Of a stretch of DNA of 64,000 nt, positions 1-64,000 are shown piece after piece. How positions within the stretch are numbered: position 1 is the first letter of the stretch; every line of letters begins with the position of its first letter. The stretch lies in assembly GCA_947168855.1 (NCBI GenBank), contig CAMVNO010000003.1, positions 24,574-88,573 on the forward strand. The letters run 5' to 3'. The notes beneath the pieces are model-generated. The model saw only the letters and a list, made by a program, of their open reading frames with translations. It did not search any database and was not told the DNA's origin. The DNA comes from an uncultured Clostridia bacterium (GTDB taxonomy: Bacteria; Bacillota; Clostridia; Christensenellales; CAG-138). Position numbers and translations under genes: made by a program.

Positions 1-32
1 TAAGATTTATATTATTTTGAAAGGGGACACGC

Positions 33-1043
33 ATGGTCACCATTACGGATATTTCCAAGGCATGCGGCGTATCCCGCGCAACGGTCAGCAAAGCGCTTAA
101 CGGCGCGCCGGACATTGCGCCGAAGACTGCGGCGCGGATCCGCGAGCAGGCGAAAGCGCTCGGATATCTGCCGAACGCCACGGCGAGAGCGCTGAAAGTC
201 GGCAGAAGCTACAACATCGGCGTGCTGTTCTCGGACACAACGGGCGGCGGCATCACGCACGAGTACTTTTCGCAGATCCTTGAAAGCGCGAAAGCCGAAG
301 CGGAGCGGCTCGGCTACGATATCACCTTCATCAGCAAGGATCTCGGCGCGATGTCGATGGACTATTACGAGCATGCGAAGTACCGCAGCTGCGACGGCGT
401 GATCATCGCCTCGGCGGACTTCCAGGATCCGGCGATCATCCGGCTCGCGACGAGCGAGATTCCGACGGTCACGCTGGACTATACCTTCGACAGCAGGACG
501 TCGATCCTTTCGGACAACGTCCGCGGCATGGAAACGCTGGTGCGTTTCGTCTACGAGAACGGGCACAGGAGACTGGCGTTCATTCACGGCGAGATGACCT
601 CGGTTACGCAGAAGCGCATCGCGAGCTTCAAAAAGACCTGCGCAGCGCTCGGCATCACGGTTCCTTCGGAATACATCCGCCCGGCGGTGTATCACGATCC
701 GAGATCGAGCGGGCTCGCAACGAGGGCGATTCTGGAACTTCCGGAACGACCGACATGCATCTTCTACCCGGATGATCTTTCGTTTCTGGGCGGCATGAGC
801 GAGCTGGAGCGTCACGGCATTGCGGTGCCGAGGGACATGAGCGTCGTCGGATACGACGGCATCCCGCTCTCGCAGGTGCTTCGCCCGAAGCTCACGACCT
901 ACCGGCAGGGGGCGGAGAAGATGGGAACGGAAGCGGCAAGGCTTTTGATCGAGCAGATCGAGCATCCGGATACCTGGCTGCCGCAGAGCGTGATGGCGGA
1001 AGGCGAGCTCTTGCCGGGAAGCACCGTGCGAAACATCGGTTGA
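33..1043 (+). CDS. LacI-family transcriptional regulator
   Basis: 336-aa ORF. N-terminal HTH (ITDISKACGVSRATVSKALNG) followed by a periplasmic-binding-protein-like sugar-binding core. Lies directly upstream of the sugar ABC transporter/GH5 cluster. Confidence 0.9.
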   Translation: MVTITDISKACGVSRATVSKALNGAPDIAPKTAARIREQAKALGYLPNATARALKVGRSYNIGVLFSDTTGGGITHEYFSQILESAKAEAERLGYDITFISKDLGAMSMDYYEHAKYRSCDGVIIASADFQDPAIIRLATSEIPTVTLDYTFDSRTSILSDNVRGMETLVRFVYENGHRRLAFIHGEMTSVTQKRIASFKKTCAALGITVPSEYIRPAVYHDPRSSGLATRAILELPERPTCIFYPDDLSFLGGMSELERHGIAVPRDMSVVGYDGIPLSQVLRPKLTTYRQGAEKMGTEAARLLIEQIEHPDTWLPQSVMAEGELLPGSTVRNIG

Positions 1044-1120
1044 AACGCGCAAGCGTTTTGATAATAAGAAAAACGGAGCCGAAAAGGTTTCAAAAAACAA
1101 AATAAAAAGGAGTAACAATC

Positions 1121-2590
1121 ATGAAGAAACTGGTCGCAATCCTGATGGCAGCGCTGATGCTCGTCGGCATCGTCGCCTGCACCGCGAAGCCCGCGGAACA
1201 GCCCGCGGCGGAACAGCCCGCAGCGGAACAGCCCGCGGCGGAACAGCCCGCAGCGGAACAGCCCGCAGCGGAACAGCCCGCGGCGGAACAGCCTGCGGCG
1301 GAAGAACCCGCAACGGAAGAACCCGCAGCGGAAGAACCCGCGGCTGAAGAGCCTGCGGCGGAAGAGCCTGTGGCACAGGGCAAGGTGTTCAACATCTATG
1401 CCTGGAATGTAGAATTCAAGGGATTCTTCGAGAAGTACTACACCGTTCCGGAAGGCGTCACCGTCAACTGGATCATCACCCCGAGCGACAACGGCGCATA
1501 TCAGCAGAAGCTCGACGAAGCGCTCCTGAATCAGGAGAACGCGGCGGACGACGAAAAGATCGACCTGTTCCTCGCGGAAGCGGACTACATCGGCAAGTAT
1601 GTTGATTCCGACTACACGATGGATATCAGCAAGATCGGCTTCACCAATGCCGACACGATGTATGACTACACCATCAAGGCGGCTTCCGATGTGAACGGCG
1701 TTTGCAAGGGCGTTTCCTTCCAGTGCTGCCCGGCGGCGGTCATCTACCGCAAGAGCATCGCCAAGGACGTTCTCGGCACCGACGATCCGGCAGAAGTCCA
1801 GGCGGCAATCGATTCCTGGGAGAAGTTCGATGCAGTTGCGGCTCAGGCAAAGGAAAAGGGCTATCTGATGACCGCTTCCTTCGCAGAGACCTTCCGTGCA
1901 TTCTCCAACAACTGCACCATGCCGTGGGTTGACGCAAACGACAATCTCCAGTTTGACCCGCAGATCACCAAGTGGATCGAGCAGACCGACAACTACATCA
2001 AGAACGGCTACACCCTGACCGCAGGCGTTTGGGATCCGGAAAAGACCAATGAGATGTTTGCAGACGGCAAGACCATGTGCTTCTTCGGACCGGCATGGTA
2101 CTACAACTTCTGCATGACCAACGCGATGGATCCCGAGAAGGGCTGCGTCGGCGACTGGCGCATCGTCATGGGTCCGCAGGCATATTTCTGGGGCGGCACG
2201 TGGCTGCTGGCAGCAACCGGCTCCGACAACACCGAAATGCTGAAGGACATCTTTGAGACATTCACCATCAATGAGGACGTCTGCACGAAGCTCGTTGAGA
2301 ACGAAGGTCAGTATCCGAACAACACCAAGGTTGCGGAGAAGTTCGCAAACGATCCGAACTGGGGCAACACCATGATCCTTGACGGTCAGAACGACACCGC
2401 GATCTTTGCAGAGCTTGCGAAGGACATCAAGTGGGAGAACCACACCAACTATGACCAGATCCTGAACGAGGGTCTGCAGAACAAACTGCAGGAGTACTTC
2501 AACGGCTCCGTTGACTACGAGACCGCTATGAACAACTTCTATCAGCTGATCAAGGAAACCTATCCGAACATCAAGCTGCCTGCAGCGTAA
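1121..2590 (+). CDS. ABC transporter extracellular solute-binding lipoprotein (carbohydrate type)
   Basis: 489 aa. Signal peptide with lipobox (LMLVGIVAC), then a repetitive AEQPA/AEEPA linker, then an SBP-like body. RBS aaaggag lies upstream. Followed by two permease genes. Confidence 0.85.
   Translation: MKKLVAILMAALMLVGIVACTAKPAEQPAAEQPAAEQPAAEQPAAEQPAAEQPAAEQPAAEEPATEEPAAEEPAAEEPAAEEPVAQGKVFNIYAWNVEFKGFFEKYYTVPEGVTVNWIITPSDNGAYQQKLDEALLNQENAADDEKIDLFLAEADYIGKYVDSDYTMDISKIGFTNADTMYDYTIKAASDVNGVCKGVSFQCCPAAVIYRKSIAKDVLGTDDPAEVQAAIDSWEKFDAVAAQAKEKGYLMTASFAETFRAFSNNCTMPWVDANDNLQFDPQITKWIEQTDNYIKNGYTLTAGVWDPEKTNEMFADGKTMCFFGPAWYYNFCMTNAMDPEKGCVGDWRIVMGPQAYFWGGTWLLAATGSDNTEMLKDIFETFTINEDVCTKLVENEGQYPNNTKVAEKFANDPNWGNTMILDGQNDTAIFAELAKDIKWENHTNYDQILNEGLQNKLQEYFNGSVDYETAMNNFYQLIKETYPNIKLPAA
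1190..1369 (+). repeat. In-frame 15-bp tandem repeat (12 units) encoding 7x AEQPA plus 5x AEEPA linker
   Basis: Direct reading shows gcggaacagcccgc(g/a) units followed by gcggaagaacccgc units. Two antisense low-complexity ORFs in the track are shadows of this repeat. Confidence 0.95.
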
Positions 2591-2661
2591 GCTGACAGCA
2601 TACTGCGGCAGGGGCTTCCCCTGCCGCAGTGTTTCATCTGAACTTCTCGGAGGAGAATCCT

Positions 2662-3645
2662 ATGGAAAAGATCCAAACGGGAACCGGCAAAAAGCTGAAG
2701 TCCGTGAGCTATGCAAAATGGGGGTACATTTTCATAGCGCCGTTCTTTCTTGCATATATCGTCTTTACGCTCGTCCCGCAATTATTGACCATATACAACA
2801 GTTTTTTTGAGACGTATCGAATCGGCCTTCAGCAGATCGGACCGAACTTTGTCGGACTGGGCAACTACAAAGCGCTGTTTCAGCCAGACCCGAACGGAAC
2901 GATCCTGATCCTGAAATACGCGCTGAACACGCTGATCCTCTGGATCGCGGGCGCGGTGCCGCAGTTTGTCATCGCAATGCTGCTCGCGTTGTTTTTCACG
3001 AGTACGCGTCTCAATATCAAGGGACAGAGCTTCTTCAAAACGGTCATTTACATGCCGAACCTCATCATGGCGGCGGCATTCTCGATGCTGTTTTACACGC
3101 TGTTTTCCCGCGTCGGACCGATCCAGGCGCTGCTCGAAAACTGGGGCGTCATCGATCACACCTTTGATTTCTTCGCCATCCGCGTCAGTGTACGCGGCAT
3201 GATCGCGCTGATGAACTTCCTCATGTGGTTCGGCAACACGACGATCGTGCTGATGGCGGGCATCATGGGCATCGATCAGTCGCTGTTCGAGTCTGCGACG
3301 ATCGACGGCGCAAACTCCGTGCAGGTGTTCTTCAAGGTCACGATGCCGCTTCTGATGCCGATCTTCGTCTATTGCCTGATCACGGCAATGATCGGCGGCA
3401 TTCAGATGTTCGATGTGCCGCAGGTTCTGAGCAAGGGCGACGGCGTGCCGAACGGCACCACGAGAACGCTCGTCATGTATCTGAACGGGTATCTGAAGAC
3501 CAGAAACCTCGGCATGTCCGGCGCAATCTCCGTGATCATGTTCATCATCACGGGCGGACTCGGCGCGATCGTGTACAAGATGCTTTCCGCGCCCTATAAA
3601 GATCAGAACCGCAAGCACAGAGAGAGAAAGGGGAATGTCCTATGA
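2662..3645 (+). CDS. Carbohydrate ABC transporter permease (MalF/BPD_transp_1 type)
   Basis: Multi-TM ORF. ATG at 2662 is preferred over 2629 because ggagga lies 8 nt upstream. Adjacent to the SBP gene and a second permease gene. Confidence 0.85.
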   Translation: MEKIQTGTGKKLKSVSYAKWGYIFIAPFFLAYIVFTLVPQLLTIYNSFFETYRIGLQQIGPNFVGLGNYKALFQPDPNGTILILKYALNTLILWIAGAVPQFVIAMLLALFFTSTRLNIKGQSFFKTVIYMPNLIMAAAFSMLFYTLFSRVGPIQALLENWGVIDHTFDFFAIRVSVRGMIALMNFLMWFGNTTIVLMAGIMGIDQSLFESATIDGANSVQVFFKVTMPLLMPIFVYCLITAMIGGIQMFDVPQVLSKGDGVPNGTTRTLVMYLNGYLKTRNLGMSGAISVIMFIITGGLGAIVYKMLSAPYKDQNRKHRERKGNVL

Positions 3646-4511
3646 ATAAGAGAATCAGCGACAATACCCTCGGAAAGATCAAGCTGATCGTTCTCCGCGT
3701 GATCGTCTATGCGATCCTCGTGTTTCTGACGTTCCTTTGTCTGTTCTTCTTTTATCTGATGATTGTCAACGCATCGCGTTCGAACGCGGAGCTTGCAACC
3801 GGCTTCTCGATCCTGCCGAAGGGGAATTTCTTTGTGAACCTCAAGAATGCGTGGAACGATGATTCGATCAACATCCCGCGCGGCATGCTGAACAGTCTGA
3901 TCATTGCGGTAAGCAGCGCGATCATCACGACGTATTTCTCCGCGCTGACCGCATACGGGATTCATGCATACAATTTCCGCGGAAAGAAATTCGTGTTCAC
4001 GTTCATCATGGCGATCATGATGATTCCGTCGCAGGTTTCGGCGCTCGGCTTTTTACAGATGATGAACAAAATGCACCTTACGAACAGCTATATTCCGCTG
4101 ATCGTTCCGGGCATCGCGGCGCCGGTTGTGTTCTTCTATATGAAGCAGTACATGGAAAGCGTGCTGCCGCTTGACGTCATCGACGCGGCGCGCGTGGACG
4201 GATCGAATGAGTTCCGCACGTTCAATACGATCGTGCTGCCGATGATCAAGCCGGCGCTCGCAGTACAAATGATCTTCTCGTTTGTGAGCTCGTGGAACAA
4301 CTATTTCGTGCCCGCGCTGCTGCTCGACAAGGCGGAGATGAAAACCGTCCCGATCATGATCGCGCAGCTGAGAAGCGCAGACTACTCGAAGTTCGATATG
4401 GGCAAGGTGTATATGTTCATCCTGCTGGCAATTCTGCCGGTCATGATCGTTTACGTCATTCTGTCCAAGTCGATTATCAAAGGCGTTACCGCAGGCAGCG
4501 TTAAAGGGTAA
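3642..4511 (+). CDS. Carbohydrate ABC transporter permease (MalG type)
   Basis: 289 aa, multi-TM. Its start overlaps the stop of the upstream permease by 4 nt. The EAA-like loop region (DAARVDGSNEFRTFNTIVLPMIKPAL) is typical of sugar permeases. Confidence 0.88.
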   Translation: MNKRISDNTLGKIKLIVLRVIVYAILVFLTFLCLFFFYLMIVNASRSNAELATGFSILPKGNFFVNLKNAWNDDSINIPRGMLNSLIIAVSSAIITTYFSALTAYGIHAYNFRGKKFVFTFIMAIMMIPSQVSALGFLQMMNKMHLTNSYIPLIVPGIAAPVVFFYMKQYMESVLPLDVIDAARVDGSNEFRTFNTIVLPMIKPALAVQMIFSFVSSWNNYFVPALLLDKAEMKTVPIMIAQLRSADYSKFDMGKVYMFILLAILPVMIVYVILSKSIIKGVTAGSVKG

Positions 4512-4600
4512 TTTTGCATTACCTTCCCTCCTGATAACCGCTCTGAGCTGTCAGAGCGGTTTCTTTTGAACAATACAGCATGAAGGATAGGAGCATCAAT

Positions 4601-5629
4601 ATGAAAATTTGGAACGGATATCAAAAAGGCGTCAATCTCGGCGGCTGGTTTTCCCAGTGCGATCACACGAAGGAACGGTACGACGGCTTCATCCGCGATG
4701 AGGATTTCGCGGTGATCAGGAGCTGGGGCGCGGATCACGTTCGCGTGCCGATCGACTATGAGCTGCTGGAGGACAGAAACGGAACGCCGATCGAGGACGG
4801 ATACCGGCGTCTCAAAAAGACGGTCGATCTGTGCCGGCGAAACGGGCTCAACATGATCCTTGATCTGCACAAGACGGCGGGCTTCTCCTTCGACGCAAAC
4901 GAGGGTGAAGCGGGATTCTTTGACAACGAAGCGTACCAGGAACGGTTTTACCGGCTTTGGGAACGCATTGCGGCGCGTTTCGGAAACGACGCGGACATGC
5001 TGGCGTTCGAGCTGCTGAACGAGGTGACGGACAAGGAATACTGCGATACGTGGAACCGGATCGCGGCGACCTGTATCCGCCGCATCCGGACGATCGCGCC
5101 GGACGTATGGATCCTCGTGGGCGGGTACTATCACAACAGCGCCGTTGCGGTCAAGGACATCGACGTGCCGAACGACGGCCGCATCGTCTATAACTTCCAT
5201 TGCTATGAGCCGCTGATCTTCACGCATCAGGGCGCGGACTGGATCCCCACAATGGATCCCGCGTTCCGCATCCCGGTCACGGCGACCTTTGCGGAAATGG
5301 CGGAGGCGGACGTTCGCATGGGAACGCTGTCCTGCGCGGGGTACGACCGGTTTCCGATGGACACGGTACTTTCGCCCGCGTATTTCGAAGCGTTCATGGC
5401 GGAGGCCGCCGCAGTCGCCGAAAAGAAAAATGTACCGCTGTATTGCGGCGAATACGGCGTGATCGACCGCGCAAACCCGGAAGACGCCGTCGCATGGTTC
5501 CGCATGATCCATACGGCGTTTGAAAAGTACGGCATCGGACGCGCGGCGTGGAGCTACCGCGAAATGGATTTCGGTCTTTCCGACGCGCGCATGGACGCCG
5601 TGCGGGAAGAACTGCTGCGATATCTGTGA
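4601..5629 (+). CDS. Glycoside hydrolase family 5 (cellulase/mannanase-like)
   Basis: Has GVNLGGWF near the N-terminus, a FELLNEV acid/base motif and a GEYG nucleophile region. ATG 4601 is preceded by aggag. Confidence 0.8.
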   Translation: MKIWNGYQKGVNLGGWFSQCDHTKERYDGFIRDEDFAVIRSWGADHVRVPIDYELLEDRNGTPIEDGYRRLKKTVDLCRRNGLNMILDLHKTAGFSFDANEGEAGFFDNEAYQERFYRLWERIAARFGNDADMLAFELLNEVTDKEYCDTWNRIAATCIRRIRTIAPDVWILVGGYYHNSAVAVKDIDVPNDGRIVYNFHCYEPLIFTHQGADWIPTMDPAFRIPVTATFAEMAEADVRMGTLSCAGYDRFPMDTVLSPAYFEAFMAEAAAVAEKKNVPLYCGEYGVIDRANPEDAVAWFRMIHTAFEKYGIGRAAWSYREMDFGLSDARMDAVREELLRYL

Positions 5630-5713
5630 TTATTCGAAAAGCCTCTTCGGAGGCTTTTTCTTGAATTCAGCGCCGAACCGCCGTATAATGGCAGTGTACA
5701 AAGGAGCTGTGCG

Positions 5714-7471
5714 ATGAAAAAACGTTCCGACATGATCACAAACCTGTTTTTCCGGCTGCTTCCGGTGCAGATCCTTCTGCTTGCCATCGGAAGCATCAAT
5801 TCCGTGATCGACGGCGTTATGGCGAGCAATTTCATCGGTGCGAATGCCATGACCGTGACCGGTCTCTATATGCCGCTCATCAAGGTTGCGGAAACGATCA
5901 ACGTCGTGCTGCTGGGCGGCTCGCAGATCCTGTGCGGACAGTTCCTCGGCAAGAATCAGGTCGATCGCACGCGGAAGGTGTTTTCGCTGGACATGATCCT
6001 GATCGTGTCGGTCTCCGTCCTCTTTACATTGATCTCCTTGCTCTTTCCGATGAGCCTTGCCCGCGCGGTCGGCGCGGACGCGCAAAGCGCGGAAGGACTC
6101 AGAGACTATATCCTCGGAATGGCGATCGGCGTTCTGCCGCAGATGCTAGGCATGCAGCTGACCGCGTTTCTGCAGCTTGAACAGCAGCAGAAGCGCACCT
6201 ATGTCGGGATCGGGCTGATGATGCTCGTCAACGCCGCGCTCGATTATCTCTTCATCGTTGTGCTGCGCATGGGCATGTTCGGGCTCGGACTTTCCACCTC
6301 GATCAGTTACTGGGCGTTCTTCCTTATGCTCGGCCTGTATTATTTCAAAAAGAAAGCGATCATCCGGTTCTCGCCGCGCGGTCTTAAGCGGTCGGACCTT
6401 TGGTCGATCATTCGCATCGGCATTCCCGGCGCGATCACAACGCTGTGCCTGTCGATCCGCGGCTTTGTCCTGAACGCGCTGCTGCTGAATGTTTCCGGCG
6501 GGGACGGTGTTGCCGCGCTTGCGGCGCTGAACACGTTCGGCGGGCTTCTGTACGCGGTGTCGGGCGGGCTTGCTGCGACGACGCGGCTGCTGGTCAGCGT
6601 GTATGCGGGCGAGGAGGATCGCGACGGCATCATAAGGATCATGAAAGCCGCGCTGTATAAAGGCGTTCCGATTGTGTGCGGCGTCGCTTTGCTGACTGCT
6701 TGTCTTGCGGTCCCGCTTACCCGTGCGTTCTTTCAGGATCCCGGCAGCAGCGTCTTTTTCCTGACAAAATGGCTGTTCCGGATCTATCCGCTGTGCATGC
6801 CGCTGTCCGCGATCTGCGTGATTTTCACCAATTACAATCAGAGCATGGCGCGCATGAAGATCGTGCATGTGCTGTCCGTCATGGACGGGCTTCTCGGCAC
6901 ATGCCTTGCTTCGCTGGCGCTTGCGCCGCTGTGCGGCGCGATCGGCGTGTGGATCGCGCATGTGCTGAACGGCGTGTTCACCACGGTCGCCGTCGTTGTG
7001 TATGCGATCCTCATGCGGAAGCGGTTCCCACGGTCGACGGAGGATCTGATCGCGATCCCGGACGGTTTCGGCGTGCCGGACGAGCGGAGGCTTTCGATCC
7101 CGATCCGCAATGCACAGGAGGTAACCAACGCGTCCGAACGGATCATGGCATTCTGCAGCGCGCGGGGGATCGATCGGAAGCATGCGTATTATACGGGGCT
7201 GTGCATGGAGGAGCTGGCGGCAAATATCACGGAGCACGGGTTCAACGACGGAAAACCGCACACAGCGGAGATCCGCGTCGTGCAGAAGGACGACGGACTG
7301 CTGCTGCGCATCAAGGACGACTGCCGCGCGTTCAACCCGCAGGAGGCGATGGAGCTGATGGATCCGAAGGATGTCACGCACAACATCGGTCTGCGCATCG
7401 TGCAACGGTACGCCAAGAAGATGTACTATAACAGCGCTTTGGGGCTCAACGTGATCACGATCGAGCTGTAA
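5714..7471 (+). CDS. MATE-like multi-TM protein fused to a C-terminal GHKL/SpoIIAB-like ATPase domain
   Basis: 585 aa. About 440 aa form a 12-TM MATE-like core. The tail (EELAANITEHGF...LLLRIKDDCRAFNP...GLRIV) looks like HATPase_c_2. Confidence 0.7.
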   Translation: MKKRSDMITNLFFRLLPVQILLLAIGSINSVIDGVMASNFIGANAMTVTGLYMPLIKVAETINVVLLGGSQILCGQFLGKNQVDRTRKVFSLDMILIVSVSVLFTLISLLFPMSLARAVGADAQSAEGLRDYILGMAIGVLPQMLGMQLTAFLQLEQQQKRTYVGIGLMMLVNAALDYLFIVVLRMGMFGLGLSTSISYWAFFLMLGLYYFKKKAIIRFSPRGLKRSDLWSIIRIGIPGAITTLCLSIRGFVLNALLLNVSGGDGVAALAALNTFGGLLYAVSGGLAATTRLLVSVYAGEEDRDGIIRIMKAALYKGVPIVCGVALLTACLAVPLTRAFFQDPGSSVFFLTKWLFRIYPLCMPLSAICVIFTNYNQSMARMKIVHVLSVMDGLLGTCLASLALAPLCGAIGVWIAHVLNGVFTTVAVVVYAILMRKRFPRSTEDLIAIPDGFGVPDERRLSIPIRNAQEVTNASERIMAFCSARGIDRKHAYYTGLCMEELAANITEHGFNDGKPHTAEIRVVQKDDGLLLRIKDDCRAFNPQEAMELMDPKDVTHNIGLRIVQRYAKKMYYNSALGLNVITIEL

Positions 7472-7563
7472 ACCAAACGATTGATCAACCGGGAAAAGGA
7501 GATTGTATTTATGAGCAGATCCAGCTCGGCGCATTCTTCCTGTTTCCCGGTCTGTTTCTGACC

Positions 7564-8904
7564 GTGTTCCATGAGACCAGGGATCTGGTCGTTTCTCTGA
7601 TCCAAGGGACGTTCTCGTTCTCGGCACAGGCGCCGGGGCTTGTGACGCTTCTGATTCTATTTGTGGTCACGGCACTGTGGGGACGCTTCTTCTGCGGGTA
7701 TCTCTGCTCGTTCGGCGCAATGCAGGAGCTTGTTGCGTTTGCTTCCCGTAAGATCATTCCGCGAAAAAAGCGCATTCCCGAAAAGATGGATCGCATTCTG
7801 AAGTTTCTGAAATATGCGGTTCTGTTCGCGATCGTGCTCTTTGTGTGGGTACTGCAGCTTCCGATTGACAGCTCGTTCTCCCCGTGGGGCGTGTTCGGCA
7901 TGCTCATTTCAGGCAACGGCAGCGTCATGCTTTCCGCAATCCCGACCGTCGGCTTTGCGATCCTTGTCGCGATCCTGATCGCTTCATTCTTTGTCGAGCG
8001 GTTCTTCTGCCGCTATCTCTGCCCGCTCGGCGCGCTGTTCACACCGGCGTCCAAGGGACGGCTGTTCCGCATCCGCCGGAAGGCGTCTGTCTGCAGCGGC
8101 TGCGCGAAATGTTCCCGCACCTGTGCCATGGGCGTGACCGTGCATGAGAACGATCATGTCACAAGCGGCGAATGCATCGACTGTATGCGCTGCATGGGCG
8201 TGTGCGCGCCGGAAGCGCTCACGGCAAATCCGCATCCCGCAATTGCGGGAACGGCTTCCGCACTCGTTTTGTGCGGTGCGCTCGGCGTCAGCCGCATGAT
8301 CCCGGTTCAGAGCAGCACGACGGAGGCGGTCGCCTCGGCAGACGTTGCGCAAGAGCAGGGACGTTATGCGGACGGCGTCTATACCGGCAGCGGCACGGGC
8401 TTCCGCGGCGACGTCACATCCAAGGTGACCGTGCAGAACGGCATGATCACGGATATCACGATCCTTTCCTATCGCGACGATTCGGATTATTTCAGCCGCG
8501 CGCAGTCCGGCGTTATCGGCGCGATTCTGTCTTCGCAGACGCCGCAGGTCAACGCGGTCAGCGGCGCGACGTTCTCCTCCTACGGTATCATGGAATCGGT
8601 TGCGGACGCGCTGCAGCTTGTCGAGATCAAGGACGCGGTCGCAGAGCAGTCAGAGAGCGCCGAGCAGAACAGATCACAAGGTATGAAGCAGCGCGAGGGT
8701 GAGGGCTTCACCATGCAGCCGAACGGCGATTCGCAGAAGAAAATCCGGAACTGGTTCCCCTGTACCGGGAAATCTACACAACCGGCAGCCGCCGGTATTG
8801 GGAGACGCTCGATGCCGGACTGCGGGGATATGCGGAAAGCGCGGGGCTTCTCTATGTGCGTGACGACGACAGCATGCAGCAACCGTTTGACGCGCCGCCG
8901 GTGA
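7564..8904 (+). CDS. Membrane 4Fe-4S-binding protein with C-terminal FMN-binding domain (both ends of the gene model doubtful)
   Basis: Motifs FCGYLCSFGA and FCRYLCPLGA, two Cys clusters (CSGCAKCSRTC, CIDCMRCMGVC) and an FMN_bind-like segment (VNAVSGATFSS). Protein-like sequence continues upstream of 7564 in the same frame with no ATG. The 3' 100 codons look non-native. Confidence 0.65.
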   Translation: MFHETRDLVVSLIQGTFSFSAQAPGLVTLLILFVVTALWGRFFCGYLCSFGAMQELVAFASRKIIPRKKRIPEKMDRILKFLKYAVLFAIVLFVWVLQLPIDSSFSPWGVFGMLISGNGSVMLSAIPTVGFAILVAILIASFFVERFFCRYLCPLGALFTPASKGRLFRIRRKASVCSGCAKCSRTCAMGVTVHENDHVTSGECIDCMRCMGVCAPEALTANPHPAIAGTASALVLCGALGVSRMIPVQSSTTEAVASADVAQEQGRYADGVYTGSGTGFRGDVTSKVTVQNGMITDITILSYRDDSDYFSRAQSGVIGAILSSQTPQVNAVSGATFSSYGIMESVADALQLVEIKDAVAEQSESAEQNRSQGMKQREGEGFTMQPNGDSQKKIRNWFPCTGKSTQPAAAGIGRRSMPDCGDMRKARGFSMCVTTTACSNRLTRRR

Positions 8905-8960
8905 TCGTCAATTACTTTTACCACGAGGAAGTCAAGAAATCTGCGAAAAAAGACAGGTAA
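8703..8960 (+). pseudogene. C-terminal remnant resembling the tail of a SplB-like (COG1533) radical SAM protein
   Basis: Frame 3 is open from the TGA at 8700 to the TAA at 8958. It reads ...NPELVPLYREIYTTGSRRYWETLDAGLRGYAESAGLLYVRDD...VIVNYFYHEEVKK and has no start codon. Family assignment is from memory only. Confidence 0.35.
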
Positions 8961-9000
8961 AACTTTATCCTGCGCGTGGGCGTTTCGATGAGATAACAAT

Positions 9001-9630
9001 ATGAACATGCAAGAATACGGAAATCAAGCGTCAAAAACAGTCCTCATACAACCGGTTGACGATCACGACCTTGCGCTGATCGAAAGCGAGGTCGCCGCGA
9101 TCCGCGAAACAACGGACGACTTCCGTTTGATTGCGGTGAAAGTCAACGACTGGAACAAAGATCTGTCCCCGTGGGACGCGCCGCCGGTGTTCGGTTCGGA
9201 ACGCTTCGGTAACGGGGCAGACGGCTTTCTCAAAGAGATTCTTCCGCTTTGCACGGACAGAAGCAAAATATATTTCATCGGCGGATACTCGCTTGCGGGA
9301 CTGTTCGCACTGTGGGCGGCATATCAGACGGATACGTTCGCGGGCGTCGCGGCGGCGTCTCCTTCGATTTGGTTTCCGCACTTTACGGACTACATGCGGA
9401 AATATCCGATCCGCTTGAGACGCGTGTATCTGAGCCTGGGCGATCGGGAAGAACGAACGCGCAATCCCGTCCTGGCAACGGTCGGCACGAGGATCACCGA
9501 AGCGCACGGTCTGCTGCGCGCGCAGGGCGTTGACTGCGTGTTCGAATGGAATCCGGGCAATCATTTTCAAGATCCGGATAAGCGAACCGCCAAGGCCTTC
9601 GCCCGGCTTCTTTCTGACGGAACAATGTGA
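9001..9630 (+). CDS. Alpha/beta hydrolase (esterase family)
   Basis: 209 aa with the nucleophile elbow GGYSLAG and esterase-like spacing. Confidence 0.7.
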   Translation: MNMQEYGNQASKTVLIQPVDDHDLALIESEVAAIRETTDDFRLIAVKVNDWNKDLSPWDAPPVFGSERFGNGADGFLKEILPLCTDRSKIYFIGGYSLAGLFALWAAYQTDTFAGVAAASPSIWFPHFTDYMRKYPIRLRRVYLSLGDREERTRNPVLATVGTRITEAHGLLRAQGVDCVFEWNPGNHFQDPDKRTAKAFARLLSDGTM

Positions 9631-9679
9631 TCGGGAAAACACAATACCATCCCTTTGCAGAATCAGCGGATAAAACTGC

Positions 9680-9708
9680 TTGACAATTTATATTTGATGA
9701 AATATAAT
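9680..9708 (+). promoter_or_regulatory. Sigma-70-type promoter upstream of the MarR-gpx operon
   Basis: TTGACA at 9680-9685, a 17-nt spacer and TATAAT at 9703-9708, about 30 nt before the MarR start. Confidence 0.5.
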
Positions 9709-9738
9709 TGATTCAAACAAGATGAGGAGCGTGGCACA

Positions 9739-10200
9739 ATGGATCATGATTATCATGAGGCAATGAAGCTCAAAAATCAGCTGTGCTTTCCGCTGTATGC
9801 GGCGTCAAGGAACGTAATCGGTCTCTATACGCCGTATCTAAGTCCGCTCGGTCTGACATATACGCAGTATATCGTCTTTCTGACGCTGTGGGAGAAGGAC
9901 GGGGTCACGGTCGGTGAACTTTGCGAAACGCTGATGCTGGATAACGGGACGATTTCTCCCCTGCTGAAAAAGATGCAGCAGGCGGGGTATATTAAGCGAA
10001 CAAGAAGCGAAAAGGATGACCGCGTGGTCGTGATCTCGCTGACGGAAGCGGGAAGAGCGCTGCAGGAGCAGGCAAAGGATATTCCCGCGAAGGCGGCAAA
10101 CTGCATAGCGTTGCCGCCGGAGAAAGCGCAGGCGCTTTATGCGCTGCTGTATGAACTGTTGGACAACCGGAAGAACCATAGAAAGGAGCAAAAACAATGA
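9739..10200 (+). CDS. MarR-family transcriptional regulator (OhrR-like context)
   Basis: 153 aa with a winged-HTH MarR pattern (TYTQYIVFLTLWE...LLKKMQQAGYIKRTRSEKDDRVV). Overlaps the start of the downstream peroxidase gene. Confidence 0.85.
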   Translation: MDHDYHEAMKLKNQLCFPLYAASRNVIGLYTPYLSPLGLTYTQYIVFLTLWEKDGVTVGELCETLMLDNGTISPLLKKMQQAGYIKRTRSEKDDRVVVISLTEAGRALQEQAKDIPAKAANCIALPPEKAQALYALLYELLDNRKNHRKEQKQ

Positions 10201-10742
10201 AAACAGTGTATGATTTCACAGCAAAAGACAGAAAAGGAAACAACGTGAGCCTCTCGGCATATGCAGGCAAAGTGCTGCTGATCGTCAACACGGCGACCGG
10301 CTGCGGCTTTACGCCGCATTACGATCCGCTCGAAGCAATGTACAAAGAAATGAAGGACAAGGGCTTTGAGATTCTGGACTTCCCCTGCAATCAGTTTGCC
10401 AATCAGGCGCCCGGCAGCGAGGATGAGATCCACGAATTCTGCACGCTGAAATTCGGCACGGACTTCCCGCAGTTTAAGAAGATCGACGTCAACGGCGAGA
10501 CTGCCGATCCGCTGTTTGCATACCTTGCGGCGGAAAAGCCGTTCGAGGGCTTCGGAAAGGGCATCAAAAACGCCATGCTCGAAAAGTTCGCCAAGATGAA
10601 CAACAAGCAGTTCGGTGACAAGGCGTACATCAAGTGGAACTTCACAAAATTCTTGATCGACCGCGAAGGCAGAGTCGTTGCGCGCTTCGAGCCGACCGTC
10701 GATATGGCGGATGTCAAAAAGGCCGTCGAAGAAATTCTGTAG
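10197..10742 (+). CDS. Glutathione peroxidase family protein
   Basis: 181 aa. Has NTATGCGFT (Cys in the active-site position), FPCNQF and WNFTKFL motifs. Confidence 0.9.
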   Translation: MKTVYDFTAKDRKGNNVSLSAYAGKVLLIVNTATGCGFTPHYDPLEAMYKEMKDKGFEILDFPCNQFANQAPGSEDEIHEFCTLKFGTDFPQFKKIDVNGETADPLFAYLAAEKPFEGFGKGIKNAMLEKFAKMNNKQFGDKAYIKWNFTKFLIDREGRVVARFEPTVDMADVKKAVEEIL

Positions 10743-10802
10743 GAAAAAACCGAACCGGATCTGCACTTGACAGCATTTATTTCGGATGGTACGAAAAGGC
10801 AA

Positions 10803-11285
10803 ATGACAGTATTCAGAGAAATGCAGAGAAAGAAACAGAAGCTTTCGGAGGAGGAATGCATCCGCCTGCTCAAAACCGAACTGCGCGGCGTGCTGTGCGT
10901 TCTGGGCGACGACGACTATCCGTACGGCGTACCGATCAACCACTGCTATTGCGAAACGGACGGAAAGATCTATTTCCACGGCGGCAGGACGGGGCATAAG
11001 ATCGACGCCTTAAAGCGGCATCAAAAAGCATCCTTCTGCGTCTATGATAAGGGCTTCCGTAAAGATGGGGAATGGGCGCTGAACATTCGGTCGGTCATCG
11101 TTTTCGGCAGAATCGAGTTTATTGAGGATCAAGATGTCATGATTCGGATGGCCGAAGCGCTCAGCCGGAAATTTACGGATGACGAAGCGTACATCAGAAG
11201 CGAGATCGAGCGTTCCGGACCGAGCACATTGATGTTTGCATTGATCCCGGAACATATCACAGGGAAGATCGTCAACGAAGCATAG
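10803..11285 (+). CDS. Pyridoxamine 5'-phosphate oxidase family protein (Nim-like)
   Basis: ORF track starts at TTG 10767; ATG 10803 is preferred. MQRKKQKLSEEECIRLL...GDDDYPYGVPINH...IYFHG is the typical Nim/PNPOx pattern. Confidence 0.7.
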   Translation: MTVFREMQRKKQKLSEEECIRLLKTELRGVLCVLGDDDYPYGVPINHCYCETDGKIYFHGGRTGHKIDALKRHQKASFCVYDKGFRKDGEWALNIRSVIVFGRIEFIEDQDVMIRMAEALSRKFTDDEAYIRSEIERSGPSTLMFALIPEHITGKIVNEA

Positions 11286-11344
11286 GTTGCTGAAACTGAA
11301 TACAGGACAACACAATTCGGCAACAGGAGAAATCAGAGTACAGT

Positions 11345-12484
11345 ATGAAAGAACAAAACAATGATATTGACGTCCTTGCGGCAAACAGAGAGAAAACGAT
11401 CGTTAAAACCAGCATCATCGGTATCCTGACGAACGTGCTGCTCGTCGGATTCAAAGCGTTCGTCGGGCTGATGTCCAACTCCATCGCGATCATTCTGGAT
11501 GCGGTCAACAATCTGTCCGATGCACTTTCGTCTGTCGTGACGATCATCGGCGCGAAGCTCGGTGCAAAGCAGCCTGACAAAAAGCATCCGCTGGGCTACG
11601 GCAGGATCGAATATCTGAGTTCCATGATCGTCGCCGCGCTCGTGCTTTACGCAGGCATCACGTCATTGGTGGAATCGATCAAAAAGATCATCCGCCCGGA
11701 AGCCGCCGAATACGGTACCGTAACGCTCGTCATCATCTCGGTGGCGATCGTTGTCAAACTGATTCTCGGTCTGTACGTGAAAAAACAGGGTAAAAAGGTC
11801 AACTCCGGTGCGCTCGTTGCCTCCGGCTCGGACGCCATGTTTGATGCGATCCTGTCCGCTTCGGTGCTTGCTTCGGCGATCGTTTATCTGATCTGGGGCG
11901 TCTCACTGGAAGCATACGTCGGCGTCGTGATTGCCGGATTCATCATCAAGGCGGGCGTCGAAATGATGATTGAAACGCTGAACGACATCATCGGCAAGCG
12001 CGAGGATGCGGAGACCACGAAGGAGCTGAAACAGATTATCTGTGAGGAAGAATCCGTTCTCGGCGCGTATGACGTGACGCTGTTCAATTACGGACCGAAC
12101 AGGAACTACGGCTCCGTGCATGTGGAACTGCCGGACACGCTGACCGTTGACGACGTCGACCGTATTACGCGTAAAATTCAGGTTGACGTTTATCAAAAGA
12201 CCGGCGTGATCCTGACCGGTATCGGTGTGTATTCCTACAACACGTCGAACGACGAAGCAGCGCAAATGCGCAACAAGGTTCAGGAAACTGTCCTGTCGCA
12301 CGAATGGGCATTGCAGATGCACGGCTTCTATGCGGACACGGAAAAGAAAACGGCTCGTTTCGACGTCGTCATGAGCTTCGACGTCGACCGGAAAGAAGCT
12401 CTTGAAACAATGTACAAAGAAATCTGCGGAATGTATCCGGACTACGAAATCGTGATCGTGCCGGATGTGGACGTTGCCGATTGA
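11345..12484 (+). CDS. Cation diffusion facilitator (CDF) family transporter
   Basis: 379 aa with six TM segments, the SDALSS signature in TM2 and a C-terminal cytoplasmic domain. Confidence 0.85.
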   Translation: MKEQNNDIDVLAANREKTIVKTSIIGILTNVLLVGFKAFVGLMSNSIAIILDAVNNLSDALSSVVTIIGAKLGAKQPDKKHPLGYGRIEYLSSMIVAALVLYAGITSLVESIKKIIRPEAAEYGTVTLVIISVAIVVKLILGLYVKKQGKKVNSGALVASGSDAMFDAILSASVLASAIVYLIWGVSLEAYVGVVIAGFIIKAGVEMMIETLNDIIGKREDAETTKELKQIICEEESVLGAYDVTLFNYGPNRNYGSVHVELPDTLTVDDVDRITRKIQVDVYQKTGVILTGIGVYSYNTSNDEAAQMRNKVQETVLSHEWALQMHGFYADTEKKTARFDVVMSFDVDRKEALETMYKEICGMYPDYEIVIVPDVDVAD

Positions 12485-12799
12485 CAACAGCGAAGCGCTG
12501 AAAGACAGAAAAACCTCTCGCCGGAGGGCAGCGAGAAAGCGCAGGCGCGTGTGATCGGCGTCACGCTGCTGACGAGGCACAGTATCGCTGCCTGCATCTT
12601 TGCGGGTGCAATCCGGATCTGCGGCGTGTATGCGTTTATCAAGCGCGGTTTTCCGGGCTATATGGCGGGTACGATGATGTTTGTGTTCTTCGCAGCGAAC
12701 TGCGAGTGTTCTTCTTCCCGGACGATCTCGCCGTACTCGTGTTGCTTGAAGTCGTCGGCATGGTGACTTCCGGTATACTCGGTCGTATCGGAAAGCAAA

Positions 12800-13960
12800 A
12801 TGGAACACGCACGAATCAACGGGGAAACCTATATGTGGCTGATCATCATCGGGCTGATGCTTGCGGCGTTTGCAGGCGGACTATTGTACATCTCCTTCCG
12901 GGCAGCGCACTTTGCGGCGGTGCAGCGGGTCGCGCATGGCAGGAAATGGCTTGCGCGCCTGCTGTGCTTCGGATTTTTCGTTCTTTTGACTGCGGTTTTA
13001 TGGCTTGCATGGAACATGATGAACGCCGTCGCCTGCATGATCCATCTCGTCCTTTTCTGGCTGATCTGCGATTTTGCGGCATTTCTCGTCGAAAAGATTG
13101 GAAAGAAACGCCCGAAACGGTATCTTGCGGGTGCCGCAGCGATTGCCCTTTGTGTATTATGGCTTGCGGGAGGATGGATCGCCGAGCATCATGTATGGGT
13201 AACGAACTATTCCTTCGCATCGAATAAACTGGATCGGGATCTGCGGATCGTACAAATGACAGATTCGCATATCGGCGCGACCTTCGATGCAGAGGGGTTT
13301 ACCCGGCACATCGAGCGGATCAACAATCTGCACCCGGACGCGGTTGTGATCACCGGCGATTTCGTGGACGACGATACCTCGCGGCAGGATATGCTTTCCG
13401 CCTGCGACGCCTTGGGAAAGCTCACCGCACCGCAAGGCGTATTCTTTGTCTACGGCAATCACGACAAAGGATATTTCAGCGAATCGAACCGCGGCTGGAG
13501 CAGCGCGGAACTCAGAAACAGACTGGAGCAGAACGGCGTGATCGTATTGGAGGACGTATCGGTTTCGGTCGGGGACAGTCTTTGCATCGTTGGGAGGAAG
13601 GATCGATCCGAGGAGCAGAGAAGCGGCGGACGCATGACGGCGGAAGAACTGCTGTCGTCTGTTGATATGGATCGATACGTTATTCTTCTGGATCACCAGC
13701 CGTATGATTTCGATGCCGAAGCGGCGGCGGGCGCGGATCTTGTGCTGTGCGGGCATACGCACGGCGGTCAGTTCATCCCGATCAACCATATCGGCGAATG
13801 GATCGGCGAAAACGCCCTGCGTTATGGACACGAAAAGCGGCAAAACACCGATTTTATCGTATCGAGCGGCGTCAGCAACTGGACGTTCCGATTCAAGACC
13901 GGATGTCATTCGGAGATCGTTGTGATCGATCTCAAGGCGAATTCGTTTGGAAGGAATTGA
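12800..13960 (+). CDS. Membrane-anchored metallophosphoesterase
   Basis: N-terminal TM helices followed by MTDSH, GDFVDD, GNHD and GHTHGG calcineurin-like motifs. The start may instead be 12833. Confidence 0.85.
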   Translation: MEHARINGETYMWLIIIGLMLAAFAGGLLYISFRAAHFAAVQRVAHGRKWLARLLCFGFFVLLTAVLWLAWNMMNAVACMIHLVLFWLICDFAAFLVEKIGKKRPKRYLAGAAAIALCVLWLAGGWIAEHHVWVTNYSFASNKLDRDLRIVQMTDSHIGATFDAEGFTRHIERINNLHPDAVVITGDFVDDDTSRQDMLSACDALGKLTAPQGVFFVYGNHDKGYFSESNRGWSSAELRNRLEQNGVIVLEDVSVSVGDSLCIVGRKDRSEEQRSGGRMTAEELLSSVDMDRYVILLDHQPYDFDAEAAAGADLVLCGHTHGGQFIPINHIGEWIGENALRYGHEKRQNTDFIVSSGVSNWTFRFKTGCHSEIVVIDLKANSFGRN

Positions 13961-13973
13961 GAGGGGTAAATAA

Positions 13974-14116
13974 ATGCGTTACAGGGAATTGGGCAACACG
14001 GGACTGCTCGTCAGCGAGATCGGCATGGGCTGCGAGGGGTTTTCCGAGAACAACTGTGCTATGACAAAGGAACTGTTCAATCTTGCGGAGCGGGAGGGGA
14101 TCAATTACTTCGATGC
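13974..14116 (+). pseudogene. Aldo/keto reductase, N-terminal fragment only
   Basis: MRYRELGNTGLLVSEIGMGCEGF...REGINYFDA is a canonical AKR N-terminus. Homology and GC-rich composition end at about 14116, exactly where the convergent AT-richer GNAT gene stops. Confidence 0.75.
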
Positions 14117-15055
14117 TTATTTGAGATTTTTATACCAGAAGCTAACGCTGCTCTCTGTGAAAAACCCCGCGGCGGCGTAGAATTCTTTTCTCCATCCGAA
14201 GGAATCCACATAGCACCTTTCAATACCGTGTTTTTTGCACCGCATAACCGCGCCATGAAGCATAGCAGTACCAATTCCTTTGCGACGATACTTTTCTCTC
14301 GTACTTACCGGTTCTATCAAGGCCGACTTTGTTCTTTTGTCAACATAAACAAAGCAGTATGCACAGACATCGTTCCCTTCTGCAGCGTTTTCGTCCACAA
14401 CGACACACTCAAAGCTGTCTCGGAACAGGGATGAATTCTTTCTTGCACGATATGGATTCATACCGGCTTTATAGTCAAGCGATTCCCAATCGGGATGAAA
14501 GCCCAGACGGAGCGCACTCCATTTATTCTCCTCATTTGGATAGGCTTCTCCAAAGAAGAACCGAAAGCCACTCGGTAGATCAATCGTCACATCTGCGTTC
14601 AATGGGCATATACAGTTTATGTATTCTTTTTCCGAATACTCCCTGTAGCCCGAATCATTCAGCGTTTTGCGCATATAAGCGAAACTGTCACTTACCGCGA
14701 CCCAAAACTTGATCGTCCCTTCGTCCGCCTCTGCAAACAGAGGCCGGCAATTCTCTTCGCTGAACGCGATCATGGATGGGAAGATATGCTCATAGCCGCC
14801 TTTGACACTCACATAAATGTTTTCGCCGTCAGGAAGGATGCAGGCAGCGATTTCTTCATTGTCTTCCCAGAGAAAAATGTAATCCGAAGACCTTTTTCTA
14901 TCCTCGTCTCTCTCCTGCGCGTTGACTCTGTAGATAAGGTCATGCAATCTTTCCGGCAGCCATGAATCCGCAGTATGATTCTCATAATATTGACTTCGCA
15001 AAAATGCTTCCAGGCGATCCAGGTCCTGATCCATTTGAAAATGTATTATTTTCAT
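14117..15055 (-). CDS. GNAT-family N-acetyltransferase
   Basis: C-terminal acetyl-CoA motif (REKYRRKGIGTAML). ATG at 15055 is preferred over the upstream start. AT-richer than the backbone. Confidence 0.75.
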   Translation of the reverse strand: MKIIHFQMDQDLDRLEAFLRSQYYENHTADSWLPERLHDLIYRVNAQERDEDRKRSSDYIFLWEDNEEIAACILPDGENIYVSVKGGYEHIFPSMIAFSEENCRPLFAEADEGTIKFWVAVSDSFAYMRKTLNDSGYREYSEKEYINCICPLNADVTIDLPSGFRFFFGEAYPNEENKWSALRLGFHPDWESLDYKAGMNPYRARKNSSLFRDSFECVVVDENAAEGNDVCAYCFVYVDKRTKSALIEPVSTREKYRRKGIGTAMLHGAVMRCKKHGIERCYVDSFGWRKEFYAAAGFFTESSVSFWYKNLK

Positions 15056-15134
15056 TGTTCGCCTTCTTTCACGCTTTACAAGCCCCAATTCCTCGCGTTA
15101 AGTATACCATGCGCTGGCAGTTATAACAACAAAA

Positions 15135-15171
15135 AACCTCTCTTGTCTTGGCAGACAAAAGAGGTTTTTTT
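15135..15171. terminator. Bidirectional hairpin with flanking A/T runs, immediately before a tRNA-end 12-mer
   Basis: aacctctcttgtc/ttggca/gacaaaagaggtt is flanked by aaaaa and ttttttt and followed by the 12-mer tggttgcggggg (15174-15185). The arrangement resembles that at 60688-60729. Confidence 0.6.
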
Positions 15172-15418
15172 CATGGTTGCGGGGGAGATTTTCATTGAGT
15201 ACGCACATGAAAAGTTCCCGTTCCTGCTTGGTAGAAAGTGTACTTTTGACATATATGGCGCCTATTTATCAGTGATTTGAAGATGATCCCGTTCTTTGAC
15301 AAACAACCCGATTTCTCTTGTAAATACGCATCTGCTGAATACATGCTGCGGGGGTCATTGAACCACGCAGAAACGGGGATAAAAACGATACTGAATCAAT
15401 CGTTACAAAAAAGAATAC

Positions 15419-15512
15419 TTGACTTCGCCGTACGGCTAAATTATAATGAAATTGATCAAAATAAGCCGTACGGCTAAATTGTGCCGAAGTATTTTCAAAT
15501 GAGCCGTTCGGC
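15419..15512 (+). promoter_or_regulatory. hipBA promoter with three operator-like palindromes
   Basis: TTGACT at 15419-15424, a 17-nt spacer and TATAAT at 15442-15447. GCCGTACGGC occurs at 15427-15436 (inside the spacer) and 15465-15474. A GCCGTTCGGC variant at 15503-15512 abuts the RBS. Confidence 0.6.
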
Positions 15513-15524
15513 GAAGGAGTGCAT

Positions 15525-15734
15525 ATGATCGTAACAGATGCCAAATCATTCGGAGAAGCTATCCGCAAAAGACGGAAGCAGCTGGGCTATACGCAGGCTT
15601 ATCTTTCCGAGTTTACCGGGATGAGCGTCAGCTTTCTGTCCGATTTGGAAAACGGAAAGCCAACGATAGAACTGGAGAAAGCGATCCGTATCGCAAACCA
15701 GTTGGGCCTGGATTGCTCTGTGACGGAGAGGTAA
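15525..15734 (+). CDS. hipB: XRE-family HTH antitoxin (HipB-like)
   Basis: About 70 aa. The HTH (LGYTQAYLSEFTGMSVSFLSDLENGK) is present, aaggag lies 5 nt upstream of ATG 15525, and hipA follows 3 nt downstream. Confidence 0.85.
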   Translation: MIVTDAKSFGEAIRKRRKQLGYTQAYLSEFTGMSVSFLSDLENGKPTIELEKAIRIANQLGLDCSVTER

Positions 15735-15737
15735 CAA

Positions 15738-17009
15738 ATGGAATTTACGGTCTGTATCGATATTAAGGGGAAACCGGTTGCTGTCGGATCGATTTCGGGA
15801 GAGAGCAGTGCGGACGCGCGGTTCACATACGCAGCCGATTATCTGAATGCATCCGAAGCGGTTGCGATCTCCTTCAGCCTGCCGCTTCGATCGGAGCCGT
15901 TCTCAGCGGAGCAAACCAAATGCTTTTTTGACGGATTATTGCCGGAAGGTTTCACGCGCCGCGCGGTCGCATCGAATCTGCACCTGGATGAAAATGATTA
16001 TGTGCAGATCCTGTATCAGCTCGGCCGTGAATGCATCGGCGCGCTGCGCGTGTATCGAAAGGGAGAAAAGCCGCAGGCGTTTTATGATAAGCTGACGCGC
16101 GAACAGGTCCGTGAATTGGCGCGTGAAGGGGCGACCGAATCTGCAGCGGTCGTGATCGAATCCAGGCTGTCGCTTGCCGGTGCGACCGGGAAAGTCGGTT
16201 TATACCGGGATCCGAAGACGGGGGAGTGGTACCTGCCCCGCGGAACGGCGCCGAGCACCCATATCGTGAAGCAAAGCCATGTTCGGCTGGAACGGATCGT
16301 TCCGAATGAACTGCTATGCTTGCTGACGGCGAAGCAATGCGGGATCGACGTTCCGGAAACGACGATCATCGATCTCGGATCCGGAAAGGATGAGGACATC
16401 CTGCTTGCGTCCGAACGGTTTGATCGCCGCTTTTCGGAACAATCTGCATTCGCGAATGAATTGCCAATGCCGCTGCGTTTGCATCAGGAGGATTTCGCAC
16501 AGGCGTTGGGCATCCCGGCGTCACGGAAATACGAAAACGGGGACCGGCATCTTGCAAAGATGTTCGCGCTGCTGCGCACGCATTCTTCCCAGCCGATCGA
16601 GGACCAGCTGAAGCTATGGGACAGGATCGTATTCAATTGTCTGATCGGGAACACCGACGGTCATCTGAAGAACTATTCTTTGCTGTACAGCGAGGATCTG
16701 AAGACGGTCCGACTTGCCCCGGCATATGACGTGATCAATACGATCGGCTACAAAGGTATGACGCATGAAATGTCATTTATGATCGGCAACGCAAAACGGA
16801 TCGAAGACGTAACGCGCGATTCCTTCCGCACGGCAGCCAGGGAAGCCGGACTTGGTGAACGGATGGCGCTGAACCGACTGGACGTGATGGCCAAACGCTT
16901 CCGCCCGGCGCTGGAATCTGCGGCTGAGACGCTGATACATCAGGGTGTCAAAGGAGTAGATGCGCTGAAAGCAATCATACTGGATCGCAACCCAAACACG
17001 TTGCAATAA
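15738..17009 (+). CDS. hipA: Type II toxin HipA-family serine/threonine kinase
   Basis: 423 aa with a HipA N-terminal coupling domain and the catalytic loop GNTDGHLKNYS. Confidence 0.9.
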   Translation: MEFTVCIDIKGKPVAVGSISGESSADARFTYAADYLNASEAVAISFSLPLRSEPFSAEQTKCFFDGLLPEGFTRRAVASNLHLDENDYVQILYQLGRECIGALRVYRKGEKPQAFYDKLTREQVRELAREGATESAAVVIESRLSLAGATGKVGLYRDPKTGEWYLPRGTAPSTHIVKQSHVRLERIVPNELLCLLTAKQCGIDVPETTIIDLGSGKDEDILLASERFDRRFSEQSAFANELPMPLRLHQEDFAQALGIPASRKYENGDRHLAKMFALLRTHSSQPIEDQLKLWDRIVFNCLIGNTDGHLKNYSLLYSEDLKTVRLAPAYDVINTIGYKGMTHEMSFMIGNAKRIEDVTRDSFRTAAREAGLGERMALNRLDVMAKRFRPALESAAETLIHQGVKGVDALKAIILDRNPNTLQ

Positions 17010-17221
17010 ATACACTCCCTTCATCTTACCTTGCAATAATGCGAAGCACGATGACCGCATCGTGCTTTTTTATTGCTCATATTTGATCAAAAACATGGCA
17101 AAAACGGTATAAATCGATAATAAATTAGCAGTGACAATTTTTTCTGCGAACACACATTCGCACATTTGTATGTTACAAATCACAGTGATATTCTTATTCC
17201 AAACAGAAAGGAGAAGAGCAT

Positions 17222-17437
17222 ATGAGTAAAATCATTAGGAACATGATACGGTGCAATACTTGCGGGGACACTATTGAAAGCACATCGCGCCACGATTTCA
17301 AATACTGCAAATGTGGTCGTGTGTTTGTCGATGGCGGCCATGACTATCTTTGCAGAGGATATACTGTTTCTCCAGTGGATTTCACCGAGTTATCTGTGGA
17401 AGCAGAAGACGATTCGTCTGAAGATAGTTCAAAATGA
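17222..17437 (+). CDS. Small zinc-ribbon protein, function unknown
   Basis: 71 aa with CNTCG...CKCG Cys pairs and an acidic tail. Good RBS (aaaggagaag). AT-rich. Confidence 0.55.
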   Translation: MSKIIRNMIRCNTCGDTIESTSRHDFKYCKCGRVFVDGGHDYLCRGYTVSPVDFTELSVEAEDDSSEDSSK

Positions 17438-17455
17438 TTCACATCCCAAATCAAC

Positions 17456-17484
17456 TTGAATAATGCACGTTTTTACGTTATAAT
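17456..17484 (+). promoter_or_regulatory. Candidate promoter of the helicase-NUDIX operon
   Basis: TTGAAT at 17456-17461, a 17-nt spacer and TATAAT at 17479-17484, about 30 nt upstream of ATG 17517. Confidence 0.45.
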
Positions 17485-17516
17485 TGCATTAATCAATTCA
17501 GATGGTGGAGAGACAC

Positions 17517-20500
17517 ATGCTTCCAACCGGTTTATACGAACAGATTATCAGTAAAGCATTGGATCGAGAGCTTGCCATATCGGACAAGCGCAGCCAGACT
17601 GCGCCGATCGATGACGCTGAAGCGGCTAAAATCCTGGCGAAATATGTAGCAGAAATCGTCGAACGCGGGCTTGAGAACGTGAAGGATAACGGCGGTGGTC
17701 TGAACTCCCAGGTGGAGCTTGTGAATCGCATTGTATCTACTATCGTCAATGAGACAAGGGAAGAAGCATTCGAAGGGATGTCCGTTGCGGAACGTGCTGA
17801 GCAGCTGCTGGCATTGCTTGATACAAAGAATACGATCCATGCAGTCGATGCGCGCGCGGAGATCGTCCGTCCGGAAACATCGATCGCGCAGAGCTCGCTC
17901 TTTACCGGCGCGGTGCATGAACCGCAGATGTATACGGAGCTGAAAAAAGAGATCGTTTCCTGCGACCGTATCGATATGATCGTGTCGTTCATCAAATGGA
18001 GCGGCCTACGGCTGATCATCAACGAACTGACCGAATTCACACAAAACGGTGGGGAACTGCGCATCATCACGACCTCGTATATGGGCGCAACGGATGTCAA
18101 GGCAATCGAAGAACTGCGCAAGCTTCCGAATACTCGGATCAAGGTCAGCTATAACACCAACATCACGCGCCTGCACGCAAAGGCATATATCTTTTATCGC
18201 GACACCGGCTTTACAACGGCGTATGTCGGTTCGTCCAATATTTCCAATGCTGCGCTGACCAGCGGCTTGGAATGGAATACGAAAATTACGAAAAAGGATC
18301 TTCCGGAAACGATCGATAAGGTTGCTGCGACCTTTGAGTTTTACTGGAATGATAAAGAATTTGAATACTACGACGAAGGGCAGTGCGAGCGTCTTGCCCG
18401 TGCACTGAAAGCGGAACGATACCACGACACCAATAATCCGGCATTGTACACGGTGGATGTGCAGCCGTATTCGTATCAACAGGAGATTCTTGATCGACTG
18501 GATGCGGAGCGCACGGTGCGAGGGTATTATCGCAACCTGGTCGTAGCAGCTACCGGAACAGGGAAAACGATCATTTCCGCATTAGACTATAAGCGCTTCT
18601 GCAAACGGAATCCGGACAAGCCATGCAGGCTGCTGTTCGTTGCCCATCGTGAGGAGATCCTGCAGCAGAGCATAGCCGCATTTCGTGCTGTGTTGAAGGA
18701 TGCGAACTTCGGTGCGCTGTTTGTCGGCAATTATCGGCCGGAGAGCATCGACCATCTGTTCATGTCGATCCAGACATTCAATTCGCAATCCTTCACGGAA
18801 AAGACGACGGCAGATTTGTATGACTATATCATCGTGGACGAGTTCCACCATGCTGCCGCGCCGACCTATCAAAAGCTGCTGTCATATTATCAGCCAAAGA
18901 TCCTGCTCGGATTGACAGCGACCCCGGAACGCATGGACGGCAGAAGCATTTTGCCGTACTTCAATAACCGTATTGCAGCGGAGATCCGCTTGCCGGAAGC
19001 GATCGACCGGAAGCTCTTGTGCCCGTTCCAATACTTCGGCGTGACGGATACAATCGATCTGGATTCGCTGAAATGGGCGAGGGGCGGATATGACCGGGCA
19101 GAGCTGTCGAACATTTACACGTTCAGCGGATACGAGGCAAGACGCCGCGCGGATCATGTGATTTCATCTTTGCTGAAATATGTAACAGATATCGATGACG
19201 TCAAGGGACTGGGCTTCTGTGTCACAATCGAACACGCCGGGTTTATGGCGGAGTATTTCAATGCACACGGCATCCCGTCGATCTGCCTGACCGGCGAATC
19301 CTCCGACGAGGAACGTAAAACGGCGAAGAGACGGCTTGTGTCCGGAGAGATCCGATTCATCTTCGTAGTCGATATTTACAACGAAGGTGTCGACATTCCG
19401 GAGGTCAACACGGTTCTGTTCCTGCGACCGACCGAATCGCTGACGATCTTTTTACAGCAGCTTGGACGCGGTCTGCGCCTTGCTGAAAACAAAGATTGCC
19501 TGACCGTTCTTGACTTCATCGGACAGGCGAACCGAAAGTACAATTTCGAGGACAAGTTCGCTGCGCTGCTTTCCAATACAACGCGCGGTGTGTCGCGTGA
19601 GATCAAGGAAGGCTTCACTTCTCTGCCGAAGGGCTGTTATGTGCAGCTCGAAAAGAAAGCGGAAAGCTATATCCTGGACAATATCCGCGCTTCCTACGGT
19701 AGCAGCGCGGGTCTCGTATCGCGCATCGAGGGCTTTGAAAAGGATACCGGACGCGAGCTGACGCTTGCAAACTTCCTGGAGTATTACCATCTCGATCCGC
19801 GTGCTATTTACAAATATGCGACGTTTTCACGTCTTTGTGCGCGTGCAGGCGTGATGGATGATTTCATTGAGCCGTTGGAAGAAACACTGACAAAAGCATT
19901 TTCGCGCCTTGCGGTCATCGACTCCCGCCGTTGGATCAGGTTTCTTTTGGATTTGCTCCCGCGTTTGGACGATGTGGATTTCGCCGCCTTGCCCGATTTG
20001 GAAAAGCGGATGTTGCAGATGTTTTATGTCACGGTGTGGAGCAAAACCGCGGATGACTGGAACAGCGACGAGGTGCTGGACAATCTGTATGCGCTTGCCG
20101 ACAGCCCGGTGCTGCTCGGCGAGCTTTGCACATTGTTGCAGTACCGCTACGATCATATCGACTTCATCGACGAACCGGTCGATCTCGGGTTCGAATGCCC
20201 GCTCGATCTGCATTGCACCTATACGCGCGATCAGCTGCTCGTAGCGCTCGATTTCATGAAGCCCGCGACCGTGCGCGAAGGCGTCAAGTGGCTGCCGGAT
20301 AAGAAGCTGGATGTGTTCTTTGTCACGCTGAATAAAGCGGATAAGGATTATTCGCCTACGACGATGTACAACGATTATTCCATCAACAGTGAGCTGTTCC
20401 ACTGGCAGAGTCAAAGCACCACGGCCGCAGAGTCGCCGACGGGGCAGCGGTATATTCATCATCAGGAGCGCGGCAGCCGCGTACTGCTGTTCGTCCGTGA

Positions 20501-20666
20501 ATTCAAGACGGATCGCCTTTCCGGCGGTGCAGAGGCATACACATTCCTTGGAACAGCCAATTATGTGAAGCATGAAGGTTCCCGTCCGATGAACATTACC
20601 TGGAGCCTCGACGCGCCGATCCCGGCGAAATACCTGAAGAAGACGAATAAGCTGGTGGTCGGTTGA
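17517..20666 (+). CDS. PLD-like nuclease / SF2 DEAD-DEAH helicase / DUF3427-type C-terminal domain protein
   Basis: HKD motif (LHAKAYIF...GSSNIS), Walker A (ATGTGKT), VDEFHH, LTATPER and QQLGRGLR. The last ~350 aa resemble DUF3427 by recollection. ATG 17517 follows ggagag. Confidence 0.85.
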   Translation: MLPTGLYEQIISKALDRELAISDKRSQTAPIDDAEAAKILAKYVAEIVERGLENVKDNGGGLNSQVELVNRIVSTIVNETREEAFEGMSVAERAEQLLALLDTKNTIHAVDARAEIVRPETSIAQSSLFTGAVHEPQMYTELKKEIVSCDRIDMIVSFIKWSGLRLIINELTEFTQNGGELRIITTSYMGATDVKAIEELRKLPNTRIKVSYNTNITRLHAKAYIFYRDTGFTTAYVGSSNISNAALTSGLEWNTKITKKDLPETIDKVAATFEFYWNDKEFEYYDEGQCERLARALKAERYHDTNNPALYTVDVQPYSYQQEILDRLDAERTVRGYYRNLVVAATGTGKTIISALDYKRFCKRNPDKPCRLLFVAHREEILQQSIAAFRAVLKDANFGALFVGNYRPESIDHLFMSIQTFNSQSFTEKTTADLYDYIIVDEFHHAAAPTYQKLLSYYQPKILLGLTATPERMDGRSILPYFNNRIAAEIRLPEAIDRKLLCPFQYFGVTDTIDLDSLKWARGGYDRAELSNIYTFSGYEARRRADHVISSLLKYVTDIDDVKGLGFCVTIEHAGFMAEYFNAHGIPSICLTGESSDEERKTAKRRLVSGEIRFIFVVDIYNEGVDIPEVNTVLFLRPTESLTIFLQQLGRGLRLAENKDCLTVLDFIGQANRKYNFEDKFAALLSNTTRGVSREIKEGFTSLPKGCYVQLEKKAESYILDNIRASYGSSAGLVSRIEGFEKDTGRELTLANFLEYYHLDPRAIYKYATFSRLCARAGVMDDFIEPLEETLTKAFSRLAVIDSRRWIRFLLDLLPRLDDVDFAALPDLEKRMLQMFYVTVWSKTADDWNSDEVLDNLYALADSPVLLGELCTLLQYRYDHIDFIDEPVDLGFECPLDLHCTYTRDQLLVALDFMKPATVREGVKWLPDKKLDVFFVTLNKADKDYSPTTMYNDYSINSELFHWQSQSTTAAESPTGQRYIHHQERGSRVLLFVREFKTDRLSGGAEAYTFLGTANYVKHEGSRPMNITWSLDAPIPAKYLKKTNKLVVG

Positions 20667-20667
20667 T

Positions 20668-21093
20668 ATGAAAACAATTAGAGTTGTCGCAGCCATCATC
20701 CATAAAGACGGAAAGATCTTTGCAACGCAGCGCGGATACGGCGCGTACAAGGATTATTGGGAATTCCCCGGCGGAAAGATCGAAGCAGGGGAGACGCCGG
20801 AACAGGCACTGGTTCGCGAAATCCAGGAAGAGCTTGCAACAACGATCCGAATCGAACGGTTCCTGACGACGGTGGAGTATGATTATCCGGAATTCCATCT
20901 GTCCATGGATTGCTTTATCTGCACCATCGTACAAGGTAAATTGGACCTTCTGGAGCACGAATCCGCTCGCTGGCTTTCGAAGGAACATTTGCACGATGTA
21001 AACTGGTTGCCCGCAGATTTATTGGCTGTTGATAAACTTGGGAAAGGATCTTGGGCAGATCAGGGTATGTGCTGTAAGAAAAGCAGATTCTAA
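20668..21093 (+). CDS. NUDIX hydrolase (MutT / (d)NTP pyrophosphohydrolase-like)
   Basis: Perfect Nudix box GGKIEAGETPEQALVREIQEEL. Starts 1 nt after the helicase stop. Confidence 0.9.
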   Translation: MKTIRVVAAIIHKDGKIFATQRGYGAYKDYWEFPGGKIEAGETPEQALVREIQEELATTIRIERFLTTVEYDYPEFHLSMDCFICTIVQGKLDLLEHESARWLSKEHLHDVNWLPADLLAVDKLGKGSWADQGMCCKKSRF

Positions 21094-21136
21094 TATCGAA
21101 CAAGCATCTGCAAATCTATTCGCGAATACTATACTG

Positions 21137-21595
21137 CTAAAAGGCCCAGCCTTCAGCGGCACATAAACCATTAATGTTTACTGTACAAATCCCATATGAC
21201 CTGCATATATAGGGGATTTTATTCTGTTTATCTTGGTTCTCTTCGGTGATGATTGTCAGATGATACTTCATCGCTGTAGCTATTAAAAACGCATCACCAG
21301 AGGAGGAACCCTTACCTCCAGAGGAAAAATCTATCATCTTAGGGTGTTCGGTTACTATTTTTCTAACATTTCGTTGCACATCGTTGTCAATCGGGATAAT
21401 GACACATTGCTTTGTTTTTAGCCATGTTCCGACATAACTATCATTTTCCACTTCTTCTTCGATCTCTGAACAAGTAACAATCAATTGCTCAGTTATATAT
21501 TTCTCAACTGATGCCCACAAGCTTCTATGTGTTTGACGTGGGAAAGAATCAGATGGTTTCTGCGCAAAAATTGATGATGAATCAATTTGTACCAT
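21137..21595 (-). CDS. DUF4411-like PIN-fold protein (putative orphan toxin/nuclease)
   Basis: 152 aa. GDAFLIATAMKY...TIITEE and the C-terminal IPYICRSYGI resemble DUF4411 by recollection. No partner gene remains upstream; the IS starts 28 nt away. Confidence 0.5.
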   Translation of the reverse strand: MVQIDSSSIFAQKPSDSFPRQTHRSLWASVEKYITEQLIVTCSEIEEEVENDSYVGTWLKTKQCVIIPIDNDVQRNVRKIVTEHPKMIDFSSGGKGSSSGDAFLIATAMKYHLTIITEENQDKQNKIPYICRSYGICTVNINGLCAAEGWAF

Positions 21596-21622
21596 TCCAA
21601 AGCATTGTTTCTAATATGTATT

Positions 21623-22635
21623 CTGGTTATCGGTTTTAATCAGCAAAATACAAGATATAGGTTAATGTGCCTTTTATGGGACATCGGCCATGGTATACTT
21701 GGTGCATAGAGAACGAAAGGCGGCGTGAGCTATGCACCACAAGGAAGAATTGAGTCTGAGAAAGTTTCTGAATCGTTTCCCGACTGAGGAAAGCTGCGAA
21801 GAATACCTGTTTCAGCAGAAGTGGCCGGACGGGTTTATTTGCCCGAAGTGTGGTTGCCGTGAGTTTTACCACATCAAGGGACGTAAGCTGTATCAGTGTA
21901 AGCACTGCCGTCACCAGAGCTCCGTCACGGCAAACACCGTCATGCACAGAACACACAAGCCACTGACGACATGGTTCCAGGCCATCTACTTTGTTGCATC
22001 CGACAAGCGCGGTATTTCCGCTTGCACCTTAGCCGGCAAACTGGATATTTCTTATGAAACAGCCTGGTATATGCTTGTTCGCATTCGCAAGGCCATGGAT
22101 CACAGGGAAAGCCAGTATATGCTTGCAGGCATTGTTGAGCTGGACGACTCCTACTTCGGAGCAAAAATCAAGGGCAAGCGTGGCCGTGCTGCTGGAAACC
22201 AGAGTGTGATTGTTTGCGTGTCGAAGGACAGCAAGGACCGCCCTCAATTCTTGAAAATGACTGTAGTGCCGAATGTACAGCGGTCTACAGTAGAGCAATT
22301 TGTGGATGCCGCCATTGAAAAAGGCACAACCGTTCAAACTGATAGCTACCGCAGCTATATCAAGCCTCTCAGAAAAGGATACAACCACGAGTCTGCGGAT
22401 TTTGATCCGAACAGTGAGCATTTGAAATGGCTCCACACCATCATTGGCAACGCGAAAGCCTTTCTGAAGGGCACTTACCACGGTACAAGCACGAAATACT
22501 TGCAGTCTTATCTCAGCGAGTTCTGCTATAGATTCAACCGCAGGAGCTTTCACGGGCAGATCTTTGACCGCTTGGTCCTTGCCGTTTCCTCCTGCAACTA
22601 AATCTTGTGCCTTGCTGAGTTAAGCCGATAACCAG
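21623..22635 (+). mobile_element. IS1595-family insertion sequence
   Basis: Imperfect 22-bp terminal inverted repeats: ctggttatcggttttaatcagc at 21623-21644 and gctgagttaagccgataaccag at 22614-22635. They flank a single transposase gene. Confidence 0.8.
21732..22601 (+). CDS. IS1595-family (ISXO2-like) transposase
   Basis: 289 aa. N-terminal zinc ribbon (CPKCGC...CKHCRHQ) followed by a DDE domain (ELDDSYFG...). Confidence 0.88.
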   Translation: MHHKEELSLRKFLNRFPTEESCEEYLFQQKWPDGFICPKCGCREFYHIKGRKLYQCKHCRHQSSVTANTVMHRTHKPLTTWFQAIYFVASDKRGISACTLAGKLDISYETAWYMLVRIRKAMDHRESQYMLAGIVELDDSYFGAKIKGKRGRAAGNQSVIVCVSKDSKDRPQFLKMTVVPNVQRSTVEQFVDAAIEKGTTVQTDSYRSYIKPLRKGYNHESADFDPNSEHLKWLHTIIGNAKAFLKGTYHGTSTKYLQSYLSEFCYRFNRRSFHGQIFDRLVLAVSSCN

Positions 22636-22673
22636 ATAATTTATTTGTATCGCTGCCTGTGTCCTGACGCAAA

Positions 22674-22708
22674 TCCCCACGGTAATTTTGATACAATTAC
22701 CGTGGGGA
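22674..22708. terminator. Perfect 14-bp stem hairpin
   Basis: tccccacggtaatt / ttgatac / aattaccgtgggga, followed by tactttt. Confidence 0.5.
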
Positions 22709-22849
22709 TACTTTTATGCCAAAATTGGCCTTTTTCGCCTCAAAAGTGCGCTGACAAGGTGAATTTGAAGTATTCTGAGGCCCAAGAGATCATCTGGTGA
22801 GGCCGGTTTTAGGGACATTTTGCCCTGATTTTCTGCTTTTCAGGACAAA

Positions 22850-22965
22850 AATCACGCGATTATAGAGGAGAAATCGCGTGATTTATGGGGGTAATCGCGT
22901 GATTTATGGGGTAATCGCGTGTTTTTAGTGGTAATCGCGTGTTTTTAGTAGTAATCGTCGATGGT
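22850..22965. repeat. Iteron-like array with core TAATCGCGTG (about five direct copies at 20-21 bp spacing plus one inverted copy)
   Basis: Reading gives aatcacgcgatt (inverted), then (g)taatcgcgtgatttatgggg x2, taatcgcgtgtttttagt(g/a)g x2, then taatcgtcgatgg. Confidence 0.8.
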
Positions 22966-23187
22966 AGATTGATTGCCGAAGGCATCAACCGATGCGATTG
23001 CCGCTTGTTTACTGGAGAATTCCATATCTTCGACCGCGAAGGGAATTGAATTCCTGGTGCAGATTGAGTAGCGATTGTGACCGTCAAGAATCACATTATT
23101 CCACACGATGATCGGATCAATACAGCCGTTCCGGCATATGTTCTCCTCCAATCGGCGCCGTTCATCTTGGCTAAGAGGATGAATCAG
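22945..23187 (-). pseudogene. ParB-like N-terminal (nuclease/sulfiredoxin-fold) domain fragment, 5'-truncated
   Basis: LIHPLSQDERRRLEENICRNGCIDPIIVWNNVILDGHNRY matches the ParB-N pattern. The upstream part of the listed ORF is antisense of the GC-rich patch and is not native. Confidence 0.6.
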
Positions 23188-23188
23188 C

Positions 23189-23530
23189 GTGCTGAATGAT
23201 TTCGACGGCAGCTTTGACAAGCCCCTGACCCGGGAGGCCGCCGGTCCCCTGGCGGATGCCCTGGAGGCGGTGCGGCTGGGGCCCTCCGCTGTCAACAGGC
23301 AGCCCTGGCGGGTGCTGCTGCGGGAGGGCTGGGCCCACTTCTACGAGAAGCGCGGCAAGGGCATGGAGAACGAAACTGGCGACGTGCAAAAGGTGGATCT
23401 GGGTATCGCCCTTTGCCACTTTGAGCTGGCGGCCCGGGAGGGGGGCCTGTTTCCTCTCTTCCGGCTCTCCGATCCCGGCATTCCCACGGAGGCGGACACC
23501 CAATACATCGCCTCCTATCAAATTCAATAA
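23189..23530 (+). pseudogene. Nitroreductase-family C-terminal fragment
   Basis: AVRLGPSAVNRQPWRV...DLGIALCHFELAA is typical of the C-terminal half of nitroreductases. The N-terminal half is missing. The fragment starts exactly at the composition junction. Confidence 0.6.
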
Positions 23531-23549
23531 ACATCCACAGGAGGGACTT

Positions 23550-24674
23550 ATGAGCATCCACATGGACAAAAAGCTGGGCTTTGGGGCCATGCGCCTGCCC
23601 CTGCGGGACTCGGAGGACCAAACCAGCATCGACCTGGACCTGGTCTGCCGGATGGTGGATCTGTATCTGGAGCGGGGCTTCCGCTACTTCGACACCGCCT
23701 ACCCCTACCATGAGGGCCATTCTGAGGCGGCCCTGCGACGTTGCCTGGTGGAGCGCTATCCCCGGGAGCGCTTTCTGTTGGCGGACAAGATGCCCCTGTT
23801 CCGGGTGAAGACTGCCGAGGACTATGACCGGCTTTTTCAGGAACAGCTGCAGCGCTGCGGTGTGGACTGGTTTGACGTGTATCTGCTGCACAACCTGGGC
23901 CGGGTCAGCCTGCCCGCCACGGAGCGGCTGGGGGGCTTTGAATTCCTGCTCCGCCTGAAGGAACAGGGTCTGGCCCGGAACGTGGGCTTCTCCTTCCATG
24001 ACGACGCGGAGACCCTGGACCAAATTCTCACGGCCCACCCGGAGGTGGACGTGGTTCAGCTGCAAATCAACTATCTGGATTGGAACGGGGCTGTGGCCCA
24101 GTCCGGGAAGTGCTACGAGACCGCGAAGCGCCACGGCAAGGAGCTCATCGTCATGGAGCCCGTGAAGGGCGGCCAACTGGCCAATCTGCCGAAGCCGGCC
24201 ATGGAACTGTTCACCGACTTCTACGGAAGCCAGGCCCCCTCCCCTGCCAGCCTGGCCATCCGCTATGTGGCCACCCTGGACCAGGTGAAGGTGGTGCTCA
24301 GCGGCATGAGCAGCCTGGAGCAGCTGGCGGACAACACCGGCTATATGCAGGACTTCCGGCCCCTCTCCCAGGGGGAGTTGGAGCTGACGGAGCGGATCGA
24401 GCGGGTTATGAAGCGGGCCATCAAGGTTCCCTGCACCGGCTGCCGCTACTGCATGGAGGTCTGCCCGATGCAGATCGCCATTCCCGAGTACTTCGGTCTG
24501 CCGAACCTTCACGCCGTCACCGGGAAGAAGACCAATATGTATTACAATCGCTATTCCCTGCACCACGGCAAGGCCTCCGAGTGTCTGAAATGCGGCCTCT
24601 GCGAGAAAAAATGCCCCCAGCACATCCCCATCCGGAAAATGCTGGAGGACTTTGCAGCTCTGTACGAGGGCTGA
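23550..24674 (+). CDS. Aldo/keto reductase with C-terminal 4Fe-4S cluster region
   Basis: LGFGAMRLP...RYFDTAYPYHEGHSE..., then CTGCRYCMEVCP and CLKCGLCEKKCP. RBS aggaggg. Codon style is very GC3-rich. Confidence 0.85.
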   Translation: MSIHMDKKLGFGAMRLPLRDSEDQTSIDLDLVCRMVDLYLERGFRYFDTAYPYHEGHSEAALRRCLVERYPRERFLLADKMPLFRVKTAEDYDRLFQEQLQRCGVDWFDVYLLHNLGRVSLPATERLGGFEFLLRLKEQGLARNVGFSFHDDAETLDQILTAHPEVDVVQLQINYLDWNGAVAQSGKCYETAKRHGKELIVMEPVKGGQLANLPKPAMELFTDFYGSQAPSPASLAIRYVATLDQVKVVLSGMSSLEQLADNTGYMQDFRPLSQGELELTERIERVMKRAIKVPCTGCRYCMEVCPMQIAIPEYFGLPNLHAVTGKKTNMYYNRYSLHHGKASECLKCGLCEKKCPQHIPIRKMLEDFAALYEG

Positions 24675-24743
24675 ACCATAATCATGCTCCCTCCGGAATG
24701 ACAGCAATTCCTGTCTCCCGGAGGGAGCTTTTTGCGTGAAAAA

Positions 24744-26108
24744 TCAGTGATCCACAATGACGCTGCCCCGGTTTTTCCAGCTGCCCTTCCGGTAGTAGAC
24801 CAGCATGGCGGCACTGGTGAGGATCCAGGACACGGGATAGCAGAGGCAGAGAACAAAGAGGGTGTGGATCTGGGCGAAGAGGGTGACGATCCAGACAATC
24901 CGCAGCAGGCAGATGCCCAGGCCGATGATGATGACGGGCCGCACCGCGTCGCCGCAGCCCCGGAGCACGCCGGAGAGCACCTCGATCACCACCCAGGTGA
25001 AGTAGTAGGGCACGAAGTAGATCATCATGAGCCAGGTGGTGTCCCGCACCGCCTGGTCCTTGGTGAGGATGTAGAGCAGGGGACGTCCGGTTAACATAAT
25101 GATTCCCGACAGGGTCAGGGTGATGACGGTGGCGAGAATCATGCCCTGCTTGACGCAGAGCTTCACCCGGTCGTCCCGGCCCGCGCCTCGGTTCTGACCC
25201 ACGAAGCTGGTAATGGCGGCGCCCAGGGCGTTGCTGACGGCCCAGAAAATGCCGTCGGTCTTGCCGGTCATGACCCAGGAGGCCACCACCACGGTGCCCA
25301 GGGAGTTGACGCCCACCTGGATGATCATGTTGGACACGGCGTACATGGAGGACTGGAGTCCCGCGGGGACGCCCAGCCGCAGCATGTTTTTCAGGTAGAC
25401 GCCATTCAGCCGCAGCTCCCGGAGGCTCAGCCGGTAGCTCTCCTTGGTGGTCATCAGCCTCCAGGTCAGCATACCCATATTCAACACCTGGGCCGCCACG
25501 GTGGCCACGGCCACCCCGGCTACGCCCCAGCCCAGCACCAGCACAAAGAGGCTGTCCAGCAGAACGTTGGTGACGCAGCCCGCCACCATGTACAGGAAGG
25601 GACTGACGGAGTCCCCCACGGAGCGGAGCATGTTGGACTCCATATTCAGCACCAGAATGAAAGGCACCCCGATGAAGTAGATCCGCAGATAGAGAATGGC
25701 GTCCTCCAGGGTGTCCGCCGGGGTCTTCAGCAGCCGCAGCATGGCCGGGGACAGCACCAGGCCGAAGCCCATCAGCAGCAGCCCCAGCAGGGCGAAGACC
25801 GCAATGGCGTTGCCGGCGGCGATCTGCACGTCCCGGGCCCGGTTGGCCCCGTAGACCTGGGCGATGACCACCGAGGCCCCGGAGGTGATGGCCACGAAGA
25901 AGCCGATCAGCAGATTGATGATCTGTGCGGAGCTGCCGCCCACGGCGGCCAGGGCAGTGGTGCCCACGAAGCGACCCAGGATCAGGCCGTCCACGGCGTT
26001 ATAGAGCTGCTGGATACAGGTCCCGGCGGCGATGGGCAGGAAGAAGATCAGCAACTTCTTCCACACCACGCCCTCCGTCAGGTTTTTTCGGTCTAAGTGT
26101 TGTTCCAT
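24744..26108 (-). CDS. MATE-family efflux transporter
   Basis: 454 aa, 12 TM, with the canonical N-terminus (LLIFFLPIAAGTCIQQLYNAVDGLILGRFVG). Confidence 0.9.
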   Translation of the reverse strand: MEQHLDRKNLTEGVVWKKLLIFFLPIAAGTCIQQLYNAVDGLILGRFVGTTALAAVGGSSAQIINLLIGFFVAITSGASVVIAQVYGANRARDVQIAAGNAIAVFALLGLLLMGFGLVLSPAMLRLLKTPADTLEDAILYLRIYFIGVPFILVLNMESNMLRSVGDSVSPFLYMVAGCVTNVLLDSLFVLVLGWGVAGVAVATVAAQVLNMGMLTWRLMTTKESYRLSLRELRLNGVYLKNMLRLGVPAGLQSSMYAVSNMIIQVGVNSLGTVVVASWVMTGKTDGIFWAVSNALGAAITSFVGQNRGAGRDDRVKLCVKQGMILATVITLTLSGIIMLTGRPLLYILTKDQAVRDTTWLMMIYFVPYYFTWVVIEVLSGVLRGCGDAVRPVIIIGLGICLLRIVWIVTLFAQIHTLFVLCLCYPVSWILTSAAMLVYYRKGSWKNRGSVIVDH

Positions 26109-26111
26109 GGG

Positions 26112-26738
26112 TCACTGCTCCTCAAACCACTTCTCCGCGAAGTCCCCCAGGGCCTCGGTGAGCTTTTTGATGTCCCAGCCGGTGGTGTTCACCGTCAACT
26201 CGAAGGCGCTGCCGTCGCCGCTGGCTTTGCCGGTGAGGATTTCCCGGGTGTTGGCCCGATTCTGGTCGATGCGGCGGATGTTCCGCAGAATCTGCTTCTC
26301 TGTCAGCCGTTCCTCTTGGGGACGGTTTGCCTCGTGTCCCATGCAGCGGGCCAGTCGGGCCTGCAGATCTGCGCAGACGAAAATCCGGAAGGGATGATAG
26401 TCCTCCAGAATCAGGTCCGCGTCCCGGCCGATGATGATGCAGTCGTTCCCCAGGACGGCGATGTCCCGCAGCACATCCCGCTCCCGCCGCAGCAGCTGGG
26501 CGCTGTGACCCGGGTCATACAGCAGGTGGGAAAAGCTGTTGCGGTAGGTGAGCTGGACATTGTGCCAGCCGTGGTTGGCCAGGGCCCGCTTCACGTCTTC
26601 CGGATCCAGGCCGTGCTCCGCCGCCAGGGTGTCGATGATTTCCTTGTCGTAATAGTCCCAGCCCAACCGGTCCGCCAGGCGCTTTCCCAGCTCCCGGCCC
26701 CCGCTGCCGAACTGGCGGCTGATGGTGATGATTCGCAT
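26112..26738 (-). CDS. Cytidylate kinase-like AAA family protein
   Basis: MRIITISRQFGSGGRELGKRLA... P-loop. ATG at 26738 is preceded by ggagg. The longer ORF-track start is probably spurious. Confidence 0.8.
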   Translation of the reverse strand: MRIITISRQFGSGGRELGKRLADRLGWDYYDKEIIDTLAAEHGLDPEDVKRALANHGWHNVQLTYRNSFSHLLYDPGHSAQLLRRERDVLRDIAVLGNDCIIIGRDADLILEDYHPFRIFVCADLQARLARCMGHEANRPQEERLTEKQILRNIRRIDQNRANTREILTGKASGDGSAFELTVNTTGWDIKKLTEALGDFAEKWFEEQ

Positions 26739-26861
26739 AATGGATTGCCTCCGAATGTCGTTTTCGTTCCTTCTGATTATATCACAAGTTTCCTCCTGAG
26801 CAAGGGGCAAGCATCCAAAGAAGCCTGCGGGCTGAACTGTTACTGCAGGCTCCATTCATAT

Positions 26862-27401
26862 GTTAAATATTTTTTCGCGAATCCCTTTATCACACGTGAC
26901 TATGCGAAAGCAAAGGAATGGATAAAGGGGCAGGTTCGCGGATCCCAACGCTGCGGAGTTCTTGCCTGCAGCAGTGCTCAGAGACTTAAGCCGGAAGGGA
27001 TCTACGTTCCAACGGAAATTGATGTGAAGAACTGGTTCCTTGCTCCGAGCGATGATCTTCGTTCTTCAAATATGATGGAAATCGTCGCAAGTGAGTTTAA
27101 GGTTCAAGGCCTTGAAATTGATTGGGCAGTCGTTTGCTGGGATGCTGATTTAAGAAGGAAAGTGAGCGGGAACGGATGGGATTACTATAGTTTCCGGGGA
27201 ACAAAATGGACAAAAAGAAACCAGATTGCGCAGCAAAGATACTTGATTAATTCATATCGAGTGTTGCTTACAAGAGCACGGCAGGGCATGGTTATATTTG
27301 TTCCGCAAGGTGTAGATGCAGAAGAAGATGAAACGCGCAATTCTGTTTTCTATGATCAAATCTACAGCTATTTGATCTCCTGCGGGATCAAAGAATTATA
27401 A
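26862..27401 (+). pseudogene. DUF2075-type (Schlafen-like ATPase) C-terminal fragment, 5'-truncated
   Basis: The tail ...SYRVLLTRARQGMVIFVP... is characteristic of DUF2075 C-termini. The upstream portion of the listed ORF is antisense of the GC-rich patch. Confidence 0.55.
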
Positions 27402-27409
27402 TAATGATT

Positions 27410-27440
27410 CGGAGCGCGCATCATTTCGATGCGCGCTCCG
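27410..27440. terminator. Bidirectional terminator between convergent genes
   Basis: cggagcgcgcatc / atttc / gatgcgcgctccg, followed by gtctgttttt. Confidence 0.7.
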
Positions 27441-27448
27441 GTCTGTTT

Positions 27449-28348
27449 TTATTTGTCGTCTTCATCATCAGAATGCTTCATCCGATAATATCGTCCGCAG
27501 CGGTCGCTGCAGAACTTTTGATTCGGTCGGGATGCGAAAAACGCTTTATCGCAGTTCTTGCACATCTTAATCGGAGAATGCGGATCGGTCATCGTGAATG
27601 CAAATGCCATCTGTATGGCGTGCAGCAGAGAATGAAAATCCCATATCAGCATCGGACCGTTGTCTTCCAGGGCAATATGACATGTCGGAGACGATCCTTC
27701 AAACATTTTCATGCCCCAGCGCAGCGTCTCTTTTTCATCCTCGGTCAAAGGATCGTTATAGTAAAAGAACACGGACAGAAAATTGAAGGCAATGGATTTG
27801 AATGCTTTTTCCTGCCATTCAATGTCTTCGGCATATTCGTGAAGGAAACTCATTTGCATGGCGATCGGCGTATAAGCGTCGCAGGTGAGCATCAAAGCCT
27901 GGATCTGATCGTCGCCTTCGACATCCCACTCCACGTAATCACCGGCCTTCCTGTACGTCGGCTTTTTGAACGGAAAGAACAGATCAGTATACGCTTTCGT
28001 TTCCATCGATTCAGCACGAATGAAATCGTTTTTCGGAAGATAAACATAGTGATAGTCCATAAATCGCGGCGTGGTCGGCAGAGCTGTCATCAGACCGAGC
28101 AGCCCGTAATTCCCTGCGAATTTCAGGATATCTTGTTCAATCAGCGGCCGGGGTTTCTTCGACATGATCGCCAATCCGATATTGACGGCATCCAGCACAA
28201 GCTGCTTTGCGTTCTCAAGGGGATTAATCAACTCAAGCTTCGCACCGTCGACGGCGGTCAGATATCGCTTCCCGTTATCCGCTTTTTGAATGCGATAGTC
28301 CGCATAACGCACCCAAAATGTAGATACATTTTTAAACAGATCCATCAT
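27449..28348 (-). CDS. Hypothetical protein with C-terminal zinc ribbon (mobile-element accessory)
   Basis: 299 aa ending CKNCDKAFFASRPNQKFCSDRCGRYY. Overlaps the stop of the upstream gene by 4 nt. The (+) 332-aa ORF here has R/H/F-rich junk composition. Confidence 0.65.
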   Translation of the reverse strand: MMDLFKNVSTFWVRYADYRIQKADNGKRYLTAVDGAKLELINPLENAKQLVLDAVNIGLAIMSKKPRPLIEQDILKFAGNYGLLGLMTALPTTPRFMDYHYVYLPKNDFIRAESMETKAYTDLFFPFKKPTYRKAGDYVEWDVEGDDQIQALMLTCDAYTPIAMQMSFLHEYAEDIEWQEKAFKSIAFNFLSVFFYYNDPLTEDEKETLRWGMKMFEGSSPTCHIALEDNGPMLIWDFHSLLHAIQMAFAFTMTDPHSPIKMCKNCDKAFFASRPNQKFCSDRCGRYYRMKHSDDEDDK

Positions 28349-29331
28349 ATTATAAGCCCGTCCTTCTTTGTTTTTACACAGATCAAATTCTCACTGTCAT
28401 AATCGGAGTCATACTGCCAAACGTTTTTTTCATCCACATCCGGTCGGGGCGGCGGCGGTGGAGGATGCTTTTTGACTTTGATCACGTTGGTTTGCGTCTT
28501 CGGCAGATGCCGCTTCAACGTGCGGCTGATACCGCCGCGGAAGTTCGTATGCAGCATGGCGTCCGCATATTCCTCGAGAAAAAACCTCTCGGTATTCGTC
28601 AGATCCGTTCGTCCCGTGCGCTTTTGCAGATACGCGAAGACCTTTTTCTGCAGTTTCCTTTCCAGCGCCGTTTTGATTTTTCGGATCGCCCGGAGCGAGA
28701 CGCCTTTCATTTCCGCAATCGGTTTTGTCTTCCATTCCCGCAGGAAATAGAAATACGCAACCATTTTCTGATCCACTGTCAGCGCATCATACTGCCGCGA
28801 ATAGAAAGCCTTTGCAATCAATTCTTTCAGTTCATACGGGCAATCGTAAAGGGCATCAATGAAATCGCCGTGCTGCAAACTTTTTTCAACCGGCAGATTC
28901 ATCCAAGCGGGAAACAGCTTCGGGAGCACCGACATTTCAAATTCCCACGGCAGATCTCCGCGCGGCAGTTCGTTCGCGTGGATCGTCCGTTCTCTGTTCT
29001 CGACCTTTTTATCGTATTCTTTCATCTCCTTTTCGATTGCCTTTACAGTCGGATCACCGTACTCGATCCGGCGCAATCCCTCATCCAGAACTGCCTGTTT
29101 CAAGTCCTCTGTTTTCTGTTCTTCTTCCGATTTTTCTTCCGGAAATTCCGGTTCGGCAGCGCTCCATTCCGCCATTTCTTCCAGTTGTTCGGTGCGCTTT
29201 TTGATAGTATCATAATCCAGGACAAGCTCATCGGGCGAGCTTGCCTCTTCATTCCAGTCCGTATAATCCGGCGAAAAACGAAGGTATTCTTCTTCATCCA
29301 GCATGTCGATTACTTCCATTTCAACGTTCAC
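28345..29331 (-). CDS. Hypothetical protein with sigma-70 region-4-like HTH
   Basis: 328 aa with an acidic N-terminus, an HTH-like segment (PIAEMKGVSLRAIRKIKTALERKLQ) and a proline run. Confidence 0.6.
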   Translation of the reverse strand: MNVEMEVIDMLDEEEYLRFSPDYTDWNEEASSPDELVLDYDTIKKRTEQLEEMAEWSAAEPEFPEEKSEEEQKTEDLKQAVLDEGLRRIEYGDPTVKAIEKEMKEYDKKVENRERTIHANELPRGDLPWEFEMSVLPKLFPAWMNLPVEKSLQHGDFIDALYDCPYELKELIAKAFYSRQYDALTVDQKMVAYFYFLREWKTKPIAEMKGVSLRAIRKIKTALERKLQKKVFAYLQKRTGRTDLTNTERFFLEEYADAMLHTNFRGGISRTLKRHLPKTQTNVIKVKKHPPPPPPRPDVDEKNVWQYDSDYDSENLICVKTKKDGLII

Positions 29332-29827
29332 CTACCTTCATTTTATCGATCATCATGTCCAAAAGTCTTCCCAGCATTCCTGTTCATCTTACCATATCCT
29401 ACAAAAACAACTGTCCGATAAATGGGACGACAAAAAGTTTTTAAAACTTTTTTCGGAAAGTGGTACCGATTTTCGGGTCCAGATTTCCTAATATATAGAG
29501 GCAGATTTTACGAGCGCTGCCCCATTTTTTGAGGAAGGAGGATAAACCGGGATCGCACCGCGCCGCGGGAAGGGAACAGTTCGGACAGAGTCTTTGCATC
29601 GAGCGCAGAATATCTGCGCTTTTTTCGTATGAAAACGATGCATCATGGAAGACGGAAATCAAAAATCGCGCCGCAAACAGCGGGGGAAAGGATGTGTATG
29701 AAACACGAAAACAACAACGCTGCCGGGCAAATGAACGCCCGAATCGTCATGTGCATGATCCGTAAAATAGCGGAAGCGCATGACCTGAACCGCATTTTAG
29801 AACAGAAACACAAGGAGGAAAAACACA

Positions 29828-30283
29828 ATGAAAATGCACTATGTGATGCTGAAACGGTACGGCGAGTTCGTGCCTGCAATCAAATGGGAAGGCAATGTGT
29901 ACAGCATTGCCGATTATATCGGGGAGACGGTCGGCAAGGTTCGGCTTGTTTTCTTCGATGAGGAAGACAAAAAGTACGGGATCCTGGTCGACGGTGAATA
30001 CGGCGACAAAGTATGGATGCCGCTCGGACAGTGGCCTTGGCTGAAGGTGAGGGAATACGTCAGCGCAAACCCGGGAGCAACCTTCTGGTTTGTGACGAGC
30101 TATTCGGAAAAACGCGGTCGCGTGAAGATCCGGAAAGTCGCATGGTTCTATGAGCCGGAAGAGGAAGAGGACTCCGTCCAAAACCGTAACGAGCAGGGAA
30201 CTTGTACGGCAAGTTCCATGCCGCCGAACGGGTCGGCGGGTTCTTTAGGGGCCACCCCTAACACCCCGGAGGCAGACGCATGA
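29828..30283 (+). CDS. Hypothetical protein
   Basis: 151 aa. RBS aaggagg. Overlaps the mobC start by 4 nt. Confidence 0.55.
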   Translation: MKMHYVMLKRYGEFVPAIKWEGNVYSIADYIGETVGKVRLVFFDEEDKKYGILVDGEYGDKVWMPLGQWPWLKVREYVSANPGATFWFVTSYSEKRGRVKIRKVAWFYEPEEEEDSVQNRNEQGTCTASSMPPNGSAGSLGATPNTPEADA

Positions 30284-30549
30284 AGGAACGGCTGGAGGTT
30301 CGTCTGAGTGAAGACGATAAGGCCGCGATCCGCGCCAAGGCGAAAGCCTGCGGGCTGAGCCAGAGCGAGTACATCCGGAAGCGTGCGCTGGGATATACGC
30401 CGCGCGCAGCGCCGAACGACGCGCTGCACGATCTCACTTCCGGGTTGTGTGAGATCGCAAACCGGAATCTGAGCAAGGAAACGGAAGCCGCACTGCTGAG
30501 CCTGCTGGAACGGATCCGAAAGGAACTGTTCGGTTCCGGAAAGGATTGA
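30280..30549 (+). CDS. mobC: MobC-family relaxosome accessory protein (RHH)
   Basis: RLEVRLSEDDKAAIRAKAKACGLSQSEYIRKRALG is the classic MobC/RHH pattern. Immediately upstream of the relaxase gene. Confidence 0.85.
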   Translation: MKERLEVRLSEDDKAAIRAKAKACGLSQSEYIRKRALGYTPRAAPNDALHDLTSGLCEIANRNLSKETEAALLSLLERIRKELFGSGKD

Positions 30550-30550
30550 C

Positions 30551-31849
30551 ATGGCGACAACGGGATTCTGGCCTGTCAAGGGTCATCTGCGCGATGTGCT
30601 GGTGTACGCCGACAATCCGGATAAAACCACAGACCCGGCGTATGTGGACGAAGACCTTCGGCAGGCATTGCAGTATGCCGCCGCGGACCGGAAGACGGAT
30701 CGGCAGATGTACGTCTCGGCTTTGAACTGTCCGAAGCAGCAGGCATACGAATGGATGACGGAGACGAAAAAACGGTTCGGAAAGATGGGAGGGAACGTAG
30801 CCTACCACGGTTATCAGAGCTTCCGAACGGGCGAGGTCACCCCGCAGGAAGCCCATGAGATCGGACTTGAAACGGCTCGCCGCCTGTGGGGCGACAGCTA
30901 CGAAGTCCTGGTGACGACCCATCTGAACACGGACAATCTGCACAATCACTTCGTTGTGAACTCGGTATCGTTTCGGACCGGCCGCAAATATGAAAACCAT
31001 CAGCGTGATCATTACCGGCTGCGTGAGATCTCGGACGAGCTCTGCCGCGAACATGGATTGTCCGTGATCGAGCGTCCGTCCCGGCGGTCCGAATCGTATG
31101 CCGAATGGCGGCTGCATCAGAACGGTCAATGTACGCGCAAGGACATCCTTCGGATGGATTTCGAGGAAGCGCTTTCCAAAGCGCTCGATCTCGACAACCT
31201 GTACGACCTGATGGAACAGCGCGGGTACACGGTCTTTCTGCACAGCAAGTATCCGTCGTTCCTTCCGGAAGGCGGAAAGAAACCGCTGCGGCTGAAACGC
31301 AACGGCAAGTCGCTGACCGAAGACGATCTGGAAGCCTTGCTGGACGAATCACTGACCGATCCGGACTCTGTGATCATTTCGCACAAGGTATACAAACCGA
31401 ACATTCCCTATGGTAAACAGCATGGATTCAAGGCACTGTATCTCTCCTGGATGTACGTGCTCGGGATCCTCGGCCAGGGAAAGCAGATCACATACCGCGT
31501 ACCGTATGCGGAACTGCAGAAGTTCGAACAGTACAAGCGCCAGCAGGAATACATCGACAAATACGGCATCGATACGGATGTGCAGCTCGCGGATCGCATG
31601 AAAGCACTGAAAACGGAGGAAGCCGATCTGACCGGAAAGCGGGCGGCGCTGCGTTTGGAAAAGCGCAGAGGCACTGCCTCAAAAACGGACGTATCGGCTT
31701 TGACCGCAAGGCTTCGCGCGGTCCGGAAGGAACTGGATATCTGCGGGAAGATCGCGGCGAATGTCCCGCGCATGAAACAGATGCTGCGGGAGGACGATCC
31801 GTTCGACCGCGGCGAACAGAACAGAGAACAACACTATGAGCGCTCGTGA
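30551..31849 (+). CDS. Relaxase/mobilisation nuclease domain protein (MobA/VirD2 family)
   Basis: 432 aa. Histidine triad region HLNTDNLHNHFVVNSV. Paralogous to 54113-55486. Confidence 0.88.
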   Translation: MATTGFWPVKGHLRDVLVYADNPDKTTDPAYVDEDLRQALQYAAADRKTDRQMYVSALNCPKQQAYEWMTETKKRFGKMGGNVAYHGYQSFRTGEVTPQEAHEIGLETARRLWGDSYEVLVTTHLNTDNLHNHFVVNSVSFRTGRKYENHQRDHYRLREISDELCREHGLSVIERPSRRSESYAEWRLHQNGQCTRKDILRMDFEEALSKALDLDNLYDLMEQRGYTVFLHSKYPSFLPEGGKKPLRLKRNGKSLTEDDLEALLDESLTDPDSVIISHKVYKPNIPYGKQHGFKALYLSWMYVLGILGQGKQITYRVPYAELQKFEQYKRQQEYIDKYGIDTDVQLADRMKALKTEEADLTGKRAALRLEKRRGTASKTDVSALTARLRAVRKELDICGKIAANVPRMKQMLREDDPFDRGEQNREQHYERS

Positions 31850-31889
31850 CCCGGGCGCTCAAATCATTTTCAAAAGAGAAAGGAACTGT

Positions 31890-32780
31890 ATGAAAGAAAC
31901 GACAAAGAAAGAAACCATCGGAACCATCACCGAACTGCCGCTGGAGCTCCTCGTCGCATTCGCGGAGCATCCGTTCAAGCCCTATTCCGGAGAACAACTG
32001 TGGGATCTGGTCAAGAGCATCGAGGAACACGGCGTTCTGACGCCGATCCTGGTGCGTCCCGCGCCGGACGGTCAGCGCTATGAGATCATCTCCGGGCACA
32101 ACCGCGTGAACGCAGCCCGCCGCGCCGGGCTGAAGACGATTCCCGCCACGGTTCGCGAAATGGACGATGACGAGGCGACGCTCGCCATGGTTGAGAGCAA
32201 CTTGCGCCAAAGAGAGCAGCTGCTTCCCAGCGAAAAGGCGAGGGCGTATAAAATGCGGGTGGATGCATTGAAAAAGAAAGCTGGACGTCCGTCAAATAAT
32301 CTGTCCCAAGTTGGGACAAATAAACGGACTGATCAGGTCGTTGCTGAAGAGGTCGGAGAAAGCCGAAACCAAGTTCAGCGTTACATTCGCCTGACCAAAC
32401 TCATCACGCCGATTCTGGACATGGTCGATGAAAAGCGCATGGCCATGGGTCCTGCGGTCGAGCTGTCCTATCTGAATCGGGACGAGCAGGAAATGCTGCT
32501 CGATCTGATGCAGATCGGGGATTGCACGCCGTCGCTTTCGCAGGCGATCCGGCTCCGGAAGCTTTCCGAAGCGGGCAATTTCGATTCCGATCATCTGGAC
32601 GAGATCATGGACGAGGAAAAACCGAACCAGCGTGAGAAGGTCACTTTCAAGCTGGAGGATCTGATCCCGTTCTTCCCGGAAGCGCAGTCCGTCGGCGAGA
32701 TCCGTGACATCATCATGAGCCTGATCGAGCGCGAAATGAAGCGCCGCCGAAAGGAGCGAAGCAATGACCGCGACCGATAA
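31890..32780 (+). CDS. ParB/Spo0J-like N-terminal domain protein
   Basis: GVLTPILVRP...IISGHNRVNAARRAG...LLPSEKARAY. ATG 31890 is preferred over 31836. Confidence 0.85.
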   Translation: MKETTKKETIGTITELPLELLVAFAEHPFKPYSGEQLWDLVKSIEEHGVLTPILVRPAPDGQRYEIISGHNRVNAARRAGLKTIPATVREMDDDEATLAMVESNLRQREQLLPSEKARAYKMRVDALKKKAGRPSNNLSQVGTNKRTDQVVAEEVGESRNQVQRYIRLTKLITPILDMVDEKRMAMGPAVELSYLNRDEQEMLLDLMQIGDCTPSLSQAIRLRKLSEAGNFDSDHLDEIMDEEKPNQREKVTFKLEDLIPFFPEAQSVGEIRDIIMSLIEREMKRRRKERSNDRDR

Positions 32781-33018
32781 AAATGTGCAATCGTACAATC
32801 GCCGCACATTTGACCGCGCTCGTTCGAAACGTGATAATAAATGCAGGGTGCCGGTTTCTGCGCATTTCGTCTTCGATGAAAACAAGCAGACAGTGAGGGA
32901 TTTCGAATACGAAGAAGTCTCTTTGGCACTGATCGTCGATCAACTCACGCAGAAGTTCGGCGTGGATCTGGAGATGCTTGAGAGCATCGCCGCAGAGAAA
33001 GGAGAACAAGCCCAATGA
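32764..33018 (+). CDS. Hypothetical small protein
   Basis: 84 aa. Overlaps both neighbours. Confidence 0.45.
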   Translation: MTATDKNVQSYNRRTFDRARSKRDNKCRVPVSAHFVFDENKQTVRDFEYEEVSLALIVDQLTQKFGVDLEMLESIAAEKGEQAQ

Positions 33019-34508
33019 AAGTGGCCATCTATACTCGGTTCAGTTCAAATAACCAGACAGAAATGAGCACCGCCGCACAGGTCCGCGCATGCCGCGAATT
33101 TGCGGAGCACAGTGGGATGGAGATCTATAAGATCTATTCCGACGAAGCCATTTCCGGAACCGAGGAGAAGACCGACGCCCGCCAGCAGTATCAAAGACTG
33201 CTGGCGGACGCCAAACGTCATCTCTTCGATATGATCCTGATCCATAAATACGATCGCATTGCGCGTTCGCTGGAAGAGCATGTGCGCTTGTCCGCGCTAA
33301 CGAAAAAAGAAAAGATCCCGATCGTCGCGGTTGCGCAGAATTTCGGCGACAGCATCGAAGGCGACTTCGCCAAGCAGATGATGTGGGTCCTTTCGGAGTA
33401 TTACAGCAAGAACCTGTCCAAAGAGACGAAGAAGGGGCACAAAGAGGCGGCACTGAAGGGCCTGCACAACGGCGGTGTTCCTCCGTTCGGATATGACGTG
33501 GTCGACCGGCATTACGTAATCAACGAGACCGAGGCGTACTATGTCCGCAAGATGTTCGAATCGGCGCTGAAACGGGAAAGCCGGACAAAGCTGATCGAAG
33601 AGCTTCGTCGCGCGGGTATCAAGGGTAAGCGGGGGAAGCCCCTGGGTTATCCGTCGATCTACGAGATCCTTCGGAACGAGAAATACACGGGCACATATCT
33701 GTACACGGTCGACGAGGAAGAGAACAGGGTAGACCGTCGGTCCAAGCCGAACGCCATTCGCATCGAGAACGCCTTTCCGGCGATCATCAGTAAAAAGACA
33801 TACAAGGAGGTTCAGAAAATCATGGACGAAAGAAAACAGACGGGAAAGCATTCGGACTATCTGTGCCGCGGGATCGTATACTGCACCTGCGGCGCGAAGA
33901 TGCATGCGTCCGTATGGAAGCTCAAGAACGGGAAAAAGCATGTGTATCGCTGTAAGGCGGATTGCGGCATGAAGCCGATCCCGATGGAACTGGTCGACAA
34001 AGCTGCAACGGATTATCTGGATGAGTTCTTGTCCGCGGAAATGCAGCTGAAGATCGCGGCGTTCCTGCGAAACTATAAGAACCATCAGGCGGACGTGCAG
34101 TCGGGATTCGAGGCGGCGCGGAAAAAGCAGATCGCCGAGAAACAGGCGGCATATGACAATCTGATGAAAAACATGATGTCCGGTGTGCTCAGTGAGGATC
34201 TGATCAAAGAGATCAACGACCGTCTGACCGCGATCAAAGGTGAGATCGAAACGCTGGAGAACGCGGAACCGCCGAAGGATTACACCATGGAGACGATCCT
34301 CGAGTGGCTGGATTCCATCAAAAAGGCGCCGGATCAGCGTGCAATGGAGCTTTTGATTAGGAAAATCACCGTTTCCCGTGAGAATAACAAAACAGACTTC
34401 AAAATCGAATCGAATCTGAAGTCTGTCTGCGTGGAAATGGTTGCGGGGGCAGGACTTGAACCTGCGGCCTCCGGGTTTATGAGTCCATTAAATGGGACAG
34501 CAAAATAA
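33015..34508 (+). CDS. Large serine recombinase
   Basis: N-terminal resolvase domain (VAIYTRFSSNNQ...), a recombinase domain, a zinc-ribbon region (CTCGAKMH...YRCKADC) and a coiled coil. The last ~23 codons are antisense tRNA sequence. Confidence 0.9.
   Translation: MKVAIYTRFSSNNQTEMSTAAQVRACREFAEHSGMEIYKIYSDEAISGTEEKTDARQQYQRLLADAKRHLFDMILIHKYDRIARSLEEHVRLSALTKKEKIPIVAVAQNFGDSIEGDFAKQMMWVLSEYYSKNLSKETKKGHKEAALKGLHNGGVPPFGYDVVDRHYVINETEAYYVRKMFESALKRESRTKLIEELRRAGIKGKRGKPLGYPSIYEILRNEKYTGTYLYTVDEEENRVDRRSKPNAIRIENAFPAIISKKTYKEVQKIMDERKQTGKHSDYLCRGIVYCTCGAKMHASVWKLKNGKKHVYRCKADCGMKPIPMELVDKAATDYLDEFLSAEMQLKIAAFLRNYKNHQADVQSGFEAARKKQIAEKQAAYDNLMKNMMSGVLSEDLIKEINDRLTAIKGEIETLENAEPPKDYTMETILEWLDSIKKAPDQRAMELLIRKITVSRENNKTDFKIESNLKSVCVEMVAGAGLEPAASGFMSPLNGTAK
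34438..34483 (-). repeat. Direct repeat of the tRNA-fMet 3' half (att remnant)
   Basis: 34438-34477 is identical to 60718-60757 (40/40). After one extra T, atgag matches 60758-60762. Confidence 0.9.
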
Positions 34509-34531
34509 CGCCCAAAAACCTCAAAAAGTGC

Positions 34532-34801
34532 CTATTTTACTGACTTTTTCAGCATTTCATTCAGTACCAAGAAATCCAAAGAAAAACATACAATTTCAAC
34601 CAAAGTGTCGTCATTTTTGTCGTCAAAATCAGCATAAATCGGCTGCATAATCGTATCAAAACTGTATATACATTTTGGTTTCAAAGCTGTATTTTGCATC
34701 GTTTCTTTAGCCTCAGAAATGGATATGCGTTTTTTTCGCTTAATGTCAAGAAGGGAAGCAAAACCGAAAAGCGGCAAATAAGTATTCTGGGGAAAAGGCA
34801 A
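34532..34801 (-). CDS. Hypothetical protein (possibly a gene fragment)
   Basis: 89-aa AT-rich ORF with a TTG start. No recognisable motif. Confidence 0.3.
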   Translation of the reverse strand: MPFPQNTYLPLFGFASLLDIKRKKRISISEAKETMQNTALKPKCIYSFDTIMQPIYADFDDKNDDTLVEIVCFSLDFLVLNEMLKKSVK

Positions 34802-34930
34802 AGTAGTTACATTTGAATAATGCGAGTTATCAGATCAAGAATTTATGAAAAAAATAAAATCTGATTCGATAACTTGCTTTTTTTAGTTATTTACGGTATG
34901 ATAAAGGCAGAAACATTTGCGGAGGTCGGA

Positions 34931-36160
34931 ATGGAACTATATAAACGCGAAAACTATCTGAAAAAGATCAGGGGTTTTTATCACGCGACGGACATCATCA
35001 AGGTGATCACCGGCGTGCGCCGCTGCGGAAAATCCACGCTGATGCAAATCGTTGCGGATGAGCTGCGCGGCGCGGGCGTAAGCCCGGACCGGATCGTGTT
35101 TCTGAATCTCGACAAGCGGGAATACCGCAGGATCAAGACGGCGGATCAGCTCGATGCGCTGATCGCGTCATTCCCGAAAAGCGGCGAGCCGACGTATCTG
35201 TTCATCGACGAGGTACAGAACGTCGAGGACTTCGAGGAAGTCATCAATGGTTATCGCGAGGACGGCAGCTATTCGATTTTCATCACGGGTTCCAATTCCT
35301 ACCTGCTTAGCGGCGAACTTGCCACAAAGCTCACCGGCCGATATATCGAGATCGAGCTGTATCCGCTGACCTTTGACGAATACCTGCAGATGAAGGCGTT
35401 TTACGGGAAGCCGGCCGATCCGAACCTCAGCGTCGAACTGAACCGCTATATCTTAGAAGGCGGCTTTCCACGCGCGATCCAATTCGACGATCTTGCGGAC
35501 AAGCGCAGCTATACGGAAAGCGTCGTGACCGAGATCTTCGAGAAGGACATCCGCAAGCGCGTCAAGATCAAGAACAAAGAGGCGTTCGACGCCGTGCGGC
35601 GGTTCATCATCAACAACTTCGGCGCGACGGTCAGCGTCAATAGTCTCACGGACGCACTGAACAAAAACGGCTTGAGCATCACGCGTGCAACGGTGACAAA
35701 GTACATCACCGCGCTGACGGAGGCGAAGATCCTCTACGAATGCGAACGGTTCGATATGAAATCGAAGCGTGCGCTCAAAGGCGAGAAGAAATATTATCTG
35801 TCCGATCTCAGCTTCTATTTCTGCGACAATACCGATAACCGCATCAACTTCGGTCCGGTTCTCGAAAACATCGTCTGCTTCTATGCAAAGAGCCGCGGCT
35901 ATCGTGTCAGCGTCGGACGGATAGGGAACCTCGAATGCGATTTCATCCTGCGCGATCGGGACATGAACTACGCCTATCTGCAGGTCGCCTACACCATTGC
36001 GCAGAGCGAGCAGACCGAGGAGCGCGAATACCGCCCGTTGGAGCAGATCCGGGACAATTATCCAAAATACCTGCTGACGACGGATTACCTGCTCCAGAAA
36101 CGCAACGGCATTCATCACGTCAACCTGATGGATTTCATGCGCGACGGGAAAGAGTTTTGA
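34931..36160 (+). CDS. AAA+ ATPase with DUF4143-type C-terminus (COG1373-like)
   Basis: P-loop GVRRCGKSTL and Walker B LFIDEVQ. ATG 34931 follows ggagg. Confidence 0.8.
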   Translation: MELYKRENYLKKIRGFYHATDIIKVITGVRRCGKSTLMQIVADELRGAGVSPDRIVFLNLDKREYRRIKTADQLDALIASFPKSGEPTYLFIDEVQNVEDFEEVINGYREDGSYSIFITGSNSYLLSGELATKLTGRYIEIELYPLTFDEYLQMKAFYGKPADPNLSVELNRYILEGGFPRAIQFDDLADKRSYTESVVTEIFEKDIRKRVKIKNKEAFDAVRRFIINNFGATVSVNSLTDALNKNGLSITRATVTKYITALTEAKILYECERFDMKSKRALKGEKKYYLSDLSFYFCDNTDNRINFGPVLENIVCFYAKSRGYRVSVGRIGNLECDFILRDRDMNYAYLQVAYTIAQSEQTEEREYRPLEQIRDNYPKYLLTTDYLLQKRNGIHHVNLMDFMRDGKEF

Positions 36161-36200
36161 AAAGGCATTCATCTGAAAGAGGATGCAGAGGATATAAACA

Positions 36201-36440
36201 ATGGCATTCAAGGCGTGGCAACTTGCCGCATTGGAAGAATACGGCTATATGGACACCGACGACGGGCTGATCAACCACGTCGCGCGGCGGCTTGCAGAGA
36301 GCCCGAACGATACGATTGACACAGCGGAGTTCCGCTCCGCCTGCATTACCTCCGGCGTGGATCCCGATTTGTTCACTCAAAGCGATCTCGACAAGCTGCA
36401 GCGAAAAATGAATGAGATCGCATATACTAAAACGATATAA
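36201..36440 (+). CDS. Hypothetical small protein
   Basis: 79 aa with backbone-like codon usage. No motif recognised. Confidence 0.45.
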   Translation: MAFKAWQLAALEEYGYMDTDDGLINHVARRLAESPNDTIDTAEFRSACITSGVDPDLFTQSDLDKLQRKMNEIAYTKTI

Positions 36441-36451
36441 AGAAAGTATTG

Positions 36452-36480
36452 TTGTATTAACGATATATCGATGGTATAGT
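36452..36480 (+). promoter_or_regulatory. Candidate promoter of the SNF2...Res operon, with a palindrome in the spacer
   Basis: TTGTAT at 36452-36457, a 17-nt spacer containing the perfect palindrome CGATATATCG (36461-36470), and TATAGT at 36475-36480. Confidence 0.4.
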
Positions 36481-36539
36481 ATCTGTTATACTAGAAAAAA
36501 GATAGCAAAGAACTAAGTTGAATGGTTTAGAGGCGGGGT

Positions 36540-39500
36540 ATGAAGATTCTGAACAACATCAATGATACCGTTCGGGATGATTTGCTGATTACGATCGAAA
36601 AGGGCAGTAAGGTTTCGATTGCTGCTGCCTGCTTTTCCATCTATGCATTTCAAGAGTTAAAGAAGCAGTTGGAAGGCGTCGATCAGCTTCGCTTTATTTT
36701 CACATCACCGACATTCCTCAAAGAAAAAACAGAAAAAGCAAGCCGGGAATTCTACATTCCCCGGCTGAACCGCGAGCGCAATCTGTACGGCACGGATTTC
36801 GAAATCAAGCTCCGCAATGAACTGACGCAGCGCGCCATTGCAAAAGAGTGTGCGGATTGGGTTCGCCGTAAAGCAGTGTTCAAATCCAACGTCACGCAGG
36901 AAAACATGATGGGCTTTATGAATGTAAATGAGTCCACATATATGCCCATCACAGAATTCACGACGGTTGGAATCGGTTGCGAGCGCGGCAATAACGCCTA
37001 CAATCCGGTTACGAGAATGGAGTCGTACGAGAATGGACGCTACTTCCTGAACCTGTTTGATGAACTGTGGCGAGACAACAAGAAACTGCAGGATGTCACA
37101 GATATCGTGATCGAAAATATCACTGCTGCATATAAGGAGAATTCGCCGGATTTCATCTATTTCTTCATGCTGTACAACATCTTCAGCGAGTTTCTGGATG
37201 ACATCTCCGAGGACGTGCTTCCCAATGAAGCGACGGGATTCAAAAACAGCAAGATCTGGGCGATGCTGTACAATTTCCAGCGCGATGCCGTCCTTGCGAT
37301 CATCAATAAGTTGGAAAAATACAACGGTTGCATTTTGGCTGATAGCGTCGGTCTCGGCAAAACCTTTACAGCCCTTGCGGTTGTGAAGTATTACGAGAAC
37401 CGCAATAAATCCGTTCTCGTGCTCTGCCCGAAAAAGCTTGCCGAGAACTGGAATACCTACAAGGGTAACTACAAGAACAATCCGATTGCCGAGGACAGAA
37501 TGCGTTATGACGTTCTGTTCCATACGGATTTGTCCCGTGATCGCGGACAGTCCAACGGCATTGATCTGGAGCGCTTGAATTGGGGCAACTATGACTTGGT
37601 TGTCATCGACGAAAGCCACAACTTCCGCAATGGGATCGGCACGCACAGCAACACCACCGAAAACCGGTATCAGCGGCTGATGGAACGCATCGTCAGAGCA
37701 GGTGTGCGGACAAAAGTGTTGATGCTCTCCGCAACGCCCGTCAACAACAAATTCATCGATCTCAAGAACCAGCTTGCACTTGCATACGAAGGCGACGCCT
37801 CCATTATCAACGCGCAGCTTGATACGGACAAGCCGATCGACGAGATCTTCCGCCAAGCACAGACGGCGTTCAATCAATGGAGCAAGCTTGATGCACAGGA
37901 TCGTACAACGGACGCGCTGCTTCGTATGCTCGACTTTGATTTCTTCGAGCTTCTGGACAGCGTAACGATCGCACGTTCCCGTAAGCACATCGAAAAGTAT
38001 TACAACACGGCGGACATTGGACAGTTTCCGGAACGTCTGAAACCGATTTCCAAACACCCGCATCTGACGGATCTGAAGGACACCATCAACTACAACCAAA
38101 TCTATCGGGAGCTGATTTCGCTGCAGCTTACGATCTACACGCCGTCGTTCTTTATCTATGATTCCCGCATGGACAAGTACGGCGATCTGTCCCGTGGAAA
38201 AGGGCTGACGCAGCAAGGCCGAGAGCAGGGCATTCGGCGCTTGATGAGCATTAACCTTCTGAAACGTCTCGAGAGCTCCGTCTATTCGTTCCGTTTGACG
38301 CTCGATCGCATCCGCGCGTTAATCAATGATACGATTAGGATGATTGATTCCTACCAATCCGGGCAGAAGATCCTGGACATGGTGGATTTCTCCGATGCGG
38401 ATGATTTCGACGAGGACGATCAGAACACCGATTTTTTCTCTGTCGGCAGAAAAGTAAAGATTGATCTCGCCGATATGGATTATGTATCCTGGCGAAAGGA
38501 TCTGCAGCACGACGCTGAAACGCTCGAACTGCTGTCGCTGATGGTACAGGACATCACACCTGCGCACGACACCAAGCTGCAGGAGCTGTTCCGCCTGATC
38601 CGAAACAAGCAGCAGAATCCGATCAATCCGGGCAATAAGAAGATCATCATCTTTACGGCGTTCTCCGATACGGCGGATTATCTGTATGCGAACGTCAGCC
38701 GGTTCGTAAAGGATGAATTCGGGCTTGACACGGCAATGATCACCGGCTCCGTGGATGGCAAGACGACGATCCCGAAACTGCGGGCAGATCTGAATACCGT
38801 TCTGACGTGCTTCTCGCCCGTTTCAAAGGGCAAGGATATCCTGCTTCCGAACAATCCGGCGGAGATCGACGTGCTGATCGCCACCGACTGTATTTCCGAG
38901 GGCCAAAACCTGCAGGACTGCGATTACCTGATCAACTATGATATTCATTGGAACCCCGTCCGCATCATTCAGCGGTTCGGGCGAATTGATCGTATTGGCA
39001 GCCACAACAAGGTGATCCAGCTTGTCAACTTCTGGCCGGACATGGATCTGGACGAGTATATCAACCTGAAAGCACGCGTCGAAACGCGTATGAAGATCAC
39101 TGTTATGACGTCCACCGGCGACGACGATCTGATCAACGCCGAGGAGAAGGGTGATCTGGAATACCGCAAGGCGCAGCTCAAACGGCTGATGGAAGAGGTT
39201 GTCGACATCGAGGATATGTCCGGCGGCATTTCCATCATGGATCTCGGACTCAACGAGTTCCGTCTCGATCTGCTTGAGTATATGAAGACGCACGGTGACG
39301 TCATCGAGCATGCGCCGAACGGCTTGCACGCAGTTGTCGGCGCGACGAACGAAGCCCCTGCCGGCGTCGTCTTCGTTCTGAAAAATCGTAATCAAGGCGT
39401 GAACGTGGATCGTAAGAACCGCATCCATCCGTTCTACATGGTGTATATTGCCAACGACGGCGAGATCGTCTGCGACTACCTCGATCCCAAGACGTTGCTC

Positions 39501-39758
39501 GACACCTTCCGTTATTTGTGTAGAGGAAAGAAGGACCCGGATATTGCGCTATGCCATGCCTTCAATAAGGAAACGAACGACGGACGCGACATGAAAGAGG
39601 TATCGCTGCTTCTGAACGATGCGATTAATTCCATCATCGACGTCAAGGAGGAGAGCGACATCGACAGCTTATTCTCCACAGGTGGGACGTCCGCGCTTGT
39701 ATCAAAGATTTCCGGACTGGAAGACTTTGAGCTGATCTGCTTCCTGGTGGTGCGATAA
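36540..39758 (+). CDS. SNF2-family helicase with N-terminal PLD-like (non-catalytic) domain
   Basis: 1072 aa. ADSVGLGKT, VVIDESHNFRN, LMLSATPVNN and QRFGRIDRIGS motifs. Confidence 0.9.
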   Translation: MKILNNINDTVRDDLLITIEKGSKVSIAAACFSIYAFQELKKQLEGVDQLRFIFTSPTFLKEKTEKASREFYIPRLNRERNLYGTDFEIKLRNELTQRAIAKECADWVRRKAVFKSNVTQENMMGFMNVNESTYMPITEFTTVGIGCERGNNAYNPVTRMESYENGRYFLNLFDELWRDNKKLQDVTDIVIENITAAYKENSPDFIYFFMLYNIFSEFLDDISEDVLPNEATGFKNSKIWAMLYNFQRDAVLAIINKLEKYNGCILADSVGLGKTFTALAVVKYYENRNKSVLVLCPKKLAENWNTYKGNYKNNPIAEDRMRYDVLFHTDLSRDRGQSNGIDLERLNWGNYDLVVIDESHNFRNGIGTHSNTTENRYQRLMERIVRAGVRTKVLMLSATPVNNKFIDLKNQLALAYEGDASIINAQLDTDKPIDEIFRQAQTAFNQWSKLDAQDRTTDALLRMLDFDFFELLDSVTIARSRKHIEKYYNTADIGQFPERLKPISKHPHLTDLKDTINYNQIYRELISLQLTIYTPSFFIYDSRMDKYGDLSRGKGLTQQGREQGIRRLMSINLLKRLESSVYSFRLTLDRIRALINDTIRMIDSYQSGQKILDMVDFSDADDFDEDDQNTDFFSVGRKVKIDLADMDYVSWRKDLQHDAETLELLSLMVQDITPAHDTKLQELFRLIRNKQQNPINPGNKKIIIFTAFSDTADYLYANVSRFVKDEFGLDTAMITGSVDGKTTIPKLRADLNTVLTCFSPVSKGKDILLPNNPAEIDVLIATDCISEGQNLQDCDYLINYDIHWNPVRIIQRFGRIDRIGSHNKVIQLVNFWPDMDLDEYINLKARVETRMKITVMTSTGDDDLINAEEKGDLEYRKAQLKRLMEEVVDIEDMSGGISIMDLGLNEFRLDLLEYMKTHGDVIEHAPNGLHAVVGATNEAPAGVVFVLKNRNQGVNVDRKNRIHPFYMVYIANDGEIVCDYLDPKTLLDTFRYLCRGKKDPDIALCHAFNKETNDGRDMKEVSLLLNDAINSIIDVKEESDIDSLFSTGGTSALVSKISGLEDFELICFLVVR

Positions 39759-39768
39759 AGGAGAAAGA

Positions 39769-40419
39769 ATGCTGAATCTGCCTGCCGCAACTGAGTTTAA
39801 TAAACGAATACCGAAACAAAAGTTTTATGAGAATCTTCCGATTTCTCCGACGATGAAACGGGTTTTTGTCGAACAGATTCGTACGATCATCTGGCGCAAC
39901 AAGATCGCGGCGACGACGATGAATCTTGCGGAAGGCGACGCCGTCAAGGAGCTGGAAGTCTTTGAGATTCAGCTCAACAGCCCGGCGCTGGATGAATTGG
40001 TTTTGAAGCAGATGGATCAGGTGATCCCGTATCACATCCTGTTCCTGCTGTCATACGAGGGAAAGGTGCAGGCGTGGATCGGCTACAAGGAAGCGGCGCA
40101 ATCCGGCACCAACGCCTTCAAGGTGAGCGGATATTACCATACGGATTGGCTGCCGGAAACGGACATGCAGCTTCGCATCGAAGGGCTGTCCACCGACGCT
40201 GTCTATGAAAACCTCGTCCGGCAGATCGCGGGGACAGAACTGCAGATGCAAACAGGCGATACCCTGCAGGCGACGGTGGAACGCACCAAACAGCGTGCCG
40301 ATCTGGAAAAGAAAATCGCCGCGCTGGAAGCAAAGATCCGCAAGGAAAAGCAACTGAACCGCCAGATGGAACTGAACGCGGAAGTGAAGAGATTGAGGAA
40401 GGAGATAGAAATACTGTAA
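39769..40419 (+). CDS. DUF4391-family protein
   Basis: 216 aa. The N-terminus EFNKRIPKQKFYENL and the YHILFLL core match the DUF4391 pattern by recollection. Has a coiled-coil tail. Confidence 0.7.
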   Translation: MLNLPAATEFNKRIPKQKFYENLPISPTMKRVFVEQIRTIIWRNKIAATTMNLAEGDAVKELEVFEIQLNSPALDELVLKQMDQVIPYHILFLLSYEGKVQAWIGYKEAAQSGTNAFKVSGYYHTDWLPETDMQLRIEGLSTDAVYENLVRQIAGTELQMQTGDTLQATVERTKQRADLEKKIAALEAKIRKEKQLNRQMELNAEVKRLRKEIEIL

Positions 40420-41276
40420 TGGCAAGGAAAACAATATTTGAATTATACCAGCAGAATAATGACAGGGAGAGGGACTATGCCCGTATTGTTTCGCTTGTGA
40501 GATCTGACAAGTGCGTTGTGAAGCGCAGTGATTCAAACACAGGATGGCCTCTCAAACATATGTTTGAAGTCGGTTTTAGAGAATGGAAACAGCGAGGACG
40601 ATGCATTAGTCTGGAAGACTATTTGCAAACGATCGATTTTGAATCAATAAAGATATGCGCAGGTGCGTTTACAGATAATTTTTTAACCTATATTGAAGTC
40701 ATCTATAACGCTTGGTTCTTTGTTGATAAAGAGATTAAAGATCATTGGACAGTTATACAATGGGGCGTAGACGGGAAAGAGCTTCGAAGACTGATGGACG
40801 AAGTCCTGTCCGAGATGAATCAAAAAGCATATTATGATCCGGAAACGGAACAATGCTTGATCGGAGAGGATTCACCGCAGGTAACGACGGCAGTTGAAGC
40901 AACAGAACCGGAAACGGCATCGCAGATTCTTCACTATAATCATAGGCAGCTTGCAGGGGAGATTGCCAAGAAAAAGTCTATTTTACAAATTCTTGCAAAA
41001 TACCTTGAAGGGCGAGAATCAGAACTAAAGTCGATCAATATGCAGCTGTTTACAGACTTAAATACTGCCTTCAATAATCTTGATATTCGGCACAACAATA
41101 TAGTGCAGCGTGATTCTTCTGATTATAAAGAAAAACTTGCACAGATGACACCGGAGGAATTGGAGAAATGGTATGACGATGTGTATCAGCTAATTCTTTT
41201 GGCGATTCTGGAGATGGACAACGTAGAAAGAAGGAAACGTTTGAGAACCTTAATACAGGACATTAATCAGAAATGA
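40419..41276 (+). CDS. Uncharacterised protein (cassette 1, gene A)
   Basis: 285 aa, AT-rich. The start overlaps the DUF4391 stop (TAATG). No TM segment or recognised catalytic motif. Confidence 0.7.
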   Translation: MARKTIFELYQQNNDRERDYARIVSLVRSDKCVVKRSDSNTGWPLKHMFEVGFREWKQRGRCISLEDYLQTIDFESIKICAGAFTDNFLTYIEVIYNAWFFVDKEIKDHWTVIQWGVDGKELRRLMDEVLSEMNQKAYYDPETEQCLIGEDSPQVTTAVEATEPETASQILHYNHRQLAGEIAKKKSILQILAKYLEGRESELKSINMQLFTDLNTAFNNLDIRHNNIVQRDSSDYKEKLAQMTPEELEKWYDDVYQLILLAILEMDNVERRKRLRTLIQDINQK

Positions 41277-41293
41277 GGTAAGGGGTAAAGCAA

Positions 41294-42409
41294 ATGATTC
41301 AAGAATACTTGTTCGTTTCCGATGAGAAAATAGAAGATATCAAGAAGTACAATGTCAAAGATGTAAAAAAGACATGTGTTCAAATTAAGAATACAAATAG
41401 TTGGATTGTGACATTTTCGATCAAAAGCGATAGCATGGAAAGCGCTAAAGTCTTGTCGAATGCAAATGATTATATTGTAAAAACTTATAAGCCAACAGTA
41501 TTGATGAATGGCAGCGCTGCATATTTCACGAAGAGGCTTTATCCTCTTGCAGCGGATTTTGAACGTTCATTAAGAAAGCTTTTATACCTGAAAACTGTTA
41601 TAAGCAAGAGCAAAGCTGCTGAAAAATACATTCAGAATTTGGAAGAGAAGAATTTGGACGACATTAAAGCAATTCTTTTCTATGATAAAGGGTTTTATGA
41701 GAATGTGCACAAAGTTATAAATCAAAAAAAGGTATTCAGAAAAGATGAAATCCTTTCTGCGATAAATAATTTTGATGAAAAAACAGTATGGCAAGCTTTA
41801 TTCCCGGATAATCCTCCAAAACACTTGAAAGAACAATTCTCTACGATTATGCTGTATCGAAATGATATTATGCATTCACATAATATCAATCTTGCGGAAT
41901 ATGAAAGCATAAAGACTTTGTTTGAACAAATAAACGAAGAAATATCAACCGCAATAAATAATCTGTTAGAGCAGGAGCTTGATAATGAGAACGCGATAGA
42001 ATTTGATCAGTCTTTAGGACAAGCAATAGAAGCGCAAACAGAGGAAGCGCTCTACAAGCAGAATTACTACGCACTGTTGACAGGTTATCTTAATAGTTCT
42101 GCTATTGAATCTGCAAGGCAAATCGCGGCAAAGATCGATTTTAGTGCTTTGGCAAAGTATCAAGAACAAACCCAGGAGATGGTTGCCCGGATGGATTTTA
42201 GCAAACTTTCCGAATTAGAACAGCAGGCACTCGGAACAATCGCAAAGTTTAATTCGCCAGAGTTTCAGAAAACTATAGATCAGGCAGCCAAGGCTTTGGC
42301 GAGATTATCAATGACGAATTATGACAAGGCTACTCAGAAAGAAGAGAAAGACAAAGATGGCGAGAAGAAGCCAACATCGGATGATGAAGACAAGGGGGAT
42401 AAAGAGTAA
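41294..42409 (+). CDS. Uncharacterised protein with HEPN-like RNxxxH motif (cassette 1, gene B)
   Basis: 371 aa, AT-rich. MLYRNDIMHSHNI fits the HEPN Rx4-6H (RNxxxH) signature. C-terminal half is coiled-coil/low-complexity with a K/D/E tail. The stop overlaps the Mod start (TAATG). Confidence 0.7.
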   Translation: MIQEYLFVSDEKIEDIKKYNVKDVKKTCVQIKNTNSWIVTFSIKSDSMESAKVLSNANDYIVKTYKPTVLMNGSAAYFTKRLYPLAADFERSLRKLLYLKTVISKSKAAEKYIQNLEEKNLDDIKAILFYDKGFYENVHKVINQKKVFRKDEILSAINNFDEKTVWQALFPDNPPKHLKEQFSTIMLYRNDIMHSHNINLAEYESIKTLFEQINEEISTAINNLLEQELDNENAIEFDQSLGQAIEAQTEEALYKQNYYALLTGYLNSSAIESARQIAAKIDFSALAKYQEQTQEMVARMDFSKLSELEQQALGTIAKFNSPEFQKTIDQAAKALARLSMTNYDKATQKEEKDKDGEKKPTSDDEDKGDKE

Positions 42410-44376
42410 TGGAACGAATGAAGTTTGAGACGCCGGATATGGTGGCGGGGAATGTGGAGAAGATCGCGGCTCTGTTTCCGAACTGCGTTACCGAGGCGGT
42501 GGACGAGGAGAAAAGCACCCCGGAGAAGACGGTTTATAAGAAAGCGATCAACTTTGAACTGCTGCGGCAGATGCTGAGTCGTGACGTCATCGAGGGAGAT
42601 GAAGCATACGAATTCACATGGGTGGGCAAGAAGGCGGCGATCGTGGAAGCCAACGCGCCGATCCGTGCCACGCTGCGCCCGTGCCCGGAGGAGAGCGTCA
42701 ACTGGGACACCACCGAAAACCTCTATATCGAAGGCGACAATCTGCAGGTGCTGAAACTCTTGCAGGAGAGCTATCTCGGCAAAGTCAAAATGATCTATAT
42801 CGATCCGCCGTATAACACTGGGCACGATTTTGTCTATCCAGATTCTTTCATTATGGATAACAAAGAGTACAATGAAGGCACAGGATATTATAATGACGAT
42901 GGAGATGTAAATTTTAATCGAGAAAACAATGTGACTGCAGCGCGGTATCATTCTGACTGGTGTTCCATGCTTTATTCACGTCTACTATTATCCAGAAACT
43001 TACTATCAGATGAAGGTATTCTTTTCCTTTCAATAGACGAGAATGAAGTCACAAATGCTAAAAGGATCTGCGAAGAAGTGTTCGGGGCAGCCAATTGTCT
43101 GGGCGTTATTAGCAATACAAACAATCCGAAAGGGCGTTCTGATGATAATTATATTGCAACGGCACATGAATATATACTTGTTTATGCCAATCAAGAAGCA
43201 AAAGCAAAGTGGTTCGGCTTTGAACCGACGGAAGAAATAATTAAGAGATACAACAAAATTGATATAAACGGAAGAAAATATAGAGAGATCGACTTACGAA
43301 AAACTGGCGAGAATGATTTGAGAGAAGATAGGCCTAACCTGTTTTACTATTTTGCGTATAATCAAGAGACAGGGGACTTTTATCCGTGTAAAGAAGCAAT
43401 TGCTCCCAATGGATACTTTTTGATAAAGCCACAAAGAGAGGATGGCCGCGAAGGAAACTGGAGATGGGGGATAGAAACTGCGAGAGCACAGATCAATGAA
43501 TTGATTCCCAAATATATGCCTACAAGGAAAGTATGGGGCATTATGGAGAAAGACTACCTTGAAGACAGAGATTTTGTGAAGCCGACAAGTTCGTGGACAT
43601 TCAAAGATGTTAATAGTGAAAGAGGGACAGAGGAGTTCATCGATTTGGGATTTGATAAACGTGTTTTTCCAAAACCTAAACCTTTAGGAACGATTGAACG
43701 TTGTATTAAATTGTCTTCTCGGAGCAATAGCGATATTATAATGGACTTCTTTAGCGGTAGTGCGACAACAGCCCATGCGGTTTATAAAATGAATGCTTAT
43801 GATGGCGCTAAAAGACAGTTCATTATGGTTCAGTTGCCTGAGCCGTGTAAGGACAATTCGGTTCCATATTCAAAAGGTTTCAAAACCATCTGCGACATCG
43901 GCAAAGAGCGTATCCGCCGCGCAGGAAAGAAGATTCAGGAGGAGAATCCGCTGACGACGCAGGATTTGGATATCGGGTTTCGCGTACTGAAGCTCGATTC
44001 CACGAACATGAAGGACGTCTATTATTCGCCTGCGGAGATCAGTCAAAACCTGTTGACGGCTTTGGAATCCAACATCAAGGAGGATCGAACCGATCTCGAT
44101 CTGCTGTTCGGCTGCCTGATCGACTGGGGCCTGCCGCTGTCGCTGCCGTACAAGAGTGAAACGATCGACGGCTGCACCGTGCATACCTACAACGACGGCG
44201 ATCTGATCGCCTGCTTCAACGAAAATATCTCGGACAGCGTGATCCAGAAGATCGCCCGCCGCAAGCCTCTGCGCGCCGTCTTCCGCGACGCGAGCTTTGC
44301 TGACAGTCCCTCGAAGATCAACGTCTTCGAGATCTTCAAGCTCCTCGCCCCCGACGCGAGCGTCAAGGTGATATAA
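42409..44376 (+). CDS. mod: Type III-like DNA methyltransferase (Mod; beta-class N6A/N4C)
   Basis: 655 aa. Motif IV IYIDPPYNTG lies before motif I DFFSGSATTAHA, with a long variable central region between them. Confidence 0.88.
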   Translation: MERMKFETPDMVAGNVEKIAALFPNCVTEAVDEEKSTPEKTVYKKAINFELLRQMLSRDVIEGDEAYEFTWVGKKAAIVEANAPIRATLRPCPEESVNWDTTENLYIEGDNLQVLKLLQESYLGKVKMIYIDPPYNTGHDFVYPDSFIMDNKEYNEGTGYYNDDGDVNFNRENNVTAARYHSDWCSMLYSRLLLSRNLLSDEGILFLSIDENEVTNAKRICEEVFGAANCLGVISNTNNPKGRSDDNYIATAHEYILVYANQEAKAKWFGFEPTEEIIKRYNKIDINGRKYREIDLRKTGENDLREDRPNLFYYFAYNQETGDFYPCKEAIAPNGYFLIKPQREDGREGNWRWGIETARAQINELIPKYMPTRKVWGIMEKDYLEDRDFVKPTSSWTFKDVNSERGTEEFIDLGFDKRVFPKPKPLGTIERCIKLSSRSNSDIIMDFFSGSATTAHAVYKMNAYDGAKRQFIMVQLPEPCKDNSVPYSKGFKTICDIGKERIRRAGKKIQEENPLTTQDLDIGFRVLKLDSTNMKDVYYSPAEISQNLLTALESNIKEDRTDLDLLFGCLIDWGLPLSLPYKSETIDGCTVHTYNDGDLIACFNENISDSVIQKIARRKPLRAVFRDASFADSPSKINVFEIFKLLAPDASVKVI

Positions 44377-44388
44377 AGGAGATTCTTC

Positions 44389-45225
44389 ATGAGCAGATTC
44401 TTTTACAGAATACCACGAACTCTACGTAACAGTATTACTTTAGCATTGGCTATTATCACAGTGGCAAGCACTATCACGGGGATCATTGGCTTTTCTATTA
44501 GAGACGTTGACTCCAAACTGACATGGTGGGGCAGCCTTCTAATACTCCTCGGCTTGTATATACTTTTAGTTACAGTCATTTACATCGTATTAAAAGTAGT
44601 ACAAAAACGGCCAATTCGGTTTTCGATTAACGGTAATCAGGGAGAGATACGGAAAGGAAATATCTTTTCAACGGATGGAATGAAGGTGATTCCGTTTAAT
44701 GAGTTCTACGATACGAAGGTAGATGATGTAATAATATCAAAGAAATCATTAAATGGGGTGTTCATTTCCGGATATGTTAAGGATATCGAACATCTGAAGG
44801 AACGAATTATTGATGCAGAAAATGAGCCAAGCAGTTTGAAAAGTGAAGACATAAATGGTAGGAAGAGATATCCGCTTGGCAGAATAATACCGTATGATGA
44901 GTATCTGCTGCTTGCATTTTCACACTTTAACGCGAACAATGAAGCTCATATTGATATAGCGGATTACGAAAGATGTCTATTTCAAATGTGGAGAGAGATT
45001 CGTAGAACGTATTCAGGAAAGGACGTAGTTCTTCCGTTAATAGGTTCTGGCATAACAACGTTTGATGGAATATTGAAAAAGGACAATAACGATCTGCTGA
45101 AATGCATTTTATGCACGTTAAGGGCAAGCGGCGTTCAGCTTAACAGTAAAATAACAATTATTCTTACAGATGAGGTTTTTAATTCAATCAATCAAGACAG
45201 TATCAGAGAGGAGTTAAAACAATGA
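44389..45225 (+). CDS. 2-TM protein with C-terminal macro-like domain (Thoeris type II ThsA-like effector)
   Basis: 278 aa. Two N-terminal TM helices (ITLALAIITVASTITGIIGFSI; WWGSLLILLGLYILLVTVIYIVL). The C-terminal domain has a macro-like VVLPLIGSGITTF loop. Confidence 0.55.
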   Translation: MSRFFYRIPRTLRNSITLALAIITVASTITGIIGFSIRDVDSKLTWWGSLLILLGLYILLVTVIYIVLKVVQKRPIRFSINGNQGEIRKGNIFSTDGMKVIPFNEFYDTKVDDVIISKKSLNGVFISGYVKDIEHLKERIIDAENEPSSLKSEDINGRKRYPLGRIIPYDEYLLLAFSHFNANNEAHIDIADYERCLFQMWREIRRTYSGKDVVLPLIGSGITTFDGILKKDNNDLLKCILCTLRASGVQLNSKITIILTDEVFNSINQDSIREELKQ

Positions 45226-45734
45226 CATATTATAGAACTAGAACATATATTGCAGCAGATTGGACAGGCGATTATGATGCGGTTGAACAGCTGCGGAAAT
45301 GGAATGATAGCAATTATTGGAGCCTGAGTTTTACGGATGCCCATGATCTTAAGCAAGCGCGCGATGGCAGCTTGAATTGTACTATAAAAAATTCGTTGCG
45401 CGACAGATTAAACGCATCGAAAACGTTTGTTTTGATCGTTGGTGATCAAACAAAAAACTTGCGGAGTGGTAGCTGTGTCTACTGCCCTAACTATAATAAT
45501 TATTCGTGTGATAACCGTAATATCGTTGATTTTAGGAGTTACATTGAATTTGAGTGTGATAAGGCTATAAGTGATGGTTTGAAGATAGTTGTCCTTTATA
45601 ACTCAACTCGTGTAGATAAAACAAAATGCCCGGAGGTTATTCAGAAGTATGGGATTCATGCCGCAATGAAAGAGTACAAATATGGTCTTGTATACTGGAA
45701 TTATGCGGCTGTTAGAGATGCAATCATGGATTGA
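45222..45734 (+). CDS. TIR-like (DUF1863/ThsB-like) protein
   Basis: 170 aa. The blocks TYIAADW..., SKTFVLIVGDQT and IEFECDKAISDGLKIVVLYN line up with my recollection of Bacillus cereus ThsB. ATGA overlap with the upstream gene. Confidence 0.6.
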   Translation: MTYYRTRTYIAADWTGDYDAVEQLRKWNDSNYWSLSFTDAHDLKQARDGSLNCTIKNSLRDRLNASKTFVLIVGDQTKNLRSGSCVYCPNYNNYSCDNRNIVDFRSYIEFECDKAISDGLKIVVLYNSTRVDKTKCPEVIQKYGIHAAMKEYKYGLVYWNYAAVRDAIMD

Positions 45735-45802
45735 TTTAAATAGGACAATGCAACTGCTGATGCAGTTAACCTTACATGGTTCCAGTGCTGAGGAGAATTA
45801 TC

Positions 45803-46564
45803 ATGGAGAAAAGTAGCGATACCGCGCTTTATAAGTACATGCCTTATAAGTTCTTTTCCAAAATGTTGGAGGAGAGCGCGCTGACGCTTGTCGATCCTTT
45901 TCAATGCTGGGAAGATACATATGAAGGCGCTTTTTACCGTGCCATAAAAGATGAAGAAACTTTCAATTATCTTGTTTCAATTACCCGACATAAGACTGAA
46001 AGCGAGAGCGTAATCGCATCTTTTAGGCGCTTGCTATTAACTGTCAGCAGCGTTAAAGCGCAGAGCTGGACTAAAAACCGGGATGATCTCTTAATGTGGG
46101 CTGCGTACTCGAATAATAAAAGGTCTATTATGGTTCAAACGAGTATAGATAAATTGAATACCGTTTGCAAGGATAATTATCCCGCGAGCATTGATGCACT
46201 CTCTCTGCCATGGATACATGACGTTGTTTATGATTATGATAGAGAGTCTTCCATACAGTCAGATATAATACGAGCTTTCGATGCTATCGCTTTGTCAATG
46301 AATCCATATGAGCCTTTCTTACATAAGCGTACCGAACTTTCATTCGAACAGGAAGTAAGATTACTCGCTGCAGATTCAAATCAATCTAATAGAAAGACAG
46401 CAAAACTAAGGATTAATGATATCAAGGCATTCATTGATGGGGTGATGGTTCACCCTGGAGCAACAAAGCAATTTGCAGGGAAAGTCTGTAACGAATGTGA
46501 GAAATACGGGATTACATATCTTGGGAAATCACAAAAGTACGATGTTTCTTTTTTAACGGTGTAA
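45803..46564 (+). CDS. DUF2971-family protein
   Basis: LYKYMPYKFF..., LMWAAYSNNKRSIMV and FEQEVRLL motifs. ATG 45803 follows gaggag. Confidence 0.65.
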   Translation: MEKSSDTALYKYMPYKFFSKMLEESALTLVDPFQCWEDTYEGAFYRAIKDEETFNYLVSITRHKTESESVIASFRRLLLTVSSVKAQSWTKNRDDLLMWAAYSNNKRSIMVQTSIDKLNTVCKDNYPASIDALSLPWIHDVVYDYDRESSIQSDIIRAFDAIALSMNPYEPFLHKRTELSFEQEVRLLAADSNQSNRKTAKLRINDIKAFIDGVMVHPGATKQFAGKVCNECEKYGITYLGKSQKYDVSFLTV

Positions 46565-46578
46565 CCGGAGGGACAGGA

Positions 46579-49500
46579 ATGAAACTTCAATTCAAACATC
46601 AAAAATTCCAGGCGGATGCGGCGAAGGCGGTTGTGGACGTCTTTGCAGGGCAGCCGTATCTGACGCAATCGTATCTGATGGATCGCGGCAGAGGGTATCA
46701 GCGGTTGGATGAGGACGAGCGATTTACCGGTTGGCGCAATGAGCGGATCGTGCCGGAGCTGACGGATTCCATGATTCTGGATCACATTCGCAAGATCCAG
46801 CGTGTGAATCAGATCGAGCCGTCCGATCGGTTGGAGGGGCGCTATAACCTGACGATTGAGATGGAAACCGGCGTCGGCAAAACGTATACCTATATCAAGA
46901 CGATGTACGAGCTGAACAAGCAATACGGCTGGAGCAAGTTCATCGTCGTCGTGCCGAGCATTGCGATCCGCGAGGGCGTCTATAAGTCGTTCCAGATCAC
47001 GCAGGAGCATTTTGCTGAGGAATACGGGAAGAAGATCCGGTTCTTCATCTATAACTCCGCGCAGCTCACGGAGATCGATCGGTTTGCTTCTGACAATGCG
47101 ATCAACGTCATGATCATCAATTCGCAGGCGTTCAATGCGAAGGGAAAAGATGCGCGGCGCATCTATATGAAGCTCGACGAGTTCCGCAGCCGTCGCCCGA
47201 TCGACATCATTGCCAAGACGAATCCGATCCTGATCATCGACGAACCGCAGTCCGTGGAAGGCGCGGCGACAAAGGAGCGGTTGAAGGAGTTTTGCCCGCT
47301 GTTCACCCTGCGCTATTCCGCGACGCATAAGTCGGACAGTATCTATAACATGATCTATCGGCTCGATGCGATGGAGGCGTACAATAAGCGGCTGGTAAAG
47401 AAGATCGCCGTGAAGGGCATTACTGAAACGGGATCGACGGCGACGGAGGGCTATGTATACCTGCAGAGCATCAATCTGTCGAAAGCCGATCCGACGGCGA
47501 CGCTGCAGTTTGACGTCAAAGGCGCATCAGGCGTGCGTAAAAAGACGCAGATCGTCAAGATCGGAACGAATCTCTATGATCTGTCCGGCGGGCTGGAGGA
47601 GTATAAGAACAATTTCACCGTCAGCTTTATCGATGGGCGTGACGATTCCGTTTCCTTCCTGAACGGCGTGAAAATCTACGCTGGCGACGTCATCGGCAGC
47701 GTCAGCGAGGAGCAGATGCGCCGGATCCAGATCCGTGAAACGATCCTTTCGCATATTGATCGGGAACGGCAGTTGTTCCACCGGGGGATCAAGGTGCTGT
47801 CGCTGTTCTTCATCGACGAGGTTGCGCATTACAAGCAGTACGACGCCGCAGGGCAGCCGTACAACGGCATCTATGCCGATATGTTCGAGGAAGAATATGA
47901 CGATGTCATGCATTCGCTGCAGATCGCTGCAGGCGAGGAGGATTATGTCATATACCTGCAGTCGATCAAAGCAAAGGATACGCACGCCGGGTACTTCTCG
48001 ATCGACAAGAAGGGACACATGACGGACAGTAAGATCGGAGACAAGAAGGAAAAGACATCGGACGATATCGACGCTTACGATCTGATCATGAAGAATAAGG
48101 AACTGTTGCTGGACCGGGATCCGAAGAAATCGCCGGTACGGTTTATCTTTTCGCACTCGGCGCTGCGCGAGGGCTGGGACAATCCAAATGTATTCCAGAT
48201 CTGCACACTAAAGCAGAGCAGCAGTGAGGTGCGCAAGCGTCAGGAAGTCGGACGTGGACTGCGTCTGTGCGTCAATCAGGACGGCGAGCGCCAGGACATC
48301 AATGTGCTTGGCAACGATGTGCAGAACGTCAACGTGCTGACGGTTATCGCATCCGAAAGCTATGAGAGCTTCGCAAGAGAACTGCAGACAGAGCTTGCAG
48401 AGGCGGTTGCGAATCGCCCGCGTGCCGTTACGCCGGAGCTGTTTACAAATCGTGTAATCACCGATGCAAACGGTAATTCGGAGGTGATCACGCAGAACAC
48501 TGCTTTGGAGATCTGGATGAACCTGCGTATGGATGGGTACATCGACAGGGACAATGCTCTGACGGACAAGTTCTATACCGATCGTGCAAATGGGAGCGTG
48601 CATGTTATCGAGGAGGTTGCCGCTTACGGCGATTCGATCATACAGATCCTTGATTCCGTCTACAATGCCGCGGCGATGCAGCCGGAGAATGCCCGCAGCA
48701 ACAACGTGGAGCTTTCCGTCAATCGTGACAAGCTGGAGATGGCGGAGTTCAAGGCGCTCTGGAAGCGCATCAACAAGAAATCGTATTATGTCGTTGACTT
48801 CGACACGGACGAGCTGGTGCGTAATTCCGTACAGGCATTGAACACTAAACTGCGGATTCCGAAGATCTTCTTCCGCGTGACGATGGGGACGATGGATTCA
48901 ATTTCGTCGAGGGAATCACTGCAGGCAGGGGAGGCGTTTACAAAGACGTCCTCTTCCGTGCATGACGAGCATACCAGGATCGCTGCTAACCGCAGCGTGA
49001 AGTACGATCTGATTGGAAAGCTCGTGGACGCAACAGGGCTCACGAGAAAGGCGATCGTCGAGATCTTAACCGGCATCGAGAAGGATGTCTTTGATCAGTT
49101 CGCCAATAATCCGGAGGAGTTCATTCTGAAGGCGGCGGAGCTGATCAACGATCAGAAAGCGACGGCGATCATTCAGCACATCACTTACGATTTGCTGGAC
49201 GAAGAGTACAAGACGGATATCTTCACGGACGCCACGATCAAGGGCAAACTCGGCGTCAATGCGATCCGAGCGAACAAGCATTTGTATGATCATGTCGTCT
49301 ATGATTCGACGGTAGAAAAGAAACTGGCGCAGAATCTGGAGGCCAGCACAGATGTCGCTGTATATGTGAAGCTGCCGAACGGATTCTACATCTCCACGCC
49401 GGTAGGCAAGTACAATCCGGACTGGGCGATCGCGTTCTACGAGGATCACGTCAAGCACATCTACTTTGTAGCGGAGACGAAGGGCGATCTGGCATCGCTT

Positions 49501-49638
49501 GAACTGACGCATACGTCCTCGCTGGAGAAAGCAAAGATTGACTGTGCACGTCAGCACTTCAAGGCGATCAGCAACGGCGAAGTGGTTTACGACGTCATCG
49601 ACGGATATGACGCATTGTTGCAAAAGGTGATGCGGTAA
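46579..49638 (+). CDS. res: Type III restriction enzyme Res subunit (COG3587-like helicase-nuclease)
   Basis: 1019 aa. METGVGKTYTY, ILIIDEPQ, LREGWDNPNVF and a C-terminal PD-(D/E)xK (NPDWAI...VAETKG). Confidence 0.9.
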   Translation: MKLQFKHQKFQADAAKAVVDVFAGQPYLTQSYLMDRGRGYQRLDEDERFTGWRNERIVPELTDSMILDHIRKIQRVNQIEPSDRLEGRYNLTIEMETGVGKTYTYIKTMYELNKQYGWSKFIVVVPSIAIREGVYKSFQITQEHFAEEYGKKIRFFIYNSAQLTEIDRFASDNAINVMIINSQAFNAKGKDARRIYMKLDEFRSRRPIDIIAKTNPILIIDEPQSVEGAATKERLKEFCPLFTLRYSATHKSDSIYNMIYRLDAMEAYNKRLVKKIAVKGITETGSTATEGYVYLQSINLSKADPTATLQFDVKGASGVRKKTQIVKIGTNLYDLSGGLEEYKNNFTVSFIDGRDDSVSFLNGVKIYAGDVIGSVSEEQMRRIQIRETILSHIDRERQLFHRGIKVLSLFFIDEVAHYKQYDAAGQPYNGIYADMFEEEYDDVMHSLQIAAGEEDYVIYLQSIKAKDTHAGYFSIDKKGHMTDSKIGDKKEKTSDDIDAYDLIMKNKELLLDRDPKKSPVRFIFSHSALREGWDNPNVFQICTLKQSSSEVRKRQEVGRGLRLCVNQDGERQDINVLGNDVQNVNVLTVIASESYESFARELQTELAEAVANRPRAVTPELFTNRVITDANGNSEVITQNTALEIWMNLRMDGYIDRDNALTDKFYTDRANGSVHVIEEVAAYGDSIIQILDSVYNAAAMQPENARSNNVELSVNRDKLEMAEFKALWKRINKKSYYVVDFDTDELVRNSVQALNTKLRIPKIFFRVTMGTMDSISSRESLQAGEAFTKTSSSVHDEHTRIAANRSVKYDLIGKLVDATGLTRKAIVEILTGIEKDVFDQFANNPEEFILKAAELINDQKATAIIQHITYDLLDEEYKTDIFTDATIKGKLGVNAIRANKHLYDHVVYDSTVEKKLAQNLEASTDVAVYVKLPNGFYISTPVGKYNPDWAIAFYEDHVKHIYFVAETKGDLASLELTHTSSLEKAKIDCARQHFKAISNGEVVYDVIDGYDALLQKVMR

Positions 49639-49662
49639 ACATATTCAAAAGGTGTAAGATAT

Positions 49663-49695
49663 ATAAGCAATGTGCAAAATATGCACGTTGCTTAT
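49663..49695 (+). terminator. Hairpin downstream of res
   Basis: ataagcaatgtgca / aaata / tgcacgttgcttat, a 14-bp stem with one G-T pair. No strong T-run follows. Confidence 0.4.
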
Positions 49696-49814
49696 TCGCA
49701 TATACCTGTTAAGTATGATACTACTAGTGCCAGAATGCACATACTGACACGGGCACCAACTATTGCAGATTCTACAACAGTTCAAACAAAACGCAGCCGC
49801 AGAAAGAAAAGGTT

Positions 49815-50116
49815 GGATTTATCTAAATAATTAAAATCTTGCGTTAATTAGTAAAATCGGCATTGAAATTAGACAAATCTGATGAAAAGTACTCAAATCA
49901 TTATCTGAATTAGTGAAATTTAGGCAAATCGTTGCCTAAATTAGTTAAATCTGATGAAAATTACTCAAATCACCGCCTGATTTAGATAAATCTTATGGCA
50001 TTTAAGCAAATCATTTGCCTAAATTAGTGAAATTTGATTAAATTACGCAAATCATTTGCCTAAATTAGGCAAATACTTATCTAAATTAGTCAAATTCTTT
50101 TGAAATTAGACAAGAC
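49815..50116. repeat. Phased iteron-like array: about 14 copies of A(A/T)TTAGNNAAAT(C/T) at 19-22 bp spacing
   Basis: The hexamer aattag or a variant starts at 49846, 49867, 49887, 49908, 49918, 49939, 49959, 49980, 50000, 50022, 50041, 50063, 50084 and 50104. Embedded short palindromes include atttgcct-aaatt-aggcaaat. Confidence 0.85.
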
Positions 50117-50150
50117 GGATGGAGCTCCGATGGCTCATCCGTCTTTTGTT
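50112..50150 (+). terminator. Hairpin with T-run closing the iteron region
   Basis: aagacggatggagc / tccgatg / gctcatccgtctt, followed by ttgtttcgg. Confidence 0.6.
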
Positions 50151-50290
50151 TCGGTCAAATGTACGCGAAGATCGCGGAACGTATCTTCTATCGGTGCAAC
50201 GCGGCCGGCGGTGACATCGGCTTCACTTTCTGCAAGAACTTGGAGCAATTCCAGCTCGGATTGATTTTGCTTTTTCATTGGTTTGTCTTT

Positions 50291-51844
50291 TCAATTCTTA
50301 TTCTTCCGGTTCGGGAAGGAAGATTCGAGCCACGCTTCGTATTCCTCGACCGTGATCTTGCCGTCGGCGCATTCGTCACGTTTTGTGAGCGCCTGATACT
50401 TCCATTTCTTGAAATCGGCTTCCTTAATCTGCCGCACCTTTACACGCGCAGAGTAGCGCTTATAGTATTTGCTGTATAGCGCGTATTCCTTGTTTTCCGC
50501 TGCCTTCGCTCTATAGTTCTCGATTGCTGCAAGTTCCTGACAGGTGCGCGTACTGCCCTCTGCAATCCGATCACAGTAGTTTGTGTCGTAATTGCCTTTC
50601 ATAATGAAATACCTGCCACAACGCTTGCATTTGCGGAAGTGGATGTTTTCTTCCAGCATCTTCGTGAACTCCAATTCCAGCATCTCCGCCGCGGTGGAGA
50701 CATCGTATTGAATGCTCATAAAGGACGGACGGCGGATCATCATGGTAAGGTGTCCAACGTCCAATCCGTATTCTTCTGCAAATGCTTTTTCCGCTTCGGT
50801 TTCGTTTGAGGAAAACGCCTTGATGATTCTCTTGATGTATTCCTCCTGTTCCATTCCGAACGGCATACGCCTCGGGCTGCCCATGTGTTCGTGCGAGATC
50901 ATCAATTCTTCGCGACGAGTATAAGAATCGGACAGATCGTGTATATCCCGATACAAATGGTATCGTTCGCTCGGATAGAGGTTTCCGAGTACTTCGGGAT
51001 GGAAATTTTCATCATAAACGAATTCAAGAAGCTCCTGGTATTCCTTTTGCAGCGTTACCAGATAATCCGCATAGCGTCCCATCATCCTATCTGTATCTGC
51101 GTCGTATCCAACAAAACACGGCGGGAACAGCGCGGAGTAGAGGGAAGCATACAGCGCGTCGCCGAGATCGTCGCAAGTAGAGCAGAACTGAAAGTAATGC
51201 TCTACGATCTCCTGCGTCCGGTTATAAACCTTTTCCGGTTTTTCTTCCTCGATAGGTTCTGCCCCCGGAAGGTCAACATCATCCTTTTCTCTGATTCTGC
51301 GGAACAAACGATAGATAGCGTATCTTTCCTTCATCGGTGTAATGAGATCGGAATACACGAAATCCAAGATTCCTTCGCCATATCGAATGGTCACACACGT
51401 TCCGCTGAGCACATCGTTCATTGGCTGACGGATCGGCTCCTCGGCATCGTAATCAATGTTCCCGTTTTCATCTGTCGGATAGTCGGAAAAATCGGTTGGA
51501 TCGCCATGCGACGATATGCGCTCAATTTCGTATTTCTTTTGTAGCAGGGCATACTGCTCCCGATTCTTTTTTACTCTCTTTGCAGCAAATTCCTTATCTT
51601 CCGGATAATCTTTCAGCTTGACACCACGCCGTTTCTCTTGTTCGTCTTGGTACTCGTCAATAAAGCTGTCCATCGAATAATCTTCATTGAGATCATCGAC
51701 ATAAAAGCGGATCGTTCGCTTTTCTGCATCGAAACGGACCTTGTTATGGAAGTACCCTAAGATAATATCCTTCCGGTGCTCCCGCTTCATACGGTACCGG
51801 TCATACGCTGTTAATTCATATTCGGAGTAGTCTTTTTCTTTCAT
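50291..51844 (-). CDS. Hypothetical protein with C-terminal zinc ribbon (mobile-element accessory)
   Basis: About 517 aa from ATG 51844 (gaggac RBS). The CKRCGRYFIMKG...YCDR...TCQ region parallels the tail of 27449-28348. Confidence 0.7.
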   Translation of the reverse strand: MKEKDYSEYELTAYDRYRMKREHRKDIILGYFHNKVRFDAEKRTIRFYVDDLNEDYSMDSFIDEYQDEQEKRRGVKLKDYPEDKEFAAKRVKKNREQYALLQKKYEIERISSHGDPTDFSDYPTDENGNIDYDAEEPIRQPMNDVLSGTCVTIRYGEGILDFVYSDLITPMKERYAIYRLFRRIREKDDVDLPGAEPIEEEKPEKVYNRTQEIVEHYFQFCSTCDDLGDALYASLYSALFPPCFVGYDADTDRMMGRYADYLVTLQKEYQELLEFVYDENFHPEVLGNLYPSERYHLYRDIHDLSDSYTRREELMISHEHMGSPRRMPFGMEQEEYIKRIIKAFSSNETEAEKAFAEEYGLDVGHLTMMIRRPSFMSIQYDVSTAAEMLELEFTKMLEENIHFRKCKRCGRYFIMKGNYDTNYCDRIAEGSTRTCQELAAIENYRAKAAENKEYALYSKYYKRYSARVKVRQIKEADFKKWKYQALTKRDECADGKITVEEYEAWLESSFPNRKNKN

Positions 51845-52346
51845 AATGTCCTCACTGATTTGGAGAATACGGATCCTCACAATTTTGGAGTATTAACATC
51901 ACCACAAACAACATGATACAAAACTATTGTATAAATGTCAAGAACCCAATATAATTCTGCGTGGGAAATGATGATTGAGAATGATCATCATTTTTTGTTT
52001 TGTAAGCGCTTTGAAAACAGAATAACGAAAGAAAAAACGAACGATTTATGAACAGCTCCATCAGAACTGCAAAAAATGACTGTTTTTTCGCATTGTGTAT
52101 GGGAGGGCTAAAAATGCGACGAAAAAGCGAGTTATTTAAGAAACTGTGAACATTTTGCTTTTTCCTGCAAAAAATCGCTGTTTTTCCGCAATGGGTATGG
52201 AGGGACTGTTTTTGAATGCGCCCGGCAAGAGAGAACGCCGGTGCAGATACACCGTTTCCCCTGATCAAGGAAACGAGACCGTTGCCGCTTCGGGACGCCG
52301 AGGTGATAAGCACACATTACACGGATTACGAAAGGAAACCAAACGT

Positions 52347-52556
52347 ATGAACAAACCATACACAAATACAAACGAGTTGCCCTATACGCTCAGCGTAGAG
52401 GAGATGGCGGCCTTCTTAGGAATTTCCAGAGTCGGCGCTTACAATCTGAGCCACAGCAAGGGGTTCCCGTCGAAGCGGATCGGAAAGCGCATCCTGATCC
52501 CGCGAGATGAATTCCTTGCCTGGCTGAAGGAACTGCCGGAGGTGAGCAATGCATGA
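52347..52556 (+). CDS. xis: Excisionase-family HTH DNA-binding protein
   Basis: 69 aa. LSVEEMAAFLGISRVGAYNL...ILIPRDEFLAWL is the MerR-like Xis pattern. Confidence 0.75.
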   Translation: MNKPYTNTNELPYTLSVEEMAAFLGISRVGAYNLSHSKGFPSKRIGKRILIPRDEFLAWLKELPEVSNA

Positions 52557-53482
52557 GTACAAAACAGGAAAAAGAAACCATCGTTGTAATCCGCATTGAT
52601 CAGATTCAGCCGTTTCCGAATCACCCGTTTCAGGTGAACGAAGACGAAGCGATGGAACGACTGAAAGAAAGCATCGCAGAGAACGGCGTGCTCATGCCTG
52701 CGATTGTACGGCAAATGTCGGACGGATCGTTCCAGATGGTCTCCGGACACCGGCGCATGGCGGCGTGCAAAGCGCTCGGGATTGAAAAGATGCCTGCGAT
52801 CGTGCGGGATATGGACGACGATCTTGCTACCGTCACTATGGTGGACGCAAACAGCCAGCGGGAACAGATCCTCCCAAGCGAAAAGGCGTATGCGTATAAG
52901 ATGCGGCATGACGCATTGAAGCACATGCGCGCTGCGGGCACCGTTCCGGCAAACGGGCGCACGACGGAACAGGTCGGCAGGGAGAACAGCAAGAGCTTTA
53001 TGACGATTACCCGCTATATTCGAATGACGCGGCTGTTGCCCGATCTGCTGAAACTGGTGGACAGCAAGAAGCTGAAGGAAACGGCGGCGGAGCGGATTTC
53101 ATACCTCTCTGAATCGGAACAGCAGATTGTGCTGTCCATCATGCAGTCGGAATTGTGCGTACCGAACAAGGCACAGGCGAAACGCTTGAAGCAGATGCAC
53201 GACGACAGGGAACTGACGGAGGACGCAGTGAGAACTCTGCTCACGGACAGCAAGGGAAAAGCGGAGAAAGTGTCCATCCCAACGGAAACGCTCGAACGGT
53301 TCTTTACCGAAGACGAGACGCCGGCGCAGATGACGGAAACGATCGTTGCGACGATGGAGCAATGGGAAAAGCTGAAGGCGTACTTTCAAAAGGATGTTTC
53401 CCCGGCGCGCATGACGGAAATGATCGTGAAAATGCTCGAGAACGAAAAACGCCGTCAGCGCAGCAAAGCACAGGAGCGATAA
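52553..53482 (+). CDS. ParB-like N-terminal domain protein
   Basis: GVLMPAIVRQ...MVSGHRRMAACKALG...ILPSEKAYAY. Paralogous to 31890-32780. Confidence 0.85.
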   Translation: MSTKQEKETIVVIRIDQIQPFPNHPFQVNEDEAMERLKESIAENGVLMPAIVRQMSDGSFQMVSGHRRMAACKALGIEKMPAIVRDMDDDLATVTMVDANSQREQILPSEKAYAYKMRHDALKHMRAAGTVPANGRTTEQVGRENSKSFMTITRYIRMTRLLPDLLKLVDSKKLKETAAERISYLSESEQQIVLSIMQSELCVPNKAQAKRLKQMHDDRELTEDAVRTLLTDSKGKAEKVSIPTETLERFFTEDETPAQMTETIVATMEQWEKLKAYFQKDVSPARMTEMIVKMLENEKRRQRSKAQER

Positions 53483-53716
53483 TCGACCGCAGGGCAGAGC
53501 GGCAATCCTGAAAGGCGGACATGTGCTTGGGCGACCGTGTAACACCGTGTTACACGATGGAATTCCCTAAGGCAGCACAAGGTTTACGGTGCGGGGAGGC
53601 AACTCCCCGCGCCGATCCCGGACACGGAAATGATAGCATTCTTTCCGAAAATGATAGCTTTTTTGAGGTTGAAACCGGGACGGCAGATTTGATCCCGTTA
53701 GGGATTAACAAGCATG

Positions 53717-53757
53717 GGATTGTGGTAGCACAATCCGTCCGTAAGGGAGCGCCCTTA
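53717..53757 (+). promoter_or_regulatory. Candidate oriT (inverted repeat plus nic-like sequence)
   Basis: Inverted repeat ggattgtg/gtag/cacaatcc (53717-53736), followed 4 nt later by GTAAGGGAGCGCCCTTA. This resembles the MOBQ nic region TAAGTGCGCCCT of RSF1010 as I recall it. A further perfect palindrome cgtgtaacac-c-gtgttacacg lies at 53536-53556. Confidence 0.4.
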
Positions 53758-53787
53758 AACCCCTGCAAGAGAAAACGGAGGTAAAAA

Positions 53788-54141
53788 ATGTTGAAACGAA
53801 GCATTCAAATCAACTTCCGCGTCGATGCGGAAGAACAGGAACTCATAAAGACAAAAGCGAAAAGATGCGGACTGTCCATTGCGAAGTATCTGCGGTTTCT
53901 GATTCACGACTGCATTCCGAAGGAACAGCCGCTGGCGGATTACAAAGTGCTGATCCGCGAGCTGCACGCGATTGGGAACAGCATGAATCAGATTGCGGCA
54001 AGAGCGAACGCAACGGGGTATATCGCATCGAAAGAATACGCGGAGAACGCAGAAAAGCTGAACGAGGCAATCCTGAACATACAGGAAGCAGTTACAGGAC
54101 CGGAGGTAATGCATGGCGACGACGAAGATATGGCCGGTTAA
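53788..54141 (+). CDS. mobC: MobC-family relaxosome accessory protein
   Basis: IQINFRVDAEEQELIKTKAKRCGLSIAKYLRFL is an RHH pattern. Overlaps the relaxase start. Confidence 0.85.
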   Translation: MLKRSIQINFRVDAEEQELIKTKAKRCGLSIAKYLRFLIHDCIPKEQPLADYKVLIRELHAIGNSMNQIAARANATGYIASKEYAENAEKLNEAILNIQEAVTGPEVMHGDDEDMAG

Positions 54142-55486
54142 GACACGCCTTGATCATGTGCTCCGGTATGCGGAGGACGAAGGGAAAACAGAGAATGCGG
54201 ATTGGAGCAAGATCGGTGATCCGTCTTTGCGCGACGTCATGGACTATGCCATGGATGATGCGAAAACGCAACAACAGTATTACGTTTCCGGTTGGAATTG
54301 TTTGCCGGGAATAGCATTGAAAGAGATGCGATTAGTCAAACGCATGTTTGGCAAGGAGGACGGCATTCTTGCGTTTCACGGCTATCAGAGTTTCAAACCG
54401 GGTGAGGTATCGCCGGAGATCGCGCATGAGATCGGGATGAAACTGGCGGAAGAGCTGTGGCCCGATCACCAAGTAATCATTGCGACACACGTGAATAAGG
54501 ACCATGTTCATAACCATTTCGTCTTGAATTCCGTTGGTCTCCATGGCAAAAAGTTCAATGCGTGCAAAGCAAGTTACCGTGAAATGCGCGCTGCATCCGA
54601 TCGCCTTTGCAGGGAATACGGACTGTCGGTCATCGAACCGAAGAGCACCAGCACGACGAAGCACTACACGGAGTGGGCAGCGGAACACGCCGGGGAACCG
54701 ACCTACCGTTCGATTATTCGGCAGGACATCGATACCGCAGTTAAGTACAGCATGACCGTTCAGGAGTTCTTCAAAGCCATGAAAAAGAAGGGATATGTCT
54801 TTGAGCAGCGCGGCAGCTTCCTGCGCATCAAGGCAAGCGGTTCAAAGCGGTTTATGCGCCTTCGGTCATTGGGACCGGGATACTCGGAAGAATCCATAAA
54901 ACAGAGAATCCTGCGGCACCGATACCCGGAGATCGAACCGCGAGAACCGAAGAAGCCGAAGAAGTACGTTCGCGTACAGGGTGATTTCCGCTTGTCTAAG
55001 GTCACATGGAAAGGTCTGCGAGCTCTGTATTTTTTCTATGTGCGGAAACTTCGGGAAGCGAAAAGTCATCCGAAACAGCGTTACCCGTTCGTGCTGAAAG
55101 AGGACTTGCGGCATCTTGACGCGCTCTCGGAACAGTCCAAATTTCTATTCCGGTACAAGCTCGACACCGGCGAGCAAGTACAGGCATTACAGAAAACGCT
55201 CTCCGAGAAGCTTTCCGATTTGCAATCCGAGCGTAAGGAACTGAATAACGAACGCCGCAGAACCGGCACAACGGAGGAGCGCAAAACCGAGATCGAGGAT
55301 CGGCTGAAAGCACTTTCCGAAACCGGGAAGCAGCTTCGCCGGGACTTGAAACTGTGTACGGACGTGCTGTTGCGATCCATAGAGATTAAGGAAAAGAGAC
55401 GCACCATGCAGCAAGAACGATTGGCACAGAAACCTACCGAGAAAGGAAAGAGCCGAAATGCGCGGAGACGGGACTATGAACGGTGA
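54113..55486 (+). CDS. Relaxase/mobilisation nuclease domain protein
   Basis: 457 aa. HVNKDHVHNHFVLNSV histidine motif. N-terminus MATTKIWPVK parallels 30551-31849. Confidence 0.88.
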   Translation: MATTKIWPVKTRLDHVLRYAEDEGKTENADWSKIGDPSLRDVMDYAMDDAKTQQQYYVSGWNCLPGIALKEMRLVKRMFGKEDGILAFHGYQSFKPGEVSPEIAHEIGMKLAEELWPDHQVIIATHVNKDHVHNHFVLNSVGLHGKKFNACKASYREMRAASDRLCREYGLSVIEPKSTSTTKHYTEWAAEHAGEPTYRSIIRQDIDTAVKYSMTVQEFFKAMKKKGYVFEQRGSFLRIKASGSKRFMRLRSLGPGYSEESIKQRILRHRYPEIEPREPKKPKKYVRVQGDFRLSKVTWKGLRALYFFYVRKLREAKSHPKQRYPFVLKEDLRHLDALSEQSKFLFRYKLDTGEQVQALQKTLSEKLSDLQSERKELNNERRRTGTTEERKTEIEDRLKALSETGKQLRRDLKLCTDVLLRSIEIKEKRRTMQQERLAQKPTEKGKSRNARRRDYER

Positions 55487-55648
55487 TACAATCGAAATCT
55501 TCTTCACGGTCGAGCCGATCGTGGATGCCGTTTTGAATGCAACGGATTTATCTCCGCCGATTATAAAATTATCTCACGTTTTCGGTTGCAAAAACGCGCG
55601 GGATGAACTATTCGTTAAAGTGACTAAAAATAGAAAGGAGAAACGACC

Positions 55649-55999
55649 ATGAACATTATGTACAGACAAGAGGGCGATTACCTGCTTCCGAACCTGACGC
55701 TCGATCCGCAGCCGGAGGGCGAGATCGGCTTCTGGGGCTGGCGGCGGAAGCAGTTTCTCAAGGAACGCCGCAAGGGCACCTACAACGCTATGCTGATGAA
55801 AGGCACGCTGACGCAGCATTTGATCGACACGAACGAAGCCGCGCTCGACATGATGGAAACGCTTGTCAAGCAGATGGCGGCAGCCGATGACGTGACGGAG
55901 GATCTGAAACGCCGCGATCAGATGGCATGGGTGGGAGCCATGAACAATATCCGAAACCGTGCCGACGAGATTGTCCGCGCCGAGTTGATCGAGGTATAG
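55649..55999 (+). CDS. tnpV: TnpV-like transposon-encoded protein
   Basis: 116 aa. YRQEGDYLLPNL...GFWGWRRKQFLKE...LMKGTLTQHL matches the TnpV pattern. Confidence 0.75.
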   Translation: MNIMYRQEGDYLLPNLTLDPQPEGEIGFWGWRRKQFLKERRKGTYNAMLMKGTLTQHLIDTNEAALDMMETLVKQMAAADDVTEDLKRRDQMAWVGAMNNIRNRADEIVRAELIEV

Positions 56000-56000
56000 T

Positions 56001-57191
56001 ATGGCACGGGCAAAGAAACGCGAGGACAAGCGGTACGAAAAGAAGATCACTGTCGGACGGAACTTTGACGGCTCCCTGAACCGGATCAGCGTCTATGCCG
56101 CAACGCAAAAGGAACTGGAAAGCAAGGTTGCGGAGATCAAGGTACAGATCGAGCAGGGCATTTATCTGAGCTCGGATACGGCACTGTTCGGAAAAATCGC
56201 CGAGAACTGGATCGAGCATTTCAAACCGACGATCAGCGAAAAGATGCGTCTGCGGTATAAAGGCATCATCAAGGGAAAGCTGCAGCCGCTTGCCGAAATG
56301 CGGGTGCGCGATCTGCGACCGATGCATCTGCAGGTCATCATCAACGAAATGGCAAAGGACGGTTACGCGCAGAAATCCATGCAGATGGTGAAGCAGACGG
56401 CGTCGCAGATTCTCGATCTCGCCATGCAAAACGACCTCGTTTATCGGAACGTGTTTGAGAAGATTAAGGTCCCGCACGTTGACGCGGAGGAGCGGCAGCC
56501 GATCACCGAGGAGCAGCGGGAACTGATCCTGAACACATGGGAGGGGCATCGCATGGGCGTACCGGCGCTGATCATGCTGTACTGCGGGCTGCGGCGCGGA
56601 GAACTGCTCGCCCTGCTGTGGACCGACATCGACTTCAAGGCAAAAACGCTTTCGGTCAGCAAGGCGGCGGATATGCCGACGAACGCAACCACGGTGAAGA
56701 AACCGAAGACAAAGGCGGGCACGCGCATTGTTCCGATCCCGGACGCGATCATGCCGGCGCTGCTCAGGGCGAGGAGAGAAGCAATCTCAATGTATGTATG
56801 CCCGGCGATGCACACGGGGGACATCATGAGCGCGCAAGCGTACACGGAGGCGTGGAGCAGCTATATGCACTATCTGAACCTTTGTGCCGGCGGTCGGGAC
56901 AAGGTGCGGACAAAGAACGAAAACGGAAAGGTCTGCTTCATCCCTGCGGTGCAGGCGATGGAACCGTTTACCGCGCATCAATTGCGTCACTCCTACGCGA
57001 CCATGCTCTACGACGCAGACGTGGACGTCAAGACGGCGCAAAAGCTGCTCGGGCACGCGGATTTCTCCGTCACGATGAAGATCTACACGCACTTGTCCAC
57101 GGAAAAGGAAAGCGCGGGCATCGAGAAACTGAATCAGCACGTCACGGAGCATCTCGGCAACAGAATCGAAGTTCTTGCGAATGAGAGATAA
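56001..57191 (+). CDS. int: Tyrosine-type site-specific integrase
   Basis: 396 aa. R (GLRRGELLAL), HQLRHSYAT and LGHADFSVTMKIYTH catalytic blocks. Confidence 0.92.
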   Translation: MARAKKREDKRYEKKITVGRNFDGSLNRISVYAATQKELESKVAEIKVQIEQGIYLSSDTALFGKIAENWIEHFKPTISEKMRLRYKGIIKGKLQPLAEMRVRDLRPMHLQVIINEMAKDGYAQKSMQMVKQTASQILDLAMQNDLVYRNVFEKIKVPHVDAEERQPITEEQRELILNTWEGHRMGVPALIMLYCGLRRGELLALLWTDIDFKAKTLSVSKAADMPTNATTVKKPKTKAGTRIVPIPDAIMPALLRARREAISMYVCPAMHTGDIMSAQAYTEAWSSYMHYLNLCAGGRDKVRTKNENGKVCFIPAVQAMEPFTAHQLRHSYATMLYDADVDVKTAQKLLGHADFSVTMKIYTHLSTEKESAGIEKLNQHVTEHLGNRIEVLANER

Positions 57192-57220
57192 TGCAGCAAT
57201 CGAACAGAACGGCAGCGCAT

Positions 57221-57250
57221 CGGGGAACCGATGCGCCGCTTTTTTCGGAA
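57221..57250 (+). terminator. Rho-independent terminator after int
   Basis: ggcagcgcatcgg / ggaa / ccgatgcgccgc, followed by tttttt. Confidence 0.75.
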
Positions 57251-57335
57251 CGAGTGGTAGTACACTGAAGACTTGAAAACCAAGAACAAAGTATAGTATA
57301 ATCAAAAAGAAATCAATAGTGGTGGGAGGGTGCTT

Positions 57336-57638
57336 ATGTATAACAATGTAGGTAAAAAGATCATGGTATTAGCACAAATTCTTGGTTGGGTTGGCTTAAT
57401 AGCCGGTATAATTACTTGGATTGTGCTATTGATAAATGATGAAAAACTCGGAGGTTGGCTCTCGCTTGTAGGAGGCGTTTTGTCCTTTGTATTTTCATGG
57501 TTTATGTATGGCTTTGGTCAACTCGTGCAAGATGTACACGAAGGTAAAATGAACGCTCCTATTGGTTCAAATGGAGAAAAGAAAACAGAACAAAATGTGC
57601 CGCAGACAGTAGTTTCCGACGAATTGCCGGACCTTTGA
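57336..57638 (+). CDS. Small membrane protein
   Basis: About 100 aa with two or three TM helices. AT-rich. Followed 9 nt later by the next gene. Confidence 0.6.
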   Translation: MYNNVGKKIMVLAQILGWVGLIAGIITWIVLLINDEKLGGWLSLVGGVLSFVFSWFMYGFGQLVQDVHEGKMNAPIGSNGEKKTEQNVPQTVVSDELPDL

Positions 57639-57647
57639 GGAAAGAAT

Positions 57648-59615
57648 ATGTCCGAACGTTATACTCGCTTATTTACACTTCCGGAGGAAAACCTATATGC
57701 TATCGGTTCTCCTATTATCATTTGTGCCGGAGCATTATTAAAAGACACTTTATCTGGAAACATTATCGCGCAGTTGAAGTTTCGCAACATCGGAAACAAA
57801 ACAGTCTCTGCTTTGAAGGTTTCTATACGAACGTTTGATATTTTTGGAAAAGAATTAGAAGGTATAACAGAGTATCAGTATCTAGATTTAGCGGTTTTGA
57901 GGAATCAAGAATTTGGTCAGAAAACCGCTGTGGTTCTGCCAAACCCGGATACTCGTTCTTTTTGCTGTGATTGTCGTAGTGTAGTATTTGCTGATGGCTC
58001 TGTTTGGGAAGCAAAAGAAGCGAATTGGTCACCTCTGAAAAAGCAAGAATCATTACAATCTCGTTTTGGCGATCTGATAAGTCAATATCAACGTGATATA
58101 GGAGATCCGGAAGCAAGATTTGTTGCAATCAATGACCGCGATCTTTGGTTTTGCACGTGTGGAGCAATCAACAATAGTGAGGAAAAAATCTGTCATAGTT
58201 GCAAGGCAAAAATTGAGAAATTAAAAGAGGCAGAAGATACGACGCTCTTAAAAGAGCATTTACAGGAGTATCTACAGAAGGAAGAACAGGCTCGTCTTGA
58301 AGCTGAACGCAAAGCAGAAATCGTACGTGTAGAAAAAGCACGCAAAGCGGAAGAAGAACGGATCGTAGCAGAACAACAAAAGAAGAAAAATATAAAGAGA
58401 GTAATTACGGCATTCGCTATTATTGCGCTGATTGCAGTAATAATCATAGTGTATACTACTATTATTCACCCAATCATTGATTATAATAATGCTAAAGAGT
58501 TATATGAAAAAGGACAGTATGAAGAAGCGATAGCGGCGTTTGAAACAATGAACGGTTATCGGGATAGCGCAGAGCAGATAGAAAAATGTGAAGATGCTAT
58601 CAAAGATGTTAGATATTCCGAAGCAATTGATCTTTATAATGCTGGTAATTATGGAGATGCGATTGTGGTTTTCTCTTCTCTAATAGACTATAAAGATAGT
58701 CGGGCATATGTAGAAGCATGTGAATTGACGATGAAGAATCAAGAATATGAAAATGCGGTCTTGTTGCTCGAATCAGAGCAGTATGAGGATGCCATCATAG
58801 CATTTCAAGCTTTGAAAGACTTTAATGATAGCAAAGATCGTATTATTGATTGTAAGTATCACATTGCTATTAAATTATATGAGAATGGAGAGTATGAAGA
58901 AGCAATTGCAGCTTTCACTGCATTGAATGGGTATAAAGATAGTAGTTCAAAAATAAAGGAAATAACGCCACTGTACAAAAAGGCTTTGCTTGCAAGTGCT
59001 AAGATTGGATCAATTGTTCTTTTTGGGAAATACGAGCAAGACAACAATATGTCTAATGGAAAAGAGAACATTGAATGGCAAGTTCTTGCTAAAGAAGGCG
59101 ACAAAATTCTTCTGCTGAGCAATTATGCACTTGACAGCCAACCATATCATACAACGAATACGAATGTGACTTGGAAAACAAGTTCGCTGCGTAAATGGCT
59201 TAACGAAACATTCTTCAATAATGCGTTTGATACAGATGAAATGAAAATGATTCTTACTACTTCTAACTGTACAACTACTGATACTCGTTCAAATAAATCT
59301 ACAGATGAGATTACAAATGATAGAGTTTTTCTTTTAAGTGTTGAAGAAGCAAAAAAGTACTCTAGTATTATAACATACGATAACACGTATAGCTTTAAGA
59401 AGAAAGGAACTGACTACTGCTTTGCACAAGGTGCAAAGCGAGATGGCAGAGGAAGTACAATTTGTAGGTATTGGTGGTTAAGAGACATCGGGTGTTCTAG
59501 CGCCGGCATTTATGGCGGTAGTTATATTGATGTCTACAAAATTGCGACCTATGAGATTCGTGTGGAGTATAGTGATGTCGCGGTCTGTCCTGCAATTTGG
59601 ATTGATGTTGGGTAA
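57648..59615 (+). CDS. Membrane-anchored repeat protein (N-terminal domain with zinc ribbon, coiled coil, TM, TPR-like repeats, C-terminal DUF6273-like domain)
   Basis: 655 aa. CTCG...CHSC ribbon, K/E-rich coiled coil and a TM helix (VITAFAIIALIAVIIIVYTTII). At least four copies of a ~38-aa motif (G.YEEAI.AF..L.GYKDS). The tail has WWLR and CPAIWI. Confidence 0.7.
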   Translation: MSERYTRLFTLPEENLYAIGSPIIICAGALLKDTLSGNIIAQLKFRNIGNKTVSALKVSIRTFDIFGKELEGITEYQYLDLAVLRNQEFGQKTAVVLPNPDTRSFCCDCRSVVFADGSVWEAKEANWSPLKKQESLQSRFGDLISQYQRDIGDPEARFVAINDRDLWFCTCGAINNSEEKICHSCKAKIEKLKEAEDTTLLKEHLQEYLQKEEQARLEAERKAEIVRVEKARKAEEERIVAEQQKKKNIKRVITAFAIIALIAVIIIVYTTIIHPIIDYNNAKELYEKGQYEEAIAAFETMNGYRDSAEQIEKCEDAIKDVRYSEAIDLYNAGNYGDAIVVFSSLIDYKDSRAYVEACELTMKNQEYENAVLLLESEQYEDAIIAFQALKDFNDSKDRIIDCKYHIAIKLYENGEYEEAIAAFTALNGYKDSSSKIKEITPLYKKALLASAKIGSIVLFGKYEQDNNMSNGKENIEWQVLAKEGDKILLLSNYALDSQPYHTTNTNVTWKTSSLRKWLNETFFNNAFDTDEMKMILTTSNCTTTDTRSNKSTDEITNDRVFLLSVEEAKKYSSIITYDNTYSFKKKGTDYCFAQGAKRDGRGSTICRYWWLRDIGCSSAGIYGGSYIDVYKIATYEIRVEYSDVAVCPAIWIDVG

Positions 59616-59631
59616 AGAATAATGGAGTTGA

Positions 59632-60402
59632 ATGATAATTATGATAGACAAAGCATATTCTGACCTTGAAATAGAGGAGCTTGAGGCAAATCAACAAAAC
59701 CTGTGGGAAGAATGCGAACAAGAACCGAAACTATTATTTAAGTACAAATCAATTGCATTAGCAAAAGATTTTGCTCGGATTTATGATTGCATAAAGCTGA
59801 ATTATCTTTACTTCCCTACAGTGGAAAAACTGAATGATTCTCTAGAAGGAATCGGAACAAAAATACTTTTAGAAAACACAGAACAGTTTGAAAGTGAAAA
59901 GAAAAATGAATACCATGTATTAGCGCTTTCTGAAAATTGCTTTTCTCCGGTCATGTGGGCTCATTATAGCTCGAATAGAAGTGGAGTCTGTCTTGGCTTT
60001 TTCAAAGGGAATCCTCTTGATAGTACTAATGATAGTGCATTTAGAGATGCTAGGCGCGTATACTATGTTGATAAACGATCAGCATTTTCATCTGACGAAG
60101 AAATGGCCGTAGAACGCGACTTATTCTACAAGAATAGTGATTGGTCGTATGAGAAAGAATGGAGAATAGTGAAGAAAACAGATGAAAATGAGTTTAGATA
60201 TAACGAAAGTGATTTAGCATGTGCTATCTTTGGAGAAAAAGCAGACCGTGTATTAAAAGAATGTATTAGAACAATAAATCCGAAACTTTGTTTTTATGAA
60301 GTGCATTACGATGCGCAGCACTATTGCCTATATCTTTCAAACAATACAGCTAAACTCTATACTATTCAAGAATTATATGATGATATTGTAAGTAAAACGT
60401 AA
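59632..60402 (+). CDS. DUF2971-family protein
   Basis: LLFKYKS..., LNDSLEG, VMWAHYSSNRSGVCLGF and YEKEWRIV motifs. Confidence 0.65.
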   Translation: MIIMIDKAYSDLEIEELEANQQNLWEECEQEPKLLFKYKSIALAKDFARIYDCIKLNYLYFPTVEKLNDSLEGIGTKILLENTEQFESEKKNEYHVLALSENCFSPVMWAHYSSNRSGVCLGFFKGNPLDSTNDSAFRDARRVYYVDKRSAFSSDEEMAVERDLFYKNSDWSYEKEWRIVKKTDENEFRYNESDLACAIFGEKADRVLKECIRTINPKLCFYEVHYDAQHYCLYLSNNTAKLYTIQELYDDIVSKT

Positions 60403-60622
60403 GCGAGAACCTGTATTATCCTTCATCTCGTAGAGGGATTTTTTGAGTTATCTACCGGACATTACCAACATTCATAAAGAACATCAAGGTCAATCTGTTT
60501 TTATAAAGGATAGGCAAAACTGCTTCAAATTCGGCGGGGATCGGAACTCGATCTGCCGCCTTTTTTTATGCATAAAACATCGAAACCGATGGGCGATGAA
60601 CAGCACCTCCAAAAAGTCTGTG

Positions 60623-60655
60623 TCGTCAAAGTGTCGTCAAAGTGTCGTCAAAACC
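60623..60655. repeat. Three tandem copies of GTGTCGTCAAA
   Basis: Read directly: gtgtcgtcaaagtgtcgtcaaagtgtcgtcaaa, about 65 nt from the tRNA 3' end inside the island. Confidence 0.85.
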
Positions 60656-60717
60656 CAAAAATCGACGGCTTGCGAAAGAGCCAAAAAGGGAAAATGCCCT
60701 AAATTAGGGCACTTTTT

Positions 60718-60793
60718 TGGTTGCGGGGGCAGGACTTGAACCTGCGGCCTCCGGGTTATGAGCCCGACGAGCTACCGACTGCTCCACCCCGCG
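60718..60793 (-). tRNA. Initiator tRNA-Met (anticodon CAT), CCA encoded
   Basis: The reverse complement reads CGCGGGGTGGAGCAGTCGGTAGCTCGTCGGGCTCATAACCCGGAGGCCGCAGGTTCAAGTCCTGCCCCCGCAACCA. It has a C1-A72 mismatch and three G-C pairs closing the anticodon stem, both initiator hallmarks. Confidence 0.9.
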
Positions 60794-60872
60794 ACGGTGG
60801 ACTTATATTATAGCAAGCATCATACGAATTGTCAAGCCCTGAATAAAAGATTTATTCATCTGTAAAAAAGAC

Positions 60873-60903
60873 TTGACTCTCTCCCAACGTCATGGTTTAC
60901 AAT
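60873..60903 (+). promoter_or_regulatory. MerR-type promoter with 19-nt spacer
   Basis: TTGACT at 60873-60878, a 19-nt spacer and TACAAT at 60898-60903, directly upstream of the MerR/TipA-like gene. Confidence 0.45.
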
Positions 60904-60921
60904 AGCGGTATGGAAAGAACG

Positions 60922-61632
60922 ATGAAAACCGTACAGGAAGTGAGCAAGCTGAGCGGCGTCACGATCCGCACGCTGCGCTATTACGACCGCATCGGACTTT
61001 TGAGCCCTGCGGCGCGCACCGAGGCGGGCTATCGGCTGTATGATGACGCGGCTTTGATGCGGCTAATGCGGATCCTGCTTCTCAAAGAGCTGGAGATCCC
61101 GCTCAAGGACGTCAAGCGGCTGCTGCAGCTGTCCGACGCGGCGCAGCGCGAGGCGATCGGGCTGCAGATCAAGGCATTGGAACTCAAGAAGGAACGGACA
61201 GAAAAGCTGATCGCGCTTGCGCGGCGGCTGGAGAAAGGAGAGGGGACGATGGATTTTTCGGCATTCGACAGAAGCAGAGAGGAGGCGTACGCCGCCGAGG
61301 CAAAGGCGCGATGGGGAGATACCGCGGCGTATCGTGAATACGAGACCAGACCGAGGCAGCCCGGCGCAGAGGACCGGCTCATGGCGATCTTTGCGGATTT
61401 CGGCGCGCTCAGGGACGGCGATCCGGCGTCTGCTGAGGCGCAGGTAAAGGTGAAGACGCTGCAGGATTGTATCAGCGCAAACTATTATACCTGCACCGAC
61501 GAGATCCTTTTCGGGCTCGGGCAGATGTATGCCGCGGATGAACGGTTTCGGGCGAACATCGACGCCGCGGGCGGGGAAGGCACGGCGGCGTTTGTACAAA
61601 AGGCGATCATAGCGTATTGCGCGAAAAGGTGA
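60922..61632 (+). CDS. MerR-family regulator with TipAS-like C-terminal domain
   Basis: MKTVQEVSKLSGVTIRTLRYYDRIGLL HTH. The C-terminus (ARWGDTAAYREYE...GLGQMYAADERFRANID) is typical of TipAS. ATG 60922 is preferred. Confidence 0.85.
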   Translation: MKTVQEVSKLSGVTIRTLRYYDRIGLLSPAARTEAGYRLYDDAALMRLMRILLLKELEIPLKDVKRLLQLSDAAQREAIGLQIKALELKKERTEKLIALARRLEKGEGTMDFSAFDRSREEAYAAEAKARWGDTAAYREYETRPRQPGAEDRLMAIFADFGALRDGDPASAEAQVKVKTLQDCISANYYTCTDEILFGLGQMYAADERFRANIDAAGGEGTAAFVQKAIIAYCAKR

Positions 61633-61711
61633 ACAGGATCCTTCATCGCTGCGCTTCTCAGGATGACAGTACGAAAAAGAGCCGCGGCTGCGGCTCCGTT
61701 TCATTTTTGGC

Positions 61712-62167
61712 TTACGCGCACATGCCGTGGCATGCCATGTAATCATAGATGCGCTTGCCGTGTTCCTGTTCTTCCTTCTGGATGTGGTTCAGCGCATTGC
61801 GCGCACCGGCGTCGGTAAACTCAAAGATGCACGCGTCATACAGCGAGGAAACGTGCTTTTCCGTGTCCAGCGCGTCGCGGCAGAGGAATTCGTCATTCTC
61901 GCTCTTTCTGCCGCAGTTGTCGCACGGCTGCGCGTTGTTCTGCTGTTGCTGCTGCCCGCCCGCCATCATGGGGACAGTGCCCTGCATCAGTGATTCGATC
62001 GTCTGCAGATGCGTTTTCTCCGCTTCGCGAATGCTTTCAAAGAGCATCTTCAGCGTGGGATCCTCGGCGCGCTCGGCATACGTTCCGTATTTTTCGATGC
62101 AGAGCTCCTCCGAGCTTTTCAGGTCCTTCAAAAGGGACGTTTCTTTTTGCGTCAGTTTCATTTTCAT
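61712..62167 (-). CDS. Spore coat protein F (CotF)-like protein
   Basis: LTQKETSLLKDLKSSEELCIEKYGTYA... duplicated four-helix pattern with a Q-rich linker. Start is ambiguous (62179, 62167 or 62161). Confidence 0.65.
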   Translation of the reverse strand: MKMKLTQKETSLLKDLKSSEELCIEKYGTYAERAEDPTLKMLFESIREAEKTHLQTIESLMQGTVPMMAGGQQQQQNNAQPCDNCGRKSENDEFLCRDALDTEKHVSSLYDACIFEFTDAGARNALNHIQKEEQEHGKRIYDYMACHGMCA

Positions 62168-62237
62168 CACCTCGCCCATAGCATGGACGAAAAACCGCCG
62201 CCTATGCGCAGGCGGCGGGATTCGCTATCATTCGAGA

Positions 62238-63533
62238 TTAATCTATCGGAAAGGACAGCACGATCGGATTGCCGGACGCGTCCGTCTCCGCAAGCGTCAG
62301 AAGCAGCTTATTCTTTTCCTTGAGCCATTGGAACGTCCACGTATCGCCCGTTTCGTCGTTCCAAACGGTCAGCAAATCATCTGCGTCGACGGACCAGTCA
62401 TAGCCGGATTGTTCTTCGCCGCCGACTGTGACGGACGCAACATGGAAGTACTGGCTGATCGTTGTTGGATAGCCGAGATCATACGAGTCGCCGAGATTGA
62501 TCTGCATTCCGATGTACCTCTCGGGGACGGCGATCTCCGTTTCGTCTCCCATGCGCCGAAGTTTTGCATAGACGGTTCCGGCGTCGGTGCTGTGCATCAG
62601 CGTCAGCGTGCGCGTATCGCGGTCGTATTGCCCGAAGCGGAACGCGCCGGCAGTATCGTCGCCTGCGATGTATACGTAATCGTCATGCACCTCGTAGGGG
62701 TAGGTTACCGGATGCCCGAACGCAAGGTCGTAGTTCGAGGAGATCGGCACCGTCTCGTTATAGGTCACCGTGCCGTCCTCTTGGAAGCGATACTCCTTCC
62801 AAAGCTCGACCGAGGTCTGATAGAGCACGTTGCCGTCGTTGTCCGTCTCCTCCCGAACGAGCCATTCGCCGTAAAGCTCGGATTCATGCAGCTCGCGGTT
62901 CAGAACGGTCACGGAGCCATCGCTTTGCCAACGGCAGCAGATAAGACCGTCCTGCAATGTAAGCGTGCCGCAGTCGATCCGCTTATCGCCGTTATAGGGC
63001 GTTTTGCCGATGAGCAGCGCGCCGTCCGACGTGTACAGACGATAATCGAACGCGCCGCGATCCCAGAGTGTATAGCTCTGTTTGTTTGCATAGTCGTATA
63101 CGACGACATGTTCGTCGATCATGCCAGAGCCGAAGCAGACCGAGGCGCAAAGCTCGGGCTTTTGATCGCCGGTCACGTCCGTAAAAAAGACGTTTTGGAT
63201 CGGCATACCGGTAAAAAGCGTGCGTGCCGCGCCGTTTTCTTTCGCTTCGACGCTGCCGGACGTCCAGCGGAATGTAACGCCCGGGAACGCGTCGATTGCG
63301 ATTTCTTTCGTTTCCTCCCACGATGTCTGGTTCGATGCGCTGTAATAATCAAGCCACTGCACGACCTTATCGGAGGGGACGGGGGACGCTTGCGGTGCGG
63401 ATGGTTCTCTCTTCGGCGTCGTCAGCAGGCAAACCGCGACGGCAATGCAGACGAGGATCGCCGCAAGGATGATCCAGAACAACGGCTTTTTGTAAACGGG
63501 CTTGCGGGAATCGTGTATTTGATTTGTCTCCAT
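62238..63533 (-). CDS. Membrane-anchored hypothetical protein
   Basis: 431 aa with an N-terminal TM anchor (LFWIILAAILVCIAVAVCLL) and backbone-type codon usage. The overlapping 615-aa (+) ORF is R-rich junk. Confidence 0.7.
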   Translation of the reverse strand: METNQIHDSRKPVYKKPLFWIILAAILVCIAVAVCLLTTPKREPSAPQASPVPSDKVVQWLDYYSASNQTSWEETKEIAIDAFPGVTFRWTSGSVEAKENGAARTLFTGMPIQNVFFTDVTGDQKPELCASVCFGSGMIDEHVVVYDYANKQSYTLWDRGAFDYRLYTSDGALLIGKTPYNGDKRIDCGTLTLQDGLICCRWQSDGSVTVLNRELHESELYGEWLVREETDNDGNVLYQTSVELWKEYRFQEDGTVTYNETVPISSNYDLAFGHPVTYPYEVHDDYVYIAGDDTAGAFRFGQYDRDTRTLTLMHSTDAGTVYAKLRRMGDETEIAVPERYIGMQINLGDSYDLGYPTTISQYFHVASVTVGGEEQSGYDWSVDADDLLTVWNDETGDTWTFQWLKEKNKLLLTLAETDASGNPIVLSFPID

Positions 63534-63715
63534 GATCGGCTGCCTCCTGTTGAACTGATGGGATTATACCATCTTTTGCGTGCAGAAATATGCTAATCGA
63601 GAAATTGTTGAGAGAATTTTACATTTGTGACGAATCCGTGACATTTCGCGTCGGTGCATTGACCGAAGGCAGGGGGGCGTGTATAATTATACCGGAGAAA
63701 GGAAAGGAGATTCGT

Positions 63716-64000
63716 ATGAACCTGTTGTTCTTTCTGACGCCGAAGTGCGACGTGTGCGTGCTGCACAGCGACTATACGCTCCGGCAGGCGGTGGAGAAGC
63801 TCAATTCGTCGGGACGCAGCGCGATCCCCGTGATCGACGACGAAGGGCATTACTGCGGGACGGCGTCCGAGGGCGATCTTTTGCGGGCGGTGCTCAAGGA
63901 GGATTCGCAGAAGGATTGGGAGCATGTGCGGCTGATGAATATCATCCGGAAGGATTTCAATCCGCCGGTTTCCGCATTCGCTTCGATCGAGGACCTTTTA
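63716..64000 (+). CDS. CBS domain protein (partial; runs off the window)
   Basis: ATG 63716 follows aaaggagat. The frame is open to the window end. LRQAVEKLNSSGRSAIPVIDDEGHYCGTASEGDLL is a CBS motif. Confidence 0.7.
   Translation, partial: MNLLFFLTPKCDVCVLHSDYTLRQAVEKLNSSGRSAIPVIDDEGHYCGTASEGDLLRAVLKEDSQKDWEHVRLMNIIRKDFNPPVSAFASIEDLL

Follow-up and report, generated by a model that had tools for sequence, protein, structure and literature searches.

Two integrative mobilizable elements with different recombinase families lie in tandem at one initiator tRNA-Met gene

The window (the whole stretch analyzed, 64,000 nucleotides) contains, at 15174 to 60793, two unrelated integrative mobilizable elements (IMEs), A and B, arranged in tandem at one initiator tRNA-Met gene. 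Loci in other assemblies carry L numbers; all related genomes found were metagenome-assembled genomes, and the window, too, seems to stem from metagenome assembly. The features are as follows.

13974–14116, plus strand: 5' fragment (47 codons) of an aldo/keto reductase gene, where the backbone stops
14117–15173, minus: low-GC (45%) segment with a GNAT acetyltransferase gene (Pfam, GC content)
About 15131–15172: bidirectional terminator within that segment, hairpin z-score −6.5
15174–15185, minus: 12-nt copy of the tRNA 3' end (tRNA positions 65–76), distal junction of A (sequence and breakpoints)
15186–34437, plus: element A, 19.3-kb IME with a large serine recombinase (LSR) (Pfam; relative in L006)
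15186–15280, plus: left-end segment, would-be C-terminal tail of the recombinase (EIFIEYAHEKFPFLLGRK...) on circularization
15519–17009, plus: HipB-like HTH gene and HipA toxin kinase gene, cargo of A (Pfam; genes called in L037–L044)
17502–21595: type IV methyl-directed restriction enzyme (PLD-helicase-DUF3427), NUDIX, and DUF4411 (minus) genes, cargo of A (Pfam)
21732–27401: insert extra to L006, with an IS1595 transposase, a high-GC chunk (nitroreductase fragment, AKR-Fer4, MatE), and a truncated SLFN-type helicase (Pfam)
27449–32780, mixed strands: conserved backbone of A (Pfam; ORFs; same gene order in L006–L008)
27449–28348 and 28345–29331, minus: two backbone genes of A
30280–30549: NikA-like gene of A, following a 151-aa gene
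30551–31849: relaxase MobA/VirD2 of A (Pfam)
31836–32780: ParB of A (Pfam)
33015–34508, plus: large serine recombinase gene (Pfam Resolvase, Recombinase, Zn_ribbon_recom)
34438–34483, minus: displaced piece of the tRNA 3' end, 45 nt with 1 nt inserted in its anticodon-loop portion (sequence comparison)
34484–60717, plus: element B, 26.2-kb IME with a tyrosine integrase (Pfam; absent from L001 and L009–L011)
34874–49638, plus: cargo of B (Pfam, PADLOC), with AAA_14 ATPase, SNF2/HKD helicase with DUF4391, and type III Mod and Res genes; between Mod and Res, a Thoeris pair (ThsA-Macro/ThsB-TIR) and PDC-S31
49914–57245, mixed strands: conserved backbone of B (Pfam, ORFs, relatives), starting with tandem repeats (49914–50113), then DUF6076 (minus) and HTH_17 genes
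52553–53482: ParB of B
53788–54141: NikA-like gene of B
54113–55486: relaxase MobA/VirD2 of B
55649–55999: TnpV-like gene of B
56001–57191: tyrosine integrase of B (Phage_integrase, Phage_int_M, and SAM_3 domains)
57648–60402, plus: variable slot between integrase and tRNA, with TPR/DUF6273 and DUF2971 genes, GC 36–37%
60620–60652, plus: GTGTCGTCAAA in three perfect tandem copies, 65–97 nt from the tRNA
60718–60793, minus: intact initiator tRNA-Met(CAT) gene, regenerated by the insertions (ARAGORN and Rfam)

An earlier note on this DNA had proposed a tRNA-Met gene at 60718 to 60793 with repeated copies of its 3' end, and these features were verified. The gene was the sole tRNA called by ARAGORN and Rfam, and the Rfam scan gave no match other than this tRNA. 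As in bacterial initiators, positions 1 and 72 are mismatched (C1:A72) and the anticodon stem is GGG/CCC; the sequence is identical at 76 of 76 positions to the tRNA of the unoccupied site in L003 to L005. On the plus strand, the initial 40 nt of the gene, corresponding to the tRNA 3' end, recurred exactly at 34438 to 34477, followed by a 1-nt insertion and 5 more matching nucleotides. The terminal 12-mer, TGGTTGCGGGGG, was present at 15174, 34438, and 60718, in the same orientation in all three places. Shuffling gave an expectation of 0.01 occurrences, and three were reached in 0/100 shuffles, in line with the claim that the copy at 15174 is not random. In the sense direction of the tRNA, a stable hairpin and a U-run followed each of the three copies, and not only the two (15174 and 60718) for which this had been described (z-scores of −6.5, −5.1, and −3.0). 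The fragment at 34438 to 34483 serves B as its distal junction and A as its junction on the tRNA side, and the 1-nt insertion in it may block excision of B from the present array.

Left of the array, the reductase fragment is real, as had been noted: in a conspecific contig (L031, 99.1% nucleotide identity) the gene is intact (382 aa) and departs from the window at 14114 to 14116. The GNAT segment (14117 to 15173) is flank 3' of the tRNA and lies outside both elements. In L003 to L005, the truncated reductase and the GNAT segment were joined directly to an intact tRNA-fMet gene at 99.8% identity. Since the truncation is thus also found beside an unoccupied tRNA-fMet gene, it is not an erosion of the array edge into the reductase, as the earlier note had supposed; the array starts at 15174, not at 14117, and its left joint is intact. 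Right of the tRNA, the backbone returns with MerR/TipAS at 60892, as previously described, and the MerR-tRNA-fMet linkage is conserved in L001, L002, L009, L011, and L035. In L003 to L005, another backbone (X), not MerR, lies 5' of the tRNA, and therefore the two flanks of the window are not demonstrably one ancestral locus; by the evidence of these contigs they belong to different tRNA-fMet loci. Backbone X, taken from L005, matched neither the window nor any other locus fetched. Two loci of related species (L032 and L033) were too diverged to serve as witnesses of the ancestral site, and a GNAT gene near the metallophosphoesterase gene in L032, considered as the native neighbor, was only 26% identical and hence no orthologue. 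The AKR-Fer4 gene at 23256 to 24674, considered as the missing part of the reductase, has its own N-terminus and is complete, i.e., a paralogue. Exact-protein look-ups with the metallophosphoesterase, the B integrase, and the AAA_14 ATPase returned no record, and the comparison turned to homologue searches.

Element A combines the three domains of an LSR with a 12-nt core, an empty attB (L003 to L005), and precise joints in at least 9 contexts. Its relative in L006 is a collinear 11-kb element with the same 12-mer boundary and a different left flank, from which positions 21019 to 27397 of the window are missing. The restriction enzyme within 17502 to 21595 was recognized by PADLOC as mREase_IV (E = 2.8e-231). 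The start of the recombinase gene is overlapped by an 84-aa ORF (32764 to 33018); its conserved counterparts in L006 to L008 had no Pfam match in the look-up tables. No second Resolvase-domain protein was present among the A genes scanned. Both A and B carry anti-phage cargo, an integration module, a relaxase, and ParB, and the Pfam matches of their main ORFs included no type IV secretion system, VirB4, or coupling protein; without a conjugation pore of their own, both would be mobilized by other elements.

In element B, the backbone was 93.5% identical at the nucleotide level to that of L034 and likewise, over shorter matches, to L035 and L036. The slot between integrase and tRNA holds other genes in two of these relatives (358 aa in L034, GIY-YIG in L035). 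The GTGTCGTCAAA copies are candidate arm-type integrase binding sites; L034 and L035 have two or three of them at the corresponding position, and a lone copy lies near each of two B left ends (34619 in the window; 11603 in L006). The repeats at 49914 to 50113 are a candidate regulatory or oriT region.

Comparison with other assemblies revealed that each element is present or absent independently, as expected from the earlier note's proposal of at least two integrations into one tRNA 3' end. Empty and singly occupied sites as well as the reverse order were found, and they bear out the core of that proposal. Neither element was present in L003 to L005 (three metagenome contigs), in which the left flank adjoins an intact tRNA-fMet gene and which contain the predicted empty junction of A (terminator flank, 12-mer, and tRNA body). 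In L001 (same species, 99.8% identity), A occurs without B, and its right end adjoins an intact tRNA followed by the MerR backbone; L009, L010, and L011 have the same arrangement. The reverse order was found in L034 (B right end, 12-mer, A-type left end), where the A-type element sits in a regenerated tRNA gene, not in a remnant, and an A-A tandem was present in L027. Modules of the B type, with cargo other than that of the window, were located at tRNA-fMet in L035 and after an exact 45-nt remnant in L006 to L008 and L029.

The 12-mer at 15174 coincided with a synteny break, as it should if it marks an element boundary: the left end of A joins at least 9 different flanks in independent contigs, with the break exactly at this position. 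An exact-HipA look-up returned eight contigs with A left ends 98.7 to 99.97% identical to the window (≥99.7% in 7/8). In six of the eight, the match started at 15172 to 15174, and their left flanks differed; of the exceptions, L037 shares ∼50 nt of the terminator flank and L041 starts inside the element. L006 and L034 have the 15174-type joint, too. Some A left ends adjoined variant cores (TGGTTCTGGGGG and others) with a common 45-nt flank. A scan of viral contigs for the remnant/B-left and 12-mer/A-left joints gave zero matches, and neither excision products nor circular junctions were seen for this particular element.

We read the array as the product of two independent insertions at the tRNA-fMet 3' end, each by its own recombinase and at different, nested sub-sites (probability of roughly 85%). 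The repeats at 34438 and 15174 are genuine attachment-site scars, and they differ in length (45 versus 12 nt) because the recombinase families and nested sub-sites of B and A differ. Each integration regenerated the tRNA gene and left a displaced copy of its 3' end behind, and each element brings its own terminator hairpin directly after the tRNA. A would recombine inside the terminal 12 nt, and the 12-nt mimic that it carries would rebuild the tRNA end, leaving the copy at 15174. B would recombine in the 45-nt stretch between anticodon loop and CCA end, of which it carries a copy, so that the tRNA is rebuilt and the displaced copy remains at 34438. It is conceivable that metagenome assembly misjoined sequences at the repeats; counter to this, the A-45 nt-B layout was seen again in independent assemblies (L006 to L008).

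We infer that A preceded B. It is possible, although we consider it the less likely course, that B came first and A later entered the displaced 45-nt remnant, which would give an identical map; the order of arrival is therefore not readable from the map. In the remnant, the 12-nt core still has its native left flank and is accompanied by 33 nt of the tRNA body, and a serine recombinase that tolerates many sequences left of the core should be able to use it. B alone beside tRNA-fMet-MerR may exist in L035 (its left end is out of range), and the near identity of the A left modules suggests very recent spread, compared with ∼93.5% for the B backbone and its nearest relatives found. However, the four genomes with A adjoining tRNA-fMet-MerR without B, one of them conspecific, represent the A-first intermediate, and the A-type element of L034 landed in a regenerated tRNA gene with no remnant involved. 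Thus, of the earlier claim that older remnants were pushed leftward, the scars at 34438 and 15174 stand, but A could have entered the remnant after B.

An improbable alternative is recombination between two singly occupied tRNA-fMet loci (X-tRNA-A-GNAT flank and MerR-tRNA-B-remnant) via their shared tRNA/att sequence, which would have rearranged the chromosome. It would fit the left flank of L003 to L005, linked to a tRNA-fMet gene with its own promoter and backbone X, and the conserved MerR-tRNA-fMet linkage. However, the X linkage spans a repeat of 76 nt, at which the assembly could be chimeric, the reciprocal product appeared in no contig, and the A-then-B tandems of other genomes need no rearrangement. 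Less probable still is that the 46 kb were acquired as one composite element in a single transfer event. Composite IME-IME transfer has been raised as a possibility in a review of IMEs (PMC5704250), and the recurrence of A-45 nt-B arrays would agree with it; yet cargo and identity of the A and B parts vary independently between arrays, the outer joints (15174 and 60718) are not matched attL/attR for either recombinase, and A-only and reverse-order states exist. That the 12-mer at 15174 is a chance match, just 12 nt long, with 15186 to 34437 as variable backbone, is refuted by the shuffles, the recurrent breakpoints, and the existing empty junction.

The N-terminus of the A recombinase aligned with the catalytic domain of TP901-1 integrase with the YTRxS motif kept, and in the comparison with solved structures the match was confined to that domain. 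The last 71 nt of the recombinase gene are antisense to the tRNA remnant; owing to the 1-nt insertion in the remnant, the protein has 497 aa in the window versus 488 aa where it adjoins an intact tRNA. At 15 genome loci, the recombinase adjoins a tRNA(CAT) gene, namely, a 77-nt tRNA(CAT) at 12 (the target in a sister clade) and tRNA-fMet at 3. The overlap was exactly 44 nt in all 13 loci with a frame readable into the tRNA (10/12 and 3/3, respectively). Among 120 homologue clusters, antisense of tRNA-fMet forms the C-terminus in 34 + 47 (two reading frames) and antisense of the other tRNA(CAT) does so in 7, and a long tail is present in 14; at least 88/120 relatives therefore adjoin tRNA-Met genes with frames running across the joint. 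The crossover of A probably lies within the G-run of the 12-nt core, as suggested by the variant cores, which differ at positions 6, 7, and 10. A dyad-symmetry scan of the reconstructed attP and attB gave just 9 to 10 of 22 matches, centered at core offset 8 to 9.

The recombinase gene crosses its own attachment site, such that the circular form would encode a 509-aa protein ending in an [FL]PxxL[FLG] tail; on integration, this tail is swapped for 13 tRNA-antisense residues (22 in the window). The tail motif is conserved across the recombinase family, and variable sites in the tail segment were distributed 10/3/13 over the codon positions (pN/pS, 0.15/0.73). Judged by these substitution patterns, the tail encoded across attP is under purifying selection. 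AlphaFold2 modeling of a full-tail homologue (P0160) gave a pLDDT of 81 for the body and below 50 for the tail (residues 489 to 514), from which no structural role was inferable. Tentatively, with the crossover inside the enzyme's coding sequence throughout this widespread LSR family of Clostridia, the full-length tailed protein might be made from the excised circle or an A-A tandem only, the integrated copy yielding a tRNA-antisense isoform; the tail swap might then act as a sensor of the integration state that partly replaces a directionality factor. If so, it would bias the enzyme toward integration or excision or alter its stability.

Element-encoded attachment sites that change a protein are familiar from other systems. 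In SSV1-type archaeal integrases and in the integration-dependent immunity of mycobacteriophages, attP lies in an element gene and the free and integrated forms encode different proteins. These systems use tyrosine integrases and split the whole integrase gene (SSV1) or a repressor gene (mycobacteriophages), unlike A, which exchanges just the last 22 to 34 codons of a serine recombinase. Filamentous phages of the phiRSM type use a small, resolvase-size serine recombinase with a short core at a tRNA-Ser 3' end, whereas A has an LSR in a mobilizable island. A literature search for serine integrases whose own gene contains attP turned up a remark on Dehalococcoides alone.

The Dehalococcoides ssrA islands (DsiB/DsiA; McMurdie et al. 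2011, PMC3146451), with DsiB compared by its described features only, are the closest precedent for A. They are LSR-driven mobilizable islands at the tmRNA 3' end that pile up in tandem with a 20-bp direct repeat of the RNA-gene end; in every case the recombinase ORF runs into the att site or RNA gene and reaches a stop only beyond the island, and the authors suggested that the enzyme may be fully functional solely on the circle (PMC3146451). The recombinase ORF of A overlaps att and RNA gene in the same manner (44 nt in 13 loci, 71 nt in the window). In contrast to the tmRNA islands, A targets tRNA-fMet or the 77-nt tRNA(CAT) in a different host phylum, and the second, small serine recombinase (DsiA, CcrA-like) has no counterpart seen in A. 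Moreover, the overlapping C-termini were divergent according to the Dehalococcoides authors, whereas the tail motif of the A family is conserved.

Element B fits the classical tRNA-gene island or IME fully (Islander, PMC4383910; IME review, PMC5704250), with an intact tRNA at one end, a same-orientation 3' fragment at the other, an internal tyrosine integrase, sporadic presence, a relaxase, and variable cargo. That islands accumulate in tandem at tRNA genes is well established: 125 such arrays are recorded in Islander (PMC4383910), and accretion was described for ICESt1 and non-autonomous cis-mobilizable elements (CIMEs) (PMC5704250). Unlike in classical tandems, the partner of B uses another recombinase family at a nested sub-site of the same tRNA, and this family is the unusual part. 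The Islander paper states that no use of tRNA genes is known for serine integrases (PMC4383910). In the TIGER survey (Mageeney et al. 2020, PMC7192596), 14/297 serine-integrase elements were computationally placed at t(m)RNA genes, a use that its authors called previously unreported and in need of proof. Compared with those cases, A represents a whole family, with empty sites and many independent joints.

Targeting of tRNA genes has hitherto been treated as a property of tyrosine integrases, serine recombinases being rarely linked to such targets. The locus and its relatives provide a large, clean comparative set (empty, occupied, both orders, and near-identical copies in many flanks) from which a family of serine recombinases emerges whose specific target is the terminal 12 nt of tRNA-Met genes. 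With a target that occurs universally and regains its function upon insertion, such enzymes are attractive for genome engineering. The conserved tail across attP makes the suggestion of circle-only function from Dehalococcoides directly testable. In rumen Clostridia, two recombinase families share one tRNA hotspot and have assembled a 45-kb anti-phage island with type III and type IV restriction, Thoeris, and HipBA among its cargo.

The window holds a single tRNA, a tRNA-Met(CAT) on the minus strand (60718 to 60793), whose sequence shows two features of initiators: C1 and A72 are mismatched (C1:A72), and the anticodon stem is closed by three G-C pairs. Read on the plus strand, it starts with its 3' end; its first 40 nt in this reading recurred exactly at 34438 to 34477, with 5 further nt matching past a 1-nt insertion, and its first 12 nt (TGGTTGCGGGGG, the core) were repeated at 15174. 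This 12-mer was present in three same-strand copies in the window versus 0.01 expected, which bears out the three same-orientation copies of the tRNA 3' end (34438, 15174, and the tRNA at 60718) described in an earlier note. In the sense of the tRNA, a strong hairpin and a U-run followed each of the three copies, indicating that the tRNA terminator is supplied by whatever adjoins the tRNA.

The two elements delimited by these copies, A and B, are both integrative mobilizable elements (IMEs) with defense cargo. Among the Pfam matches of the main ORFs of A and B, none indicated a conjugation pore.

Features of elements A and B
15186–34437: element A, with cargo (HipB/HipA, type IV methyl-directed restriction enzyme, NUDIX, DUF4411), further genes (IS1595 transposase with a high-GC chunk; truncated helicase), and a conserved backbone (two minus-strand genes, NikA-like, MobA/VirD2 relaxase, ParB, 84-aa ORF, recombinase)
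33015–34508, plus strand: large serine recombinase gene of A, its reading frame entering the tRNA fragment
34484–60717: element B, with cargo (AAA_14 ATPase; SNF2/HKD and DUF4391; type III Mod and Res; Thoeris pair; PDC-S31)
44389–45225: ThsA-Macro
45222–45734: ThsB-TIR
45776–46564: PDC-S31/DUF2971 gene
49914–57245: conserved B backbone (DUF6076, HTH_17, ParB, NikA-like, relaxase, TnpV-like, tyrosine integrase)
57648–60402: low-GC variable slot of B
60620–60652: three 11-nt repeats just within the tRNA joint of B

In B, Mod (42409) and Res (46579) of the type III restriction system flank the inserted Thoeris pair and PDC-S31/DUF2971 gene (42409 to 49638)—i.e., one defense system is nested in another. 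The region upstream (36540 to 42409) contains an SNF2/HKD helicase (PADLOC candidate C3a139), DUF4391, and two further genes without a family match (40419 to 41276 and 41294 to 42409) and may be an additional defense module. Tandem repeats at 49914 to 50113 (41-nt period, 3.8 copies, with an inner 21- to 22-nt palindromic unit, TTAGGCAAATATTTGCCTAAA) coincide exactly with the start of the conserved B backbone and may serve as an operator, an oriT, or a replication site. Between integrase and tRNA, each genome had other low-GC genes (57648 to 60402 in the window; 11288 to 12364 and 11270 to 12625 in the related contigs L034 and L035, respectively), with TPR/DUF6273 plus DUF2971, a 358-aa protein, or a GIY-YIG/NUMOD nuclease as occupants; this slot forms a second hotspot for cargo, at the end of B near the integrase. 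In A, a 6.4-kb segment (21019 to 27397) missing from the related contig L006 contains DUF4411, the IS1595 transposase, 20-nt repeats (22850 to 22957), a truncated SLFN-type helicase, and a chunk of 60 to 64% GC with a nitroreductase fragment, a complete AKR-Fer4, and MatE. It looks like chromosomal DNA captured via the IS; two other contigs (L038 and L039) end within IS1595.

The main reading of the earlier note, successive insertions at one tRNA 3' end, proved right, as both elements were present or absent independently elsewhere. In the conspecific contig L001, the recombinase 3' end was joined straight to an intact tRNA, with B absent and the MerR backbone matching at 99.8%. Three rumen Christensenellales/Clostridia genomes (L009 to L011) likewise carried A without B, followed by MerR/Coat_F backbone at 80 to 85% identity. 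The empty junction, sought as a written pattern of terminator flank, 12-mer, and tRNA body, was found in three metagenome contigs (L003 to L005), where an intact tRNA-fMet was followed, at 99.8% identity, by the window sequence running from 15185 back to 13988. L006 contained a collinear 11-kb A bounded by the 12-mer, with a different outer flank and conserved element-side sequence. A HipA protein exactly matching that of the window was recorded in 37 collection blocks, from which 21 contigs were examined and eight compared with the window. These eight were 98.7 to 99.97% identical to it (at least 99.7% in seven), and in six the match began at 15172 to 15174, with left-hand sequence varying among contigs; of the exceptions, L037 additionally shared ∼50 nt of terminator flank and L041 started within A. 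Near-identical copies of A beside differing left flanks indicated that A is a discrete and recently mobile unit.

The elements were stacked in either order: A, an exact 45-nt remnant of the tRNA, and then a B-type element carrying type I restriction cargo in four loci (L006 to L008 and L029), and B right end, 12-mer, and A-type left end in L034. Moreover, L027 was an A-A tandem, and L035 carried a B-type element at tRNA-fMet–MerR. For the window, arrival of A first is favored solely by the occurrence of A without B at the MerR locus; A could also have inserted into the displaced remnant once B was present, the map being identical either way.

Variant cores (TGGTTCTGGGGG, TGGTTCCGGGGG, and TGGTTGCGGAGG) preceded a near-identical A left end in four contigs (L038, 1110 to 1192; L043, 2778 to 2860; L044, 2250 to 2305; L042, 4500 to 4545). 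Three such contigs have a promoter-like 45-nt flank in common (GTGACAATATGNCCATATAGTGTCGATT) and unrelated upstream genes. Such sites may represent secondary targets or, alternatively, the ends of elements that lack a recombinase. In L034 (12631 to 21191) and L042 (1 to 4545), an A-type left end and a core-like sequence enclose a fructan/sucrose utilization cluster (LacI, ABC transporter, GH32, and PfkB). No recombinase was visible there, and the cluster may be a cis-mobilizable element with metabolic cargo.

At the left edge, the earlier note had proposed that deletion eroded the array into an aldo/keto reductase gene. The reductase fragment (13974 to 14116) is truly truncated, as the conspecific contig L031 has an intact gene (382 aa) that diverges at 14114 to 14116. 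However, the same truncation and the adjoining GNAT segment (45% GC) were also found beside the unoccupied tRNA in L003 to L005, 99.8% identical, so the left edge is not damage to the array. The joint of A, at 15174, is a precise one. The GNAT segment, which is low in GC and supplies the tRNA terminator, could be the stump of a yet older island.

On the 5' side of the tRNA, L003 to L005 had a different backbone, X (e.g., L005, 1 to 12987; 60.5% GC), instead of the MerR flank of the window. Backbone X encodes a polysaccharide deacetylase, an M48 peptidase, and YARHG proteins and has its own TTGACA/TATAAT promoter; the MerR flank was linked to tRNA-fMet in five other loci. This can be read in two ways: either there are two tRNA-fMet loci, which would have recombined with each other to give the window arrangement, or L003 to L005 are chimeric through the 76-nt tRNA. 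Their 3' empty junction is not an artifact of such a chimera, since only 12 nt are common there.

A uses only tRNA positions 65 to 76 (the last 12 nt), and a 7-kb element in L028 was likewise bounded by 12-nt direct repeats. Distal core copies in other contigs varied at positions 6, 7, and 10 and not at 11 and 12, which suggests a crossover within the G-run of the core; a symmetry scan gave no fixed A crossover position. The A attP junction would read GTCTGCGTGGAAATGGTTGCGGGGGAGATTTTCATTGAG.

In 15 loci of the genome collection, the recombinase lay beside a tRNA(CAT). Three of these adjoined tRNA-fMet and encoded a 94% identical recombinase; the other 12 (50 to 60% identical) adjoined a 77-nt tRNA(CAT), which presumably resembles the Bacillus elongator tRNA-Met. 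ORF and tRNA overlapped by exactly 44 nt in all 13 readable loci (10/12 at the 77-nt tRNA and 3/3 at tRNA-fMet), and the overlapping ORFs stop at a TGA formed by the reverse complement of the anticodon loop.

Recombinase C-termini among the best 120 homologue clusters
VAGxG[LF]EPxxSGL: 34 clusters; tRNA-fMet antisense
GCGG(R/Q)(I/T): 47 clusters; same tRNA-fMet antisense, one base over (window tRNA gives GCGGRT*)
VAAI[GR]FE[PR]MTGRV: 7 clusters; other tRNA(CAT), antisense
Long tail directly after core, with [FL]PxxL[FLG] motif: 14 clusters; circle or tandem
Partial or other C-terminus: 18 clusters; unassigned

Joining the A right end, 12-mer, and A left end of the window gave a 509-aa protein ending ...VAGEIFIEYAHEKFPFLLGRK..., and related recombinase tails resulted when L006, L034, L027, and L028 were joined likewise. 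Since the tail is encoded across the A joint, free and integrated A would, judging from sequence, encode distinct recombinase C-termini. Three close copies of the tail segment had 10, 3, and 13 variable sites by codon position, and pN/pS was 0.15/0.73 (19 codons) for the window-L034 pair. The core-to-motif spacing differed by subfamily (4 versus 10 to 11 residues), which argues for selection on protein and not on a DNA site. The tail was unstructured in an AlphaFold2 model of a full-tail homologue.

The tRNA-terminating hairpin at 34385 to 34437 (minus strand) sits inside the recombinase coding sequence (plus strand); this stretch would have a triple role as coding sequence, terminator, and putative part of an attP arm. 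In L022, a related locus, two 12-mer copies (TGGTAGCGGCGA) 159 nt apart lie between the recombinase end and a 77-nt tRNA(CAT) (4857 to 5027). They enclose a 147-nt segment with a terminator at its end, which could be a miniature remnant element.

B follows the pattern of a classical tRNA island, with an identity block of 45 nt from anticodon loop through CCA. In tRNA islands, such a block usually puts the crossover in the anticodon loop, and by this rule B would cross over there; Islander names such islands the anticodon-centered class (PMC4383910). Candidate arm sites are the 11-nt repeats at 60620 to 60652, which relatives also have close to their B ends, and the TnpV-like gene that precedes the integrase may encode an excision factor. 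The window remnant has one additional T in its anticodon-loop part (34476 to 34478; GGGTTTATGAG versus GGGTTATGAG), and the 45-nt copy of relatives is exact. This base shifts the recombinase frame, resulting in 497 aa in the window versus 488 aa for the integrated form beside an intact tRNA; it could be a real mutation immobilizing B, in which case it may block B excision, or a homopolymer assembly error. The predicted B attP junction consists of window positions 60690 to 60717, the 45 nt, and 34484 to 34510.

The stacking of islands at tRNA-fMet in the window is ordinary; accretion of tandem islands at tRNA genes is established (PMC5704250; PMC4383910), and B is an ordinary member of such tandem islands. 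The nearest precedent for A is the Dehalococcoides ssrA islands (PMC3146451), from which A differs in its target, the lack of a DsiA-like partner, and its conserved tail. tRNA genes were not known as serine integrase targets according to the Islander paper (PMC4383910), and the TIGER survey placed 14 of 297 serine-integrase elements at t(m)RNA genes and requested proof (PMC7192596). In the IME review, serine-recombinase IMEs are described as disrupting dispensable genes (PMC5704250). The interest of the locus lies in a tRNA-Met-specific serine recombinase family whose attachment site is inside the recombinase gene.

Follow-up and report, generated by a model that had tools for sequence, protein, structure and literature searches.

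Introduction

Restriction endonucleases of the SauUSI type are well studied and cut foreign DNA containing methylated cytosine. The biochemistry of SauUSI and its specificity for 5-methylcytosine (5mC) and 5-hydroxymethylcytosine (5hmC) have been published, and the enzyme alone restricts and cuts DNA, both in vitro and in E. coli (PMC3141236, PMC7913695). Its crystal structure (PDB 7CLG) is also available, and the residues of its SRA pocket are defined (PMC7913695). The S. aureus nuclease gene has a small MutT-family gene, SAUSA300_2432 (Sae2385 in strain Newman), as its immediate neighbour. According to Xu et al. (2011), at least 60 homologues of SauUSI have a linked MutT/Nudix gene (PMC3141236), and a later paper describes MutT homologues beside SauUSI homologues. 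Deletion of the Nudix gene in S. aureus Newman gave no transformable phenotype, showing that restriction does not require the gene (Monk et al., 2012).

Other readers of modified cytosine follow a common logic. Defence islands contain DUF3427-nuclease fusions (the McaZI/BwiMMI/EfaL9I group) and McrB-N readers, in many cases accompanied by C5 methylases and DUF2075/SLFN helicases. In these modules the nuclease activity resides in a PD-(D/E)XK domain or in a separate HNH protein. Two characterized Nudix enzymes are also relevant. Q5LBB1 of B. fragilis (Q5LBB1_BACFN; PDB 3GWY) is a 5-methyl-(d)CTP/5-hydroxymethyl-dCTP pyrophosphohydrolase whose kcat/Km is 4-5 x 10^6 for 5-methyl-dCTP and 5-hydroxymethyl-dCTP. 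E. coli NudG (Orf135; PDB 2RRK), a pyrimidine (deoxy)nucleoside triphosphate diphosphatase, prefers 5-methyl-dCTP, for which its kcat/Km is above that for CTP.

Here, we compare with these systems a nuclease gene and an adjoining Nudix gene found in a 64-kb stretch of DNA (the window; all positions are numbered within it). A preliminary description had presented the two as a candidate defence pair.

Results and Discussion

Organization of the Locus

As shown in Table 1, the two genes lie within a defence-rich mobile-element region, with hipBA on one side and a PIN-like gene on the other. Profile matches confirm both flanks named in the preliminary description, including hipB (15519-15734) and hipA (15738-17009) individually. 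Its positions for a zinc-ribbon ORF, a large protein, and a Nudix protein also hold. The large ORF as called (17502-20666) opens at an upstream alternative ATG and encodes 1054 aa; the true start is probably ATG 17517, because homologues are nearly all 1049 aa long and a good Shine-Dalgarno match, GGTGGAGAG, precedes this codon at 17505-13. The reading frame is intact and ends with TGA at 20664-20666, after which a single base separates it from the Nudix ATG. The putative Shine-Dalgarno sequence of the Nudix gene, spaced 9 nt from its ATG, is embedded in the 3' end of the nuclease coding sequence, an arrangement suggestive of translational coupling.

Table 1. Features of the nuclease-Nudix locus and its flanks
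Feature	Position	Strand	Evidence
hipB-hipA toxin-antitoxin pair, left flank	15519..17009	+	Pfam HipA_C 3.5e-51, Couple_hipA; NCBIfam couple_hipB 1.5e-17
Terminator-like hairpin after hipA (candidate)	17043..17068	+	11-bp stem then T-run; consensus match only
Small zinc-ribbon ORF, DUF7695, 71 aa	17222..17437	+	Pfam DUF7695 5.4e-24
Sigma-70-like promoter candidate, nuclease-Nudix operon	17456..17484	+	TTGAAT, 17-nt spacer, TATAAT
Gene for SauUSI-family nuclease, very probably a Type IV restriction endonuclease	17517..20666	+	PADLOC, PDB 7CLG, Foldseek matches
N-terminal helical extension, ~115 aa	17517..17861	+	AF2 helices at 6-21, 33-57, 62-80
PLD-family (HKD) nuclease domain	17967..18347	+	Pfam PLDc_2 3.4e-11, RE_NgoFVII 5e-8
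SF2 helicase-like translocase ATPase (ResIII + Helicase_C)	18459..19481	+	Pfam 3.1e-35, 4e-13
C-terminal SRA-like target-recognition domain (DUF3427 core)	20196..20630	+	Pfam DUF3427 1.4e-22
GGTGG, putative Shine-Dalgarno for Nudix gene, within nuclease gene 3' end	20654..20658	+	Read from sequence
Nudix hydrolase gene, MutT/NudG clade, 141 aa	20668..21093	+	Pfam, PADLOC PDC-S07, PDB
PIN-like DUF4411 gene, right flank	21137..21595	-	Pfam DUF4411 3.6e-20

A promoter had been proposed ahead of the pair. The site is indeed the best in 16900-21700, with 10 of 12 consensus matches, but promoter-like sites number 6 as compared to 7.3 in shuffled sequence, a count not above expectation; only its position speaks for this candidate. 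The hairpin downstream of hipA is a candidate boundary between the hipBA unit and the nuclease cassette.

The Nuclease Is a Member of the SauUSI Family

The combination of HKD/PLD, SF2 helicase, and DUF3427 elements noted earlier in the large protein is borne out by Pfam (PLDc_2, ResIII, Helicase_C, and DUF3427). The PADLOC mREase_IV profile PDLC03659 matches the protein over its full length (768 bits, 2.8e-231), and a second Type IV profile, PDLC03658, scores 320 bits. By sequence, SauUSI (7CLG) is matched at 8.4e-94 across the PLD, ATPase, and coupler regions, with a second match in the recognition domain. A Foldseek search with an AF2 model of the protein (mean pLDDT 83.6) places 7CLG at the top (5.2e-48, 941 columns), whereas the runner-up is a bare helicase core (2e-17).

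The catalytic residues are conserved in an alignment of 33 diverse homologues of 36-59% identity. The PLD residues H220, K222, G238, S239, and N241 (H-x-K...GSxN) are invariant, as are GxGKT 347-351, D441, E442, H444, and H445 of the DEFHH motif, ATP 468-470 within the conserved TATPER motif, and Q647, Q648, and G650-R654 of QQLGRGLR. The recognition domain aligns to SauUSI residues 837-920, and F841/I842/D858/W868 are matched by F/V/D/W; the Asp aligned to D858 is invariant and the Trp aligned to W868 nearly so.

The window nuclease and SauUSI share the order of PLD nuclease, SF2 ATPase, helical coupler, and SRA-like DUF3427 reader, the catalytic and pocket residues, an adjoining Nudix gene, and the lack of a companion methylase; no C5-methyltransferase or Vsr gene occurs within the 64-kb window. 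The window protein is very likely a Type IV restriction endonuclease that depends on both DNA modification and ATP, and it adds an ordinary new member to the SauUSI type. The preliminary description was thus right to suspect a defence nuclease aimed at modified DNA, but its remark that it knew of no experimentally defined mechanism for the pairing overlooks the published biochemistry and structure of this family.

Several differences set the two enzymes apart. Identity is ~25% across the structural alignment, and E126 of the SauUSI H-x-K-x4-E motif corresponds to a Tyr. The PADLOC and 7CLG matches start only at ~aa 119-146, and the preceding N-terminal extension, conserved throughout the alignment, is subfamily-specific and not found in SauUSI. 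The recognition domain has diverged strongly (19 bits, i-E-value 0.0025), and the modification read by the 1049-aa clade could therefore differ from that read by SauUSI. The DUF3427 fusions and McrB-N readers, unlike the window nuclease, have no PLD or helicase in the same polypeptide.

Linkage between SauUSI Homologues and Nudix Genes

As expected from the description, a Nudix gene begins one nucleotide downstream of the nuclease gene (Pfam NUDIX 1.2e-18, NUDIX_4 8.5e-17). The pairing itself has been known since 2011. It is recurrent yet optional. Among 53 species genomes with a SauUSI homologue and both flanks available, 16 have an immediately adjacent Nudix gene and 37 (~70%) have none; on IMG/VR contigs, 11 of 20 full-length homologues have one. 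The gene lies downstream of the nuclease in the window and upstream in S. aureus, and the order is split evenly among the 18 Nudix-adjacent loci of the scan (9 upstream, 9 downstream). Bacillota and Bacteroidota account for these loci, except for one in a MAG labelled Bordetella.

A reverse survey took the Nudix gene as its starting point. The 68 upstream neighbours of Nudix genes with 59-90% identity include 14 DUF3427 proteins, 2 McrB-N proteins, and 3 SLFN/DUF2075 helicases; close relatives of the window Nudix also follow short DUF3427 readers. One locus (L128) has a DUF3427-Nudix-HNH operon, another (L157) a McrB_N/NOV_C-Nudix pair with a C5 methylase nearby, and in a third (L011) a 98%-identical Nudix gene ends a Z1-DUF4420-AIPR-C5 methylase-Vsr-helicase operon. 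From these neighbours, recurrent Nudix partners carry or accompany 5mC functions, which for the SLFN-helicase cases is documented only in L011. Most close relatives of the window Nudix have unrelated neighbours, and where 74%-identical proteins occur, the surrounding genes encode PTS components, pyruvate kinase, and hydrolases (10 of 10 places). The Nudix cassette has been exchanged between different upstream partners, with the breakpoint exactly at its ATG.

Identity and Possible Substrates of the Nudix Protein

The Nudix box was described as perfect; its G36-x5-E42-x7-R50-E51-I-Q-E54-E55-L portion is intact, but A57 and T58 occupy the final two consensus positions (G, aliphatic). Q5LBB1, an active enzyme, departs from the consensus at the same end positions. 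The nearest solved structures are PDB 5X1X (1.3e-23) and 3GWY (2.8e-23). Q5LBB1 is 39% identical to the window protein and resembles it in size and in having an Asp at the base-reading position. Window Asp117 occupies the position of NudG D118, in the PAD motif, and of MutT N119; this Asn, which reads 8-oxoG in MutT, is replaced by Asp in all linked Nudix proteins, that of the window included.

A neighbour-joining tree (126 columns, constructed without support values) places Q5LBB1 and NudG among SauUSI-linked Nudix proteins and MutT outside; NudG falls in the same clade as the window protein, and the sister of Q5LBB1 is a 49%-identical Nudix protein from one of the surveyed loci (L020). There are differences as well. 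The Q5LBB1 gene is solitary, next to a DprA-like gene, and no SauUSI homologue occurs within 6 kb of it. Residues R72 and R77 of NudG, which are important in that enzyme, are not retained by the window Nudix. Against the NCBIfam NudG equivalog the window protein scores 85.5 bits, far under the cut-off of 156. The S. aureus gene, compared by description, resembles the window Nudix in family and adjacency, with the gene order reversed.

5-Methyl-dCTP and 5-hydroxymethyl-dCTP, the substrates of Q5LBB1, carry the same bases that SauUSI reads in DNA, from which we infer that the Nudix protein may be a nucleotide-pool sanitiser. We tentatively favour, at somewhat below even chances, an optional accessory rather than a subunit, with activity as a 5-substituted dCTP pyrophosphohydrolase; action on modified dNTPs was also the earlier proposal. 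Counterpoints to this assignment are the 39% identity to Q5LBB1, a MutT score near the cut-off, and the ~70% of SauUSI homologues without a Nudix neighbour.

An ordinary house-cleaner of the MutT type, acting on 8-oxo-dGTP or other oxidised or mutagenic dNTPs and hitch-hiking on mobile cassettes with no tie to the nuclease, would account for several of these features. The NCBIfam MutT equivalog score (92.9 bits) is slightly below its cut-off of 97.9 and almost level with the best score, homologues are labelled 8-oxo-dGTP diphosphatase in source databases, and both the housekeeping settings of the 74%-identical proteins and the silent S. aureus deletion fit. However, immediate adjacency recurs at 30-55% of loci, with either gene order and across at least two phyla, and the same Nudix is also tied to unrelated 5mC-reader architectures and a Dcm-Vsr operon, which would not be expected of a random housekeeping neighbour. 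The Asp in place of MutT Asn119, as in pyrimidine-specific NudG and Q5LBB1, further argues against this function, which we consider unlikely.

It is also quite unlikely that the Nudix protein is an independent single-gene anti-phage effector depleting nucleotides that phages need, its adjacency reflecting the clustering of defence genes. The protein matches PDC-S07, a candidate system from defence-island statistics, end to end (6.1e-52), the region is rich in defence and mobile elements, downstream neighbours elsewhere include GmrSD, HsdM, and SNF2/ResIII, and a 5hm-dCTPase could stall T-even-type phages. However, PDC-S07 is a candidate family; the passages found to mention it are lists of PADLOC-detected systems, and none includes a functional test. 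At 130-140 aa, the protein consists of the Nudix fold alone, without a sensor or regulatory domain, and close homologues reside in plainly housekeeping operons. Its partner is specifically an upstream 5mC-reader module, often with overlapping or 1-20-nt junctions, rather than defence genes generally.

The 1049-aa clade might instead read another modification, for example another 5-substituted pyrimidine, with the Nudix protein matched to that nucleotide. The faint match of the recognition domain to SauUSI, the extra N-terminal domain, and the preference for PDLC03659 over PDLC03658 could fit. Such a shift appears rather improbable. The pocket Asp and Trp are conserved, and in the SauUSI model these residues touch the flipped cytosine; DUF3427 proteins that have been assayed bind DNA with 5mC or 5hmC and restrict the 5hmC phage T4gt; and further Nudix partners (McrB-N and the L011 Dcm-Vsr operon) concern 5mC.

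Finally, it is highly improbable that the two proteins make up an obligate two-component system, the nuclease needing the Nudix protein to sense or cut its target: the apparently coupled junction and the Nudix gene flanked by reader and HNH genes in L128 are compatible with it, but SauUSI acts by itself, the S. aureus deletion relieves no restriction, most genomic homologues lack the neighbour, and the cassette swaps partners at its ATG.

Proposed Mechanism

The best explanation of the locus, and a probable one, is a SauUSI-family nuclease with the Nudix protein as an optional nucleotide-pool accessory. By homology to SauUSI, for which these steps are established, the nuclease would form a dimer joined via its PLD domains. 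The C-terminal SRA-like domain would flip 5-methyl- or 5-hydroxymethylcytosine from incoming DNA, and recognition would turn on the SF2 ATPase and drive translocation along the DNA. The PLD dimer would then cleave both strands, shredding the DNA between two modified sites. Host DNA would be spared because the modification is absent from it.

The Nudix protein would convert 5-methyl-dCTP or 5-hydroxymethyl-dCTP to the monophosphate and PPi. Its main role would be to bar 5-substituted dCTP from replicating host DNA, keeping the chromosome free of the marks that the nuclease attacks; sources of the modified nucleotides could be phage metabolism or the salvage of methylated DNA after its degradation. 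As a side effect, a futile cycle could starve phages that build their DNA from 5hm-dCTP. Dispensability for restriction in S. aureus is consistent with such an accessory role.

Neighbouring ORFs

The zinc-ribbon ORF does lie upstream of the pair, ahead of the promoter candidate, but it is not a conserved nuclease partner. Among ~100 related loci with upstream sequence, a DUF7695 ORF stands beside the nuclease only in the nearest (L012), where 5623-9150 is 91% identical to 17139-20666 of the window. On the other side, window 20668-21587 is 95% identical to 10001-10920 of L011, which then has a Peptidase_M78 gene. The Nudix gene and the PIN-like DUF4411 gene travel together in that second element, and in the window the latter has lost its M78-peptidase partner.

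Assignment of the Large Protein to the SauUSI Family

SauUSI cuts S(5mC/5hmC)NGS DNA in an ATP-dependent manner and restricts Dcm+ phage and plasmids (PMC3141236). It is a dimer formed via its PLD domains, in which target binding by an SRA-like domain leads to ATPase activity and translocation, and the DNA between two sites is shredded (PMC7913695). Several lines of comparison place the large protein encoded ahead of the Nudix gene in the same family. Its Pfam domains follow the order PLDc_2, ResIII/DEAD, Helicase_C, and DUF3427. The N-terminal PLD (HKD) domain (PLDc_2, 3.4e-11; RE_NgoFVII, 5e-8) contains the catalytic H-x-K and GSxN motifs, and H220, K222, G238, S239, and N241 are invariant in A1, an alignment of 33 diverse homologues that are 36-59% identical. 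The acidic residue at H+7 (E126 in SauUSI) is Tyr in the large protein and is variable across the clade. Motifs I, II (DExH), III, and VI of the SF2 ATPase (ResIII, 3.1e-35; Helicase_C, 4e-13) are present; little or no variation is seen in A1 at GxGKT (Walker A), at D, E, H, and H in DEFHH, at ATP in TATPER, or at Q, Q, and GRGLR in QQLGRGLR.

The C-terminal region matches DUF3427 (1.4e-22). Aligned with residues 837-920 of the SauUSI crystal structure (7CLG), a stretch that lies beyond the SauUSI pocket residues M829 and Y831, it places F, V, D, and W opposite F841, I842, D858, and W868. The last two of these residues, D953 and W963 of the large protein, are invariant and nearly invariant, respectively, in A1, and their SauUSI equivalents, D858 and W868, were placed in the flipped-5-methylcytosine pocket by Tumuluri et al. 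(PMC7913695).

Profile and structure searches give the same answer. The PADLOC mREase_IV profile PDLC03659 matches residues 119-1043 over positions 12-934 of 945 (768 bits, 2.8e-231), and a second PADLOC Type IV profile scores 320 bits. Among solved structures, 7CLG is the top sequence match (8.4e-94), with a second weak match in the C-terminal recognition domain. When an AlphaFold2 model built on the 33 diverse homologues (mean pLDDT 83.6) was used as a Foldseek query, 7CLG again ranked first (E = 5.2e-48, 941 aligned columns), followed by bare helicase cores such as RadD at 2e-17. PbeA, a Type I/III R subunit, and RadD were rejected as identities for the large protein; their PADLOC, NCBIfam, and PDB matches cover the helicase or PLD core only, at far lower scores.

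The immediate neighbors of the nuclease gene are hipBA, DUF7695, the Nudix gene, and DUF4411. No C5-methylase or Vsr homologue was detected in the whole 64-kb window, and its sole methylase is of the N6/N4 type (42409-44376), within a separate Type III-like cluster. The large gene therefore lacks a cognate methyltransferase and is solitary in the sense of the SauUSI family. Since every hallmark of the family that sequence can address is found here (the PLD domain, the SF2 ATPase, the coupler/SRA-like domain, the Type IV profile match, and the absence of a companion methylase), we assign the large protein, on sequence grounds, to the SauUSI-family Type IV restriction endonucleases. The family is large, with 3488 clusters (50% identity) scoring at or below 1e-30. 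ATP-dependent cleavage of 5mC/5hmC DNA and a PLD-joined dimer are predicted for the large protein from this homology. It differs from SauUSI in its overall identity of ~25% over the structural alignment, in a strongly diverged recognition domain, and in an additional N-terminal helical region of ~115 aa, which is conserved in A1 but absent from SauUSI. Membership in the family agrees with the defense role and the modified DNA target that the preliminary description had proposed.

Homologues of the nuclease that are 62-77% identical occur in loci L014, L018, L022, L023, and L026, which are labeled Paludibacteraceae, Bacteroides, Desulfovibrio, Akkermansia, and Muribaculaceae. This distribution suggests recent transfer of the nuclease gene between phyla of gut bacteria, unless it reflects binning errors in metagenome-assembled genomes (MAGs). 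A second, diverged SauUSI-like paralogue lies directly upstream of the main one in L019, L029, L032, and L082 (E-values of 1e-53 to 1e-95). At L061, the nuclease ORF begins 4 bp past the end of a Vsr-like gene and has a C5-methylase fragment on its downstream side.

Gene Layout and Expression Signals

The ORFs and the one-base gap between nuclease and Nudix genes are as first described, with small corrections. Nearly all of the ~120 closest homologues of the large protein are 1049 aa long, and GGTGGAGAG precedes the second ATG of the large ORF; on these two grounds, the true start of the large gene is most likely 17517. The 3' end of the large gene contains a GGTGG, 9 nt before the Nudix ATG, an arrangement that makes co-transcription and translational coupling of the two genes probable. 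The consensus-like promoter reported ahead of the pair is indeed the best such site in the region and is well placed, but promoter-like sites are no commoner in the region than in shuffled sequence, so it is the position of the site that argues for it. DUF7695 was considered as a third conserved component and rejected, as, among the related loci surveyed, it is present only in the nearest relative, L012.

Coordinates of features in the window and at related loci (positions for L012, L128, and L157 refer to those loci)
Feature	Positions	Description
hipBA	15519-17009 (+)	left flank
Hairpin and T-run	17043-17068	3' of hipA
Zinc-ribbon ORF (DUF7695)	17222-17437	71 aa
Promoter-like site	17456-17484	TTGAAT, 17-nt spacer, TATAAT; 10/12 matches
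Large ORF	17502-20666	1054 aa; TGA at 20664-20666
GGTGGAGAG	17505-17513	5' of second ATG of large ORF
Nudix ORF	20668-21093	141 aa; ATG one base after large-ORF stop
DUF4411 gene (PIN-like)	21137-21595 (-)	right flank
IS1595-family element	21602-22656	transposase 21732-22601; 59-nt imperfect inverted repeats 21602-21660 and 22598-22656
Repeats	22872-22957	20-bp unit (consensus AATCGCGTGTTTTTAGGGGT) x 4.2; inverted copy 22845-22862; between IS element and aldo/keto reductase gene
Helicase gene fragment	26097-27401	3' fragment, SLFN-group-3/DUF2075 (Schlafen); 434 aa vs 662 aa in L011
Mobilizable-element backbone	29521-34508	relaxase 30551-31849, ParB 31836-32780, large serine recombinase 33015-34508
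Second defense cluster	34874-49638	AAA_14/DUF4143 ATPase, 1072-aa SNF2 helicase, DUF4391, two unannotated ORFs, N6/N4 DNA methylase, ThsA-Macro + ThsB-TIR (Thoeris-like) pair, DUF2971, 1019-aa Type III Res-like helicase-endonuclease
Second mobility module	50291-57191	DUF6076 (-), ParB 52553-53482, relaxase 54113-55486, tyrosine integrase 56001-57191
L012 insert	9210-11351	RVT_1 reverse-transcriptase gene (460 aa) and two small ORFs between nuclease and Nudix
L128 operon	3500-7086	tight DUF3427 (371 aa) - Nudix - HNH (HNH_4) - NERD, beside Mu-like transposase
L157 locus	1093-5393	McrB_N/NOV_C protein 14 bp upstream of Nudix; C5 methylase nearby
L011 operon		Z1-DUF4420-AIPR-C5 methylase-Vsr-SLFN helicase, ending in 98%-identical Nudix (P0121) that starts one base past upstream stop

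The Nudix Protein and Its Relatives

The 141-aa protein had been credited with a perfect Nudix box. The catalytic core of the motif GX5EX7REUXEEXGU is intact (G36, E42, R50-E51-I-Q-E54-E55-L, with the catalytic Glu kept), but it ends in A57 and T58, where the consensus calls for G and then an aliphatic residue. Q5LBB1, an active Nudix enzyme from B. fragilis (PDB 3GWY), deviates comparably at the end of its box (D-Y). With matches to Pfam NUDIX and NUDIX_4, the protein consists of a Nudix fold alone and belongs to the MutT/NudG clade. It falls far below the NudG equivalog cut-off (NCBIfam PRK10546, 85.5 bits versus 156) and just below that of MutT (TIGR00586, 92.9 bits versus 97.9); since both are missed, it shares a clade with NudG but is an orthologue of neither enzyme.

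In MutT, Asn119 reads 8-oxoguanine; NudG has an Asp at this base-reading position. MutT and NudG sequences were checked against the PDB before alignment with the linked Nudix proteins. D117 of the window protein (in LPAD) corresponds to D118 of NudG, whereas MutT has N119; the same Asp is found in 3GWY, 5X1X, NudG, and all SauUSI-linked Nudix proteins aligned. Two features speak against classing the protein as a MutT 8-oxo-dGTP diphosphatase, the score below the TIGR00586 cut-off and the replacement of Asn119 by Asp. A neighbor-joining tree of this short alignment, which has no support values, places MutT as the outgroup and both Q5LBB1 and NudG within the SauUSI-linked group.

The best solved structures for the window protein are 5X1X and 3GWY. 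The former, the top match, is 57-61% identical to Nudix proteins that are encoded, in two Bacillales genomes, upstream of a SauUSI homologue. The latter provides the substrate evidence. In a 74-compound screen, Q5LBB1 hydrolyzed 5-Me-CTP, 5-Me-dCTP, and 5-hydroxymethyl-dCTP with kcat/Km values of 4-7 x 10^6 M^-1 s^-1, and canonical NTPs were much poorer substrates (PMC5158307). These favored triphosphates carry the same two bases that SauUSI recognizes in DNA, and E. coli NudG prefers 5-methyl-dCTP. The Q5LBB1 gene was examined as a possible neighbor of a SauUSI homologue, and this was rejected; its cluster (P0391, P0392) is on its own, with a DprA-like gene beside it, so the substrate argument stays at the level of 39% homology. 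The window protein also matches PADLOC PDC-S07, a candidate single-gene defense system, over residues 1-126 (profile positions 3-130 of 135; 6.1e-52), for which no demonstrated function was found in the literature searched.

Linkage of Nudix Genes to 5-Methylcytosine-Directed Systems

The preliminary description regarded the mechanism of this pairing as undefined. The linkage has in fact been known since 2011, and of the two partners, the nuclease is the well-understood one. A conserved MutT/Nudix gene of unknown function was noted next to sauUSI and at least 60 homologues (PMC3141236). Monk et al. (2012) deleted the linked Nudix gene in S. aureus Newman and did not gain transformability, and a figure legend in a 2020 survey describes genes of this kind, adjacent to SauUSI homologues, as MutT homologues. 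A literature search for a function of SauUSI-linked Nudix proteins, or for a tie to 5-methyl-dCTP, returned only these three items.

The linkage was surveyed from both sides. The nuclease-side scan covered one genome per species and 80 loci (40-98% identity), spread over Bacillota, Bacteroidota, Proteobacteria, Verrucomicrobiota, and Methanomicrobia. When the window Nudix served as query in an iterated search, 18 of these loci proved to have a directly adjacent Nudix gene, nine upstream and nine downstream, one of the 18 on the opposite strand. The association is recurrent but optional: among loci whose flanks extend 500 bp or more in both directions, 16/53 (30%) have an adjacent Nudix. On IMG/VR contigs, Nudix lies directly downstream in 11 of 20 full-length homologues. 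A plasmid collection was discarded as a source of further linkage, as it held only distant (<=50% identity) megaplasmid homologues, the best of which has no Nudix neighbor.

The Nudix-side scan covered 80 metagenomic loci encoding proteins 59-90% identical to the window Nudix, 68 of them with an upstream neighbor. That neighbor carries DUF3427 in 14 (five of them clearly with the full PLD-helicase architecture), an SLFN-group-3/DUF2075 helicase in three, and a protein with the McrB N-terminal 5mC-binding domain in two; the rest are assorted metabolic genes. No conserved downstream partner emerged, the 59 downstream neighbors falling into 41 families, none seen more than twice. Individual loci L128, L157, and L011 (see the table) place close relatives of the Nudix gene in other modules, those of L128 and L157 being putatively 5mC-directed. 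P0227, a 74%-identical Nudix cluster, has PTS, pyruvate-kinase, and hydrolase neighbors at each of the 10 places covered.

These data show that the Nudix linkage is real and far beyond chance, yet optional. The recurring element is a 5-methylcytosine-reading partner, or a 5mC-writing operon (L011), and not one given nuclease. The obligate pair first envisaged is not upheld, given the optional linkage in the surveys and the dispensability of the Nudix for restriction in S. aureus.

Proposed Role of the Nudix Protein

We tentatively propose, with confidence just short of even, that the Nudix protein is a 5-methyl-/5-hydroxymethyl-dCTP hydrolase that bars the restricted mark from the chromosome. 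It would convert the two triphosphates to monophosphates, so that neither phage nucleotide metabolism nor the recycling of degraded methylated DNA could bring the mark into host DNA. In this it would be the nucleotide-pool counterpart of Vsr at Dcm sites. Such a pool-sanitizing role would fit the dispensability for restriction, the housekeeping copies, and the tie to readers as well as writers of 5mC. As a secondary effect, phages might be hit directly, through a futile cycle imposed on those that depend on 5hm-dCTP. No published proposal of 5m-dCTP sanitizing by a SauUSI-linked Nudix was found in the literature searched.

A broader version, about which we are somewhat doubtful, is that the Nudix is a dedicated sanitizer that serves all kinds of methyl-cytosine-directed restriction as a portable safeguard against autoimmunity and may also starve 5hm-dCTP phages. 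The cassette would be placed behind SauUSI-type enzymes, short DUF3427 readers with an HNH nuclease, McrB-N/NOV_C, and Dcm-Vsr operons, in each case keeping the reader's base out of host DNA.

Type IV enzymes are considered able to do without an immunity factor, as the host is without the mark. Destruction of 5-methyl- and 5-hydroxymethyl-dCTP by the Nudix, if real, would nevertheless provide them with a safeguard at the metabolic level. The proposal would also supply a function for a linkage unexplained since 2011 and for PDC-S07, and would explain why the same Nudix lies beside several unrelated 5mC-reading modules. As annotation, the locus is routine, one more SauUSI-type barrier to methylated foreign DNA on a mobilizable element of a gut-type Clostridia genome, of use chiefly in foreseeing which plasmids or phages enter such strains. 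The worthwhile lead is the role of the Nudix accessory.

A Mosaic of Defense Cassettes

Comparison with L012, a Clostridiales MAG, and L011 indicates how the region was put together. The segment 17139-20666 (DUF7695 and nuclease) is 91% identical to L012, and the Nudix-DUF4411 block is 95% identical to L011. A relaxase-ParB-serine recombinase backbone (29521-34483) is common to the window and L011 at 85% identity. These block identities and the shared backbone mark the region as a mosaic of defense cassettes on a mobilizable element. The swaps sit exactly at gene borders; at the Nudix junction, the change falls exactly at the ATG, with no shared repeat or recombination site visible. The Schlafen helicase fragment in the window likewise indicates cassette rearrangement. 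Over its last 520 bp, it shares 91% identity with the L011 helicase gene that directly precedes the 98%-identical Nudix, whereas the ORFs after it in the window are unrelated ones.

In L012 (MAG-R050), where the nuclease homologue has 98% amino acid identity, nuclease and Nudix are split by an insert that may be a defense-associated RT cassette. Homology to L011 ends 8 nt before the DUF4411 ATG. The IS1595-family element of the window lies directly upstream of the DUF4411 start, where a Peptidase_M78 gene overlaps DUF4411 in L011; no M78 gene was found in the window. The repeats beyond the element look like an operator or iteron array.

Between 34.5 and 60.7 kb, the window contains ~26 kb that L011 lacks, and further defense and mobility genes lie at 34.9-57 kb. 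GC content is low (34-47%) across 40-46 kb, within the second defense cluster. The organization of the second mobility module suggests a nested or tandem second element. Past this module lie a TPR-DUF6273 protein and a second DUF2971 gene, at 36-43% GC.

Follow-up and report, generated by a model that had tools for sequence, protein, structure and literature searches.

A type II Thoeris gene pair, very probably carried as cargo between mod and res in a mobile type III restriction-modification operon

Gene content of the locus and its host operon

The window, by which the whole analysed stretch of 64,000 nucleotides is meant, carries the series of + strand genes and features listed in Table 1. 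The methyltransferase gene mod of a type III restriction-modification (RM) system is followed by two overlapping genes, thsA and thsB, and by a third cargo gene before the helicase-nuclease gene res is reached. The open reading frames (ORFs) for proteins of 278 aa and 170 aa, reported in the first-pass annotation as overlapping by ATGA, are both found on the + strand at the positions given for them, the start of thsB overlapping the stop of thsA at 45222-45225. The same annotation had named the pair as nested between Mod and Res. The pair is located there, but it is not alone in the interval, because the DUF2971 gene lies between ThsB and Res. Two opposite-strand ORFs within the pair, at 44706-44939 and 44927-45127, were treated as spurious, being short and contained inside well-supported genes.

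Table 1. Features of the Thoeris pair, its host operon and the two cargo slots.
Feature	Position	Strand	Evidence
HKD/Snf2 helicase	36540-39758	+	PADLOC C3a139 HKD+Snf2 6.5e-123
DUF4391 gene	39769-40419	+	Pfam DUF4391 1.1e-60
Cargo slot 1 (DUF4391-Mod), two low-GC genes, 285 aa and 371 aa	40419..42409	+	GC 0.40, 0.36
mod, type III RM methyltransferase, upstream flank of the slot	42409..44376	+	PADLOC MTase_III 1.1e-196; Pfam N6_N4_Mtase
Mod-ThsA spacer AGGAGATTCTTC, 12 nt	44377..44388	+	Ribosome-binding site; mod ends at 44376 (TAA)
thsA, type II Thoeris effector, 278 aa (2 TM helices and Macro domain)	44389..45225	+	Pfam, PADLOC, AF2, Foldseek
ThsA N-terminal membrane hairpin (TM1 ~aa 15-37, TM2 ~aa 46-70)	44431..44598	+	Kyte-Doolittle, AF2
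ThsA Macro domain (predicted signal-binding), aa 76-274, including GSGIT diphosphate loop aa 219-223	44614..45210	+	Alignment to solved Macro domains
thsB, TIR-like predicted signal synthase/sensor, 170 aa	45222..45734	+	Pfam, PADLOC, AF2, Foldseek
ThsB E111 codon, predicted catalytic glutamate (S106-Y107-x3-E111, then C112)	45552..45554	+	Homologue alignments
Third Mod-Res cargo gene, DUF2971 / PADLOC candidate PDC-S31, 262 aa, outside Thoeris	45776..46564	+	Pfam PF11185 3.7e-5; PDC-S31 5.7e-26
res, type III RM helicase-nuclease, downstream flank of the slot	46579..49638	+	PADLOC REase_III 2.2e-289; Pfam ResIII and RE_endonuc

The order of mod and res, with their matches to the MTase_III and REase_III models, is that of type III RM systems. 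The locus differs from the classical form in that HKD/Snf2 and DUF4391 genes precede mod and in that three unrelated genes are held in the mod-res interval; relatives with an empty slot have a mod-res spacer of 13-22 nt, like classical bicistronic type III RM. Both upstream genes are present in 35 of the 43 related loci whose sequence extends 6 kb or more beyond Mod on the upstream side. Regarding DUF4391, no support for a role as a defence component was found in the literature, the mentions there being unrelated. The host operon, composed of the Snf2 helicase, DUF4391, Mod and Res, sits on an integrative mobilisable element. In the first slot, upstream of mod, neither the 285-aa nor the 371-aa protein gave a significant match in Pfam or PADLOC. 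The latter, which carries an Rx4H motif ('YRNDIMHSH'), was also without match in a PDB sequence search. The GC content of the N-terminal, middle and C-terminal parts of mod is 0.53, 0.39 and 0.56, respectively, and its DNA homology to the related loci L086, L081 and L091 is confined to 42408-42860 and 43882-44376. The middle part, at approximately 42861-43880, is presumably a swapped low-GC block that corresponds to the target-recognition domain.

Junctions in the locus consist of spacers of 12-41 nt or of overlapping codons. The 12-nt gap after mod, in which no promoter of the pair had been visible at first reading, is occupied by a ribosome-binding site with no space for a promoter, and the same position in empty-slot relatives reads stop-GGAGG-spacer-ATG(Res). 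Consensus scans, which are weak evidence either way, returned 27 promoter-like matches against 20.2 +/- 4.3 in shuffled sequence, a number not above expectation, and, between DUF4391 (39500) and the end of Res, no terminator-like site on the + strand. The sole + strand terminator-like site in the region 39500-50500 is located at 50129, after Res. A further + strand match at 36603-36626, inside the start of the Snf2 gene, is no more than chance would give (3 matches, 3.9 expected). The spacing and the consensus scans suggest that thsAB would be co-transcribed with mod; alternatively, an internal promoter may be located within the 3' end of mod. An Rfam scan of 36000-50500 gave no ncRNA or regulatory family at the gathering score.

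Class of the pair and the signal pocket

The 278-aa protein is matched by Pfam PF20016 (ThsA_Macro) at 2.4e-47, with a score of 161.5 against a cut-off of 25, and by the PADLOC ThsA model PDLC00413 at 1.5e-75, over the full length, in aa 18-275. A PDB sequence search retrieved 8V6Q, 8V6S, 9UUZ and 8R66, each at ~1e-32. Regarding the fold, the best Foldseek match of the AF2 model (pLDDT 83.3) was 8v6q_A (E 1e-20, TM 0.87, rmsd 1.9 Å). The first eight matches were all Macro domains of EcThsA, BaThsA and PcThsA (E 1e-20 to 3e-17, TM 0.85-0.87, rmsd 1.9-2.9 Å, identity 33-35%), with generic macro domains ranking below. The C-terminal macro-type domain recognised from the sequence is accordingly a ThsA-type Macro fold by Pfam, PADLOC and Foldseek alike. 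The two N-terminal TM helices that had been proposed for the same protein were recovered as well. Kyte-Doolittle 19-residue means peak at 2.09 for TM1 and 3.02 for TM2, with a maximum of 1.07 beyond residue 75, and the AF2 model displays helices at 10-33 and 46-72. In a hydrophobicity scan of 35 members of the ThsA family, the TM2 peak was present in 35/35 and the TM1 peak in most.

In the 170-aa protein, the blocks TYIAADW, SKTFVLIVGDQT and IEFECDKAISDGLKIVVLYN were read in the sequence, and the TIR-like (DUF1863/ThsB) character attributed to it on first reading is borne out. Pfam PF08937 (ThsB_TIR) matches at 3.1e-10 (score 40.8, cut-off 21.2), and the PADLOC ThsB model PDLC00427 matches aa 3-168 at 2.8e-81, over the full length. 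The AF2 model (pLDDT 74.5) has TIR topology, and its best Foldseek match is 8v6t, EcThsB2, with E 2e-7. Further PDB matches were obtained to 3HYN, the ThsB-Tad3 complex, a B. cereus TIR and the SARM1 TIR, the identifiers including 9b7d, 8fz9 and 6o0q. The TM scores of these fold matches reach only 0.53-0.57 because a Cys-rich insertion at aa 74-107 is modelled at low confidence, and the sequence alignment to solved ThsB proteins spans aa 4-82 only, i.e. the N-terminal half.

The conserved Glu that had been pointed out in this protein is the Glu of 'EFEC', E111. Neither the 32 homologues from databases nor the 57 unique sequences of independent loci, which go down to 49% identity, show any other residue at this position. 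E111 is located within the predicted alphaC helix 108-117 of the AF2 model. The motif Y107-x3-E111 is the YxxxE version of WxxxE, position 107 being Y or F across homologues; the importance of a WxxxE-type motif in ThsB has been shown (Englert et al. 2026, bioRxiv 10.64898/2026.01.22.701046). Furthermore, Y9, located in 'KTYIAADW', is invariant and aligns with 'KTYVAF' of EcThsB2. From this alignment, Y9 is the predicted active-site Tyr typical of ThsB from TM-Macro systems, a residue reported only in ThsB of such systems (Shi et al. 2024, PMC11204291). The ThsB subfamily is further characterised by an insertion of ~30 residues, and six Cys and two His in the surroundings of the catalytic Glu are invariant in it. 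EcThsB2, by contrast, is without this Cys-bearing insertion.

Of the 76 independent metagenome loci in which the sequence extends far enough, 73 have ThsB directly downstream of ThsA, and in two others the distance is ~535 nt. It follows from the domain, fold, catalytic-residue and pairing matches that the pair at 44389-45734 is a standard type II Thoeris system, a further example of a known system and not a new kind. With full-length PADLOC matches for both proteins and homologues that co-occur, the module is as the first-pass annotation had described it. The same two-gene content is found in the type II Thoeris systems of B. amyloliquefaciens Y2 (8R66), E. coli ATCC 25922 (8V6Q/8V6R/8V6T) and P. 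corrugata (PcThsA, 8V6S), the 8V6x structures of ThsA and ThsB being those of Shi et al. 2024 (PMC11204291) and not of the paper 'Chemical inhibition of a bacterial immune system'. Common to these and the present pair are two TM helices and a Macro domain in ThsA, a single-domain TIR-like ThsB, the Macro fold itself, the distal-ribose and diphosphate contacts, the catalytic Glu of ThsB and its active-site Tyr. However, identity to the solved type II ThsA domains is only ~35%, and E. coli ATCC 25922 has two thsB genes, whereas a single thsB is present here, in the order thsA to thsB.

Three outcomes had been set in advance as contrary to such an assignment: a C-terminal domain without Macro fold, a 170-aa protein without TIR topology or the Glu, and homologues that do not co-occur. 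All three were examined, and none was found.

Alignment to the solved Macro domains allows the cleft of ThsA to be described by residue. The loop VVLPLIGSGITTF (aa 213-225) aligns with the loop that binds the diphosphate in solved ThsA Macro domains, where S220, G221 and T223 correspond to EcThsA S217, G218 and T220. Together with L121, N122 and S178 (EcThsA L113, N114 and S175), these residues make up the retained core of ribose and diphosphate contacts, and the loop-stabilising D108 (EcThsA D100) is kept as well. Changed positions relative to the solved structures are N91, V124, T224, T260 and V263. T224 replaces BaThsA R240, which contacts the histidine carboxylate and is also Arg in EcThsA and PcThsA. 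T260 replaces the adenine-stacking BaThsA Y277 or EcThsA H259, V263 stands in place of EcThsA K262, and N91 in place of the adenine-N6 Asp (BaThsA D100). An ADPR-binding pocket of the known kind is therefore recovered as to its ribose and diphosphate core and altered at the histidine-carboxylate and adenine contacts. The side chains specific for His-ADPR (BaThsA R240, Y277 and D100) are not present at the aligned positions of ThsA, which does not exclude it from type II Thoeris, a class defined by architecture.

Since several residues contacting the base moiety are changed in ThsA, the signal may differ from His-ADPR, the signal of B. amyloliquefaciens Thoeris. According to this alternative, which we regard as rather doubtful, the subfamily has type II architecture and responds to an ADPR conjugate other than histidine-ADPR, forming a distinct signal class within TM-Macro Thoeris. 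The changes extend across the subfamily, in which position 224 is Thr or Ser in 28/35 members and position 260 is Thr in 30/35. The Cys insertion of ThsB that is missing in EcThsB2 points in the same direction, and there is a precedent in the different ADPR-derived signals used by other Thoeris types (bioRxiv 10.64898/2025.12.03.692087). However, BaThsA binds the histidine moiety mainly through main-chain atoms, so that one lost side-chain contact need not alter specificity. The retained ribose and diphosphate core and the Tyr/Glu active site typical of TM-Macro ThsB also argue against a different signal. A change of signal would touch the signal step only and is otherwise compatible with the assignment of the pair to type II Thoeris.

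Variable cargo and its probable exchange among related operons

Relatives of Res numbered 447 in genome contigs, and the best 80 (71-77% identical) formed the set of related loci. Among these best 80 of 447, slot 2, between Mod and Res, was empty in 35/73 and longer than 500 nt in 34/73, its contents across relatives being varied defence genes. Slot 1, between DUF4391 and Mod, was empty in 12/52 relatives and longer than 500 nt in 35/52. All of the cargo ORFs in the slots (86/86) are co-oriented with the operon on the + strand. The GC content of the cargo is 37-40% compared with 51-56% for the backbone. It can be observed in DNA alignments that homology to near-identical backbones ends at the Mod stop codon and restarts at the Res ATG; the identity of res to L081, L086 and L091 is 86-91%, from the ATG exactly. 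Within the same 90%-identity Res cluster, the slot contains HEPN and RES genes in L086-L089 and an unknown gene followed by HEPN in L091. ThsAB alone occupies the slot of L081, and ThsAB with DUF2971 that of the present locus. The nested arrangement of ThsAB between Mod and Res recurs in L081, L082 and L092. The DUF2971 gene is missing from all three, ThsB adjoining Res there, and relative to L081 it constitutes a precise 843-bp indel (45736-46578). Homologous recombination within conserved sequence, at the 3' end of mod and the 5' end of res, is likely the way in which defence cassettes are exchanged. An integron-like cassette or a site-specific insertion was considered and rejected, as no att/attC-like elements and no notable flanking direct or inverted repeats were present.

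Considering the identity of the pair together with its surroundings, we hold it very probable (about 0.93) that the locus contains a complete two-gene type II Thoeris system, thsA and thsB, which is carried without a promoter of its own as cargo between Mod and Res in a mobile type III RM operon. The nested placement, described as unusual on first reading, is indeed rare for the Thoeris family, a relative of the backbone Res adjoining ThsA in 1/80 metagenome loci. For the backbone it is ordinary, about half of the relatives carrying cargo in the slot.

It is very unlikely that the pair and the type III restriction enzyme form one functional unit, in which the pair would, for example, sense failed or inhibited restriction or act on Mod or Res, and its position would be mechanistically required. 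Such integration would suit the tight packing of the pair between mod and res without a promoter of its own and the repeated nesting in three other loci, and embedding may permit co-regulation or complementary defence (Payne et al. 2024, bioRxiv 10.1101/2024.01.29.577857). However, 79/80 metagenome ThsA loci are without an adjoining relative of the backbone Res, and in one example, L084, the ThsA-ThsB pair adjoins Dnd genes. Furthermore, Res backbones of the same 90% cluster hold unrelated cargo, and among the best 80 of 447 relatives the slot holds none in the 35/73 counted above. The base composition of the pair is foreign to the backbone, and the nested ThsA copies belong to one close clade (at least 87% identical), consistent with a single acquisition.

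That the two genes are inactive or in decay, a leftover which travels with the mobile restriction operon, appears highly improbable. Cargo turnover at the Mod-Res slot is rapid, and the adenine-binding Asp is Asn (N91) in the present ThsA. However, N91 is common to 11/35 members of the ThsA family and is for this reason a family variant, not a lesion. Both ORFs are intact and of full length compared with the PADLOC profiles, and none of the family-invariant residues, among them E111, Y9 and those of the GSGIT loop, is missing. Moreover, the L081 copy of the pair, with 85.5% DNA identity, retains both ORFs and the ATGA overlap.

Carriage of Thoeris as cargo matches a published pattern. Defence genes embedded in multi-gene defence systems have been described as 'guilt-by-embedding' (Payne, Hughes, Fineran, Jackson 2024, bioRxiv 10.1101/2024.01.29.577857). 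As in that survey, co-oriented genes are nested between genes of a host operon, and known systems also occur as cargo. The pool of cargo in the present slots is likewise that of Payne et al., with PDC-S02, S05, S23, S31, S32, S45, S46, S66, M10 and M13. The hosts differ, being Hma, BREX, DISARM and type I RM in their work and type III RM with Snf2 and DUF4391 here, so that the nested locus matches the pattern in a host type outside their survey. The present operon also has two slots, each delimited to the nucleotide by a stop codon and a start codon, in addition to the swappable middle of Mod. The word 'Thoeris' is absent from the main text of that paper.

Proposed mechanism and significance

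The mechanism proposed here draws on the published work on Thoeris (Sabonis et al. 2024, bioRxiv 10.1101/2024.01.03.573942; Shi et al. 2024, PMC11204291; Englert et al. 2026, bioRxiv 10.64898/2026.01.22.701046). In the expression step, the pair would be transcribed by read-through of the operon; thsA would be translated from its own AGGAG ribosome-binding site, and thsB would be translationally coupled to it via the ATGA overlap. In the signal step, by analogy with characterised homologues, infection would lead Tyr9 and Glu111 of ThsB to turn NAD+ into an ADP-ribose conjugate. Subsequently, as in publications on EcThsA and BaThsA, the signal would fit into the cleft of the ThsA Macro domain and give rise to higher-order Macro oligomers. 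These oligomers would cluster the two N-terminal TM helices, with membrane damage and abortive infection or growth arrest as the predicted outcome. Regarding restriction, it would act as the first layer of defence, and Thoeris as a second, independent layer. Their co-location would stem from the exchange of cargo in a recombination hotspot, with no joint mechanism.

The Thoeris pair adds little alone, as standard tools would call it thoeris_II and the mechanism is under study in model systems. Its context is of greater use, namely a signalling (abortive-infection) system whose place within the restriction operon of a mobilisable element is resolved to the nucleotide. The family of backbones represents a natural experiment, because near-isogenic relatives hold other cargo or none. 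It bears on the way in which defence cassettes are exchanged, on whether co-expression of restriction and abortive infection provides layered protection, and on the function of unannotated cargo genes. In addition, the differences in the ThsA pocket and in the Cys residues of ThsB mark a Thoeris II subfamily of biochemical interest for the identity of the signal.

Two wider proposals are put forward jointly and tentatively, as a possibility more than an expectation: that Snf2-DUF4391-Mod-Res may be a widespread mobile carrier of defence cassettes, and that this ThsAB subfamily may depend on a signal different from His-ADPR, or else on a TIR gated by a metal or by redox state. If the carrier reading is true, its slots would offer a fresh place to look for defence genes not yet discovered. 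Several families of cargo are without a Pfam or PADLOC match. What gives the carrier reading its outline is the two nucleotide-precise slots and the swappable specificity block of Mod. The variant-signal reading, for its part, draws on the Thr found in ThsA for the Arg that contacts the histidine carboxylate and on the six Cys and two His of ThsB. The operon backbone is distributed from Clostridia to Spirochaetes, Veillonella, Campylobacter and Bacteroidota.

Identity and predicted ligand recognition of the ThsA-ThsB pair

The two genes lie exactly where the first-pass annotation placed them, encode proteins of 278 aa (ThsA) and 170 aa (ThsB), and overlap by ATGA, as read from the window sequence. 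The annotation had assigned ThsA two N-terminal transmembrane helices and a macro-type C-terminal domain, both of which are borne out. Hydrophobic segments are confined to aa 15-37 and 46-70, and the AF2 model (35 homologues, pLDDT 83.3) contains a pair of helices at the N-terminus together with an alpha/beta/alpha domain. ThsA matches Pfam ThsA_Macro (PF20016) at 2.4e-47, the PADLOC ThsA model over aa 18-275 at 1.5e-75, and the solved Macro domains of type II ThsA, in four structure sets (8V6Q/R, 8V6S, 9UUZ and 8R66), at approximately 1e-32. Foldseek placed the model on the ThsA structures of E. coli, B. amyloliquefaciens and P. corrugata (EcThsA, BaThsA and PcThsA) with TM scores of 0.85-0.87, rmsd of 1.9-2.9 Å and 33-35% identity, generic macro domains ranking after them (E ~1e-5).

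ThsB was recognized by Pfam ThsB_TIR (3.1e-10, aa 14-81) and by the PADLOC ThsB model (2.8e-81, aa 3-168); Pfam and PADLOC, run as checks of the pair, each recovered both families. The ThsB model (pLDDT 74.5) displays a flavodoxin-like topology of the TIR type, a TIR-like fold having been anticipated in the annotation, with a poorly modelled insertion at aa 74-107, and its best PDB matches are E. coli EcThsB2 (8V6T, E 2e-7), 3HYN, a ThsB-Tad3 complex, a B. cereus TIR and the SARM1 TIR. The predicted conserved glutamate is E111, located in S106-Y107-x3-E111, a YxxxE version of the WxxxE motif whose essential role was demonstrated by Englert et al. 2026 (bioRxiv 10.64898/2026.01.22.701046). No other residue replaces E111 in any of 32 database homologues or of 57 unique sequences drawn from independent loci, which reach down to 49% identity. 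Y9 is also invariant and aligns with the EcThsB2 tyrosine that hydrogen-bonds the catalytic glutamate and is exclusive to ThsB of TM-Macro systems (Shi et al. 2024, PMC11204291). Across the 57 sequences (at least 49% identity), C53, C85, C88, C96, C112, C136, H41 and H146 are likewise invariant, C112 immediately following E111 and three of the six cysteines falling within the low-confidence insertion. EcThsB2 lacks this set, which is not mentioned by Shi et al. 2024 (PMC11204291); judging from conservation, these residues may form a metal or redox site.

Published ThsA contacts were transferred to the window protein through verified numbering offsets. Kept residues comprise L121 (EcThsA L113, adenine stacking), N122 (EcThsA N114/BaThsA N133) and S178 (EcThsA S175/BaThsA S194) at the distal ribose, S220 (EcThsA S217) at the proximal ribose, G221 and T223 (EcThsA G218 and T220) at the diphosphate, and D108 (EcThsA D100), which stabilizes the alpha3-beta4 loop. 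Changed positions are N91 (EcThsA D83/BaThsA D100, adenine N6; D in 24 and N in 11 family members), V124 (BaThsA Q135, water-mediated adenine contact), T224 (BaThsA R240/EcThsA R221, histidine carboxylate; T or S in 28 of 35), T260 (BaThsA Y277/EcThsA H259, adenine stacking; T in 30 of 35) and V263 (EcThsA K262, proximal ribose). It can be observed that ribose and diphosphate contacts are retained in this subfamily; adenine and histidine-carboxylate contacts are replaced, mostly by threonine. ThsA is thus predicted from this mapping to be an ADPR-type receptor. The signal in B. amyloliquefaciens is His-ADPR (Sabonis et al. 2024, bioRxiv 10.1101/2024.01.03.573942), and that of the window subfamily may be a different one.

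Co-occurrence of the two families was assessed by scanning metagenome contigs with the ThsA alignment, which yielded 80 loci (37-87% identity). A ThsB relative lies directly downstream on the same strand in 73 of the 76 loci with at least 520 nt of downstream sequence; in two of the remaining three it is found about 535 nt away, and in one there is none. Since the Macro fold, the TIR fold with its glutamate and co-occurrence were all found, the absence of any of which would have counted against the first-pass annotation, its interpretation as a Thoeris type II-like module stands. Every testable architectural and catalytic feature of type II Thoeris is present, and the pair is very probably such a system (probability about 0.93), an already known kind. 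By homology with characterized systems, ThsB would convert NAD+ to an ADPR conjugate on infection; binding of the conjugate in the ThsA Macro cleft would drive higher-order oligomers and clustering of the transmembrane helices, leading to membrane damage or growth arrest, as described by Shi et al. 2024 (PMC11204291) and Englert et al. 2026 (10.64898/2026.01.22.701046).

Gene layout and expression

Coordinates of the pair, its host operon and neighbouring element genes in the window
Feature	Coordinates	Strand	Remarks
Serine recombinase	33015-34508
AAA_14/DUF4143 ATPase	34874-36160
Slot 1 (DUF4391 to Mod)	40419-42409		two low-GC genes, 285 aa and 371 aa
Mod	42409-44376		ends in TAA
thsA	44389-45225	+	278 aa
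thsB	45222-45734	+	170 aa
DUF2971/PDC-S31 gene	45776-46564		262 aa, between ThsB and Res
Res	46579-49638
ParB	52553-53482
MobA/VirD2 relaxase	54113-55486
Tyrosine integrase	56001-57191
TPR/DUF6273 protein	57648-59615
Second DUF2971 gene	59632-60402

The 12-nt spacer between Mod and thsA, AGGAGATTCTTC, holds a ribosome-binding site and is too short for a promoter; none had been seen there in the first-pass annotation. Within 39500-50500, from DUF4391 onwards, promoter-like matches in a consensus scan were at shuffled expectation, and the sole plus-strand terminator-like site is at 50129, after Res. Upstream of DUF4391 the single plus-strand terminator-like match, which lies a short way into the Snf2 gene at 36603-36626, does not exceed chance level, and an Rfam search of the locus gave no family match. 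The most economical reading is that thsAB is transcribed by operon read-through, with thsB translationally coupled to thsA. A third cargo gene, missed in the earlier reading, encodes a product matching Pfam DUF2971 (3.7e-5) and the PADLOC single-gene candidate PDC-S31 (5.7e-26).

Cargo slots of the type III restriction operon

A Res scan of genome contigs gave 447 relatives, of which the best 80 (71-77% identity) were analysed; they span Oscillospiraceae, Lachnospiraceae, Treponema, Fibrobacter, Veillonella, Campylobacter, Prevotella, Eggerthellaceae and others. The Snf2-DUF4391-Mod-Res backbone is conserved by tblastn, with Snf2 and DUF4391 in 35 of the 43 loci having enough upstream sequence. 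Slot 1 (DUF4391 to Mod) is empty in 12 of 52 measured loci and exceeds 500 nt in 35; slot 2 (Mod to Res) is empty in 35 of 73 (13-22 nt) and exceeds 500 nt in 34, reaching 3.8 kb. All 86 cargo ORFs, in 37 clusters, are co-oriented with the operon. Where a family could be assigned, it is an established or candidate defence family: YhcG/PDC-S02 (23 copies), HEPN, single-gene TIR (PDC-S66), PDC-S32, S05/RhuM, S23, S45, S46, M10 and M13, Tmn/YobI, AriAB-like ATPase, Schlafen/AlbA_2, KAP NTPase, HNH nuclease and trypsin-like protease. Thoeris relatives are absent by tblastn from all of these best 80 loci. Several clusters have no Pfam or PADLOC match, including a recurrent slot-1 protein of ~600 aa (L014 3579-5408, L036 3652-5433, L064 6257-8074) and others of ~100-320 aa; by guilt-by-embedding they are candidate new defence genes. 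The two window slot-1 genes gave no family assignment from Pfam, PADLOC or PDB; an Rx4H motif (YRNDIMHSH) is present in the 371-aa product, whose relatives occur in slot 1 of both L010 and L015. In L029 and L059, slot 1 holds a second Mod-like gene.

In the window, Snf2, DUF4391, both Mod ends and Res have 51-56% GC; ThsA, ThsB, DUF2971, the slot-1 genes and the middle of Mod have 36-40%. Near-isogenic database loci display different slot-2 contents. Those with Res in the window's 90%-identity cluster hold two unknown genes, HEPN and a RES-domain gene (L086-L089) or an unknown gene and HEPN (L091); three with 87%-identical ThsA (L081, L082 and L092) hold only ThsA-ThsB, ThsB abutting Res. DNA homology between the window and L086 stops at the Mod stop codon (44376) and restarts at the Res ATG (46580). 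Against L081 it is continuous through ThsA-ThsB to 45735 and restarts at 46579, so the DUF2971 gene is a precise 843-bp addition. Empty slots follow the pattern stop-GGAGG-spacer-ATG, and occupied ones have 12-41 nt spacers or overlapping codons. Because neither flanking repeats nor att-like sites were found at the junctions, homologous recombination in the conserved flanks is the simplest explanation for cargo exchange. The middle of Mod (~42861-43880; 39% GC versus 53-56% at the ends) is non-homologous between genes otherwise 87-93% identical, and is presumably a swapped target-recognition domain; if so, methylation and restriction specificity would differ. L086-L089 also carry a tandem pair of DUF4391 genes (268 and 216 aa, 2406-3891), their four-gene slot 2, at 7600-10000, ending in the RES-domain protein.

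The nesting that had been called unusual is confirmed, and is now accounted for by regarding the pair as cargo that occupies a recombination hotspot in a mobile type III RM operon. It corresponds to the embedded defence genes of Payne et al. 2024 (bioRxiv 10.1101/2024.01.29.577857), 96.7% of which are co-oriented with their host. The hosts in that survey are Hma, BREX, DISARM and type I RM, whereas the window host is type III RM with two slots. Since no type III RM host is named in the survey's methods and results, Thoeris does not appear in its main text, and no defence literature on DUF4391 was found in the literature searched, host type and two-slot anatomy represent a modest extension, not a new principle. 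Another promoterless cassette placement beside a DNA-modification system is seen in L084 (1968-9345), where a 48%-identical ThsA-ThsB directly follows DndB-C-D-E and an HNH gene, overlapping the latter.

The mobilisable element

The restriction module is carried on an integrative mobilisable element, whose segments (33015-36160 and 50291-57191) also encode a DUF6076 protein on the minus strand. In L086 and L090, ParB, relaxase and integrase follow Res in the window's order at 64-85% DNA identity (~75% for ParB and relaxase). Just past the integrase, the TPR/DUF6273 protein and the second DUF2971 gene may form another defence candidate pair.
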